From positions 26,850,848 through 26,914,847 of the forward strand of contig CM120643.1 of the NCBI GenBank assembly GCA_051362555.1: a DNA stretch of 64,000 bases, given 5' to 3'. Both the position numbers and the translations under genes were made by a program. Positions 1 to 64,000 of this stretch are shown here, piece after piece (positions within the stretch are counted from its first letter, which is position 1; the number at the start of each line of letters is the position of its first letter). Source of the stretch: Lingula anatina (lineage: Eukaryota > Animalia > Brachiopoda). The notes below the pieces were generated by a model. The model had not been told where the DNA came from and did not search any database. It worked only from the letters and a program-made list of their open reading frames with translations.

Positions 1-110
1 TGTGGTCCAGGAAAAGTTAACCAGAATAAGTTGTTTTTGTAGTTTCCTTTTTTATTCTTTTTCATTTTTGAAACTAGTTAGGATCTTTAATTTATATATT
101 ATTTTCTTTT

Positions 111-152
<42 letters not shown>

Positions 153-288
153 TTTTGTAAAAAGCCAATCCTTATCAGATAGTTGCTTTGTGAAAAAAAG
201 CGCAGGAAGCAAGTAAACATTTTTTATTGAAGGGACAGCTTATCAATCGTTTTTTAATTTTCACGTGGCAAATATTGTTATTTTCCAG

Positions 289-585
289 TGGAATACGCCA
301 GGTTGGGTGTCACGTGTCGTGTGGAGACATCATTATGCAAATTAGCAGACGGACGTGTTGTCCAATTGGATCAATTACGGTCTCTGATTGGAGGGTCCAC
401 CCTGCCCGATCAGTCTGGATCCACTGGAGAGGGATCTGGCGCCAATCCCATATTGAATACTCTCATGCAAGAAGAAACGTGCTTGGCTTTCGACCAGAAT
501 TGGGTTACTGGTCGGATTTTGTATGCATCTACACACTGCGACGAGCCTTTGCCGTATATATGTGAGTTAGATGTGGCCGTTTCTG
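289..585 (+). CDS. Gene A exon: C-terminal part of a divergent C-type-lectin-like domain
   Basis: EETCLAF...THCDEPLPYICE matches the CTLD C-terminal C...C-x7-C pattern; canonical EPN/QPD and WND motifs are absent. Confidence 0.55.
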
Positions 586-3500
586 GTACGTACGAAGTAC
601 ATTTTGAATGAATTTTAAATTATGTGAAGTACAATAGATATATTGTAGAATAGAGTCTAACATATATTCCATGTATGGTAATACATCAGGAAAAACATTA
701 ATTACAAATCGACAAAGGACTTCGGAGCTCAATGAGAAAGTTAAAAATTATGTTTTAGATAACATTTTGACGGATACTGTAATATTTGTAATTAATGAGC
801 GCGTTATATAAAGCATGGCTTCATCTTGGGACATTTGTGACATATCGTATTTTTAGAATCAGCTGTGGAAATCTCAGACCCAGTTGTTGACAAATTGACT
901 GAAACGCTCATCTACTCAGTTTCAAACTACGACCCAAACACCTTCGTGACGTTTGTAAAGGACGGTGTAGAAAATCTTCACCGCACTCTGGTTCCGGTGA
1001 GTTCGACGGTTACCTACCCCTTACGGGTACCGCCAACGCAATCTAGAGGCGAAAGGCAAGGGTGCTACTCTATTGAGGTTTGGGGAAGGAAGCCATACAG
1101 ACGGTATAGCTCACAAAGATACCTGCTGAAGTATTCTGGTTAGTAACATTTGTGATCTGTGTCAAGGTTTTTTAAAACGTATTCTGGAGAAACACAAAGT
1201 AAAATGTTTCTTTAATGTAACCATGATAGGCTATGAGCTGTCGGGCGAAAAACACGAACTTGGTTACACACGATGTACGCGGAATATATATAAGCCTTGA
1301 GTGAATGTTTTGAGATAGTCAGAAGAGTTAGAATCAGAACTACAGAATGTATTACTCTGATACTGTAACTTGGTAACTGACCGGTATTGCGATCTCAGCC
1401 TGGGGGAACTTCCGCTTGCTCGTTCACCTGATCTGTTGTCATACCTTTGTCTTATATACATATGTATGTGTGTTTGAGAGAGAGAGAATAAAGAATAATG
1501 ATAATGAAAGAAATAAAGAACAAAAGAGTGAAAAAGGAGTGCAGCAAAAAAAAAAAAAAAAAAAAAACGCACGGAAACAACTACCCTTCCACGTACATGT
1601 AACTCTTCCAACTTAATCATAGCCTATTCATTTTGATTTCATAATTCAGATATACAAACGTTTACCGGTACCATGAAATCAAGTTATCTCACGTCATCTC
1701 CGAAGGACAACACAGAACCATCCCTGTATGCCGGAGGAGTGGAACATCAGCCGGGTGTTCGACAAACTTCCTTTGCTCAGATCTCGAACGCCGTGAGAGG
1801 AATAGGCAATGCAGTTTCCAGAGAGTTTTTTGTAGAAACGGTTCTAAAAGATGTGAGGTAACATCAAGATATGCACGGCTTACTAGAGGTTATTGGCAAA
1901 TTTTAATCATAAAGATTATAATAACAACAGCAACAACAACAATAATAATACCGGTAATAATAATTGTATCTGGTTAGTATAATGAAAGTGGCGCGAAATT
2001 ATTGTTTCCTTTCCGTTTTCTATTTGAAAAGGTACGCAAATACTGGTGGACTTCTCATAGATTTTCGAGCATATGTTCAAACAGGCCCACGGAATAAACG
2101 AAGGGTCGCCTTGCCTGACAATAACATAGATGGCGTTCTGAGTGTTTTGGATACAGAGCTGCGAGGTGTTTTGGAGAGTTTCGGTTTTATTCCCTCTAGT
2201 CTTCGTCTACGGGTGGAAACTTGGGCAACAGGTTTGTCGACGAAAATCTTAATTTCACATGTATTTCAAAACCTAAACATATCTGGATAGTTATGTCTGG
2301 CGGTCAAAATGGGTATTTTGACAAAGTTCGTTTATATTTTATATTAATTATATAATGTTTTTTGGTTCTAGCATATGTTTAGAAAAAAGGCTAGGGCCTA
2401 ACAAGGTTTTACAATTGTTGCTTAAAGGTACTTACCCCGGTATAAACCGAGCATCGGTGGAGTGTGGATTCTCAGTAACATATTAACCACATTGAACCAC
2501 TTCTATTAGTTTCTTATACACGACTCAAATAAATTGGACATGGAATAAACTGAATAAATCACTCACTCTGCCATAAAAGATCTTTAGACTGCTCCTTTCT
2601 TTGGGTCATAAATGTTGCTACTAATTTTCCGTTATTCATGTTTGATGCCACTTCTACTTAATAAGGCCGTTGTAAATATTGATGTTTTACATCTTTCTAG
2701 TGAATAAAAACGGACTGAGGGGAATTAATACGTTTTAAAAAAAAGAATCGTCGACACGTGTTTATTCCCATACATACATTGAAGCAACGCGTGGGATTAT
2801 ACCGATATGTGCATTTAATTTGGTATTATTTACAACACGTTACAAGTGTGAAAGTGCACACGTGATGTCTCTTAGATTATCAAAATTAACTATTTTATTT
2901 TTTTCTTTTTAGCAAGAGGTCCTCTGCCAGTCCCAGGTAAGGTTTTGAGAAGGAATTATAGTGTTTGGTCCATAACGTGCGATAGCTAGTGTTGGGATTA
3001 ATGATCGTTTATTATAATTGATAAGACGACACGGAAAATGTGAATACTGTTAATCAGAATTGAGAATATATTATAATAATAACGTGACAGAATGACATCG
3101 AAATGTACTACATCTATGATGTTACTGCCACTAAATATTATTCAAATTAAGGATAATTTCCTGGTTTGACAATGTTAAACCGTGTGATTTATAAACACAT
3201 CTGGAGATATTGATATACAGACACCTAATATTCATGTTTTGTCAACCACTCTCGTTTCTACTTCAGGCACCAGACGATTAACCTTCACCAATTGTCCAGA
3301 CGACCTGCAGCGCCACACACCGTCCAATTCGTCACGGGTCACGTGGCCTACACCGGAAGTGATAGGTTACCCTGGGAACATCACGATAAAAGGAAACTAT
3401 TTCCCAGGTACCTTGTTTGCCCAAACCATTCCGATTTCTCACAACAGACAACTTTGGTTTAAAAACAATGCTTCTTCCCACTTTGAAAATATTGCGAACC

Positions 3501-5118
3501 GTTTGAAACGGAAGTATTCAGAAATTTGATGTATGAACTCTTTTTGTTACACAGGGTACATCACGATAAAAAGAAATTATCACCCAGATATTTTGTTTGT
3601 CCAAACCTAAAAGATGTTTTTTTCTAAATATTACTATCAGTTTGAAATGGCAAGAGAGGTTACCAAAGGAAAATATTCAGAAATGTGAGAGATTAACTTA
3701 CTCCCGACTCCCTCATAACCTCTAATGGTATAAACATATGCTGATTATTTTACAGGGCATGTTTTTCCCGTTGGATCAACTGTTGTCACGTACACCGCCA
3801 AAGACACTGCAGGAAACAAAGCTACTTGCAAATTTACCGTAGACGTGAAACGTATAGTGAAAGGTATGCGGAATATATATTAGACATAGTGTTTGTAGGC
3901 ATTGGCAGCGTACTATACTAGTGAATGATTGTTGTCTTGACAAAATGTTGGGTATTACTGGCTATTCTCTGGGTTCCTAAAAAGACATGACTTACTTGCT
4001 GTAATTTCAATGCTTTAAAATTAGCTTTGGCATGACCTCTGGCTTTTGTGAATTGAAAAAAATTTGTAATAGTTACTCTATTTTTGGCAGTACTGATATG
4101 TATTTTTGCTCTTTGGGCAACTTGATTTAATATAATTTGTCCTTTTTGGGAGGAAAAACGCAAACAAATGTTCCAATCCCGACAACATGTTCGAAGTAAG
4201 TGCCGTTCTTAATATCAATTTCTTTATCGTTTAAGAATGCCGAAATAAAATTCCCGTTCCGGACCGTGGTACTTTACGCTGTAGGCAGCCAGCTGTCGGA
4301 AGTGAACGATGTGACGTCACATGCCTTTCAGTCCCTAGCAACATCAGACAGAACCCGGATGTACCACAGAGTTATATGTGTAACCCGGAGGGAAAGTGGG
4401 AGCCGCTGTTTGAATGGGGCGCTGTTAAGACACTGGCTTGTGTTGGTGAGTGTCTCTGTTTGTTTTCACTGTGCTGCCATCTATACCGTAGTTTGGTAGT
4501 TCCATGGGGCGAAAGATACATGTGTCAATACATGTTCTAGTACAGATAAGCCAAGTTTTCACGCACCCGATTACGCGCGTGTTCACATGCTTATCTGATA
4601 AATCTCTAAAAGAGTATCGTTTGTGAACGGTTTAACTTCAGTTTTACTATTTAGTGGGTCAAAGAACATGGCTTATTTTGACAAAACACGGGACTTAATT
4701 GCTTTAAGTTGAGATGCTGCCCTATTTATGAATACCCTTAAAAGTAGCCTGAATGTACTAGCAAGGCATTTTTCTGTTCCATATTTACCATTACCTTTGA
4801 GTGCTTTTAAGCACTACGAACATAACCAATGGAAGTCTATATATGTTACAGCTCTAGAGCCACCAAGGAGTTATAGACTCCTGTTTGACGTGGAACATCC
4901 GGGAACCTGTGTGGATGATAACTACTTCAAGCCATTTGTCGTGGGTGAGCTGATTAAGTGGCTGAGAAACGCTGATTTGTGTCCCGAAGGAGATTTAATT
5001 AAGTTATGCCAAAGGTCACAGGTGAAGGTCATCTGTAGGGAGGAGGATAGAAGACGCAGGGACTCCCACGAGGGGGATCTTATTGTGAATTTGGCTCTTA
5101 ATGCGACTTTTACGTAAG

Positions 5119-5176
<58 letters not shown>

Positions 5177-6626
5177 TGCACACAGACACAAATTTCCATT
5201 AGAACTCTAATGTAGAATTTTAACCAAGCCTAGTCAGAACGGCTATTCTTCGTCTTCATTTCTGCCTGTGCGATAAGTATCCGGTAGGTGGGTATAGTTG
5301 CCTATTTCGCCTTTGGATTGATGACTGAAACCCCTAGCACACGTCACTAGATATACATGTACGTGGTTATTCCCCTAGTGAAAGTTAGCAATGATCAACG
5401 TGTAAAATATGAAATCGAATTAGAAATGAATGTAATCGATTTCTTATTTTTATAGCGAGGAAAACAGCACGGATGAGTATCAAAATGTTTTAGCTCTGGC
5501 CGAGAATGTGACAAACTTCATCGTCAGCAGTCAGTTTCGGTTTGAATATGGTGGAATAAATTACGCCTTTGAAACGGGATCGCCTGGCGAGGAAGAGACA
5601 ACTTGTGGTCAAGGGCAGATGAAGGTTCTGGACAAATACTGCGGTAAGAGGAAGACATACAGATACTTTTAACTTGCACAGCTTACTACCTGGTAGTAAC
5701 TACCGGTAATCAAGTTCAGCCCCAGTTTTATAATATACAACTATTTCTCTATTGATTTGTTTAAAATTTTTTTCAGTTAAATGTCCACCTGGCACAAAAT
5801 ACAACTCTCTCCTGAAAACCTGCGATTCTTGTCCAGAAAACACGTACCAGGAGCGTCGGGCGCAGTCCGTGTGTATCAAGTGTGAAGGGGACAAAACGTC
5901 GCCACCAGGGTCATTCAGTCGCTACGATTGTACGTATTATGAAACCGGGTTGTTTATTGTTTTTCTAAAAGTAATTAGCTAAACGTGTCCAATGCAATTA
6001 GCCTTTGCATTGCAATGTGAAGGAAATTTTAACAATTGACCCGTTATCCAAACCCGTTGAGAATTTGCGATCTATATTTTTTTTACATCACTGAATATTT
6101 TCAGTTTATTGTTTAACTATATTCGTCAGGTCAAGACACGGAGCAACCTACAGTGGTTACAAATACGCAAGTTGATATCTCACTCATCATCGGCGTGACA
6201 TTCGCCGTCATTGTGGCCGTCATCATCGCCGCCATCTTGGTTTACGCGGTACGGCGACGCTGTAGGAACAGCGAGAAAAAGGTAGAGAGGCACACCACGG
6301 CGCCAGCTGTAACTGACGCCCAAGACTACCATAATTATGCCTACGATTACACTGAAGCTCTGCCAGCTTCGCACCAGAGCACGGAGACAAATCACGATGG
6401 GAGATCACATACGGGACCAAGGACTGAACATACCACGAATGCCTCGAACTCTCACCGCGCGTATGAAGGTATGGTGCGAGATGGCGCTGAGCAGAAAGCG
6501 TACACTCAGTTAAGTTTGAGAGAAGAGGCAACGACACCTATTGGTGAATATGAAAGTATCTCAACTCACCACGGAGCTCAACAAAACGACTATACTCGAC
6601 TTAGGAGTAGTAGCGAGGCACAGTAA
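289..6626 (+). CDS. Gene A, 3' part (start upstream of window): type I membrane protein with CTL-like, Ig-like?, SEA-like, HYR, furin-linker, GCC2/GCC3, TM and Tyr-motif tail. Exons 289-585, 857-1138, 1650-1857, 2032-2231, 2913-2936, 3267-3407, 3756-3863, 4852-5113, 5456-5643, 5777-5929, 6130-6626
   Basis: All 11 exons have AG/GT boundaries with compatible phases and give one open frame to TAA at 6626. HYR signature (FTNCPDD...VTWPTP...FPVGSTVVTYTAKDTAGNKATCKFTV), GCC2/GCC3 signature (CPPGTKY...CDSCPENTYQ...CIKC), hydrophobic [25 protein letters not shown]. Confidence 0.85.
3267..3863 (+). CDS. Gene A HYR domain (exons 3267-3407 and 3756-3863)
   Basis: Spliced translation LTFTNCPDDLQRHTPSNSSRVTWPTPEV...YFPG/HVFPVGSTVVTYTAKDTAGNKATCKFTVDV. 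Confidence 0.85.
5777..5929 (+). CDS. Gene A GCC2/GCC3 (ephrin-receptor-like Cys-rich) exon
   Basis: VKCPPGTKYNSLLKTCDSCPENTYQERRAQSVCIKCEGDKTSPPGSFSRYDC; 153 nt, phase 1-1. Confidence 0.85.
6130..6626 (+). CDS. Gene A terminal exon: TM helix plus tail with NYAY, YEGM, YTQL, YESI, YTRL
   Basis: In frame with ORF 6153..6626; acceptor cag at 6127-6129; homologous to 26228-26685 and 54903-55411. Confidence 0.9.
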
Positions 6627-6910
6627 CTTAGAGCCATGTCGTAAGGCAACATTGGCGGTTTGGTGCCTAGCTGTTAATTCTATAATATATTTAGCCTGAA
6701 GATTTAATCAGCCGTGTTGTAAAACTTACGGCTCGAGTATATCTTTCTCTCTTTCATATCTGTATATGCAAGCTATTGCATTTATATATAGTACATTGTA
6801 TATCAGCTTATTGTATGCTTGGCGTGCTAAAGATACCAAATCTACGAAAATTACCAAATGTTAGTTTTGTACCTTTTTATCAAGCATTTTAACATATTTT
6901 ATCTTTTGAA

Positions 6911-6916
6911 AATAAA
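6911..6916 (+). promoter_or_regulatory. Probable polyadenylation signal of gene A
   Basis: AATAAA in a 3' context (caagc.tttt...tct..tgaaaataaat) that is conserved downstream of gene C (55766-55771). Confidence 0.5.
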
Positions 6917-7660
6917 TATATATTTATCGATTTATGAAATTTCGACGTGGATATGACTATTGCTCCTGCTATTTAAGCATACAATAATGTCCTTTATTAT
7001 GGTCTGATGATAGATTTTACACAAGAGTACAAACTTACAATTTTTTCATTTTATGTATATTACAATAACAACATTTTCCTGTCTGAAACGAAGGTAAAAA
7101 TATCTTTACTTCCACTATACAAGAAGAAACTGTTTGAACATTGGGAACTGAGAAACATTAGTAAACGCCCATGGTTTAAAAGGATACCGGTGGCTACCTG
7201 TTGTATGTAGCGTATTCCGAACTCCAAGCAACAAAACGGTTATTAAGCAATAAAAAGCATTATAAACACAAAATTAAGCATTAAGGCAGTTCATTTTCGC
7301 TTAGGTTAACAAGGGTTGTGTGTAGGCAGTAACACGTGTGAGAGGTTATCCTTGTCATTGGCTTTTATTGTACAAAAATACTTAATGCAATCAATTCATG
7401 CTATCCAATGCGATACAGTATAATTCAAAAGAAAAGCATACTGTGATAAAATAAATTAAAGAACACCGCCACTAAGAAAACACCATTTTCTGCTATTCAC
7501 GCCATGTGCTACCCTGAATTTAATAAATTACTGGAAATTTACCTCTATCATCAGCATGCATTTGCGTTAACTTATGAAAACTTCTCATCTTAGGTAATGC
7601 AGTACATAAAAGTGGAGTTTAATGATTGATATCAAAAGTGATCTGATCATGCAAGGGCTC

Positions 7661-7704
<44 letters not shown>

Positions 7705-9137
7705 GAACGCTGGAGTGTTTTCACGTACAACGTGAAGATGCAATTGAAGGGAGTTGACATATCAAATCATTGCCACAAAATACCAACATATAGTTAAAAG
7801 AAAAGCCAAATAGTATGAAAATAAGTTCGAATTCACTGTATTATTTGTCGATCAGATGGTATTTGCGCAACTGGGACAGAGGGAAAGTAAATTACATGAC
7901 ACTCTACATAAGAATAAATCTTTAGTATCGTTTTATGTTTTCCAAAAATGACGTTATAACAGATATTTTCTGTTTTCTGAATGTACTATGTATAATCTCC
8001 ATTCAGTTCCGCCAACACTCATGTGAATACTTCTGTTTTTGAGCGCGTAGGAGCAAATGGCTAGATACATTTCTGCGTCATTTGGCGGACTTTTACAGAC
8101 TAGAGGGACTGATAGACAGATCCATTTTGCAACATGAAATTTGAAGAAGATACAGTTTTAAGGATTTTTTCAGTTGACTGAGTGATACATTTGGTTTGTC
8201 GTTTGGCATATAGAGTTTATTTGAGTTGTACAATGTAAAAAGAAACATTTTGTAGTGATTAATATGCTCTACAGGAAATCACTCTATTTAGATGTGACTT
8301 CACCACATTTATCACCTTTCAAAAATAGCACGACATGTTAAACTGTACATGTGGAGCAGGTCGTCAATAATAATTTAAATGTAATTTTTCATGAACCCCT
8401 GTTCATTACTGTACACCCCTCTTACAAATGTCTAATCCACCAGTTTGATTTATATTTTAATGTACTGGAAAATATTTTCCATCACCCTTTTACCTGCAAA
8501 AAGGAAGTGTTTAAACAAATGACTTCTGCTTTAGGCCTGGGCCAACGTTATTAGGTATACCGCCATTAGTTGCTAAGCAGGATAAGGATTCTAGAACAAA
8601 CCATACGCGCTGTTATAATTATACGTGTATGTACATAGTTTTTAAGTCTGTTTCAAGAAAGTCTGTCAATAGCTAGCTGATATATAGCTATGAGTATGTT
8701 GTTGGGGCAGATCCAGGGGAAAACACAAAATGTACTGGTACCATCTACTCCCTCTTTTCTTCTTTCTTCCCCTACCCTACCCTCACTAAAGTAAGGAGTG
8801 GACCGAAAAGAAAATAATCACATTTCGAGTCATGTGCCCCATATATGTGTTACTGCTCTATATCAGTATAAATATCCTTGCCTTCGGTAAAATCCTAGAT
8901 TCGCCAGCAAGCGCGCAGGCGTGCGAGAAAGCTTTCATTTTTAATAGTGAGTTGGACGGAAGGCAAAATATCAACCGAAATAACGAGGAAATATTAGAAG
9001 TAACGGGCAAGAGAACTCGTCAAGGTTTTACGAAACAGCAAATTTTGCGTGCAAGAGAAATTTAGCGAGTACGAGCTTCGCAAGGTCGAAACCCGAGCCT
9101 ATCTGAATGCAAGCGGAAAAAGGCAGACAAAAAGGAA

Positions 9138-9260
9138 TGAGTTGACGCACCTGAGATTTAGGACTTTGATTACCGATAAGACCCACTGTGCATAAACATT
9201 ACATCAAATGAACCCAGATAAATATTTCATTTATCTAAGATGATGACATTTAAAGCTTTT
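9138..9260 (+). promoter_or_regulatory. Conserved proximal upstream block of gene B
   Basis: gttgacgcacctgagatttaggactttgattaccgataag...taaacattacatcaaatg, shared with 35326-35440 and 59309-59420 at a similar distance from the ATG. Confidence 0.5.
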
Positions 9261-9705
9261 TTTACCAATGGCCATGAGTGTTGGTAGCGTGAGGACAAGT
9301 AGTCCCGACATTCATTTAACGTGCAGCAGACGCTACACGGGGGTACATGTAAACCGTGAAAATGGCTGTCATCAGTTGGGGTCTGTTGGCGCTTTTACTA
9401 CTTCAATAACTGAGTGAAATTCGTTCTCTCACAAGGTACGTTCCTTTTTCATTTTTATATTTATTGATTAAAATGCATTATCTATTATATATGTGACTAT
9501 GTAGGTCTATCACTGCATGGTGGATCTAGGATCGATCAAGGGAGGGGCGTGGATCCAAAATTAGAATACAGCATTTTATCCTCCAAACAAACGAAAACAG
9601 GAAAGATAATTAACCCTATCCATGACTGGTGGCGTCGTTTACGCGTTTTATGTCATGTTTATCAGCTGTCGGGATATGTTTTCGGGCTATTTGCATCAAA
9701 TTTCT

Positions 9706-10711
9706 TTTTTATCCCTGCACTTTTGGGGCAAAAGTCGGGGATCATGTTATCCCGTCCGTCCGTGCGTCTGTGTGTTAGGAAGTTGAAACTTTAGTGATTT
9801 GTATACCCAGCATCAGGGAGGTGCATGTGCACTTAAGAATTTTAATGCAACAGAGGGTTGGGCTGTACCCTGGGAGGTGGTTGATTCTAAATTCTTATGG
9901 CTTTGTAATTTCTGCTATCTGCTCCTAGACCATTAGAGTTAGGAAGTTGAAACTTTGGTGAATAGTTAACCCATCATCAGAGATGTGCATGGGCACTTTG
10001 GAATTTTAGTGCCACAGGGGGTTGGGCTGTCCCCGGGGGTAGTTTATTCTAAATTCTTATAACATTGTAATTTTCACTATCTCCTCTTAGACCGTTGCAG
10101 ATAGGAAACTGAAACTTTTGGGATTGGTAGACCCAGTATCAGGGATGTGCATGGGCATTTTGGAATTTTAGTGCCACAGGGGATTGGACTGTCCCCTGTG
10201 GGGGGGGGGGGGGGGTGTTTCTAAATTCTTTTCGCATTGTAATTTCTGCTATCTCCTCCTAGACCATTGCATGTAGGAAGTTGAAACTTTGGGAATTGGT
10301 AGACCTATAATCAGGGAAGTGCATGGACACTTTTGGAATTTTAGTGTCACAGGGGTTTGGGCTGTCCCTGGGGGTGGTTGATTCTAACTTTTTATCACAT
10401 TGAAATTTCTGCTATCTGCTCCTAGACCATTAGAGTTAGGAAGCTGAAACTTTGGTGAATAGTTTACCCATCATCAGGGATGTGCATAGGCACTTTGGAA
10501 TTTTAGTGCAACAGAGGGCTGGGCTGTTCCCTGGTTATATTTATAAAGATTTTTTTTACATTTATATTTTTAAATACCTTTGGATGAAGCAGTGATGTGT
10601 GTGTATGTGTGCGTACGTGCATGTGTGGTAAGTGGTCCCTAGGGCTGAGCTGCTCTTGATAATATGGGGAAGTGCGGGGATATGCGAAGGCTACCCATCG
10701 ACACTATCTAA
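9706..10711 (+). mobile_element. Helentron-associated (HINE/DINE-1-like) non-autonomous element with about 5 internal ~165-bp tandem units
   Basis: Inserted in a T-run (empty site in gene C near 35905); subterminal inverted repeat atccctgcact / agtgcggggat; (ccgt)n at the 5' end; unit aggaag(t/c)tgaaacttt recurs near 9777, 9941, 10103, 10276 and 10438. Confidence 0.65.
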
Positions 10712-11259
10712 TTTTTTTATATTGTTCGTAAAGGACCCCGCCAGATACATGTACTTCAATACTAAGCCATTCGGAGCCTGGTGTTATTTTTTCTAAAAAT
10801 TTCAAGCAGATTGTTTATTTAGGTAGATATGATAACACTAAGTGGTCAAACTAATTACGTTAAAATATGGATGTAGAATTTGACAGAGCTTTTTATGCAA
10901 GGTCGCTTCGTTACGTCCGCCAAGATGGTTATACATATATATTTTCATCTCCGTTTATTGTCTATTTGTTCGTCACCATCCTAACACAAAGAGTGACGGG
11001 TGGATTTTGATGAAATGTTCAGGGTAGGTCAGATATCGGATAAGTTGGAATCGATTAGGGTTCGGTGGAGATTATTTTATCTATCCACACTATTCATATA
11101 AGTAAAAACCTCTATCCGTCCAGTGAAGAATTACTGTCACGCATGTGCTATTAGCCCCCCCCTCTTTCTTCTTGTTATATCTTACTCAGCTCGACAGATG
11201 CAACCTGCATCCCGTAATATGTACCTTTTCCGTCCATAGCGATCGGACAACTGCCACAA

Positions 11260-11990
11260 TCAATAACAGCATGAAACACATGTTAAACTTATTTTATGAG
11301 ACAGACATATGGGACTATTTCTGTTTTGTGTGTTTAAGTGCATTCCAAATATTTTTACCCATTTTTGTGGCCGGCTCAAATGTTTTTGTCATGTCAAAAA
11401 CTTTCGAAGTGCATTCCAAGAGGGAATTTTTCGCAATATCCCTATAATATTCCAACTACATTCGAGCTGCATTTCAGAGGTATTATACCTGGAATGTGCA
11501 AGAATCATTCTAGGCGGGTTCGATGTGCATTCTTAGTATTCCAGAGGCATTCTTACAAAACCGTAATATTTTATGATAATTTGAAATTCCCCCCCGAATA
11601 TGGTACGAATTTTTAAATTGAGTAATTCCGGCTTGATTCCTACTGATTTCGAATAAGTTTGACGGGGGCTTTAAGTCACTTGTCAGTTCGAATATTCCTC
11701 TAATGTGATCAGAATGTATCGAATGCTGTCGGAATGCCGTGAGAATATTTAGAATGCAGTCATAGTGCAGTTAGAATACTGTTCAAATGTCATTCGATAA
11801 ATTTCCACTTTGAATGCACTTCGAAAGTTTTTGACATGACAAAAACAATCGGGATGCCGCAAGAATGGGTAAAATATTTAGAATGCACTCGGAATTTTTA
11901 GAATGCTCTTCGAATATCCAGGAGCGCACAAAGAATTGTCTTTCCGACGGCATTCTTGCTCATTCCGCCTCTAGTGTGACGGGGGTATAA
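11260..11990. mobile_element. Truncated palindromic MITE, possibly PIF/Harbinger-like
   Basis: Internal inverted symmetry (tttttgtcatgtcaaaaactttcgaagtgcattc near 11382 vs gaatgcacttcgaaagtttttgacatgacaaaaa near 11811); end ctagtgtgacgggggta; absent from the paralogous gene C intron. Confidence 0.5.
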
Positions 11991-14294
11991 CTTAGGGGGT
12001 TGCTCTTCAGCATTCTGTTGCCCACTAGAGAGTAGCATTTAGTCATCTTGATGCAAAAGGCCATTTGTTATTTACAATAAATGCACCAAAATAAATCTTT
12101 AGGGGCAACAAAGGAAAAAAATAACATAAAAAAGCTTTCATGTGGTTTCCAAGAGCTACAATTTGTTTTTTTCAAACAAATGGAAAGCATGCTGTGCTTA
12201 ACAACGTTTATTTGTGACACTCTTAAGAGTCAGTCTAGAAATAATTTGGTTTCTTGCCTTTTCGACAGGGTTGTCTGTATAGCGTGCTATAGATTATTAT
12301 CAAAGAAATTGGTTGAGATTGGTAAAACACACAATAGTACCGATGTACATGGAGGTAAAACTATTTTGAATACATTATTATAGATAAACGATAATCTGCG
12401 AAATATCTACCGGTATATAGTTGCAATTTAAAGTTTAGAGTCTCTCGATCTCTTCAGATGAAATATAAAATAAGGAAGGATGTATTTTCTCATTATTTTG
12501 ATTATTTTTGCTGTATTCAGATCGTTTGGAGCAGGTAGAAACTTTCCCTCTGATGTCAGAGCACCCAGAATAGAATATTGCACTTTGAGCTATACCCTGT
12601 ACAGAATTTTTGTAACAGACTACTAAAGCGCCCCCTATGGTCAGAGTGTACATGTAGTAAAAATCCGTCCGGCTGTCAAAATGTTTACAGTGTTGGACAG
12701 CACGTATTTTCTGGTTTTTATCATTTTTCATCCATCGTAATGGAGGTGGTAATTTATTGTCGCGCCTATTAAGATATTAATATAATAAAAATGAGTAAAC
12801 AAATCGTAATTTTCGAAAATTTTTGAATATGATGTTAAATGTTAAGACATTTAAAGATTGCTAAAGCTTCCAAGTAAATCCAGTAACAGTAATAAAGGTC
12901 TAACACTGTTTGCCCTGATTTCAAAACCACATCCGGGCCCCATTCACCTCATTTACTTTTCAACAAGTATGTCATTTTCCAGATTTAACAAGCCAGTGTA
13001 CAAGACACAATATTACTCGGCGCAAATTGCAACACCATGGATGGAAACAAACTGGATCAACTTGTAACACACGTGAGTAACACGCGTGTACATTTATAAT
13101 ACAAGTAAAATCCCAGTGGGCAAATTATGTTGTTTTAACGTTGAAACGAGGTTGAACCATAACGTTGATAATACGTTGGATAAACATTGGATTTGAAAGT
13201 TGACTCAACGTCAGATAACAACATTGTATCAACCCCAGTTGTTAGACAATATTCTTGAATGAAAGACATTAAAATGGCCTTAAATGTTTTTATTTTTGGT
13301 ACAAAACACAGGTACACAATTATAACGTACTATGTAAAAACATCCAAGTGCCTGCTTTGTCTATTTTTTCAACGCATTTAGCTCCTAAGCATGTTTTGCA
13401 CCTAAGCATGGTACAGGTACACCCTTTTAGCCTGGATGTGTTTAGCAGTAGGGCATGTTTGATGGCTAAATATATGTAGGGTATACATGTATGGCCTTTA
13501 AGTTCAAACTTCTAAGGTTTAGATTAATATATACAGACTTGACATTTAATATGGAATATTTCACTTTCGAAGGCAAGCGTAGGTAAAAATGCGTTCTTTT
13601 TTTAAAAAAACTCCGATCTCATATAAGATATGTCAATGAAGAATTGTGTATCAGGTGTGTAGCTACCAAATAACTGAATTCCAGGTTTGTTGCACTGCTG
13701 AATTATGTTATATGCAGTGATTTAATTGGGTAGTGCTCCTTGAAATTTGAAATTTTGCATGCAAGTGGTTGGTTTTGCAGTGTGTAAAATAAGCTACGCC
13801 GTGCTTTACAAATTTATTAATCTGTGGCAGAATGGTGCGAAAAATACAGACATTACCAGACAGATAATTGCGCCAAACGAAACGGTCCGCACAGGTTTAT
13901 AGAGTAATGCCCAGACTGATGTACCTACACAGAGGCCACACACAATGTATTGAAATCTTACCACCAGGGTACAGGACCCACTGTCTTTCGGGATATGCTG
14001 TAGCAACTAAACAAAAACCACCCAGTCCGTTCAGAATGAGGGGTAAATTGCCACCAAAACGCATTTTCAAGGTCCTTCAAGAACACCAAACTGGTTTTAT
14101 CCGGTTAGAATACCAGACGACCTCCGAGGAACCCACTGTAAACAGCAAAGCATCGTTGTATGTTTTTCTAATGAACTGGGGACCTTGGCCGTTTCTTGGT
14201 TGAACACTGAAACCTCGTGGCTTTCTTTATTGAGGTCATATTTCACCTGTACCGCTCAACTAGTCAAAACAGAGTTTACAGACGTCCAGAAGAG

Positions 14295-14991
14295 TGTAAC
14301 TGCCCGCGACATTTTATTTTATTTTATTTATTTATTTATTTCTCATTATTCATTCGAAGTACATTTTCCGTTCTTTCTCTGTTTACTCTTTCTCTTTCTC
14401 TCTCTCTCTCTACTAATTATAACGTTACAGGCCACCGCACTTACCTAACCGCACCGTCACATGCCTGTACCACACCCTGCACTGAACAGTTCTCATTTCA
14501 CAGTGTATATAAGGCCTCATCTCTATTTCTTTTTGCTCACTTCACTTTCTTACACAGAACGATACGGGTACTCTAACGACACCATTTTAGCACACCCAGT
14601 CGGAGGAAAAGGTAACTATTTCAACGATAACGTAAACTTCTCTGGCTTTGGGTATTTCAACGTTTCTATCTATCCTTTTATAACGATATTAGCACACTTG
14701 GTCGGGGGTAAGGTAAATTATTTCAACGCTAAAGTAACGTAAACTTCTCCGGCTTTGGGTCTTTGCAACGTTTCCGTCTATCCTTTCTCTTACACTTTCG
14801 TATGTACTTCGTGTAAATTTGTTATCAATTTTTAGGTTATTTTGTATTTAAATTTGTTTTCAGTATTTTTCGCTACAATTTTTGTTCTGTTATTTATTTT
14901 GTTTTATTTTATTTTCTTTCAGTTTTACGTTTAAATTCAATAAATTCAACCAGTAAAAGAGACTTCCCTTTTTTGACTGAGTGCAGCTACA
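14295..14991 (+). repeat. 5' LTR (697 bp)
   Basis: Starts tgtaactgcc, ends gcagctaca; near-identical to the 3' LTR. Confidence 0.95.
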
Positions 14992-15004
14992 GTAAAACTT
15001 ATCT

Positions 15005-15410
15005 CCGGTGGAGTCTCTCTTCCCGTGGGGACCAACGGTGCAGCCTCTCTTCCCGTGGGGACCAACGGTGCAGCCTCTCTTCCCGTGGGGACCAACGGTG
15101 CAGTCTCTCCTCCCGTGGGGGCCAACGGTGCAGTCTCTCCTCCCGTGGGGACCAACGGTGCAGTCTCTCCTCCCGTGGGGACCAACGGTGCAGTCTCTCC
15201 TCCCGTGGGGGCCAACGGTGCAGTCTCTCCTCCCGTGGGGGCCAACGGTGCAGTCTCTCCTCCCGTGGGGGCCAACGGTGCAGTCTCTCCTCCCGTGGGG
15301 GCCAACGGTGCAGTCTCTCCTCCCGTGGGGGCCAACGGTGCAGTCTCTCCTCCCGTGGGGGCCAACGGTGCAATCTCTCCTCCCGTGAGGGTCAACAGTG
15401 CAATCTCCAT
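15005..15410 (+). repeat. 30-bp tandem repeat, about 13 copies, in the BEL leader
   Basis: Unit ggtgcagtctctcctcccgtggggRccaac repeated head-to-tail without spacers. Confidence 0.95.
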
Positions 15411-15433
15411 CCCCATAGCTATTCAACGGACAA

Positions 15434-18400
15434 TTGGTATTCATGGACAAACCCGAAAGTGACAGTGAGACAGAGGAAAGTGTAAGAAGGACTCAACGAA
15501 AACAGAAAATGACAAAAAGAATGGCAGAATATTTAGAAGCAAGAAAACGTGAAAGAGAGCATATGACCAGTGCCAAACGCTCTACCGGTGATTCTGCTAC
15601 AACCGAGATGCGAGATCAGGCCGAGCCTTGCGATGGTGGGAGTCACGTTGACACTTCACAGAATACCAGCGCCGCTACACCTGCGTCGTCGCTACAGGAT
15701 ATGAACACTCTAGTTAAAACTCTGACCGATTCCCTGAACCTTAACAGATTGCCGATACCAGAACCCAGCGTTTTTACTGGAGATCCACTACAGTACTTAG
15801 AATGGAAGACATCCTTTCAGATGCTCATAGAACGAAAAGGTATACCCCCTGAAGAAAGGATCTTCTACTTAAAGAGGTATGTGGGATATCCAGCACGTAA
15901 AGCACTTGAAGGATTTTTCTACAGCAACAGCCCCTCTGCATTTCACAGCGCATGGAAAATTCTGGATGAGCGTTACGGACACCCCTTCCTAGTACAGAAA
16001 GCCTTCCGAGACAAACTAGACACGTGGCCTAAGTTCCCAACCAACGACCCTGTAGCTCTGAGGGACTTCGGTGATTTTCTACAAGCCTGCCATGATGCAA
16101 TTCCATACGTGCCTGATCTACGCATTTTAAACGATTGTACAGAAAACCAGAAGCTCATCGCCAAACTGCCAGAGTGGGTGACAGTGAGGTGGAACCGCGA
16201 AGTGACGCAGTGTATTGACATTACAGGTGAATACCCTCCTTTTCAGATGTTTGTGGAGTTTGTGACCAAGGAAGCAAGAATTGCCTGCAACCCGATTTCG
16301 TCGATACACGCCCTCAACGCTACGACTGCTGCTGCAGTTCACAAGGTCAAAGGTAATGCCAAAGTTCTTACCACTAGTTCCAGTCCTCCTGTGTATGTCT
16401 GCAGTTACTGCCAGAAAGAACATTTCATTTCACAGTGTGAAAATTTTCGATCTCTGACACTTGATCACAAACGCACTTTTATTCGTGAGAACAATCTATG
16501 TTACGGGTGTTTACGTCACGGCCATCACAACAACACTTGTAAAAGGAAACTAAGATGCGAAAAATGCCAGGGAAGACATCCCACGTGTTTACATGATGAC
16601 AACTTTAGGTTATCTCGCCCACAACCTACAACAGAGTACCAGGTAGCAAATTCTCTTCAGATTGACCAAGGTAAAGATGACAGCACCTCCATGATAGTTC
16701 CGTTGTGGGTTTCCAGTAGGGAAAATCCGTCAAAAGAAATCCTGACGTATGCTCTCTTGGACACACAGAGCGACACTTCCTTTATTCTACAAGAGACGGC
16801 CACAGCATTGCAGATTATCGGACAGCCCGCACGTTTATCGTTGTCAACAATGACCGCCTCAAACACAGTTATTAACAGTTCCCGGATTTCCAGTTTACAA
16901 GTAAGAGCCTTCAACTCATCTGAAATTGTACCCATCAATGCCTGTTTCACCAGAGATTTCATACCAGCAAATCGATCTCACATTGCAGTGACGGAAACAG
17001 TTAGTAAGTGGCCACATTTACAGCAACTTAGTGCCGAGTTACCACCCCTACAGTCATGTGAGGTAGGACTTTTGATCGGGTACAACTGTCCGATGGCTCT
17101 AGCTCCCAGAAAGGTCTTAATTGGAAAAGAAAATCAGCCTTTTGCAGTCCAGACTCTGCTTGGTTGGAGCGTGGTGGGATACTCTACTCCTCCAAGTGCC
17201 AATGTCAACGTTGTCATTGCTCATCGTACAGCCGTCAAAGAACTACCTCAGTGTTCTTCAAGAGAGGTCATTAGAGTAATAGAAAAGGACTTCGCTCATG
17301 ACAAAGGCAGCGTTTCTGAAATCTCCAAATCACCACGGTTGACTGGACCCTCCTTTCCTAGGCAACGGCAGGTGAAACTGGAACGTGTCACTACAGAACT
17401 ACAGTTGGGGGATCCAGAGGTGAGAGCCTTTTCATTGTGTACTGTTACGTCTACAATGCCAAATATCCTTGACCTCTTCACGAGATTCTCTTGTTGGTGG
17501 AAAGCCGTGTCTGCGATGGGGAGGATCCAACGAATTGCAAATCATGTAAAGGGAACACAGCCTCTGACAATTGAAGAAAGAAGAAAGGCAGAAAAACCTC
17601 TTGTTATGCTTACCCAACGCGAGGCATTTCCAGACGCAGTCAGTGCCCTCGATGCAGCTACCACGTTACTTAAGACGCATCAGCTTTACCCCCTAGATCT
17701 GGTTCTTGAAGATGGTCTTCTTCGAGACGGCGGCCGATTACGGAAAGCAGGTTTTCCAACGCCATTAAAACATCCAGCCATCCTACCAAAGAATCATCAT
17801 GTCACAAGACTGATTCTTGATAATGCTCACACGGACTCCCAAAACCAGGGCAGAGGTATGACTCTCAACGAGCTTCGTTCCCTTGGTTTTTGGATTGTAG
17901 GTGGCAGCAAAGTCGTCGCAAAATTCATTAGTCAGTGTGTTACTTGCAGAAAATTGAGAAGGCCGACCGAGTTCCAGAAAATAGCAGATTTACCCAAGGA
18001 TCGCGTAGAACCAACGCCACCCTTCACCTACTGCGGTATAGACTGTTTTGGACCTTTTCTCGTTAAGCAGGGACGCAAAGAAATGAAAAGGTATGGACTT
18101 TTGATAACTTGTATGTGTTCAAGTGCAATCTACATCGAGTTGTTAGAGGATATGTCAACTGATTCTTTCATCCACGCTTTACGGTGTTTCATTGTGATTC
18201 GTGGTGCTGTTGGACAGATCTGTTCAGACCAAGGTTCCAACTTCATTGGTGCGATTAACGAATTTCAACATCGAGTGGACAGCAACAAGTTAGCAACGTT
18301 TCTAACCAAAAGACAATGTGACTTTATTCTTAATGCGCCTCATGCAAGCCACAGCGGAGGAGTGTGCGAGAGGCAAATAAGAACTGTGAGGGAAATTCTT

Positions 18401-18931
18401 AATTCCGTGCTTCAATTGTGCCCAGGTAGAATGGACGATTCATCTCTCAGGACCGTTTTCTACGAGGTCATGTCGATCGTCAATAGCAGACCATTAACAG
18501 TGAGTGAAATCAATGATCCGAAAACTCTCGAACCGCTCACTCCAAATCACATTTTGAAAACCAAGGCTGACATACCGTTTCCTCCTCCAGGTAATTTCGT
18601 CAGGGAAGATCTCTTTCTACGAAAGCGCTGGAGACGCGTCCAATATTTGCTAGAACAGTTTTGGTCTAGGTGGAAAAAGGAATACATCAGTCAAATATCT
18701 CTGCGACAGAAGTGGCATGAACCTCGTCGTAATATGCAGAAAGATGTTGTTTTGATCAAAGATATAGAACTTCCTCGAAACCAGTGGCCTCTGGCTCGAG
18801 TGGTGGAAGCCAATGCAATCGATGACGGACTTGTGAGAAGAGTTAAAGTCAGAACGGGTTGTTCTGGAACTTTGCGACCTTCCATTCTTGAGCGAAATGT
18901 ACAAAAACTGGTATTATTGGTTGAAAATTAA
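15434..18931 (+). CDS. BEL/Pao Gag-protease-integrase polyprotein lacking RT and RNase H (first ATG 15443)
   Basis: Gag core (PSVFTGDPLQYLEWK), Cys/His knuckles (CSYCQKEHFISQC, CYGCLRHGHHNNTC, CEKCQGRHPTCLH), protease ALLDTQS, integrase GIDCFG / SDQGSNF / ERQI and C-terminal FWSRWKKEY; no YVDD-type RT motif. Confidence 0.9.
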   Translation: MVFMDKPESDSETEESVRRTQRKQKMTKRMAEYLEARKREREHMTSAKRSTGDSATTEMRDQAEPCDGGSHVDTSQNTSAATPASSLQDMNTLVKTLTDSLNLNRLPIPEPSVFTGDPLQYLEWKTSFQMLIERKGIPPEERIFYLKRYVGYPARKALEGFFYSNSPSAFHSAWKILDERYGHPFLVQKAFRDKLDTWPKFPTNDPVALRDFGDFLQACHDAIPYVPDLRILNDCTENQKLIAKLPEWVTVRWNREVTQCIDITGEYPPFQMFVEFVTKEARIACNPISSIHALNATTAAAVHKVKGNAKVLTTSSSPPVYVCSYCQKEHFISQCENFRSLTLDHKRTFIRENNLCYGCLRHGHHNNTCKRKLRCEKCQGRHPTCLHDDNFRLSRPQPTTEYQVANSLQIDQGKDDSTSMIVPLWVSSRENPSKEILTYALLDTQSDTSFILQETATALQIIGQPARLSLSTMTASNTVINSSRISSLQVRAFNSSEIVPINACFTRDFIPANRSHIAVTETVSKWPHLQQLSAELPPLQSCEVGLLIGYNCPMALAPRKVLIGKENQPFAVQTLLGWSVVGYSTPPSANVNVVIAHRTAVKELPQCSSREVIRVIEKDFAHDKGSVSEISKSPRLTGPSFPRQRQVKLERVTTELQLGDPEVRAFSLCTVTSTMPNILDLFTRFSCWWKAVSAMGRIQRIANHVKGTQPLTIEERRKAEKPLVMLTQREAFPDAVSALDAATTLLKTHQLYPLDLVLEDGLLRDGGRLRKAGFPTPLKHPAILPKNHHVTRLILDNAHTDSQNQGRGMTLNELRSLGFWIVGGSKVVAKFISQCVTCRKLRRPTEFQKIADLPKDRVEPTPPFTYCGIDCFGPFLVKQGRKEMKRYGLLITCMCSSAIYIELLEDMSTDSFIHALRCFIVIRGAVGQICSDQGSNFIGAINEFQHRVDSNKLATFLTKRQCDFILNAPHASHSGGVCERQIRTVREILNSVLQLCPGRMDDSSLRTVFYEVMSIVNSRPLTVSEINDPKTLEPLTPNHILKTKADIPFPPPGNFVREDLFLRKRWRRVQYLLEQFWSRWKKEYISQISLRQKWHEPRRNMQKDVVLIKDIELPRNQWPLARVVEANAIDDGLVRRVKVRTGCSGTLRPSILERNVQKLVLLVEN

Positions 18932-19263
18932 AGTGTTTACATGTGTACATACATTATAGTGACATTACTACAATGACTTTATTGCAGTGACAGTGATATA
19001 TTTCTGATGATAATGGACACTATTGGAACGAGTCTACATATTTGCTTAAAATGATTATATATCATTGAAAGACTGGATTCATTAAGTTTATTTGTATAAC
19101 GTACATTGCTTCAATAAGGGAAAGCCAGCAGTAACCGTTTAATGGTTCATTTACATTTAATTTACTGTTTTTCTAATTGCTAGCATTCAGTGGTAATTGC
19201 GTATTCATAACGTAGCAGTTAGATTTCTTTATTTACTTAAAATCATTTTGATTTTGGTGGGAG

Positions 19264-19358
19264 TGTAACTGCCCGCGACATTTTATTTTATTTTATTTAT
19301 TTATTTATTTCTCATTATTCATTCGAAGTACATTTTCCGTTCTTTCTCTGTTTACTCT

Positions 19359-19400
<42 letters not shown>

Positions 19401-20262
19401 ATTATAACGTTACAGGCCACCGCACTTACCTAACCGCACCGTCACATGCCTGTACCACACCCTGCACTGAACAGTTCTCATTTCACAGTGTATATAAGGC
19501 CTCCTCTCTATTTCTTTTTGCTCACTTCACTTTCTTACACAGAACGATACGGGTACTCTAACGACACCATTTTAGCACACCCAGTCGGAGGAAAAGGTAA
19601 CTACTTCAACGATAACGTAAACTTCTCTGGCTTTGGGTATTTCAACGTTTCTATCTATCCTTTTATAACGATATTAGCACACTTGGTCGGGGGTAAGGTA
19701 AATTATTTCAACGCTAAAGTAACGTAAACTTCTCCGGCTTTGGATCTTTGCAACGTTTCCGTCTATCCTTTCTCTTACACTTTCGTATGTACTTCGTGTA
19801 AATTTCCCGCACGAAAACGAAGTAGATACTCCAGGGCAGTAGACTACTGCAATCATACTGCAAACATGCTTCAAATCTGCTTCGATGTGGGAGCTTATTA
19901 GCATATTTGAAACATGCTTCTATCATGCTGCTGATCTACTGCATTAATGCTCCTCCTCTGTACAACCCTATGTAATTTTTGAAGTAGAATTGCAGTAGGC
20001 TATACTGCATTTCTACTGCAAATATGCTCCACACCACTACTGCGTTAATGCTTCTTTGCTACTTCGATACTACTGCATTTTCTTGCGGGTTGTTATCAAT
20101 TTTTAGGTTATTTTGTATTTAAATTTGTTTTCAGTATTTTTCGCTACAATTTTTGTTCTGTTATTTATTTTGTTTTATTTTATTTTCTTTCAGTTTTACG
20201 TTTGAATTCAATAAATTCAACCAGTAAAAGAGACTTCCCTTTTTTGACTGAGTGCAGCTACA
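19264..20262 (+). repeat. 3' LTR (999 bp, including a MITE insertion and a longer CT microsatellite)
   Basis: Same sequence as the 5' LTR apart from about 4 substitutions seen by eye, the CT expansion and a 284-bp insert. Confidence 0.95.
19806..20089. mobile_element. CMC/EnSpm-like MITE inside the 3' LTR
   Basis: TIRs cccgcacgaaaacgaagtag / ctactgcattttcttgcggg, 2-bp TSD TT; absent from the 5' LTR. Confidence 0.85.
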
Positions 20263-22916
20263 AAGAGGCCAACGACGAAGCGTGTGCCGCTTTTAAAGTG
20301 ACTAAGATCATTAACAGCGTCAGTGTATGGGGTGGATACCACATTGGTGCCAAAACACCAATGGTTGTCATCGACGAAAACCTGAACCAGATCAAATAAA
20401 GGAATAATCTGGGAACCACCTGACTATCATTTGATAGAGGGCAACTAAGGAACAGTTTTAGGTTGCACGATGAGATTACCGGTTCACACAGAGCGCTTTT
20501 AATAGCAGATTACTTACAGAACCAAGGGAATGAGCAGCTACCTTGGTCATCAAAAGCGCCATATTTGAACCACATAGACAATATGTGGGTTGGCCATTAC
20601 TCGCCGAATCCATGGTCTATATGCCCTACAACAAAACTGGACCAAATTGGACAGATTTTGACCGATGCCTGGAATGTTATTCCAGATTGAACTCTAAAAA
20701 CTACCCCAAGGAATGCCTTGCCACTTGAAAGCGCTGGTAGCAGCCAGAAGAGGTCAGGCGTAACAGCGACCGTTATTGTGACTAGACACTGACATGGGGG
20801 TCCCTTGTGGAGAGTGTAACTCTTTTACAGGTAACAATTTGGAAAATATGGGGATCCAAAATATCTATTTTAATGGTTGTCGTATGACATAGAATAGGCA
20901 ATGTGTTTTTGTTTGCTACTCTGGCGAATTCCATTAAAGAACTGATGTCAAAGTGACATCAAAAAGATAATTAAAAGATATTAAAACACTATTTTAGTCC
21001 TTATTTTCATTTATCAGTCAGCAAAATAGGAAAAAAAAACTGATGAAAAATGATTTGGAAAAAAATATTCCATATAAAATGGCAAGTCTGTATATAGTTA
21101 TTGTCTTACATATGTATATAACAAAGTCACAGTCACCTCAACCTGTCTATCTATAACAGGGTACCGAGAACTGTCAACTTTATTAACTTCACTCCAACAC
21201 AATTACAGCAACTTATTCATCTTAGTGTTAGCTGACCTTGCAAGGAATTCAGTTTATTGGAATGTATTTCTGAATAACAAGTTAAGAAAATTCACTACTT
21301 CATTAAAGACACAAAACAACTGTCACTTTTACTTTAAAGCATTTTTTTATTATTCTGCTAAAGTTAAACCCCATTTCCAGAGATTAGATCGATCTACTTT
21401 AGATCTACCTAACTCCCTGGAGGGTCACGCTAAATAGCTGTCAGCCGAGCGGACACGAAAGTTAATTACCCCCTTACAGCTTGTAGTAGGCGGGACGGAC
21501 ATTTAAGCCGAATTATCTGACAGTAATCTAGTGAGACTCCCCTCGGGGATAGATCGATCTAAAAGCTCTGGGAATACAGCCTTAGTTACAGTATTGATAA
21601 ACAAAGTATCACGTTTTCAATAATTAATATTCTAAATTACAATCCATGTCTGCAAGGTTGTGTCAATGACCAAAATACAACGTTTAGTCAACGTCACATT
21701 ATGACGGCGTTTTGACGTGGCCGGATCAACGTTGATTTTACGTTGAATTTAGGTAGATCAACGGCAATTCAACGTATCAACCTATTTTCAACGTTGATGC
21801 AACGCGACTATGCCTGCTGGGATGTGGCATCTACATTTATACATTCATTTTATTATTTAGATATTCCTTAAATCATTTGTTCGCTTATTTTTCATTCAAT
21901 TTGTATGAGTTTAAAACCTAAATTTCGAGTAGAATTTTTAGTGAGTTTATTATAAACTTAGGAGGTCTGTTTATAAAAAAAGCTGTTATTACCTGTAGGA
22001 ATACGCTGAAGTATGTGTTTATTCATTTCAATACATGTTACTGCTGTCATAACATTCATCATATTCCTTGACAATATGCGTTTTTATACGTCCAAGCAAT
22101 CTGTAGTCGTGGGTGTGTCCATGGTACTTGTACCGCCCCCAATGTGTGCACCTGTACAAGCGGTTACAGTGGAGAACGGTGTGATACCGGTAAGTAGTAG
22201 TAGTACACTGTAGTAGTAGTACATGTAGTAGTAATAGTACTTAGTAGTACAAATAATTAATAGTTGCTATTACTTTATTTTTTTTAATAGCAACAGTATA
22301 GTTACTGTAGAATCACTGCAGTTAGAAGTACTTTTTCAAATTGTCTTGTCAAGAATTCCAGAGAATGCATGAAGTATATCCGTTTTGTTATCTTATACTT
22401 TGTTGCAGATATTAACGAATGCACGGGCTCCCATGGCTGTCAACACAACTGTGTGAACACTGCAGGAAGCTACATGTCTACATGTCTACACGTGTACGTG
22501 TAGAACTGCCAATTTTTTAATTATCATTATTATTATTAAGACAACCTAACAATGGGGGAGGCTGCTTATGTTGCAATATTTAATAAGCAAAACAAATGAA
22601 CAATCTAAAACATGATCAAAACCAAAACTGAAACAAGATAAAATGAAACAGACCTGGAACCTTATAATAAGCACCACAGAACCAAGGGTTTTGATCCCGT
22701 GGTTATTTTCCATATACATACCGCACTGAAAATAACAATGTTTTTATGTAACCAATATTTTTGAGAAACATAGTGGTTGTTTCAAGCACCGTTCTCATGA
22801 AATGGATCAATTTATTTATTTTCCAGACACAAACGAATGTACTGCAGGCACCCAGGTGTGATCACAAGTGTCACAATTCTGTTGGTAGTTACTACTGCAC
22901 GTGACGAGATGTAATT

Positions 22917-23137
22917 CAGGGTGACAAAAAATACACACATACACATTTCATTTAATTCTGCAAAGGTCCATCAAATTTCAAGAAATTTGCTGGACATTTT
23001 AAAAGAACATAACTTTTATGCAAAGTGACGAAGATAACCGAAACTTTGAGGTATGGTCGTACACATTTTGAAGATAATCCAGAAAATGTGCAGGATCTAT
23101 TAAAAAATTTATGTAATCTGTTTTTTTGGTCACCTTG
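22917..23137. mobile_element. Tc1/mariner-type palindromic MITE adjoining a truncated EGF exon
   Basis: cagggtgacaaaaaa ... tttttttggtcaccttg; orthologous copy in gene C at about 43815-44045. Confidence 0.6.
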
Positions 23138-25219
23138 TGTGTTTATATCTGAGTTATTTTGTAAGTTAATGAAAGTCATTAGTTCACGTATCTGTAGCTT
23201 ACTGTATTGAAATTGAATAGATTAGTATACTGTATTTCATGATGTCATTTTGTAGCTTTCTATACTATGCACTGAAGATTTGCGAGGTACATGTAGGCCT
23301 TCCTTGTATTCGAAGTGTGTTGTGCGTGATTCGGAGACGATTTGACGTACTGGTGTTAATCTAAACTACACACAAAAAATGGTAAGGTCAAATCTATTTT
23401 GAAACAAATGTTTTTTTTCAGATATTGATGAATGTTCCACTAATAAAGGTGGGTGTTCTCAAGTATGTTCCAACATCCGGGGAAGTTACCGCTGTAGTTG
23501 CAATGTTGGCTATGCCCTGCAGGCGGACAGTCACTCGTGTAGAGGTACAGTATGTTGGCTGGGTTACCTATAAAAATATAACAGGAGTTAGGACCATTGA
23601 TTTTCATACGCGAGATTTCGATTGTTGTCAATTATATAGTGACATCTCGCATGTTGGAACAAAGACTGATTAAAAATATGTGATAATTCTTGATTTATTA
23701 ATTTTGAAAATATTGAACTAATATTTGATGCCATTAAAAAAATCCAGATATATGACGAGTTTAATCTTTACCATAACCAAAGATATCGACGAATGTTCCA
23801 CTGGTAATGGCGGCTGTACCCATACCTGTACCAACACCGTGGGAAGTTTCTTTTGTACCTGTAGAACTGGATTTGTACTGGATGGTAACGGCCTGACTTG
23901 CTCTGGCAAGGGTGATATACATGTAAGGTTCATAATAATATAATTTTATTATCGATACAAATATTTTGATGTTTGATGTTAGAATTTAATGAATATTGTT
24001 GAATGAATTGTGCCTTTGTGTAAACCGAATTCGCTGTCCTGCAATGTTCAACAGCCAAAACGTTTAAGATTCTTATTTAGATGATAACATTCGATTGGTA
24101 ATGTTGAAAATTTCAACACGTTTACATTTAATTGGTAAAACGTATGTTAATTATACCCAATATCAAAACTAAATGCGAGCTGATTTATTTTAATATTAGG
24201 CCACGACGAGTGTTCAACGTCCCATCATGGCTGCGAACAGAAATGTAACAATCTTCACGAGAGCTACTACTGCTCTTGCAATAAAGGCTACGTGCTTGCT
24301 GCTGACAAGAAACTCTGCAATGGTAAGACAAATAAGCCGTTTAATCCGCAACTGAATCGAATCAAATCTGTATTCCCAATATTTATTTCCCGCCAGTTAT
24401 GGATTTCGGGTGATAAAATGTATTTGTCCAAGATGGCACGTGTAAGATGCTTTATAGTGATCTGGATGCCAAATGCCAGTTAGTACAGAGTTAGTAGCAA
24501 GAAAGCACTGATTTTGCGACATTTGGTGGCATTCATACGAATTACTTTTTCAGATGTTGACGAGTGCAGTAACGGAACTCATGCCTGTGATCACAACTGT
24601 CACAATACACGTGGTAGCTACACGTGTTCATGTAGAAATGGGTATGAACTGGCCTCCGATGGACGTGGATGTACAGGTAAATAATATGCCCATGTACATA
24701 ATACACAGTGGAAATGACAGACGTGCGTGCTCTTGCACACGTGCTCTTGGAATGATGTGCATGTAAAAAAGTTTTAGAATGATTAAAACTAGAAGAAAAC
24801 GATTGCTCGACGTCACATTATGGCTGTGAGCAATCTTCATGACAACTACTTCTGCTCTTGCAATAAAGGTTTCATTCTTGCCGCTAACAGGAATTTTTTC
24901 AACCCTATGCCAAAGATGTCATCTAACTCGAAAACTTTCTTTCTTCCATTCATTTTTGTAATTTGTCGTTATGCATTCCTAGGGGTAAACATTTTGTCTA
25001 AGTTAACAGTTCCAATAACTCCATCTAAGCAGGAAAAGTGAAAAATAATATTTTAACACTTTTACCTTTTTTGCAGATGTTGACGAGTGTAGTAATGGAA
25101 CTCATGCCTGTGATCACAACTGTCGCAATACACGTGGTAGCTACACGTGTTCATGTAGAAATGGGTATGAATTGGCACCCGATGGACGTGGATGTATAGG
25201 TAAATAGTATGTTTATTGT

Positions 25220-26058
25220 TTCCTGGATATTTTCAGTTAACAGCCTCTCCCCAGGGAGCCTACGCATTCTTATAGCTGGGGGAGGTGGTTCTGTACATGT
25301 TTGGGGTGCCATTTGCAGCAACGGTATTTGACCATTGCTTCCTCTAGATGAAAACCTTAACGCTGTCAGATACAGAGATTCTCCAGCAGAACCTGGAGCC
25401 GTTCGCAAGAGGGATGTACAGAGACAATTTTAGATTGCAACATGACAAATCAACTCCCCACACAGCCCGCTTAATTGCAGACTATATCCGACAAAACAAC
25501 ATTCAGCTGATGCCACAGCCAGCAAGAAGCCCAGATTCAAACCTAATTGAGAACATGTGGGACGAACTTGGTCGTGCTATTCAGAGGAGAAACCCTCCCC
25601 CTGCAAGTCTAGATGAACTGCGAGATGCCCTTCAAGATGAATGGACCAGAATTCCTCTCCAAAGAGCTGTAACTCTAGTTCACAGTATCCCACGCCGTTT
25701 GGCGGCCATTATCCAAGCTCGGGGTGGGCATACCCGCTATTTAGATTAATAATGAGCTCTGAAGATGTTTCTTGACAATTTCTCCTAATTTCATATTAAT
25801 TGTCAATCACAGTATAAATTTATGTTTAATTTTTTACTTGGTACTGTTATGTAAAAAAATACTCTTTTTGGGGCATGAGAAAAAAACCTGAATAAATTAA
25901 CATTTGCATTGGTTGTTTCTCCTTGACTTTACCAATCCTCCAGCTTCACATATTTAACAATATAAACATTATTAATTTGGTTATATCAATAATAATGAAA
26001 GAAACAGGGCGATATGCATCCCAAAATTTCCGTGTGCCAACCATTTTGGGCCAGAGTG
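25220..26058 (+). mobile_element. 5'-truncated Tc1 element (C-terminal transposase fragment)
   Basis: GGGSVHVWGAI, LQHDKSTPH, PARSPDSNLIENMWDEL, IQARGGHTRY; right end ttttgggccagagtg followed by TA. Confidence 0.85.
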
Positions 26059-26790
26059 TATTTATTTCATTGGCTTCTTTTAAAATTGATTATTTTAGGG
26101 CATGCACGCACAAGGCATCAAGTGGGATTAAAAAAAATGTAAATTTCAACAACCTAATATCAAGCCGTTAAATATTGTATCATATTGATTAAAAACTCTT
26201 ATGTTCTGGTTTTTAATTTTACTATAGGTCAACACATGGAGGCAGTAATTGATGCAGCAGCGCCAGTAGATCAAGGTACAGAAGTCAAAGTAGGTATTAT
26301 CATCGGCGTGACATTGGCCGTCATTGTGGCCATCGTCCTCACCGCTATGTCGGTTTTCTTTGTATGTCGACGCTATAGGAACAGGGACAGAAGACCAGCG
26401 ACAGAACGCTCCTCGGCACCAGCTGTTACCCAGGCTCAGGATTACGACAGTGTTACCTATGAAAACACGGAAGTCCTGACAGCATCAAAACACAGAACGG
26501 AGAAGAATAGTGATGGGAGGCAACATACGGGGCCTTGGATAGTGCAAACCGGTACTACAAATGCCTCGAACCCAGACCGACCCTATGAAGGCATGATGAT
26601 AAGGGATGTCAAAGAGCAGAGGCCATACTCTCAGTTAATCCTTAGAAGAGATGCGCCTATTCCTACCGTTATAAATCAAAATTAGTCAGCCTACCACCAC
26701 AGGCTCAGCAAAACGACTAATAGTATGCTTGCCTTAAAACTGGTAGCGAGGTTAATTAGCAGGACAACCTACCGATTCTCTTTAGTTCAG

Positions 26791-26828
<38 letters not shown>

Positions 26829-27626
26829 GAGTTAATGGAACTGCATTTTATATCGTATATTGACTTACAAATTACTTACATTTATGCTCATTATTGATTG
26901 ATGTATCAACCGAACTTGAACTTGTTCCGGGGACCCGATTGAGAAGTTTTAAAGAAGTTAAGTTTCTTGCTTTTCGTTAAAAGAAGCCTAAAGGTGTTTT
27001 TTCCTAATTTGAGTTTGCGCCCTTTATAACAAACGTTTTTGTAATTTTTTATACCTTGAAAAAAGGTATTTACTAATGGATTTTTCTAATATTCAACATG
27101 AACCCTAATTTGAATTGTTGCTATTTTTTGCACTGTGTTGTAAAAGGCATAACCCAGTTGATAGTATGATGCAATGAGTGTTCTGGTTACTGAAAATATC
27201 ATTCCTCATCACGTGACAATTTTGAATTTCAGCAATTTTCCTTCTAAACAAGGCATGTTCTGTCTACATGCATGATCGAGGAGACAATGATTTTTATAGA
27301 TTCTTTTTCCAGTTCTACATTTTGAAATTTCACATTCACAATTGAAATACGCCTTTCTGAATCACGGAAGTGATACCTATGTACTACATGTATATGTATA
27401 CAAAGGAATTTTGCCCATTTTGTGCTTTTATAAATAAATGAGAAGTTTCCGGTATTTTTTTGATATTCTGCATAAACGGACAGATGGTCAGGCTTCCATA
27501 AGAGACTTGGCTATAAAATCACTTCTTTTTTTGTTATATTTGTGTACAAAGTCAACTTCTGTGGTTACTTTACTTACATTGTAACATCAGAAAACGACAC
27601 CGATTGTGGCTTTTTTTAATAATAGT

Positions 27627-27663
<37 letters not shown>

Positions 27664-28219
27664 TGTCTTTTCATATAAGATAATAGGTAAGATGTGGTAT
27701 AAATAAAAAGCAATGGAATAAAGAAATAAAATATTATGAAGCAAAGAAATGAAGAACCAATCGGCAAAGAACGTGTTAGATATATTCTATCGCCTGAGCA
27801 AGCAAGCACTCCTTAAAAGAGAGCCGCATGATGCATACTGGACCTTTACTTCCGCGACACCAAGCCTTAAATAATGAAATTGATTCATGCAATCCAATGC
27901 GATGCAAAGTTTATATAAAAAATCTCCCCTTAGGCGTAAAGTTGTTGTTTAAGAATTGATCAAAAGTGATTTGATTATATATTGACCCAGAAGAAAAGCT
28001 AAACATTGGTGTTTTCACCCATTTGCCCCCAAACCGACCAAAATACCAACACATAGTTTTAAGTAGCAGTCTCTGTAAGGTTCAGAATAGGGTGGCACAT
28101 GACCCTCTCAGATTTTGATGAAAATTGGTGTATTTGTTCGTTATAGCCCCAAACCAACATAATGGATATTGGTTTGTTTGAATCACCCTCGGTTGCCATG
28201 GTAACAGCACTTAAAATTT

Positions 28220-29490
28220 TTCACCCAAGATGGCGGAATCCAGATTGCAAAATTTCAATTTCAGCTATATTTGAGCTAAAAAAACCATAAATGTGGATAA
28301 ATAATCATTTTTCATTTTCAGACATTGTTTAATATCATATCCTATTTGAACTAAAAACATATAAATAAATGTTTTTGGTGGCCTTTAAAAATTAGAAAAA
28401 TAACTTTGAAAATGGGGAATTTTCAAAAATTCCAATTTTTGCTAAAATGCCAAAATTTGCAAATTTCAAATACATTTTTCATAGACTGGCCAAAGCCATC
28501 TATTATCACCATACCTTACATAAGAAAGTACATGTACTGTCCTTTTATAATCAAAAATAAATTTTTTTTCAAACACATTTTTCAAAAAATTATTCAAATT
28601 TTAAAATTCTTAATCCAAGATGGCGGCAACCAAATTGCACATTTTACATATTTGTGTATATAAAAAATAGCAAACATGGTTAAACACATATTTTTTATTT
28701 GTATGTTGCTAAATCCTAAATCTTGATTAAGAGAAAAACATAAAAAATATAATTTTTGCTGTCCTTTAAAAATTAGATAAATAACTTTGAAAATGGGGAA
28801 TTTTCAAAAATTCAAATTTTTGCTAAAATGCCCAAATTTGCCATTTTAAAATATACTTTTCATAGACTGGCCAAAGCCATCTATTATCACCATACATTAC
28901 ATAAGAAAGTACATGTACTGTCCTTTTATAATCAAAAATAAAATTTTTTTCAAACAGTTTTCAAAAAGTTATTAAAATTTTAAAATTCTTAATCCAAGAT
29001 GGCGGCAATCAAATGGCAAAATGTCCCTATTTCTGCTTTAAACTAAACAAGCATGGATAAAAACACACATTTCATTTTTGTATCCTGCTAAATATTATAT
29101 CTTGATTTAGTCAAGAGCATATTACTTAATATTTTAAACAGTCCTAAAAAATTAGGAAAAAAAAAACTCTTAAAATGGCAGATTTCAAAAATTTCACATT
29201 TTAGCTAAAATGCCCAAATTTGCCATTTTCAAATACATTTTTCATAGACTGGCCAAAGCCACCTAATATTGTCATACATTATAAGTGAATGTTTTGAGTT
29301 AATTTTTTAAAATATTTTTTTTCAAACATTAAAAAAAATATGCAAATTTTAAAATTCACAATCCAAGATGGCATCAACCAAAAAGCAAATTTTCCATATT
29401 TCCCTATTCCTGCTTTAAAAATGGATTAAAATACAAATCTTGTACTTGTGTCCTGCTAAATAACTTGATTAAGTCAAAAGCACACAGGTA
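28220..29490. repeat. About 3.3 tandem copies of a 370-390-bp unit
   Basis: caagatggc recurs near 28227, 28617, 28995 and 29365; catagactggccaaagcca recurs with the same period. Confidence 0.85.
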
Positions 29491-30639
29491 AATATATTGT
29501 GATCTTTTAAAATGATGAATTTTCACAATGGGACTATGGGTGTTAATCTTTCAGGGTCATACAATAACAGCAATGTGGTGGTATTCTTTTGGTTGACATC
29601 CAATAGTTGAGAAATATCTCCTGCCAGTCTCAGCTTCAGTTTCCATCTCTTGTGGACTTTCTACCACTGTCCCCACCCCAGATTAGTTAACATTTTTATT
29701 TGATTATTTTAATTGTCTATGAATATATTTTAAACAAGTCACAGTGAAATAAAACTTGTTTTTAGTCTTTCTTATTTGAAAGAAAATGAGGCATCTCCTC
29801 TGCATAGTAGTAAATTATATAAATATTTATTATGGTGTTCAGCATTTTTGTCACAAACTTAAAATACCAATATATATTTTCCCTCATGCTCCTTGCCCTA
29901 AGATGTTCATAATTTATTAATTTTGCTAATTTTCTTTTGGTATACAACTTATTTGTAAGAATATTTGTTGTAGGTAAAGTCCATTGGTAACCAGCTACAC
30001 TATTAGAAGTTGTGATATCAAAGCAAAGCAGTTATCAATGTTAAGGGTGCCTCAACATGATAGTATTTGATGCATTTTGTCCCGAGAATCATGCATGATC
30101 ATACATTTTGACGAGTCCAACATCTGCCTCAGCACTGAGGACTAATTTGGCATGTAACAATCAGGTAGAAAGTATCATTATGATAATTTCCCCTATTTAA
30201 GTTACTATTTACAATTTTTAATGTAAAGAGTAAAGTTAAGTCACCTGCTAGTTTTCAGTAAAGAAATATGAGAAAAATTTATGGATAACACAGACTTTAT
30301 GCTATCAAAACTGTGGGAGCATTATACTAAGCAGGACTTGATTGGGTGAGTCTTTAATACAAATAGCATGATTATCAAGGCTTATAAAGCAATTCGTAAA
30401 GTAATGCTATCTTGTTTTCTCATAAATATTTCTTGTGACTGAAAATCTAATGTACTGCTATATCTTTCCGAGAAAAACTGAGCTGCAAGTCTAGTTTGTC
30501 AAATAAAGTGCAATAGTACACACCATATCACTCCCATTCTGAAAGGATAATACTGGCTGCTTGTACTTTGTATTATTTTTAAGGCGATACAAACACAAGG
30601 ACCATTATATTTATCTGATCCTATCTGTTTTACCTCACC

Positions 30640-30855
30640 ATGGCGGTCCACACATTTTAATACTGAGAATGACCTTATTTTAGAACAGTCTATTTTAGAG
30701 AAGGGGTGCCTCAAAAGTTATGGAGATCGGGCTTTTATAATCTATGCCCTCAAATTATGGAACGCCTTACCAAATTTTATTAGAAAAACAGACGACTTTG
30801 ACAGTTTTAAATCCCTTCTTAAAATTCACATTTTTAAATCTGTCTATATCTCATA

Positions 30856-30923
<68 letters not shown>

Positions 30924-31055
30924 TGTTTTTAGTAGTGTTAATTTTAATGGTTTCCATGTGTTTCAGATTTAAATATAGTAGTGATTTTAATGATTTTAGT
31001 TATATTATTGTAAGGCGCCTGGAGGTAGCATGTAAGGCACCATATAAGAATATAG
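30640..31055 (+). mobile_element. 3' end fragment of an L2-like LINE
   Basis: Encodes ...KSYGDRAFIIYALKLWNALP...FKSLLKIHIF, similar to the end of ORF 41167..42723; tail ttgtaaggcgcc...catataag similar to 42913-42955. Confidence 0.7.
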
Positions 31056-31713
31056 CTATCTTTTACATGTCTATTTTGTTTTACAAGTTTTTTTATTTAG
31101 AATCCTGGTTGTGAAGAACTAGAAACTCTTCCACTTGTATGAGTACCAATTTCTACTTTATATATATTAAGTATTCAAGTAATCTGTTCTGTTATCGACT
31201 TCAAGTACCTGAGAGGGCACGACGCGCCTTGCAGGGCGCTGTTTTAAATTGGAGGTAGACCATACTCAAGCAGTAAATAGCCGTAAAACACAAACTCACG
31301 TTGAACATCAAAACTTTATTGGAAAACCTGTATCAAAGTTGACACTGACTGTAATTTAGAGTAAAGTAACTGACAGTGCTTTACTTATTTGTCGATTATA
31401 TCGGATATTAACGGCAAATGCACGTGAGGGAGAAGACGAGTTTTTCACAGTGGTACGTGTACCTGGTAGTTTTCTTGATATCCGTAGTTAGTAGTGCCGA
31501 TTATTTACGACCATAAAGTTCTACCAGTCCTTTCTTGTGGGTAATTTATGAAAAACTGCATAAATAACTGTGTGCATTCTCCTTCCACATACGAAACCGA
31601 CGGCAATCAGAGCTCCCGCCATCTTGGATGAAATTAGTTATGTTGTATATAAAAAAACGATGTGCGGAAACAAATACTACACACCAGTCGGCATAAAAAC
31701 AATCCAAACAATA

Positions 31714-32859
31714 GGGGAGAGCGGGGTGGGTTGGAACGCGGGTAAGTTGGAACATTGGCTTTATTTCTTAAATCACAAGACCGATCATGTGCTCCTTCAG
31801 CACAAAAATGTCACGTGGCATGGTATTCATCCGGTAAACTTTTGGAAGTTTCGAAAATGCGGTAAAAGTTTTATGCGAAAAAACCCTATTTTCGCCACTC
31901 GAAGTAACTTTTCATATTTTTGACATTCATCGTGCTGGAAACTAAAGTATAAGGATTATATCACTGAAATTGTGCAAAGCGTTTAGGACCACCTTTATGT
32001 TCAAAAAGCTGTAGTTTTTTTTAATCACCTCCCACGTGTTAAAGAAATACAGTGTCATAAGTAGGCCATGACGTCATGGGGGCTGGTCGGAACATTTGAC
32101 ATGGGGCCAGTTGGAACACTGTCAGGGGTGTTCCAACCCACCCCGCACGGTGTTTTTCAATTTTTATATCTCTCTAAATGTTTTATTGTTAACTTAAAGG
32201 AGAGTAACGTAGTAATCCAGTACAACTCCAACTGGAGACGAAATCCAGCTGGTAGAACATTTCCAAGATGCCGGAATATACATGCTTGTAGAAGATACAA
32301 GGGGGGGATGGTCACTGCTTGTTAAATGCAGTTGCTAGCTGTTTGGTCGAAAGGGGTCTGCATGTCCACTGTTGCTCTTTGCGATAAATTGCTGTTAGAA
32401 GTGGAAGGAAATGTCGGTTATTACTCTGCATTTCGCGGCAAAATGAAAATATTCTAGCTGATAGCCTACGTTATGGATAAACTATACAACATCAATTCTG
32501 CCGATATTGTTTTAAATGCTTTGTGTAATGGATTGGGGGTTGCTGTTAATGTTTAGTGAACGAGGGTACAAAATCCGCCAGAAAAGACAAACATTCACCT
32601 CGTAACTTAGGCAAAGTTTCAGTTGAAATCTCAGTTGCCCTCACCGGAAGAGGTGCTACAGCACACCACACTATAGCGCACTTAAGAAAACCCCAAAACA
32701 GCTCAAGTCCAGCAATAATTAGACCGGTTCCAAAGGCTCACCGTCGCAGTCCAAAGATTAAAAGAAGAAAACGATGCAGTGCAGTTCTAACTGACACACC
32801 TGATAAAGAGCTACTCGAAAAAGAAAAGGCCAAGCCCAACAAAATTAAAAAGGACAAGT

Positions 32860-32907
<48 letters not shown>

Positions 32908-33704
32908 AGTTAAAGATTTCTAGTCGATAGAGAAAATCAAGAAAAAGGAAATTAAAGATGACCAGCGATTCTGAGTCAGAATTAGAAGAGTGGCCATGTC
33001 TGGTTTGTGGGGAGCCGTTCAGTAACAGCCGACCAAAAGAGAAATGGGTTAAATGCATTGTTTGTCTTAAGTGGTTACATGAAGACTGTACTAATTAAGG
33101 GTGACCAAGTGTACATATGTCAGAACTGCGATTTTGATTCTGAGGGCTAGTTGAAAGAGACACAGTTTTCATTTGTAGGTCTAACATGCTGTTGTTGATA
33201 GGTTGAGTTATGTGAATTCAATTTCTTTTCTCTTAAACTACACCACTTTTGTTATCATTATGAAATGAAGTGTAACTGGATATGGTTTATACATCGAAAA
33301 GACTATTTGAAAGCAACTTGTAAACGTAAAAAAATGCTTACAAACTATGGAGATACGAATACAAGGTAACACGTACTTGTTGGGAAATTAATATAGATAA
33401 ACCTACTTTTAAAATGAATTATACTTTGAATTTATATGCAAGCGTTCCAACTCGCCCTCTTGTTCCAACTCACCCCACTGACTGTTCCAACTTACCCCGC
33501 GGGTGGGGTGAGATGGAACGTTTTAAGAGGCAACTTTGAGCATGTATTACTCTAAAATAAAAAGACCTACTTGATGTTTTATTTCATAGATGATTGCGGC
33601 ATATAATTATCTCCTATCAGTGTTTTTATTTTTGACCCCAAAGCTTTGACTGCTGAGATATTGCAAAAAAGGTGAAAAGTGTTCCAACCAACCCCGCTCT
33701 CCCC
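31714..33704 (+). mobile_element. pogo/Fot1-like (Tc1/mariner superfamily) element, internally deleted, retaining the transposase C-terminus with a PHD finger
   Basis: TIRs GGGGAGAGCGGGGTGGGTTGGAAC / GTTCCAACCAACCCCGCTCTCCCC flanked by TA; relic SPAIIRPVPKA...SAVLTDTP and CLVCGEPFSNSRPKEKWVKCIVCLKWLHEDC. Confidence 0.75.
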
Positions 33705-35325
33705 TAAATGATCCAGAAGACAAGTGCCATTTATCCAAAAAAAAATCCATTTCATGAGATAAATAAAGGATATGGGAGAAAAATTTCAGGCTTAAGTATA
33801 AAACGCTCTAAAAAATAAATTATTTTAAATATGCAACTTTTCGGGCTCAATTTATTAGTTTTTAGCATAGTTCTTCACAATAAATTAAAAGAAAACAAAA
33901 TCTGGGAGGGTCATGTTCCAATGCCCCTATGTTATTTTTCTGATTCTTACAGAGACTGGTACTTAAATAGCATAACTTGGAGAAATATCAAAGTTTATCT
34001 AAATAAGTTCACTGTCTGTCTATATCTGGAACAGAAGAAAAGTAAACTACATGAGGTAAACTACATGAGAAATAATCCTTTCATACTCCCCCCAAAAATT
34101 GATATTTTAACAGATTTTTTCCGCTCTCTATATGTGCCATGGTACTAACTCTTATTTGAATACTTATGCTACTGGTATTGCACGTGTAGCAGCAATGGAC
34201 TAGCTACATTACTACGTTGTTTGGCGGATTTTTTCAAACCAGAGGGAAATAAACATATCATTTTTACGTAATGAAATTTGAAGAAGGTACAGTTTAAAGG
34301 GTCTTTTCAGTTGACCGAGTGATAAATTTGGTATGTTGAGTTGATTTGAGTCCACAATGTAAAATACGTTTTTTTGTAGTGATTTACATGCGTTACAGGA
34401 AATCTACGCTCACTTCAAATGTAACTTTAACAAACACTACATAGTGATACTTGACAAATCACATGACGTGGAACAGTGGAGCTTGTTGTGAAGTATGATT
34501 CAAAAGTCATTTTTTCGTGAACCCCTGGCCATTCTTGTCTACCCTTCAGATACATGATTTATCCACCAATTTTATATTTTTATGCACTAATCCATATTTT
34601 CTAGTACCTTTTTTACTTTTGGTAGGTCGACCACTGTGCAAAAGGGAAGTTTGTTTAACAAATGACTTCTGCTTTAGGCGTTGATCAATGTTATTAGGTA
34701 TACCGCCAACAGGCAGTGTTAGTTGCTTAGCAGGAGAAAGATTCAAGTGCAAACCAAAGCACGCTGTTATATGTACCTATTTTTTAATCTATTTCTGGAT
34801 GTCTGTCAATATGGCGATGATCATGCCTATGTTGTTTTGGCAGATCCAGGAGAGAGCACAAAAGACACTGGCAACTTCTTCAATCTCCTTTCTTCCCCCA
34901 CACCACCCCATAAAAGTTAAGGTATGGAACGAAACAAACGTAAACTCATTTCCAGTCCTGTGTCCCATATCTACATATTTATACACTATATCAGAAAAAT
35001 CACCCTTGCCTTCGCTTTTATATTTGCCTGGAAAAAGGGTAAAATCTTATCCTTACAGCCCCCCCGGCTTTATAATAAAATTCTAAATCCGTCAGCAAGC
35101 GCGGATGCATGCAAGAGAACTTCCGTTTTTACTAATGAGTGGGACGGATAGCAAAATATCAAGCGAAATAAAGAAGAAATATTAAGAAATAACGAGGAAG
35201 AGAACTTGGCAAGGTTAATCAAAACAGCAAATTTTGCGCACAAGAGAAATTTAACGAGTACAAGCTTCGCAAGGCCGACCCTCAGGCCTCATCGAATGTA
35301 AGCAGAAAAAAGCAGATATAAAGGA

Positions 35326-35440
35326 ATGTGTTGACGCACCTGAGATTTAGGACTTTGATAACTGATAAGACCCCACGGTGTATAAACATTACATCAAATG
35401 TACTCAGATAAATCTTTCATTTATTTAAGATGATGGCATT
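35326..35440 (+). promoter_or_regulatory. Conserved proximal upstream block of gene C (TTGACGCA, E-box CACCTG, tandem GATA)
   Basis: gttgacgcacctgagatttaggactttgataactgataag...tgtataaacattacatcaaatg, conserved in three paralogs. Confidence 0.5.
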
Positions 35441-35563
35441 TAAAGCTTTTTCCCGAAGGCCATAAGTGTTGGTAGAGAGGATTTGGGAAGCGTGAGGAAA
35501 GTAGTCCCGATATTCATTTAACGTGCTGCAGACGCTACACGAGGGTACACGTAAACCGTGAAA

Positions 35564-35637
35564 ATGGCTGTCATCAGTTGGGGTCTGTTGGCGCTTTTAC
35601 TACTTCAACAACTGAGTGAAAGTCACTCTCTTACAGG
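35564..35637 (+). CDS. Gene C signal-peptide exon
   Basis: [25 protein letters not shown], 74 nt, donor gtacgt; same length in genes B and D. Confidence 0.85.
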
Positions 35638-38596
35638 GTACGTCCGCTTTTTTTATTTTTATTTTTATTGTTTAAAATACATTATCTATTATATATGTGA
35701 CTCTGTAGGTCTATCACTGCATGGTGGATCAAGGATCGATGAAGGGAGGGTCGTGGATCCAAAATTAGAATGAAGCATTTTATCCTCCAAACAAACAAAA
35801 ACAGGAAAGGTAATTAACCCTATCCATGACTGGTGAGGTCGTTTACGCGTTTTATGTCATGTTTATCAGCTTTCGGGATATGTTTTCGGGCTATTTGCAT
35901 CAAATTTCTTTTTTTTAAATATTGTTTAGGTCGTAAAGGACCCCGCCAGATACATGTATACTTCACTATTTAACCATTCAGAGCCTGGTGTGTTTTTTTC
36001 TGAAAATTTCACTCAGATTATTCATTAGGGTAGATGTGATAAGACTCGGTGGTCAGACTAATTACATGTACCATCCCCAGAAATGCACTGCATGACGTCA
36101 CGCTTAGCCCACTGCGCATGCGTGTACTTTAAATGAGTTGCTAGATTGCCATAGGAAAATGAATGGGTTCGCGATTCGTGGGTAATTCGTGATAATTGAC
36201 AAACTAACGGCCTGATGCCGATTGACAGCAACGCTGTGCTATGCTTCAAGCAACTCCTGACCAAATGTCGCTAGGGTTTTTAAAAAAATTGTGTTGTACA
36301 CACGTACTAAGAAGTTTGCCGTGTATTGCCTAGCCTACCCTCAGCAAAACGCACATATTTTCAGAAACAAGGGCAAACTAATTCGTTGCCGATAGCACCA
36401 GCAGATAGCAGCACCATACAGAGTCTGATTAAAAACTTTCATGGCAATTGAAGAACTTTTACCACTATACAATGGAGTCCAAAAAAAGCACTTGGCACAA
36501 ATGTGAAACTGCCCAGTGCAAGGTCAAGAATTCAATCAGTATTTTCAATCATATTATCAAATTCTACATAAATTGACCGACAATATCACTACTCAGTATT
36601 TAACTAATCTCTTAATCCAAAATTCCTATCATAATTTAATAATAATAATGCAAAATTCTTCTTTCAGATTGCTATTTATTTTAAATTTTAATGCTGCAAC
36701 TGTTCCAAAATAATCTTGTTGTAAAGGAAAAATGCAAATAAGAAGTGGAAGACCAATTTTACCCACATTATTCAATTATTTGAGTATAAAAAGAATAAGA
36801 TCACGATTTAACAAATTAAAATAATCTTTCATGAACTCTTTCATGAATAACATATTCTGGAATATATGACCTCTGTGCATCATCAGTACCTGACTTGGTA
36901 CAGTATATATAGTTACTACTTGGATACAGAGTTAAATTTAATAATGTAACAATAAGAACAATATATATTACAATAAACTTCTCTAGTCATGTCAGACGCT
37001 TGTTACCATAAACTAACACTACTTGGCAATGGGCTGAGCACTTATCACAGAGTCTGTGTGTGTCTGTTGTGCTGTGATGGGCTAGTTGAGTCACGTGAAG
37101 CCCTACTGTAGCGCCCTCGCGTATCGCGTGAATGCTACGCATTTCTGGCCATGCGTAAAAATATGAATATAAAACTTGACATAGCTTTTTACGCAAGGTC
37201 TCATCGTTACGTCCGCCAAGAGGGTTATGTTTTCATCTCCGTTTATTGTCTTTTCCTCACCATTCTAACACTATCCACACTATTTATAATAGACAAAAAC
37301 CTCTATCCGTCCAGTGATGATTTACTGTCACGCATGTGCCGATAGCTTCGCCCCTTTTGCTTCTAATGAATATTCATTTGATTGAGAAGTCTGCATGATA
37401 CCTAACTCGACTGATGCAACCTGCATAATTGAAAAAAAATATCCCGTAATAAAGGAAACCGGAGGGGAAAGGACTGTGCCGAAAGTGCGCGTCATATGAC
37501 GTCGAGTGGTGTAAGATGTGAAGATTCCTGGTTATTTTTAGCTGGAATTACACGGCAGTGGAGCCATGAGTGCAAAGCGGATTTTCTGACGGCATGATAA
37601 TATTGTTTTTGTCTTTTGGCATTTTGAGCAAATAATACTTGTAGAAATAAGGGGTATATGATATGAAAACGTGTCACTAAGCTTGAAGGTGCAAAATTAT
37701 GCTTCTTTTCAGTCAGTTTGTTTTCTAATTACTGACTGACTGAATTAAGTTACTGCATCGACCGACAGCGCGACAAATAACGTCACGGGAAAAATCGTGC
37801 AAGGCTGTAAATCGTTGTCATGTGCACTTTTGCATTTATCACCACTCAATATTGTAAAGGCTCCGGCATTATTAATAATCTTTGTGATTTCATTCATCCC
37901 TATTTCTGCCTTATGTAAATGTGAACAGACCATTTACATGCAGAGCTGAATTTCCAGTTAGCTCTAAAACTCAGGGTACCTACAAGATGGCCTTGTTTTT
38001 ACAGTCACCTTGTTTTTACAGTCACCTATATTACACATATTACTTAATGTTGACCTCTGCTCTATATAAAGTTGATAGCATGAGCTGTGTTTGGACATAG
38101 AATGAACATGGGAAGTGTATGTTTAATTAATACGTTAATTTTGTCTTATTTTAGACATGTCTGTACTCATCGGAGAAGTATATCGGTGATGGTTTATATA
38201 CAGGCTAGCAGACGACAATCTGAACGATATACGACTGGTTGTGGTTTTTGGGGATGGGATGACTGCACTCAATACAGGTACGTGGTGATTTCATTATTAA
38301 CTCTGGCCTGTGACATTTTATTAAAACTAAAAGTAGATCAGTCATGATCAGTCATGATATACAGGTACACATCAGCATTTTGTCAGCAGTACAAACGTTA
38401 TTCCACAAATTGCTGGTTTAAAGGATGAAAGCGAAGCACCAGATACAGGCACGGATACAGGTTGCCTGGAAGATTCCTCTTTAATTAATCTTTTAATTTC
38501 TTTTTATATCGAGATTTAAATTCAACTTGTAAAATCTGTTAATATACCTTCAATAAATGGCAATTACCTTTCATAAATGTCTTAATTTCAGTCACA

Positions 38597-38644
<48 letters not shown>

Positions 38645-38979
38645 CCGACACCCGGAACTTGAGCTCATTTGTGTGCAATTCCACGCCTCACAGATCAGTC
38701 CTACCATGAATGAAAATGACGTAACCGTTGTGTTACGAGTAGCATATCTGTTCAGTTGGTCAAAGTAAATTAGGCACAGGAAATAAGTACATAATAGTCT
38801 CAATGGATTTTCTGGAGATAGATTACTAAATGCACGCTTCTTTTGTTTACTGAAGAGCTTGCTCTTCAACAATCCTGTTGTTCATTAGAGAGTAGCATTA
38901 GTCATCTTGCTGCAAAAGGCCATTTATTATTTACAATAAATGCACCAAAAGTAATCTTTAGGGGCAACAAACGCAAAAA

Positions 38980-39014
<35 letters not shown>

Positions 39015-40516
39015 CATAACATAACATAAAAAAGCTTTCATGTGGTTTCCAAAAGCTACAATTTGTTTTTTTTAAACAAGTGGAAAGCATGCTATGCTGA
39101 ACAACGTTTATTTGTGGCACTCTTAAGAGTCAAGCTAGAAATAATTTGATTCCTTGCCTTTTTGACAAGACTGTTGTATAGTGGACTATCGATTATTATA
39201 AGGTATTGATTGAGATTGGTAAAACACACAACTGCACCGGTGTTCATGGAGGTAAAACAATTTTGAATACATAATTATAGATAAACGATAATCTGCGAAG
39301 TATCTACCGGTATATAGTTGCTATTTACAGTTAAGGGTCTCTCGTTCTCTACAGATGAAATATAAAAGATGGAAAGGATGTCTTTTTTCTTATTATTTTG
39401 ATTATTTTTGCTGTATTTAGATCGTTTAGTATAGGTAGAAACCTACACTCAAATGCCAGGGCACCTAGAATAGAATATTGCACTTTGAACTATACACTGT
39501 ACAGCATTTTTGTAACAGACCACTATAGCGCCCCCTATGGTCAGAGCGTGCATGTAGTAGAAATCAGTCCGGCTGTCAAAATGTTAACAGTGTTGGACAG
39601 CACGTATTTTCTGGTTTTTATATCACCATCTCAATGGAGGTGGAAATTTATCGTCGTGCCTATAAAGAATATTATAATAAAATTGAGTTAACAAATCGTA
39701 GGTTTCGCAACATTTTGGATATGATGTTAAATGTTAAGACATGGAAAGATTGCTAAAGCTTCCAAGTAAATCCAGTAACAGTAATAAAGGTCTAACGTAC
39801 GTTGTTTGTCTTGATTTCAAAACCACATCCGGGCCCCATTCATCTCAATTAATTTTTGACAAGTTTGTCATTTTCCAGATATTCTATAACATACTACAAC
39901 AAGCCAGTGTACAAGGCACAATATAGCCTGACACATATCTGTTGTCCTGGTTGGAAACAAACTGGATCAACTTGTAACACACGTACGTGAGTGACTCGCA
40001 TGTGCATTTATAATACATGTAAAATGTGGACTCTTTATGTACATATTTATTTGATTATTTAGATATTCCTTAAAATATTTGTTCGCCTTTTTTTCATTCG
40101 ATTTGTATATGAGTCAAAAACCTAAATTTTAGTGAATGTATTTTCTTATAAAGCATGCTTTAGTCCTCAAGTCGTAAAGGCAGTGACGTGTCTTATACTA
40201 AAGGCTTATAATACAAGATCATATATTTCGAGTATAATTTCTTAGTGAGTGTATTCTATAATTAGGGAGTGTGTTTATAACAAACGCTGTTATTACCTGT
40301 AGGAATACGCTGAAGCATGTGTTTAATCATTTCAATACATGTTACTGTTGTCATTACATTCGTTCATATTTCTTGACCATATGCATTTTTATACATTCAA
40401 GCAATTTGTAGCCGTGGGTGTGTCCATGGTTCTTGTACCGCCCCCAATGTGTGCACCTGTACAAGCGGTTACAGCGGAGCACGGTGTGATGCCGGTAAGT
40501 ATGCGTACTGCAGTAA

Positions 40517-40552
<36 letters not shown>

Positions 40553-42961
40553 AAAGAATTAATAGTTGCAGTTAATTTTTTTTAGCAGCAACAGTATAGT
40601 ATCTCTGCAGTAAGAAGTACTTTTTCAAATCCTCTTGTCAAGAATTCCACATAATGCATTAAGTGCACCCCTGTGTTGTCTTATACTTTGTTGCAGATAT
40701 CAACGAATGCATGGGTTCCCATGGCTGTAAACACAAATGTGTGAATACTGCAGGAAGTTACAGGTGCACGTGTAGAACTGGCTATGTATTGTCTGGCACT
40801 AAAAACTGTTACGGTGAGTTTTTAATTTGGGGAAAAGAACAGATATTTCAATAATTGTCTATTATTATTATTATTATCACTCTCTTCTTGTGGCACACAA
40901 GAAAAAATATCACCGCTCCCGTATTGAATCTGCTGATCAGAAAACACTTTTCAAGATCGTGGACCAAATATCGGAATCAAAATCATCTCAACTGAATGTC
41001 CTTCCAGACATGGAAATTTCAGAGCTTACTTTACAGATAAGATCAAGAGCATTCGAAATGATCTCGTTTCTTATTCTTCTGTAGAAATCTCAGAAACCCC
41101 AGTTACCTGTACTCATGCAGTATTGACTGAATTTTCACCTGTATCAGAAGAAGATGTTTAGCATTAATGAAAAGCATGAATTCTAAATCTTCTGCCTTAG
41201 ATCCTGTGCCAACACATAATATCAAAGAATGCATTACTGTTCTGGCCCCAGTTATTTTAAAGATAGTGAATCTCTCTTTTACAACAGGCATCTTCCCATC
41301 CAACTGCAAAACAGCAATTGTTAGACCCTTGTTAAAAAAACAAGGCCTGTGCAAACAAGTGTTTAAAAATTATCGACCAATATCAAACTTGCCCTTCTTA
41401 GGGAAGTTTCTTGAGAAAATGGCATGTATACAACTGAATAACTATCTAGCTCAAAACAGTCTATATGGCAAGTTTCAATCAGCTTATAGAGAAGGACATA
41501 ACACAGAAACAGCTCTCCTAAGGGTTCATAATGACATCATGCTTTCTTTAGACAAACACAAAGATGTTATTTTAGTCCTTTTAGATCTGTCTGCCGCATT
41601 CGACACCATTGACCACAACATACTTCTGCACAGACTACAGTACCGATTTGGAGTAAAAGATTTAGCACTTAATTGGTTAACCTCATATCTAAAAGATCGA
41701 ACACAAAATGTGTCAATTGAGTCGTTGCTATCAGAGCCTACTTTTTTAGAGTATGGTGTCCCTCAGGGGTCTGTGCTAGGTCCATTGCTCTTCTCATTGT
41801 ATATGCTACCAATAGAAGACATTATAGTTAAACATGGTCTCAACACTGTCATTTTTGCTGATGACACTCAAATTTATGTCACAAGTGAAAGTAATCGCTC
41901 CATGGCTATCACCTCAATAGAAACTTGTCTAGTTGAGATCCGGAATTGGATGAAAACAAACATGCTAGCACTAAATGATGGAAAAACTGAACTAATATGG
42001 TTTACATCAAGGTCTAAGTCAGACAGTGGAAATGCAATGAAATCTGATATTTGTATCGGTGGTGTCAACATCAATCCATCTAGCTATGTGAAAGATTTAG
42101 GTGTCACCTTTGATCAGTATGCAACTATGGATAGACGGATCTCTGAAATTTGCAAATCGGCATCATACTCACTTTGGCGAATTAGTAAGATACGTGACTT
42201 ACTGGACAAAACTTCAACTGAAAAACTAGTCCATGCTTTCATTACTTCTAAGCTTGATTATTGCAACAGTCTCTTATATGGTTTAGGCAAAAATCATCTA
42301 AACAAACTTCAATTAATTCAAAATTCTGCAGCTAGGCTGGTAACTAAAATGGGATGGAACAACCGAGAGCATATAACACCTGTTTTGATGGAACTTCACT
42401 GGCTTCCAGTAAGAGAGAGAATTTTATTTAAAATTTTATGTGTCATTTTTAAAGCAGTCACTGAGAATAAACCACTTTATATCTCAGAACTTATGAAGCA
42501 ACATCAGCATGGAAGAGTTACCAGGTCTTCAACTTTTAGTCATTTACTTTTAGAACACAGTGTCTTAGAGAAAAAAGCTGGTAAATTTTACGGTGAAAGG
42601 GCATTTATGATATACGCACCCAAAGTTTGGAACACCTTACCCTCTGAAATACGAGCAGCAGGTGACATAGATACTTTTAAAAAGCTTTTGAAGACTCATA
42701 TTTTTAGAATAGCCTATCAGTAACTATCATATAGTTAATTTTAGTTTTTAATAGGGTGTACTGTAATTTTATGATTAATTTTAAATGTTGTCACTTTAGG
42801 TTCTTATCATTTTGGAATATGAATAATTGGTTCTTTAAATTAGTTCTTAGTCCTTTAAAATTGTAATGTGTTCTTATATTAGTATTGTGTTATTTAGCTC
42901 TTTTAAGTGAATGTTGTAAGGCGCATTGAGATTTTAAATGGAATGCGCCATAGAAAAATAA

Positions 42962-43004
<43 letters not shown>

Positions 43005-44830
43005 TGTCTTGACATGCATTAAAGAGAATGCTGAAACTAGTTGTGCATTAAGTGCATCCGTTTTGTTGTCTTATATTTTGTTGCAGATATCAACGAATGC
43101 ATGGGTTCCCATGGCTGTAAACACAAATGTGTGAATACTGCAGGAAGTTACAGGTGCACGTGTAGAACTGGCTATGTTTTGTCTGGAACTAAAAACTGTT
43201 ACGGTGAGTTTTTAATTTGGGGAAAAGAACAGATATTTCAATAATTGTCTATTTTATTATTATTATTATTATTCTGTCTTGACATGCATTAAAGAGAATG
43301 CTGAAACTAGTTGTGTATTAAGTGCATCCGTTTTGTTGTCTTATATTTTGTTGCAGATATCAACGAATGCACGGGTTACCATGGCTGTCAACACAACTGT
43401 GTGAACACTGCAGGAAGCTACAGGTGCACGTGTAGAACTGGCTATGTATTGTCTGGCACTAAAAACTGTAACGGTGAGTTTGAATTTGGTGAGAAAACAG
43501 ATGGTTCAACAATTTTACTATTTTATTATTATTATTTTGTCTTGTCATGCATTCATTATTATTGTGACAAGCTAACAATGGAGAGAACACGCTTATGTTG
43601 GGATATTAATAAGCAAAACAAATGAACAATCTAATACATGATCAAAACCAGAACTGAAGTAAGATAAAATGAAACAGACCTGGAACATTACAATAAGTAC
43701 CATAGAACCATGGAATCGATCAATTCATTTATTTTCCAGACATAAACGAATGTACTACAGGCACCCATAGATGTGATCACACGTGTCACAATTCTATTGG
43801 TGACGAGATGTAATTAAAAAAAATACACGTTTCATTCAATTCTCCAAAGGTCCATCAGATTTCAAGAAATGTTCTGGATTAAGCTTCAAAATGTGTACGA
43901 TAATTCCTCAAAGTTTTGGTTATCTACGTCATTTGCATAAAAGTAATGTTCTTTTAAAATGTCTTAAAATTTCTTGAAATTTGATGGACCTTTGCAGGAT
44001 CCATTAAAATTTTTGCGTAATCTGTTTTTTTGGGGGGTCACCTTGTATGAGTTATTTTTTAAGTTAATGACAGTCATCAGTTCACATATCTGTAGCTAAC
44101 TGCATTGAAATTGCACAGATCAGTATAATGTATTTCATGAAGTCATTATGTAGCGGTCTATATTATGTACTGAGGATTTGCGTGGTAGATCTTCCTTGTA
44201 TTCGAAGTTCGTAGTGCGTGATTCATAGACTATTTAACATATTGGGTTTAATCTAAACTACACAAAAATGGTAAGGTCAAATCTATTTTGACACAAATGC
44301 TTTTTTTTCAGATATTGATGAATGTTCCACTAATAAAGGTGGATGCTCTCAAGTATGTTCCAACATCCGGGGAAGTTACCGCTGTAGTTGCAATGTTGGC
44401 TATGCCCTGCAGGCGGACAGACACTTGTGTAGAGGTACATTGTGTTTTTTGTGGTCCCTATGGAAATATAATAGGAGTTAGGACTTGATTTTCACACGCG
44501 AGATTTCAATTGTTGCCAATTATATAGGGACATCTGGCATTTTGGAACAAAGACTGATTAAAACAATATGTGATGATTCGTGATTTATTAATTTTGAAAA
44601 TATTGAACTAATATTTGATGTCATTAAATAAATCCAGATGTCTAACGAATTGGATTTTTAACATAACCAAAGATATCGACGAATGTTTCACTGGCAATGG
44701 CGGCTGTACCCATACCTGCACCAACACCGTGGGAAGTTTCTTTTGTACCTGTAGGACTGGTTTTGTACTGGACGGGAACGGCCTGACTTGTTCTGGTAAG
44801 GGTGATATAGGGATCATAATGATATAATTT

Positions 44831-44877
<47 letters not shown>

Positions 44878-47800
44878 TACATGTAGATAAGGAACGTGAC
44901 TATCTCACAAATGTTTTGAATACAAAGTGAGCAATTTCTATGGACTCCCTAAAATACTTAAAAGCGAATGCATCAACAAAGCATGCAAGACAGCAAAATC
45001 GACCTACGTAGAAGTCAATAATACGAGTGATTTAAAAATGCGTCTAATTAAAGCTGGGCCAGCATGCGAAACTCACAGCTTCACCAATTTTCTAGACATT
45101 TTATTAAAACCCCTTACCAAAGAAGTAAAAAGCTACGTAAGGGATACAGTGGACTTCCTTAACAACTTGCCAAAAAAAATTAATGGAAATTCCATACTAG
45201 TTTCCTTCGATATTACCAACATATACTCAAACATCCCTCATGATCTGGTCATTGAGGCAATCAGCTATTGGATAGAAAGATACCCGTCACTTATTCCAAA
45301 ACGTATCCAAAATACCCTCATTACAGAAAGACTAAAGTTCATCTTGACAAACAATACTTTCCACTTCAATGGCAAACATTATCGCCAAAAAATAGGAACT
45401 GCAATGGGTACAAAAGTAGCCCCCACTTATACTACACTTGTCTTAGGATACATCGAAAAAGGCCTGTACAAAAAATGCGAAGAACGGTTTGGACTCGAAT
45501 TTAGGAATCATTAGAAAACACATGGAAACGTTTCCTTGATGACTGCTTTATAATTTGGGACAAAACAGAAAATGAATTGGAAGACTTCAACCTGATCCTT
45601 AACAACCTACATCCCTCAATTTACGAAGGATTCAAATTCAACACAACTCCCATTCCTCGATGTTATGGTCATGAGTGTCAAGTAAAAATTGAGACAGATG
45701 TGTATTACAAAACAACAGACACAAAACAATATCTCCCTTTTAACTCGTGTCATCCCAGACACATTAAGCACAACATACCATACAATCTAGCTCGAAGACT
45801 ATGCACAATTGTCTCAAATGAAACCATATTAAAACAAAGGCTCAAAGAACTGGAAGGATTCCTATTAAGGAGACAATACCCAAGACAACTGATACAAACT
45901 GGGATTAAAAAGGCAAAACAAATACAGATGAACGACCTGAGGACCACCAAAGACAAAATTAAAAAGGAAGCCATACCGTACATATCAACATATAATCCAA
46001 AAAATCTGGAAGTACACAATGTCATAACTGGAAATTTACCTTTGGTAAACAAGATGACAAAATGAATGAGATACTAACTGAGATGCAGATTATAAAGAGT
46101 AAGAAACAAAGTCCATCACTTAAGCAAATTTTAACAAAAGCAAAATTTGAAAACAATTCCAGGACAAGTGTGGAAACCTCAACAATACGAGTACAAAAAT
46201 GTGAGGTACCCAGGTGCGGCACCTGTCCAATAATTAAAGAGGGGAGCCATCTAACATTTAAAAATGGACTTACATTTAGAATTAAACACCCATTCACCTG
46301 AACTAGCTCAAATTTAATTTATGTATTGACCTGCAGTGGATGCGGTGAGAACTATATAGGACAAACTCGAGACACTCTCCGACATAGAAGGACCGTTCAC
46401 AGACAACAAATAAGACAAATAAGACAACAGTGGGCACATTAGGGAATGCTCTATGTACAAAAACAAGGACTTTACGGTATTCCCATTTTATAAATTCACA
46501 AGGGAAACAACCCAAACAGAGAGGGAAATTAAAGAAAATCTATTCATTAATAAGTATAGACCTACATTGAATAGATAATAGCATTGGTAAAAACAACAAT
46601 TAAACACCCATTGTTACAGACGTCACATTTTAGCCTTATGACATCACCTAGTAACAAATAAACAAAACTCCCTGAAGAAAGAATGAAACTGGTCGGGGCA
46701 AAATAGCTGCTGTTCTTTTTTTCTTTTTGATATATATATAAATGTTTTTGAATGAACTGTGCCTTAGCAGTTATTCAAAACGTTTATGTTCTGTATTTAG
46801 ATGATGCATGCGTTTTGTAATGTTGAAAAACATTAAAAATGTATGTGTTAACACGTTAACATTTAATTGGTAAAAACTTATGCTGATTATAACTATTATC
46901 AAAACTAAATTTGAGCTGATTTATTTTAATATTAGAGCACGACGAGTGTTTAACGTCCCATCATGGCTGCGAGCAGAAATGTAACAATCTTCATGAGAGC
47001 TACTACTGTTCCTGCAACAAAGGCTACGTCCTTGATGCTGACAATAAACTCTGCAACGGTAAGGCAAAGAAGCCGTCTATTTTACAAAAAAATCAAGTCA
47101 AATAATTTTTCTCCATAAAATATGGATTTCAGGTGATGAAATGTATTTTTCCAAGATAGAACGTGTAAGATGCTTTATACTGATCTGAGTGCCAAATACT
47201 ATCTCCACTTAGTAGACAGTTGGTAAAGCGATGAAGCCGAGTGAGGCAAAATAGCATTAGTTTTGTAACATTGGTGGAATTCATATACGAATTATGTTTT
47301 GCAGATGTTGACGAATGCAGTAACGGGACTCATGCTTGTGATCATAACTGTCACAATACACGTGGTAGCTACACGTGTTTATGTAGAAATGGGTATGAAC
47401 TGGCCTACGATGGACGTGGATGTACAGGTAAATACAGTAATCTGTCCATTTACCGGTACATTAGACGCGTCACAGTGAAAATGACAGAGGTGCTTGGTTA
47501 TTCACAAGTGCTCTTGAAGTGATGTGCTTGTTAAAAAAGGTTAAACATAATTAAAACGAGAAGAAAACAAGTGTTGGACGTCACATTATGGCTGTGAGTA
47601 ATCTTCATGGCAACTACATCTGCTCTTGCAATAAAGGTTTTGTTCTTGCCGCTAACAAGAAATTCTGCAACTCTGTGTCAAAGATGTAATTGAATTCGAA
47701 AACTTTATTTCTTCCATTCATTTTTTTGTAATTTCTCGTTATGCATTCATAAGGGTAAACATTTTGCCTAAGGTTGTAGTTTCAAGAAGAAAAGCACTCC

Positions 47801-49378
47801 GAGATCGCAGACCTCCGCCAAGGCAGCAAAGTATCCACCAAACGCCGTTTCACCCCTAAACTTTCCTTCTGTAATGATTTAGTTTTTTTATTTTTTATTT
47901 TTGATTATTGATTGATAATTGTTCCGGATCACCACTAAAAACTAATCATCTGTTCCTTGGCCCACTTCTGACAGTTCCTGAAAATTTCATCAAAATCAGC
48001 CCATAACTTAGTTCTTTTTTATTATTGATTATTGATTTACTATTGATCCAGATCACCACCAAAAACTAATCACTTCTACGCCAACCCATTTCTGACGTAC
48101 CCTGAAAATTCCATCGAAATTCATCCATAACTTTTTGAGTTATGCTGATAAGAAACAGTCGGCCAGACAGACAAACAAACAGAGGTGAAAACATAACCTC
48201 CTTTCCATCTGAGCAGGAAGGCGAAAAATAATATTTTAACATGTTTTACTTTTTTCCAGATGTTGACGAGTGTAGTAAAGGAAATCATGCCTGTGAACAC
48301 AACTGTAACAATACACGTGGTAGCTACACGTGTTCATGTAGAAATGGGTATGAACTGGTCTCCGATGGACGTGGATGTACAGGTAAATCTTGGACATAAT
48401 AACGAAAGGACGTGAAACGCGGAGCAAGATCAAAGGATAATCGGCCTAGCGCGAGCTCTTCATGAAACCATGTGCGTTCGGATCACGTGACCTCCCGTAC
48501 TACTACTACTACTACTGTGAACTGCATATCGCAATTGTCGATTACTTTTTGTGTCATTTGGGCAGGTAGTTCGCGATAACGTGAGGCAATCCTTCGGGTG
48601 GATGAGACAATAAACTTATAGAGATTAAGTATAAGTACAATTTGTTCTATCAATATGGAAGCTATGTGAGAATTTGATATGTTTGTTCATGGAGGAATTC
48701 AAAATGCCCTATGTGGTGAAGGCAATCTTGTTTGTTTCCCTAAAATGAGCATTCAAAATTGTATAATTGTTGTGTAGTATAATTGTTTTTAGCGATGATC
48801 CGATAGGAAAATATTTCTAGTGTCGAAAATTTTTCTCTGTGTGACAAATTAGTCTGAGATGCGGCAGTAATGAAACCTTAAATCGTGTCTTGAATTAAAA
48901 TGACGCAATTTCTCTCCGATTTCTTAGGCTCGCTGACATTTCTCTAAGGCTGGTATTCTTTATGCACCTTTTAAATAAATATGACAAAAACACTGCTGTT
49001 TACTTTATGTATAAATTCGTGCTCCTTGCAAAAATATGCGCGATTTTTGGGATGATAATTTATATTTTTTTACTCTCAATATCGGCTCTCGGTGCAATAT
49101 GGCACCACACACGCATTTGTGACACACAAAAACGCACTCGGGGTGCTTTTAATATCTTTTTATCAAAGTTGACATCAACACTACTGTGAACTGTATATAT
49201 ATGTTCATTTTACCGGCTAACGTCTTCTCGACTTTGGGGATGCTAATTAATATTTTTTTACCATCAATATCGGTTCTCGTTGCAATACGGCAAAACACAT
49301 ACATTTGTGACACACAAAAACGCACCCGGGGTGTTTTTAATATCCTTTTATCAAAGTTGACATCAACACTACTGTGAA

Positions 49379-49465
<87 letters not shown>

Positions 49466-52400
49466 CATTTTACCGGCTATTGTCTGCTCGAATTTGGGGA
49501 TGTTAATTGATATTTTTTTTTACTCTCAATATCGGCTCTCGTTGGAAAATGGCACTACACATGAATCGGCCGATACATTGCTTTTAAACCAATTATACAT
49601 CAGCTCTACATAGATAATACAATCTTGAAAACGATAACAAGTATAGACAAACGCCAGAACCCGTTTTAATGAGGTAACAGGAAAAAGATACTAAAAACCC
49701 GAAACAAATTTCCACGTGTTGACGCAAGCCTATGTGCTCACAACTGCAAGATGGCGGCAATGCTGTACCATAGCAACCACGAGGGACCGCGAGAAATTGC
49801 GTTATCCATGCAAAAGAACAAAAGAAATTCACTGAGGCATAGCGCGCGCTACCTTGATAATAAGCTGTTCAGGCTCCCGTGAAGATATTAAAACAGCTTA
49901 TTTGAGACAATAGACGAATGTTTACCCGAACGCACATAGCTTCAAAGGAAATGCCGCGTTTCACGTCCTTTCGTTAATATGTCCAAGGGTAAATACAATA
50001 ATCTGCCCATTTACCGGTACATTATACGCGTACCTACATTATAGTGCAAATGACAGAGATGCTTGCTCATTCTTAAGTGCTCTTGAAGTGATGTGATCGT
50101 TAAAAAAGGTTAAAAATAATCAAAACCAGAAGAAAACGAGTGTTGGACGTCACATTATGGCTGTGAGTAATCTTCATGGCAACTACATCTGCTCTTGCAA
50201 TAAAGGTTTTGTCCTTGCCGCTAACAAGAAATTCTGCAACTCTGTGTCAAAGATGTCGTTTAACTCGAAAACTTTCTTTGTTCAATTCATTTTTTTGTAA
50301 TTTCTCGTTATGCATTCATAAGGGTCAACATTTTTGCCTAAGGTTGTAGTTCCAACAAGAAAAGCACTCCGAGAGCGCAGACCTCCTCCAAGGCAGCGAA
50401 GTCTCCACCCAATGCCGTTTCACCCCTAAATTTTCATTTTGTAATAATTTAGTTTTTTGATTATTGATTATTGATTTACTATTGATCCAGATCACCACCA
50501 AAAACTAATCACTCTGACCTACCCTGAAAATTCCATCGAAACTCATTCATAACTTTTTGAGTTATGTTGATGAAAGACAGACAGACAAACAAACGGGCGA
50601 AAACATAACCTACTTTGCGGAGGTAATAACTCCATCTAAGGAAGGTGAAAAATAATATTTTAACATGTTTTACTTTTTTCCAGATGTTGACGAGTGCAGT
50701 AACGGGACTCATGCCTGTGATCACAACTGTCACAATACACGTGGTAGCTACACATGTTCATGTAGAAATGGGTATGAACTGGCGTCCGATGGACGTGGAT
50801 GTATAGGTAAATAGTATGATATTAAGCTTGCGTGTCACAGTGCACAGGCAGGGGCGTAACCAGACCTTTAAAAATTGTACGCACAGATTTTTAAAATTCC
50901 CAGCAAAATGTAGACTAACACAAGAGAGATGTACCACACATCGCAGCTTAATTTCCATTAATAAGAAAATCATCATTAAGTCAGAAATATTCTCGCAATT
51001 AAAAAAGTTTCAGTATTCTTATTACCCAGAACGGTATATTTATTTAAAAGGAGGCTAGCTTCGCATATGTGGAGCCCCCTTCGAAAAATCCTGGATCCAC
51101 CTCTGAGTTGAACTAACATACGGTTTCATTCACCTTACATGTGGATGCATGGCTCCCTAGAACAACCAATTGTACGACACGACAGAGCTCTAATACATCT
51201 AAGTTTAATTATTTGTTTGTAAAAATTGCCCATGTCACCTTGTTAGTTTGGAGGGGTAAGTTGGGTCAAGTCCGTGTCAAAATTCTTTGAAGCTTTGCAG
51301 GAAAAATTCTTCCTTTGTTTCTCTAGCTCCTTCTTAAACCTGGTGTCCAGATTTTATCTAGTGCCCCCAGGGTTGCGGGAGCTGCTCTTTGAAAATAACA
51401 CTCAGGCAGATTTTTACCTGAGATAAATATTGCCAGCGAGAATGCATTCGATATTCTCAAGAAAGAGGGTACAGAAGAGTTGAGGGCCACTGAACCCTCC
51501 AATATTAAGAGGTAAAGGAAGTTCCAGTTAGATGGACGATTAAGATAGGACTTGTTAAGGTTACAGGCATTGTTTACCTCAGTTTGCAAGACGGGGGGAG
51601 GGGGGGGGGGGGGTCAGAACAATTGTGCCTATACAGTTGATACAGAGGATATGTGCATACAGGTGACTTTAATAAGCAGAGGATTTTCTTTTATATTCCG
51701 TGAAAAATACACTAAATTTATATAAAATAAAATCATGGTTGGCCAAAAAATTGTACGCACAGTGCATCCGTGCGTATGCCTAGTTACGCCCATGCACAGG
51801 TCAGTGGCTTGCTTTATAAATATTTTTGTGGTGAACATTTTCCAATGTAGTAGTATATGCTAGATGCAATTTTGATCTTAGTAAATGATAAAAGCAAATG
51901 TCTTTTCCAATAAAACCGATGGATTTTGTAACATTTGGTCAAATTAAACGGATCCACTTTTTTTACTTCTCAGATATTGACGAGTGCAGTAATGGGACTC
52001 ATGCCTGTAATCACAATTGTCACAATACACGTGGTAGCTACACGTGTTCATGTAGAAATGGGTATGAACTGGCCTCCGATGGACGTGGGTGTATAATTAT
52101 TGGTAAATAATATGTATAGGTTAATAATATGCCACTGGACTTAAAGTCATAATAACTCTTCATTTTGGCCAAAAATTGAATTTTCCTGGAGTAAACGGCA
52201 ATTTTCCCGTACTAACCAATGGTCAGCACCCTCAGCTTCAGAGATAACTTGACACTAACCTCTTCACTATAGCCTATCTTCATCGTGTCAAGTTACCTCT
52301 GACCACATTCGATTGCCCCCGCCGCCCGCCAATCAAATTTAAAGCCCGCACTCAATGACTCATTGAACGATCTAGCCAATGAACGCGAACGAATCAAAGC

Positions 52401-54687
52401 GCGCTTTGTTCAAATCCGGACCAATCAAAGATAAGGCTGAATATCAGGGACTTGCCGTAACCTGCGGGCAGCACGCAAAATACATCATCCCTCAGTAGAT
52501 AAGGATGCAGGGCCTCAAACTGCACTGGTTTCAATTCCGATATACTCATATTTTGCAAAAAAACAACAGATAACTTAACACATTATTTTACGTAGTCACT
52601 CGTAGGAGACGCCATGCTTTCTTTGTGTAAGGTTATGCACTCGGAACTACTCGGATGTCTCCGCACTCGACAATAACTTTGTTGTTAGTATGGAGCTTGC
52701 GGAATCAGACGAGGATTACCGATTGACGGTCAACCAATCAGCGTTTTCACCAAACTTTGGTGAAAAATTTTGAAACTTGGATTCGATTGGCTTATATAAA
52801 CTAGGTCAAACTATTTTCGTCAGAGGTAACTTGACACGATGAAGATAGGCTATAGTGAAGAGGTTAGTGTCAAGTTGTCTCTGAAGCTCAGGGTGATGGT
52901 CAGCGACCCCATTCCTGCATTCAAAGTTAGTCCAGGTTTTTTTTCCTAAACGTTTGTTTTTTTTTTTGTTAAAATCTCTTAAGAGATTTTAACTGACGGA
53001 TCCCACTCTGACTTTGCATAGTCACGCGATATCGAGCGATAGTTTTTGGTGACCTACTTAAAACCGCGGGAAAAGCAGACAACAACAACACTACATAACA
53101 ATAATATAAGATTCATAAGATATATTCGTCTTATTGCTTAAAATGCATTTATATCTACAATGTGTGCTATTCTGGGCTTTTCTTTATCCAACGCACTGTA
53201 CAAAAACTCGCAACTTACGTCTGCGTATTGTATCAGGCTTTTCGCGCCAGAAGTTATTTTGGTCTCGAATGAACGCGAGAATCCGCGTGACATCCCAACG
53301 TCATTGGCAACGGATGCCTTAACGACCGGGAAGAAAGGCATCGAAAGCCCTATTGACAAGCACAGGTTTTAGTTTTACTACAATAACGGCCGTTTTAGTG
53401 GTAAATGCAATATAATATAGTTCCATGCGTTGTTTACAATGTATTTCTTGCGGCATTTTGAATCTCAAAGGAAGAGTTATTATTGCATTAATAGATGCAT
53501 TTTATTCTTAGAAGATCATATAGCAAATGTCATTTCCAATACGGCTTATGATTTTGGTAATATTTGGTCACATTACACAATTCAACATTTTTTTTTTTAC
53601 TTTTTCAGATGTTGACGAGTGCAGTAAGGGGACTCGTGTCTGTGATCATAACTGTCACAATACACGTGGTAGCTACACGTGTTCATGTAGAAATGGGTAT
53701 GAACTGGCCTCCGATAGTCATGGATGTACAGGTAAATAGTATTCTCACGGATTAGCGTGTCGCAATGCGCATGTCAGCTGCTTGTTTTGTACATTTCTTG
53801 TGGTGAACATTTTTGTAGGGTAGTATTGTATGCTAAATGCAATTTGTTCTTAGTATATCATAAGATCAGATGCATATCCCAATATGACCGATGGATTTTG
53901 TAACATTTGGTCACATTAAACAGATCTACCTTTTTACTTTTCAGATGTTGACGAGTGCAGTAATGGAACTCATGCCTGTGATCACAATTGTCACAATACA
54001 CGTGGTAGCTACACGTGTTCATGTAGAAATGGGTATGAACTGGCCGCCGATGGACGTGGGTGTATAATTATTGGTAAATAATATTATGTTTATGGACTCG
54101 CCTGCAAGGCAGCGAACATTGTTTGCCGACGTTTAAGTACTAGACTAGAAACTTAACTTGCTGCTATTTGAACTGCCTGACAATCTGCTTCATGGTCATT
54201 CCAGCTTCATGGCTTCCTATTATTTGCCATTCAAACGCCATCTACAAGTTTTCGTGCTGTCATTTTTGGAAAGGCTTTTTAAAAATGCCCCCAAATCGTA
54301 TCCTTCATTTATGGCTCGCAAAAACTGTTATTTATAAGAGGTTGTACTTAATTAGCCTGAACGTCACGCTTATATAATGACAGATATAGTAAACTTAGTA
54401 TACCATACTTGAAGGGTGCATCTGGTAAGCGATGTGCCGTTACTCTGTGCAGATATTATTTTAAGTGTAGGGCCTACTTCTCGTCTTATCATGAACTAAG
54501 TCGATCACCTACCACTTAGGGTTAGTCTCTTCAATCCCCGAAAAGGAGCCAAGGAGTTATAACCCCGTGGTTGAAATCTTTGAGTTTGAAATGATAATAA
54601 TACTGGGTACCGAGTGTAAAAGAAGCAATATATCTTTTAAAAATCGATAATGTAAGGGCATGCACGCACAAGGCATTCAGGCTTTTT

Positions 54688-54732
<45 letters not shown>

Positions 54733-55411
54733 TAAAATAAAAATAAAGAAATTTAAAAAAATTAAAAAAGTAAAATAAATAAATAAATAAAATAATAATA
54801 GTAATAATAAACTGTCCACTGTCCTAATATCAAACCATTGAAAATTGCATTGTATGAATTAGAAAAAAAACTGTTACGTTCTCGTTTATACTTTTACCAT
54901 AGGTCAACACTTGGAGAGGGTACTTGTTGCAGCAACGCCGAGTGATCAGGGTACAGCAACGCCTGTAGGTATTATCACCGGCGTGACATTCGCCGTCATT
55001 GTGGCCGTCGTCCTCATCGCCATTTCGGTTTTCTTTGTATGTCGACGCTATAGGAACAGGGACAGAAGACCAGCGACAGAACGCTCCTCGGCACCAGCTG
55101 TTACCCAGGCGCAGGATTACGACAATGTTACCTATGAAAACACGGAATTCCTGTCAGCATCAAAACACAGAACGGAGAAGAATAGTGATAAGAGGCAACA
55201 TACGGGGCCTTGGACAGTGCAAACCGGTACTACTAATGCCTCGAACCCAGACCAGCCCTATGAAGGCATTCTGGTAAAGGACAGCGAGGAGCAGAATGCG
55301 TACACAAAGTTAATCTTCGGAGGAGAGGTGCCGACACCTATCGGTGAATATGAAACTTTATCAGCCTACCAACGCAGAGCCCAGCAAAACGACTATGAAT
55401 ACTCGGCTTAG
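35564..55411 (+). CDS. Gene C: signal peptide-EMI-NIM/EGF-12x cbEGF-TM-ITAM-like tail receptor, about 790 aa. Exons 35564-35637, 38155-38277, 39879-39982, 40402-40494, 40697-40813, 43087-43203, 43357-43473, 44312-44434, 44673-44795, 46936-47058, 47305-47427, 48260-48382, 50684-50806, 51974-52102, 53609-53731, 53945-54073, 54903-55411
   Basis: Manual splicing with AG/GT sites gives a 2373-nt open frame: [22 protein letters not shown]; HVC...[17 protein letters not shown]...CCPGW (EMI); [29 protein letters not shown] (NIM-type); D(I/V)(D/N)EC...CxNxxGSYxCxCxxGY repeats; TM; tail. Confidence 0.88.
36072..37153. mobile_element. About 1.1-kb non-autonomous TIR element in gene C intron 1
   Basis: Ends CATCCCCAGAAATGC / GCATTTCTGGCCATG; absent from the paralogous gene B intron; second copy at 56881-58037. 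Confidence 0.7.
38155..39982 (+). CDS. Gene C EMI domain (exons 38155-38277 and 39879-39982)
   Basis: [74 protein letters not shown]: EMI Cys pattern ending in CCxG(W/Y). Confidence 0.85.
40402..40494 (+). CDS. Gene C NIM-type EGF exon
   Basis: [30 protein letters not shown] closely fits the NIM consensus CxPxCxxxCxNGxCxxPxxCxCxxGY. Confidence 0.85.
40878..43002 (+). mobile_element. 5'-truncated L2-clade LINE inserted in a (TAT)n tract of a gene C intron
   Basis: RT ORF 41167..42723, 3' UTR ending aataaa(tta)n; the same intron unit without the insert is at 43204-43356. Confidence 0.9.
41167..42723 (+). CDS. L2-like reverse transcriptase (ORF2 C-terminal part, 518 aa)
   Basis: [56 protein letters not shown]. 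Confidence 0.9.
   Translation: MKSMNSKSSALDPVPTHNIKECITVLAPVILKIVNLSFTTGIFPSNCKTAIVRPLLKKQGLCKQVFKNYRPISNLPFLGKFLEKMACIQLNNYLAQNSLYGKFQSAYREGHNTETALLRVHNDIMLSLDKHKDVILVLLDLSAAFDTIDHNILLHRLQYRFGVKDLALNWLTSYLKDRTQNVSIESLLSEPTFLEYGVPQGSVLGPLLFSLYMLPIEDIIVKHGLNTVIFADDTQIYVTSESNRSMAITSIETCLVEIRNWMKTNMLALNDGKTELIWFTSRSKSDSGNAMKSDICIGGVNINPSSYVKDLGVTFDQYATMDRRISEICKSASYSLWRISKIRDLLDKTSTEKLVHAFITSKLDYCNSLLYGLGKNHLNKLQLIQNSAARLVTKMGWNNREHITPVLMELHWLPVRERILFKILCVIFKAVTENKPLYISELMKQHQHGRVTRSSTFSHLLLEHSVLEKKAGKFYGERAFMIYAPKVWNTLPSEIRAAGDIDTFKKLLKTHIFRIAYQ
44878..46730 (+). mobile_element. Penelope-like retroelement (frameshifted RT plus GIY-YIG endonuclease), inserted in (TA)n
   Basis: [43 protein letters not shown], and [18 protein letters not shown] near 46310-46370; flanked by TA microsatellite. 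Confidence 0.9.
46669..46698 (+). ncRNA. Decayed minimal type I hammerhead ribozyme motif in the Penelope 3' end
   Basis: ccCTGAAGA aagaat GAAAC tg GTC gggg: both core boxes, GUC site and a short helix I are present; helix II is not paired. Confidence 0.5.
47783..48205 (-). mobile_element. HINE/DINE-1-like element, copy 1
   Basis: aagaaaagcactccgag...(gaca/aaca)n...aaaacataacc; absent at the matching gene B site (near 25012). Confidence 0.55.
48389..49987. mobile_element. 1.6-kb non-autonomous DNA transposon with 34-bp TIRs and 7-bp TSD GGTAAAT
   Basis: cttggacataataacgaaaggacgtgaaacgcgg / ccgcgtttcacgtcctttcgttaatatgtccaag (1 mismatch); TSD at 48382-48388 and 49988-49994. Confidence 0.85.
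50353..50629 (-). mobile_element. HINE/DINE-1-like element, copy 2 (co-duplicated with the exon unit)
   Basis: Same sequence and same insertion point as 47783-48205. Confidence 0.55.
50849..51794. mobile_element. MITE with CAGGGGCGTAAC / GTTACGCCCATG termini (hAT-like)
   Basis: TIRs as stated, flanking direct repeat cacagg; related left end at 62572. Confidence 0.7.
52227..52895. mobile_element. MITE with about 77-bp TIRs and 8-bp TSD ATGGTCAG (hAT/P-like)
   Basis: caccctcagcttcagagataacttgacac...ctctgac and its inverted copy (2 mismatches); TSD at 52219-52226 and 52896-52903. Confidence 0.85.
54903..55411 (+). CDS. Gene C terminal exon: TM plus tail with YDNV/NVTY/YENT, YEGI, YTKL, YETL
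   Basis: In frame with ORF 54911..55411; [26 protein letters not shown] followed by RRYR. Confidence 0.9.
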
Positions 55412-55505
55412 AAATCATAGTGAGGTCGGGTCAGTAGAAAAAAGCAACAGAGGAGATTTGGGCCTAATTTTTAATTATAATCTGACAAACTAGATCGCTA
55501 TTGAC

Positions 55506-55541
<36 letters not shown>

Positions 55542-55765
55542 GCTTGCGTATGGAAGATGTATTTTTTTGCATCGTCTTACATGTACAAATAATGTGCATA
55601 TACAACTGTATGTATGCTCAAGTAGGAAATCGTGTGCGGAAAGAGAAGATGTCAAGTGTTTAAGTTGCTTGCTTTCCGTAAAATAATGATTAAAACAAAA
55701 TAAAATTGCCCAATTTCAGCTCTACAACCTTTAAGGCAAGCTTTTAATAATTTTCATCTTATGAA

Positions 55766-55771
55766 AATAAA
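55766..55771 (+). promoter_or_regulatory. Probable polyadenylation signal of gene C
   Basis: AATAAA in a context homologous to 6911-6916. Confidence 0.5.
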
Positions 55772-56880
55772 TGTTTATTTATAGATTTTCATCTCTTCTT
55801 TAAATTTTTGCTACATCTCCCCCCCTCCTAAACAATACAAATACTACACGTTCCAATATGGTCCGATTATTGAGAGGGGAATATTTTCCTGTTTATAGTA
55901 GGCCTATGCTTTAAAGACTGCACTGGAATGTAAAAATATAATTCCTTATCACATGCCTACTGTACCGTCTATGGTATTCAGTATGCGTTAGACTTTTATT
56001 TAGCATAAAATCAATTTTATTGAAAATTTCAGCAGGTTTCCCTTTATCACTAAGGCATAGCCTGTCTACTGATACATGCATGAATGCGGATAAATACCAC
56101 CAATAAATTAGTAGAGCACAGGATTAAAACTACTGCGCATATGCGAAGAGTGTAATTTAATTTGCCTTCTTGTGTCGTTTTGGTAAATTATATTAGAAAT
56201 GTTATGTTGATTTTATGTATTTTAAAAAAAGTAAAGCCATCGGACTTTCCTTAGAATAATATTTATTTTGCCTTTATTGTAAGGGATTCCTTTTTTATTT
56301 AGAGTGTTGTATGTAGCCCCAATGGAATTTCCACCCACCCCCACTCTTGATAAGGAACATACTCTTCATGGCTACGGTGAATGTTACTACAAAATGCACT
56401 TGAAAAAGTAAATGTAGGAAGGTTTATTTCAGATAATTCATATCAGAAAACCCGTTTTCATCCGCGATATAAGACATAAGATATTAAACTTGAAATTCTG
56501 CGGTACGACCGACTATTTAATATCTCGAAAGCGAGGCAATGGCCCTCAACAACGCAAAACAATTTATAGCCTCGTAAAAACTGAAGTTTTGTTGTAAAAT
56601 CTCGAATCGGCTAAATCAAAATATTTCTTGATTATTATTGGAATCTTAAGTTATAATAAATAAAATCTCACATCATAAAAAACCCTCTGTTGTTGGCCTA
56701 TTTATTAGCTTAATTGATATTTTTTTAGAATTTGGAGGCTAAAAACACCAGAGTTGTCTGGTTCTTATATCGAAGCACAATGTTTTGTTCGTGTGCTCTA
56801 TGTATAACCTTCAGTCGTTTCCGCCAACTCTCATTAGAAAACTTCTGCTATTGCGCACTTTGCAGCTCATTTGGCAGACT

Positions 56881-58037
56881 CATCCCCAGAAATGCACTGC
56901 ATGACGTCACGCCTAGCCCACTGCGCATGCGTTCATTTTTAATGAGTTGCTAGATTGCCATAGGAAAATGAATGGGTTCGCAATTCGTGGGTAATTCGTG
57001 ATAATTGACAAACTAACGGCCTGATGCCGATAGACAGCAACGCTGTGCTATGCTTCAAGCAACTCCTGACCAAATATTGCTAGGGTTTTAAAAAAAATTC
57101 TGTTGTACACACCTACTAAGAAGTTTGCCGTGCATTGCCTAGCCTACCCTCAGCAAAACGCAAATATTTTCAGAAATAGTAATTTTAGACGGTAGATTTA
57201 CTCAGAAACAAAGGCAAACTAATTCGTTGCCGATAGCACCAGCAGATGGCAGCACCATACAGAGTCTGATTAAAAACTTTCATGGCAATTGAAGAACTTT
57301 TACCACTGTACAATGGAATCCAAAAACAGCACTTGGCACAAATGTAAAACTGCCCAGTGCAAGGCCAAGGATTCAATCAGTATTTTCAATCACATTATCA
57401 GATTCTACATAAACCGACTGACAATATCACTATTTAATTAATCTCCTAATCCAAAATTCCTTTCATCATTTAGCAATTATGCCAAATTCTTCTTTCAGAT
57501 TGCTATTTATTTTAATTTTTAATGCTGCAACTGTTCCAAAATAATCTTGTGGTAAAGGAAAAACGCAAAAAAGAAGTGGAAGACCAATTTTTCCCAAATT
57601 ATTCATTTATTTGAATATAAAAAGAATAAGATCACGATTGAACAACTTAAAATAATCTTTCATGAACTCTTTCATGAATAACATATTAAACAAAAATAAA
57701 AGTTATAAATTAGTGGTAATGGCTTATTCTTGAATATATAACCTCTGCACATCATCAGTACCTGACTTGGTACAGTATAGTTACTACTTGGATACAGAGT
57801 TAGATTTAATTTTAAATGTAACAATAAGAACAATATATATTACAATAAACTCCTCTGCACATGTCAGACGCTTGTTACCGTGAACAAACACTACTTGACA
57901 ACGGGCTGCTCCTCCAGCACTTATCACAGAGTCTATGTGCGATGCCATTGTTGTGCTGTGATTGTCCAGTTGAGTCACGTGAAGCCCTACTGTAGCGCCA
58001 TCGCGTATCGCGTGAATGCTGCGCATTTCTGTCCTTG
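56881..58037. mobile_element. Second copy of the CATCCCCAGAAATGC element, upstream of gene D
   Basis: Highly similar to 36072-37153 but in different flanking sequence. Confidence 0.7.
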
Positions 58038-59308
58038 TTTTACAGGCTAGAGGGGCGGAGAAAAAGATCATGAAATTTGAAGAAGATGCAGTTTAAATAC
58101 TCTATTCAGTTGTTGACTGATTTATTTGGCATGTGGACTTTATTTGAGTTGTTAAATTTTTTTGTGTAGGGATTAATTTACATGCGTTACAGGGAATCTA
58201 CCCTCACTTCATTCGTAACTTTAACAAAAACTATATAGTGACACTTGACAAATCACATGACGTGCAGCAGTGGAGCAGTTTGTGAAGTATGATTCAAAAG
58301 CCATTTTTTTCGTGAACCCCTGGCCATTCTTGTCTACCCCTCTGATAAATGTTTCATCCGCCAATTTTATATATTAATGCACAAGTCAATATTTTCCATC
58401 GTCTTTTACCCTTGGTAGGTCGACCACTCTGTAAAAAGGAAGTTTGCTTAACAAATGACTTCTTCTTTAGGCCTGGGTAAATGTTATAAGGTAAACCGCC
58501 AACAGGCAGTGATAGTTGCTTAGCAGAAGAAGGATTAATTCAAATGGAAACCAAACATGCGGTTATGTGTACTTATTTGTTTAGTCAATATGTCGATGAT
58601 ACATGACTGTGTTGTCTCGGCAGATCCAGGAGAGAACACAAAATGCATTGGTGACATATCCCTTTTATCTTCTTTCTTTCCCCCATAAAATAAGATAAAA
58701 TATTGAACGAAACAAACCTAATCTCATTTCCAGTCCTGTGTCCCATATATAGGTAATCATACCTATATATATATATATCAGTATAATCACCCTTGCCTTC
58801 GGTTTTATATTTGGCTAGCAAAACGGGCAAAATATTATCATTGACCCCCCCCCCCCCCCCCCCCCCCCCCCGAATAAAAATCCAACAAGCGCGCGTTGTA
58901 ACGTGACAGAGAGTCCCCCATAACAGAGGGTCCGCTTCCCATCCATTTGTACAGGTGAGCCTCGCCCTAGATTTTGACCCACGTAGGTCAGACTAACCCT
59001 AACCATTATAACTATATGGAGGGCGGACTTTCTGTTACACAGACCCTCAGTTTCGTTACATCGGCTTTCCTTGTAGATGTCTGGCACGCCACTGAACCCA
59101 CTGAACAATAATTATTTACCTCCTAGCAGCTTCAGTAGGCGTGGCAGTCACCTAAGCCGCTCAAGTTGACATAAATTTAGCGAAAAACCCCTTGGAGATA
59201 GATCGATCCAAAGTTTGACGATAGGATCTGGGAATAGTCACTAAGGGGTTTGTAAAACGCCACCTTGACCTCACCGAATGCAAGCAGGATTAGGCTGACA
59301 TTAAAAAA

Positions 59309-59420
59309 TGAGTTGACGCACCTGAAATTCAGGACTTTGATAACCGATAACAACCCACCCTGTATAAACATAACATCAAATGTATCTAAATTATTTTTCT
59401 TTAATCAAATATGATGTCAT
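59309..59420 (+). promoter_or_regulatory. Conserved proximal upstream block of gene D
   Basis: gagttgacgcacctgaaattcaggactttgataaccgataac...tgtataaacataacatcaaatg. Confidence 0.5.
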
Positions 59421-59540
59421 TTCAGGGCTTTTAACGGCTCGCCTTGAGTGTAAGTAAAGGTGGATGAATATGTCAGAAAAGTTGTTGTTCCGACATTCAT
59501 TTAACGTGCTGCAGACGCTTGACGGGGGTGAACCGTGAAA

Positions 59541-59614
59541 ATGGCTGCCACCAGACTTAGTCTGTTAATGCTTATACTGCTTCAGCAACTGGGGGATGTC
59601 CACACTTTGACAGG
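59541..59614 (+). CDS. Gene D exon 1 (signal peptide); gene presumably continues beyond the window
   Basis: MAATRLSLLMLILLQQLGDVHTLTG, 74 nt, phase-2 donor gtacgt, same ccgtgaaaATGG context as genes B and C. Confidence 0.8.
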
Positions 59615-60649
59615 GTACGTCGATTTGTTTTCTTTCTAATCAATTAAGTGTATCATTTAACAATAAATGTACGCTTGTGACTGTGGGGTCTATCTCTGGT
59701 GGATCCAGGATTCGTCTTTGATGGAGGAGGGAAGGGGCAGGAGGGTTAAATATTCATCATTTTCGACATTTTATTTTCCAACCAAACGAAATAAATAAGC
59801 CAGTAAATAAACAACTTGGGTTGGAACACTTGGTGACAAAGGTTTATCAACTGATTCTCGTCCGTTGAAGGCCCAGTATAGCCCAAAATATTCTTCCCAT
59901 GAATCCCCTATAGCAAAGTCTTGTTTTCCACAAATAAAAATCCAAATTGGCCGCCATTGAATGGGGTTGGTCACCTTGAAGTCCATATCTTGGAAAGACA
60001 ATGAAACAGAGATATTTTAAAGTATCAATTCTACTAAATAAGGTACTTTCAATCTATTGCAACTATTACCAAGGTCACTTAAGGTCAAGATCGTGACTGT
60101 TTAACAAGGTCAAGGCATTTTGGAGCAAAAAGCCATAATGTCTATATTAAAGTTTCCTAGTGTCATAGAAACATGTTATAAAAATACCTACCAAGTGAAG
60201 CACTGCCAAATACTTGCAACTTTTTTCAAGGTCATCAGAGGCCAAGGTTATGAACAAATTTCAATGTCATGGTACTTTTCGGGGGAATAATGTCATATTA
60301 TCTATATCCTGCTAACCGTATGTCACTAAAACATGTTTAATATACCAATTCCTAGTAAATGAGAATTTAACAACCAATTGCAACCAATTTAAAGGCTACC
60401 AGAGGTTAAGGTCATGACATTTTCAAGCGTAAATACCATAATTTCTCAATAAGCAAATGTCACCTACAGAAACGTGTTTAACGTGCCAATCAACGCCTAG
60501 TAAATGGGGCCCTGTCAATCATTTGCAACTATTTCCAAATTCACTCGAGGCCCAGGCTTAACTTTGCAAGGCCATCATGGAATTTAATAGAAGTTTGATT
60601 CTGTGGTGATCAAAATGCAACACATATAAATGTGCATCACCCTTTTTTA

Positions 60650-61630
60650 CGCGAGCGCGAGCTCTTCATTAAACCATGTGAGTTCGGATCACAATCTTCC
60701 GTACGGGTAGCGAGCAAATCGCGGTTGTCGATGACTTTTGTGTCATTTGGAGAGGTAGATGGCTTCCAGATGGCGGATGAGACAATAAACCTATAGAGAT
60801 TAAGTATAAGTACAATTTGTTCTATCAATTTGGCAGCTATAAAATAATTTGTTATTTTTGTTCATGAGGGAATTCGAAATGTCCTATGTGGTGATGGCAA
60901 TCTCGTTTGTTGGCGTAAAATGAGCATTCAAAATTGTATAATTGTAGTGTAGCGTACATGCTTTTAGCTATGATCCGAAAAGAAATTATTTCTAGTGTCA
61001 AAATTTTCTCTCTCTGTGAGTAATTAGCCTGAGATGCGCCAAAAATGATACCTTCAATCGTGTCTTAAATTAAAATGACGCAATTTCTCTCTGATTTCTT
61101 AGGCTCGCTGACAATTCTTTAAGGCTGGTAATTTTTATGTACCTTTTAATAAAGATGACTCGTCTCGTTAAATAAAGATGACTTCGACACCGCTGCGTAC
61201 TTTATATATAGATCCATGCTAATTGCTAAAGTCTGCTCTATTTTTGGAATGATAATTAATATTTTTTTTACTTTCAATATCGGCTCTCGTTGTAATATGG
61301 CATCACACGCAATTTGTGACACACAAAATCGCACCCGTGGGTCTTTTAATATCCCTTTATCAAAGTTGACAACAACACTGCAGTGAACTGCATATATATG
61401 TACATTTTACCGGCTAACGTCTAGTCGAATTTGGATATGCTAATTAATTTTTTTTTACACTCAATATCGGTTCTCGTTGCAATAAGGCACCACCCATGCA
61501 TTTGTAACACACAAAAACGCACCTGGGGGACTTTTGATGCTTTTTTAAAATTAAAAAAAAAAATTAAAAATATTAAAATATCCTTTTTCTCAAAGTTGAA
61601 ATCAGCACTGTCTTGAACTGTATATACATG
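60650..61630. mobile_element. Partial copy of the 48389-49987 element family
   Basis: gcgcgagctcttcat.aaaccatgtg.gttcggatcac and the ~180-bp internal repeats (caatatcggctctcg...acacaaaaacgcac) are shared. Confidence 0.7.
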
Positions 61631-62571
61631 TATATAGGGCCTATATGTGCATTATTAAGATATTTCTGTTAGAATTAGATTTACACAATGTTCTTAATGT
61701 TTCCTAATGTTACTTCAAGTACACAATGACATCTCCCCTCATTCATTTCAGCGATTTTTTATTGACTTATTACTGCTTACCCATTGGTATCATTTCATTT
61801 TAACTAACAGAATTTCTTGAATTTTTGCTTTAATTTTCTGATGTTCTATTGAATCCAATTAAATCAAATTGATCCGGAAAACAAGTTTGAAGTCTGAGCA
61901 GTTTCTCAAGCTTCTGAACGATTTCGTTAAGACCAAATCTCTATTACAGTAGCAGAAAGGTTAGCAGAAGACGTTATCTGTCCTTCTGAAATTGAACTGA
62001 ATGACTCCTAACCCAGTGGCGGATTTAGAGGGGGGGGGGGGGGGGGGGGGGGGGGATGGGGTCGGGGGTCCTGACCCCCCCCCCTTCGATTTCTGGTCCC
62101 CCTCTTGAAATTATAATTTTGACTAGCTGAATCATAGTTGTAAACGATACCAAATGGCACTATCCGCCCTTTTAAATACCAAAAATTCTCGGGCCCTTAC
62201 GAAATGATATTGAAACTGCTTCTGTGACACTGGATTACAATGATTTAGATAATATGGGAAAAAATGCAGTGTCCTTGAAATTAGGGTCATAGCCCTGAAC
62301 CCTGGTGACTCTGAAAAAAGTTGCAAAAGATTGGCGGTACCTCATTCAAAAGAGATGATGCTAAATATGTTTTATAACATTAGGTTACCAATATTAGGAC
62401 ATCATGTTATTTTTTGCGCGCAAAGTGTCTTGACCTTGTGATTAGGTCATGACCTTGATTTCCAGTGACCCTGAAAGAAGTTTTAGATGATTGGGGATCC
62501 CTCACTTAGTATAGGAGTTTATACTTAAAACATGTATCTGTGGCATTGGGTTCCCAAGATATGGACTTTAA

Positions 62572-63320
62572 CAGGGGCGTAACCAGACCTTTTTTTAAAT
62601 TGTACGCACAGAATTTCAAAATTCCCAGGTATAGCTAAATGTAGATCGACTTACGCAAAAGATGAAGGGCCGTTTAAATTATATGTGCCAAATATAATAG
62701 CTTAGTTTTCACCGTTTATAAAATCATTACTTAAAGTTTAAAATATTCCCACAGTATAATTAAGTTCCAGTAAATTATTTCACCCAGAACCAACGCTTTT
62801 TCCGGCATTGGGGTGCAGGCCGTCCATAATTGCCATCTGTATCTTACTTCAAAATTTCAGGGCCTCAAACTTTTCCAAAAGCCGTGAGCGGGGGTGGGGG
62901 TGGGGTACAAATTAATGGAGTCTTTTTTTAATAATAAATTTCATTGGGAAAGAGGGTTAAAAATAATTGATACCGATCTCCCGTCACGCTCTTCCACGAA
63001 AGACCGCCCTTGTATGAATATAAAAATTGCCTTCTCGTCTCGCTCGGATCGCGAACGATCTCTGGCTGACAATCTTCTGCGAACGAAGTCCATTGAACGA
63101 ATGTGAAAATCGCTTTCTCTTTTCGCTCAGATCACGCTCGATCTCCCGCTGAAGATACAAAAATTGGCTTCTTGTCTCGCTGCGGTCGGTAACTATCTCT
63201 TGTTCCCGATCCTCGGTTAACGAAGTCTCTTGAACAAATATGAAAATTGCCTTCTAGTCTGTTTCGGATTGCGAAGATTCTCTCGCCGAAGATTTAAAAA
63301 TTGCCTTTCTTATGCATTAG
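62572..63320. mobile_element. Element related to 50849-51794 with degenerate internal tandem repeats; right end not located
   Basis: caggggcgtaaccagacc...aaattgtacgcacag; repeats aaaattgccttct..tctcgctcggatc at 63020-63310. Confidence 0.5.
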
Positions 63321-64000
63321 CTTTGTCAGATGCCATACGTATAAAGATCCGAAAGGTGTCCTCTTTCATAATATGGCGGCAAGTTAGGTCATATTTCATT
63401 TAGGGCCTACACGTGTTTTGTACCGAATGTAGATCATTCTTGTCACTTCTGCATTATGTATTTTAAAGTTAATGGAAACATTTTATTGTGTTTTGTAAGC
63501 TTAAGGTAGTAGTTACGTCGTGACTGAAAAACACCGTGCACTAGAAAGAAGTTTAATATTCATACGTCAAATTACTGCAATGGATTTTCATACGACGTCC
63601 ACAGCTGCCCCGACAAGTTAAGACTTTTTTAATCAGCTGCTGTCCAATTGGCAGCTGGAGGACTCGCTGAAAAAAGCCTTGCTTAGAATGGTATATTTAT
63701 TGAACTAAGGGCTTACTGACACAAACTATGAAAACATATGCAAATTATGCCCGCTTGTATCAAGCTAAATTCTTAATAACGGTGAGGCACCTTTGTTCGA
63801 TGTGGTTTGTTGCGGTTATCCCGAGTTGTCAGAAAATAATCTTAAGAACAGTTGATCGTTGTAGGATTCTTACACCTTCTTGCTATATTATTCGTCATGT
63901 CCATGGTCAGCTTAAAGATGAATCTTCTAAAAGTTGAACTTATATATGGTATCATCCAAAATCAACCAATTATATTACAGGATAAAGCTCTGTTTGTTTG

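What the first reader, a model, noticed from the sequence alone, without database searches (positions are those of the whole stretch)
289..59614. Tandem cluster of invertebrate receptors sharing an ITAM-like signalling tail
Seen: four head-to-tail paralogs; three show homologous TM+tail exons. Gene A tail: YEGM-x9-YTQL-x12-YESI-x10-YTRL. Gene C tail: YEGI-x10-YTKL-x12-YETL. Both have an upstream NxxY (NYAY, NVTY). Known: YxxL/I-x6-12-YxxL/I is the ITAM that recruits Syk/ZAP70/Shark; NPxY plus YxxL is the signalling layout of Draper/CED-1/MEGF10; YxxM binds PI3K p85 and YxN binds Grb2. Inference: a lineage-specific, rapidly diversifying innate-immune, phagocytic or recognition receptor family, with one intact gene, one pseudogene, one gene with a different ectodomain and one more beginning.
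Basis: partly seen in the sequence, partly recalled or inferred. Interest (0 to 1): 0.8.

Follow-up and report, generated by a model that had tools for sequence, protein, structure and literature searches.

The report
Brachiopod receptors sharing swappable tyrosine tail
In the lamp shell Lingula, two unrelated kinds of cell-surface protein end in copies of the same membrane-anchor-and-tail exon, whose tyrosine motifs resemble the activation motifs of immune receptors and come in two versions that were likely exchanged between neighbouring genes, so these are likely recognition or engulfment receptors of a kind already known from oysters, flies, hydroids and sea squirts.

Summary
The motifs are real, at the stated spacings (A 9/12/10, C 10/12), and exceed shuffled tails (P≤0.0002). 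Database matches point to Lingula anatina. The genes are not four paralogs: A (lectin-like/HYR/sushi-like/GCC ectodomain) shares only the terminal TM+tail exon with an EMI–EGF–cbEGF family (B broken, C intact at 790 aa, D first exon only). A is spliced onto that exon in 1 of 4 RNA runs; no RNA was obtained for B–D. New here: EMI is 42% identical between paralogs against 82–97% for EGFs, and the motif block occurs as an old long and an old short type on a nearly identical proximal tail (breakpoint ~55270, P=0.0002). The 'NxxY' lacks proline, so it is not NPxY; no pair has the strict 6–8 spacing; tyrosines are not more conserved than other residues (6/11 vs 56/106). The tail was found only in Lingula. 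Best reading: Src/Syk-type recognition receptors, working like Draper without being Draper; binding untested. Not noted before by this scan. Comparable clusters are published for Hydractinia and Botryllus.

The parts
289..6626 (+). Gene A, 3' part (12 exons; 5' end lies outside the window): lectin-like, Ig-like and sushi-like parts (read by eye), HYR, GCC2/3 (Ephrin_rec_like), TM and tail. Matches RefSeq LOC106166424 / LOC106154583
   Evidence: 855 aa open, all GT-AG, 834/855 identical to P0003; HYR and Ephrin_rec_like above the Pfam cut-off; 10 of 11 introns bridged by reads of run X7
6130..6626 (+). Gene A terminal exon, phase 1: stalk, TM, 124-aa tail with DYHNYAYDY and YEGM-x9-YTQL-x12-YESI-x10-YTRL
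   Evidence: splice 5929>6130 GT..AG in 17 reads with 15 starts
6847..6933 (+). 3' flank of A, homologous to the 3' flank of C (55702-55788)
   Evidence: 75% over 88 bp, E 3e-9
9362..26685 (+). Gene B, broken EMI-EGF-cbEGF-TM-tail gene: stop in the signal exon (9407), no homologue of the first EMI exon, second EMI exon (~12983-13072) shortened and out of frame, damaged cbEGF exons at 22409 and ~22827
26228..26685 (+). Gene B terminal exon, short tail type: DYDSVTYEN ... YEGM-x10-YSQL, then stop; decayed remains of the third motif follow the stop
   Evidence: distal block 25/30 identical to P0001 and 12/30 to C
35564..55411 (+). Gene C, intact model: signal peptide, EMI (38155-38277, 39879-39982), EGF (40402-40494), 12 phase-1 cbEGF exons (40697-54073), TM and tail; 790 aa
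   Evidence: 17 exons, all GT-AG, no internal stop; EMI E=8.6e-4 on its second half, below the Pfam cut-off; no RNA obtained
54903..55411 (+). Gene C terminal exon, phase 1, long tail type: DYDNVTYEN ... DQPYEGI-x10-YTKL-x12-YETL
55259..55411 (+). Distal tyrosine-motif block of C; mosaic breakpoint against B at about 55270
   Evidence: B vs C mismatches 10/227 before and 27/76 after, permutation P=0.0002
59541..59614 (+). Gene D first exon (signal peptide); the rest is not in the window
   Evidence: 25 of 27 residues identical to the N-terminus of P0001, XP_013384434.1; no further EMI exon downstream

Best explanation
Gene A and the EMI-EGF genes B and C end in copies of one membrane-anchor-plus-tail exon, likely joined to two unrelated ectodomains by unequal crossing-over in a tandem array, and the tail is likely a phosphotyrosine docking platform that lets these proteins act as recognition or engulfment receptors. 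Shown: shared phase-1 terminal exon; A spliced onto it; C open; EMI far more divergent than the EGF stalk; stalk length varies (12 cbEGF in C, 4 in P0001); two old motif-block types on a nearly identical proximal tail. Inferred: the EMI tip (C, D) or the lectin-like region (A) binds a microbial, dying-cell or non-self surface and clusters the receptor. A Src-family kinase would then phosphorylate the tail. Widely spaced YxxL/I pairs would recruit Syk or Shark, the proximal pY-x-N and YEN sites Grb2-type adaptors, and YEGM PI3K p85 (motif preferences recalled, except ITAM and YxxM). Long tails (A, C, P0021) would give a full activating signal. Short tails (B, P0001: YxxM plus one YxxL) would give a weaker, PI3K-weighted or hemITAM-like one. 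Gene conversion or crossing-over would re-pair tip, stalk and motif block. The direction of the exon transfer is not resolved.
For: Motif excess over shuffles. C and P0021 fit the full oyster consensus D/ExxYxxL/I-x6-12-YxxL/I (DQPYEGI/DQPYESI-x10-YTKL). Draper's functional pair Y934/Y949 is 15 apart; pairs here are 13-16 apart. In the six non-redundant tails the +3 residue stays M/I in 6 of 6 at motif 1, L in 5 of 5 at motif 2 and I/L in 3 of 3 at motif 3, while +1/+2 vary. The tail exon is under purifying selection between A and B/C (dN/dS 0.33-0.43). EMI 30/71 identical against EGF 30/31 and cbEGF 82-95%. Mosaic tail: informative sites 8:3 proximal against 0:13 distal, permutation P=0.002; distal B-C identity (70% nt) is no higher than A-C (72%). 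A transcript joins A's ectodomain to the tail. The nearest Atlas clusters for P0001 are Draper/MEGF10 at 0.90, a lead only.
Against: No binding, phosphorylation or immune-challenge data. Tyrosine columns are no better kept between A and C than others (6/11 vs 56/106). 0 of 6 tails has the strict 6-8 spacing, and the Hydractinia paper's 6-9 rule with L/I would also exclude every pair here. No NPxY. P0023 has lost all motifs after YEGM; B and P0001 lost the third. B vs C tail dN/dS is 0.83, which recombination explains but relaxed selection would too. No RNA for C, so the EMI-EGF-to-tail join rests on my exon model and the RefSeq model P0001. A was seen in only 1 of 4 runs, tissue unknown. Lingula Syk/Shark was not checked here. 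No proteome background was available, so I cannot say how common such tails are among Lingula single-pass proteins. The Atlas hits share 156-162 features, under its 170 guide.
Confidence: 0.58

Rival explanations
1. Endocytic or scavenger cargo receptors: the YxxΦ motifs are unphosphorylated AP-2/clathrin sorting signals, and the proteins take up particles or matrix components without kinase signalling.
For: YxxΦ is also the AP-2 sorting consensus (recalled). Strict ITAM spacing is absent. Losing one or two motifs is tolerated in B, P0001 and P0023, as expected of redundant sorting signals.
Against: Three to four motifs at steady 13-16-residue steps, with Glu at +1 and pY-x-N sites, look more like SH2 docking (SH2 preferences recalled). 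Two distinct motif blocks have been kept for about as long as the A split.
Confidence: 0.17
2. Non-immune adhesion or tissue receptors (mantle, lophophore, development) that signal through PI3K and Grb2, as PEAR1 does through a YxxM motif; the ITAM look is incidental.
For: YEGM is in 4 of 6 non-redundant tails and a YEN motif in 4 of 6. PEAR1 signals through a single YxxM. A's ectodomain carries HYR and GCC modules found in matrix and adhesion proteins. A was seen in only 1 of 4 runs.
Against: A hypervariable EMI on a conserved stalk, gene loss and copy turnover are more usual for recognition genes. C and P0021 have no YxxM.
Confidence: 0.15
3. Only A is a working receptor; the EMI-EGF-tail genes are by-products of tandem duplication in a transposon-rich region, drifting towards loss.
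For: B is broken in several ways; C's introns hold transposons and duplicated exons; B-C tail dN/dS is 0.83; no RNA for B-D.
Against: C is open over 17 exons and 790 aa. B-C EGF exons show dN/dS 0.11 over 190 codons. RefSeq holds further open copies of both tail types (P0001, P0021).
Confidence: 0.1

Closest known systems
Drosophila Draper / C. elegans CED-1 / mammalian MEGF10 (PMC8092387 and PMC6219719, passages seen)
   Same: N-terminal EMI, EGF-type stalk, single TM, tyrosine-rich tail with a widely spaced YxxI/L pair; nearest Atlas clusters to P0001
   Different: Stalk is calcium-binding EGF, not NIM or laminin-type; no NPxY; tandem, fast-turnover cluster rather than one conserved gene; tail also sits on an unrelated ectodomain (A)
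Hydractinia Alr family (bioRxiv 10.1101/2022.03.04.482883, passages seen)
   Same: Clustered invertebrate single-pass receptors with duplication, exon shuffling and ITAM-bearing tails
   Different: Alr ectodomains are Ig/Fn3; their ITAMs are defined at 6-9 spacing and some carry ITIMs; here no ITIM, and one tail exon serves two unrelated ectodomain types
Botryllus fester co-receptors, FcoR (bioRxiv 10.1101/2024.10.16.618699 and PMC12065747, passages seen)
   Same: Ectodomains and tails re-paired by intergenic recombination; alleles or copies that differ in their tyrosine motifs
   Different: FcoR swaps ITIM against hemITAM in Ig/sushi receptors with a known allorecognition role; here the exchange is between long and short activating-type blocks inside one exon, function unknown
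Oyster CgIgR (PMC6994640, passages seen)
   Same: Lophotrochozoan receptor with D/ExxYxxL/I-x6-12-YxxL/I, shown to recruit Syk and promote phagocytosis; C and P0021 fit that consensus
   Different: Five Ig domains, one pair with a shorter spacer; single gene
Biomphalaria PTC2 cluster (PMC7494358, abstract seen)
   Same: Cluster of hyperdiverse single-pass TM genes with gene-size indels in a lophotrochozoan
   Different: The words tyrosine, EGF and intracellular do not occur in its main text, so no shared tail can be claimed

Membership tests
ITAM, strict | YxxL/I-x6-8-YxxL/I spacing (recalled vertebrate consensus) | tested here: not met
   0 matches in 6 of 6 tails
ITAM, wide (Draper / CgIgR definition) | YxxL/I-x6-12-YxxL/I in a cytoplasmic tail | tested here: met
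   2 pairs each in A, C, P0002, P0003; 0 in B and P0001, whose first motif is YxxM; definition
ITAM, wide (Draper / CgIgR definition) | Acidic residue three before the first Tyr | tested here: inconclusive
   Met for the first pair of C (and the first motif of B, P0001, P0021); not met for any motif of A
ITAM, wide (Draper / CgIgR definition) | Src-family phosphorylation and binding of Syk/ZAP70/Shark tandem SH2 | not testable with these tools
   No eukaryotic partner sequence or assay available
Draper/CED-1/MEGF10 | N-terminal EMI domain | tested here: inconclusive
   Pfam EMI E=8.6e-4 (C, second exon) and 0.018 (P0001), both under the curated cut-off; absent from A's models
Draper/CED-1/MEGF10 | Run of NIM / laminin-type EGF repeats | tested here: not met
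   One plain EGF, then calcium-binding EGFs (EGF_CA, cEGF); no EGF_laminin hit
Draper/CED-1/MEGF10 | NPxY motif in the tail | tested here: not met
   No proline at -2 in 8 of 8 aligned tails
Draper/CED-1/MEGF10 | Orthology by sequence | tested here: inconclusive
   Tail profile finds only Lingula proteins; EMI-EGF search found only itself among 4 candidates; Atlas 0.90 is a lead; no tree with Draper sequences was built
MEGF6 (RefSeq name of P0001) | Secreted EMI-cbEGF protein with a long run of laminin-type EGFs and no TM (recalled) | tested here: not met
   P0001 and C have a TM helix and tail and no laminin-type EGFs
Paired activating/inhibitory receptors (Alr, FcoR) | ITIM-bearing members beside activating ones | tested here: not met
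   No ITIM or ITSM in 6 of 6 tails; members outside the window not seen
Paired activating/inhibitory receptors (Alr, FcoR) | Ig-superfamily ectodomain and role in allorecognition | tested here: not met
   No Ig family hit in P0001-P0003; role not testable

The most novel reading that the evidence does not exclude
Lingula has assembled its own Draper-like engulfment receptor family from scratch, by grafting a mobile TM+ITAM exon onto an EMI-cbEGF gene. It keeps two old signalling cassettes (triple YxxL/I against YxxM plus one YxxL) that recombination swaps inside that exon independently of a hypervariable EMI tip, giving a germline mix-and-match of ligand tip, reach and signal strength.
Probability: 0.25. 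Interest if true: 0.7.

Novelty: new variant of a known kind. Interest (0 to 1): 0.42.

Why it matters
If the tail does recruit Syk or Shark, this would be a brachiopod ITAM receptor family; none turned up in my searches. It would also be a compact natural case of how a signalling tail spreads to new ectodomains through one phase-compatible exon. The long and short tails sit on a nearly identical proximal tail, so they make a ready pair for testing how motif number and wide spacing (9-12) set phagocytic output. The general design (clustered, recombining invertebrate receptors with tyrosine motifs) is already known, so the gain is a new lineage and a new architecture, not a new principle.

Tried and rejected
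No whole genome is held for this window, so family size could not be counted by tblastn. No RNA holder was listed by the index; only same-species raw runs were offered. No read data were obtained for B, C or D. Gene A ectodomain search: 18 of 6022 candidates passed, 1 full-length (P0002, Lingula) and 17 HYR-only matches covering 20% or less. Atlas search on A's C-terminal half: no usable hit. PDB sequence search with P0003: 0 hits. Single-sequence AlphaFold of P0001: mean pLDDT 40.9, only the TM helix is reliable; not used for fold search. Two of the 4 tail-profile hits (P0022, P0024) are unrelated tandem-repeat sequences and were dropped. Rejected: four paralogs; NPxY; inhibitory pairing (no ITIM); a variable-exon/constant-exon single gene, since A, B and C each have their own tail exon and stop; positive selection alone as the cause of the B-C distal divergence, since synonymous divergence rises too (pS 0.35 vs 0.06). 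The original Draper ITAM paper (PMC2493287) is not held. PMC10514466 had no whole-word ITAM or EMI passage. No complex prediction was sent: no Syk/Shark sequence was available. Supplements were not opened; those of the two bioRxiv preprints are closed and may hold tail alignments that bear on the comparison.
Full report
OBSERVATION. A six-frame scan and translation place three TM+tail frames on the + strand. With splice sites fixed, the terminal exons are A 6130-6626, B 26228-26685 and C 54903-55411, all entered in phase 1. B has YEGM-x10-YSQL and then stops. In 20,000 shuffles of each tail, two wide-spaced L/I pairs arose with P=5e-5 (A) and 2e-4 (C); none of 6 tails has a 6-8 spacing, an ITIM or an ITSM. 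The shuffle test is post hoc and has no proteome background.

SOURCE AND FAMILY. The C tail exon found 2 proteins among 1299 longer candidates, both Lingula anatina RefSeq models on a contig of the same length (219,623 bases): P0001 (XP_013384434.1, named MEGF6, 442 aa) and P0002 (XP_013384429.1, 1523 aa). P0003 (XP_013400436.1) clusters with P0002 and is 834/855 identical to window gene A; whether P0002 and P0003 are alleles or paralogs is open. A three-sequence profile of the cytoplasmic tails against 1.84 billion representatives gave 4 hits at E≤0.001: P0021 (Lingula, C-like tail only), P0023 (Lingula, A-type ectodomain, truncated tail) and two unrelated repeat sequences that I dropped. The tail was thus found only in Lingula, at this sensitivity.

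GENES. A: 12 in-window exons, 855 aa, open. Pfam finds HYR and Ephrin_rec_like above cut-off; lectin-like, Ig-like and sushi-like parts are my reading by eye and had no Pfam hit. Outside Lingula only HYR matches came up (17 of 18 hits). Run X7 bridges 10 of 11 introns, two of them together through a 24-base micro-exon, including 5929>6130 in 17 reads; the unlisted one borders a skipped simple repeat. X1, X3 and X4 show no ectodomain exon cover, X1 only a trace on the tail. Reads are mostly 90-99% alike, so they come from another individual or population. C: 17 exons, all GT-AG, 790 aa: signal peptide, EMI, EGF, 12 cbEGF, TM, tail; a 13th, truncated cbEGF exon at 43740 was left out of the model. 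B: stop in exon 1, first EMI exon missing, second shortened and out of frame, damaged cbEGF exons. D: first exon only, 25 of 27 residues as in P0001. No RNA evidence was obtained for B, C or D.

EXON SHARING. A resembles B and C only over 6186-6618 (69-71% nt), plus 88 bp of 3' flank shared with C; the preceding introns show no real similarity. Tail-exon dN/dS is 0.43 for A-C and 0.33 for A-B. A tree of 8 tails splits A-type from EMI-type at 100/100, and pairs B with P0001 (91/89) and C with P0021 (94/89), both under the tool's star threshold. One unequal crossover in last introns of neighbouring genes, or one deletion, would produce this (inference). The direction is unresolved: P0023 is a long branch, 83% identical to P0003 in the ectodomain but 58% in TM+tail.

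DIVERSIFICATION. C against P0001: EMI 30/71, first EGF 30/31, four cbEGFs 82-95%. B against C: five EGF exons dN/dS 0.11 over 190 codons, tail exon 0.83. The tail value comes from a mosaic. B and C are 65/71 identical in the proximal tail but 12/30 in the distal block, where B matches P0001 25/30 and C matches P0021 23/30. The best breakpoint is at about 55270, with 10/227 mismatches before and 27/76 after (permutation P=0.0002); the amino-acid triplet test gives P=0.002. Distal identity is 70% nt for B-C, 72% for A-C and 65% for A-B, while proximal identity is 95% for B-C and 67-68% to A. So the long and short blocks are about as old as the split from A, and the proximal part was likely homogenised or exchanged recently. 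Synonymous divergence rises in the block as well (0.35 vs 0.06), which fits recombination better than selection alone.

MOTIFS. In six non-redundant tails, 22 of 81 ungapped cytoplasmic columns are invariant, among them three Tyr columns; motif 2 is in 5 of 6 tails, motif 3 in 3 of 6, motif 4 in A alone. The +3 residue stays hydrophobic wherever a motif is kept. Against this, Tyr columns are 6/11 identical between A and C and other columns 56/106. The 'NxxY' is DY-x-N(V/Y)-x-Y (Ser for Asn in B) without proline; I read it as a pY-x-N site (recalled Grb2 preference), not as NPxY.

MECHANISM. See Best explanation; every signalling step is inferred. Support from print: Draper's ITAM is given as YxxI/L-x6-12-YxxI/L with Y934/Y949 necessary and sufficient for Shark recruitment (PMC6219719, passages). 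Oyster CgIgR recruits Syk through such a motif (PMC6994640, passages). PEAR1 signals through one YxxM to PI3K (PMC9731471, passages). Syk homologues are reported for molluscs and annelids (PMC5978004, passages and section 5; bioRxiv 10.1101/046789, passages), and an amphioxus Syk phosphorylates an ITAM receptor (PMC13344425, passages). None of these passages shows a Lingula Syk; a Lingula TULA protein is listed in PMC10253181 (one passage).

COMPARISON AND NOVELTY. The EMI genes work like Draper by layout, and the Atlas puts Draper/MEGF10 clusters nearest (0.90, 156-162 shared features, lead only), but they fail two defining features, NIM/laminin EGFs and NPxY (PMC8092387, passages). Hydractinia Alr and Botryllus FcoR already show clustered receptors with shuffled exons, recombined tails and swapped tyrosine motifs. 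Searches for Lingula+ITAM (4 papers), brachiopod+ITAM (12) and Lingula/brachiopod/immune/EMI (105, 20 listed) showed no title or abstract on this cluster; I opened 3 of them. Further searches supplied the comparators. A 2018 survey of Lingula immune genes (Gerdol and colleagues, recalled, not seen) could list these genes. The scan's own notes hold no look-alike. Three unchecked notes on other pieces of this genome (paired ITIM receptors, a variable-exon TIR locus, an SVEP1-like exon fusion) suggest that receptor shuffling is common in Lingula; they did not change my reading.

VERDICT. Real feature, partly misdescribed. New variant of a known kind; interest 0.42. The exon sharing and the mosaic tail are well supported (about 0.85); Syk/Shark-type recognition signalling is the likeliest function (0.58).

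Noticed in passing
window 14292-20262: LTR element in an intron of B, with 96-99% identical terminal repeats and a 1170-aa frame carrying DUF1759, integrase zinc-binding and DUF5641 (BEL/Pao-like, label recalled) but no reverse-transcriptase hit; likely a recent, internally deleted copy.
   Followed up: partly
window 40655-43535: A 530-aa reverse-transcriptase frame (41131-42723) sits between two cbEGF exons of C that encode the same peptide (40697, 43087), with a third near copy at 43357; the insertion may have accompanied the exon duplication.
   Followed up: partly
window 47305-54073: Six near-identical cbEGF exons of C, all phase 1-1, so any can be skipped in frame; stalk length could vary by splicing as well as between genes.
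   Followed up: no
window 44900-46065 and 25348-25749: A decayed reverse-transcriptase element in a C intron, and a DDE_3 (Tc1-like) fragment in the last intron of B.
   Followed up: no
window 2441-2602: Intronic repeat in gene A that collects reads with loose ends from all 4 runs, a dispersed element present in many transcripts.
   Followed up: no
window 9774-10534 and 28211-29532: Tandem repeats of about 164 bp and about 390 bp units in non-coding DNA.
   Followed up: no
window 32931-33095: Short PHD-finger-like frame (E=3e-4, below cut-off) between B and C, probably a transposon remnant.
   Followed up: no
window 26686-26740: Behind B's stop codon the DNA still aligns with C's third motif and tail end, so the short tail arose by decay of a long one.
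   Followed up: yes
P0023 (LOC112041518): A-type paralog with a repeated sushi-like module and a tail that ends soon after YEGM; ectodomain 83% but TM+tail 58% identical to P0003.
   Followed up: partly
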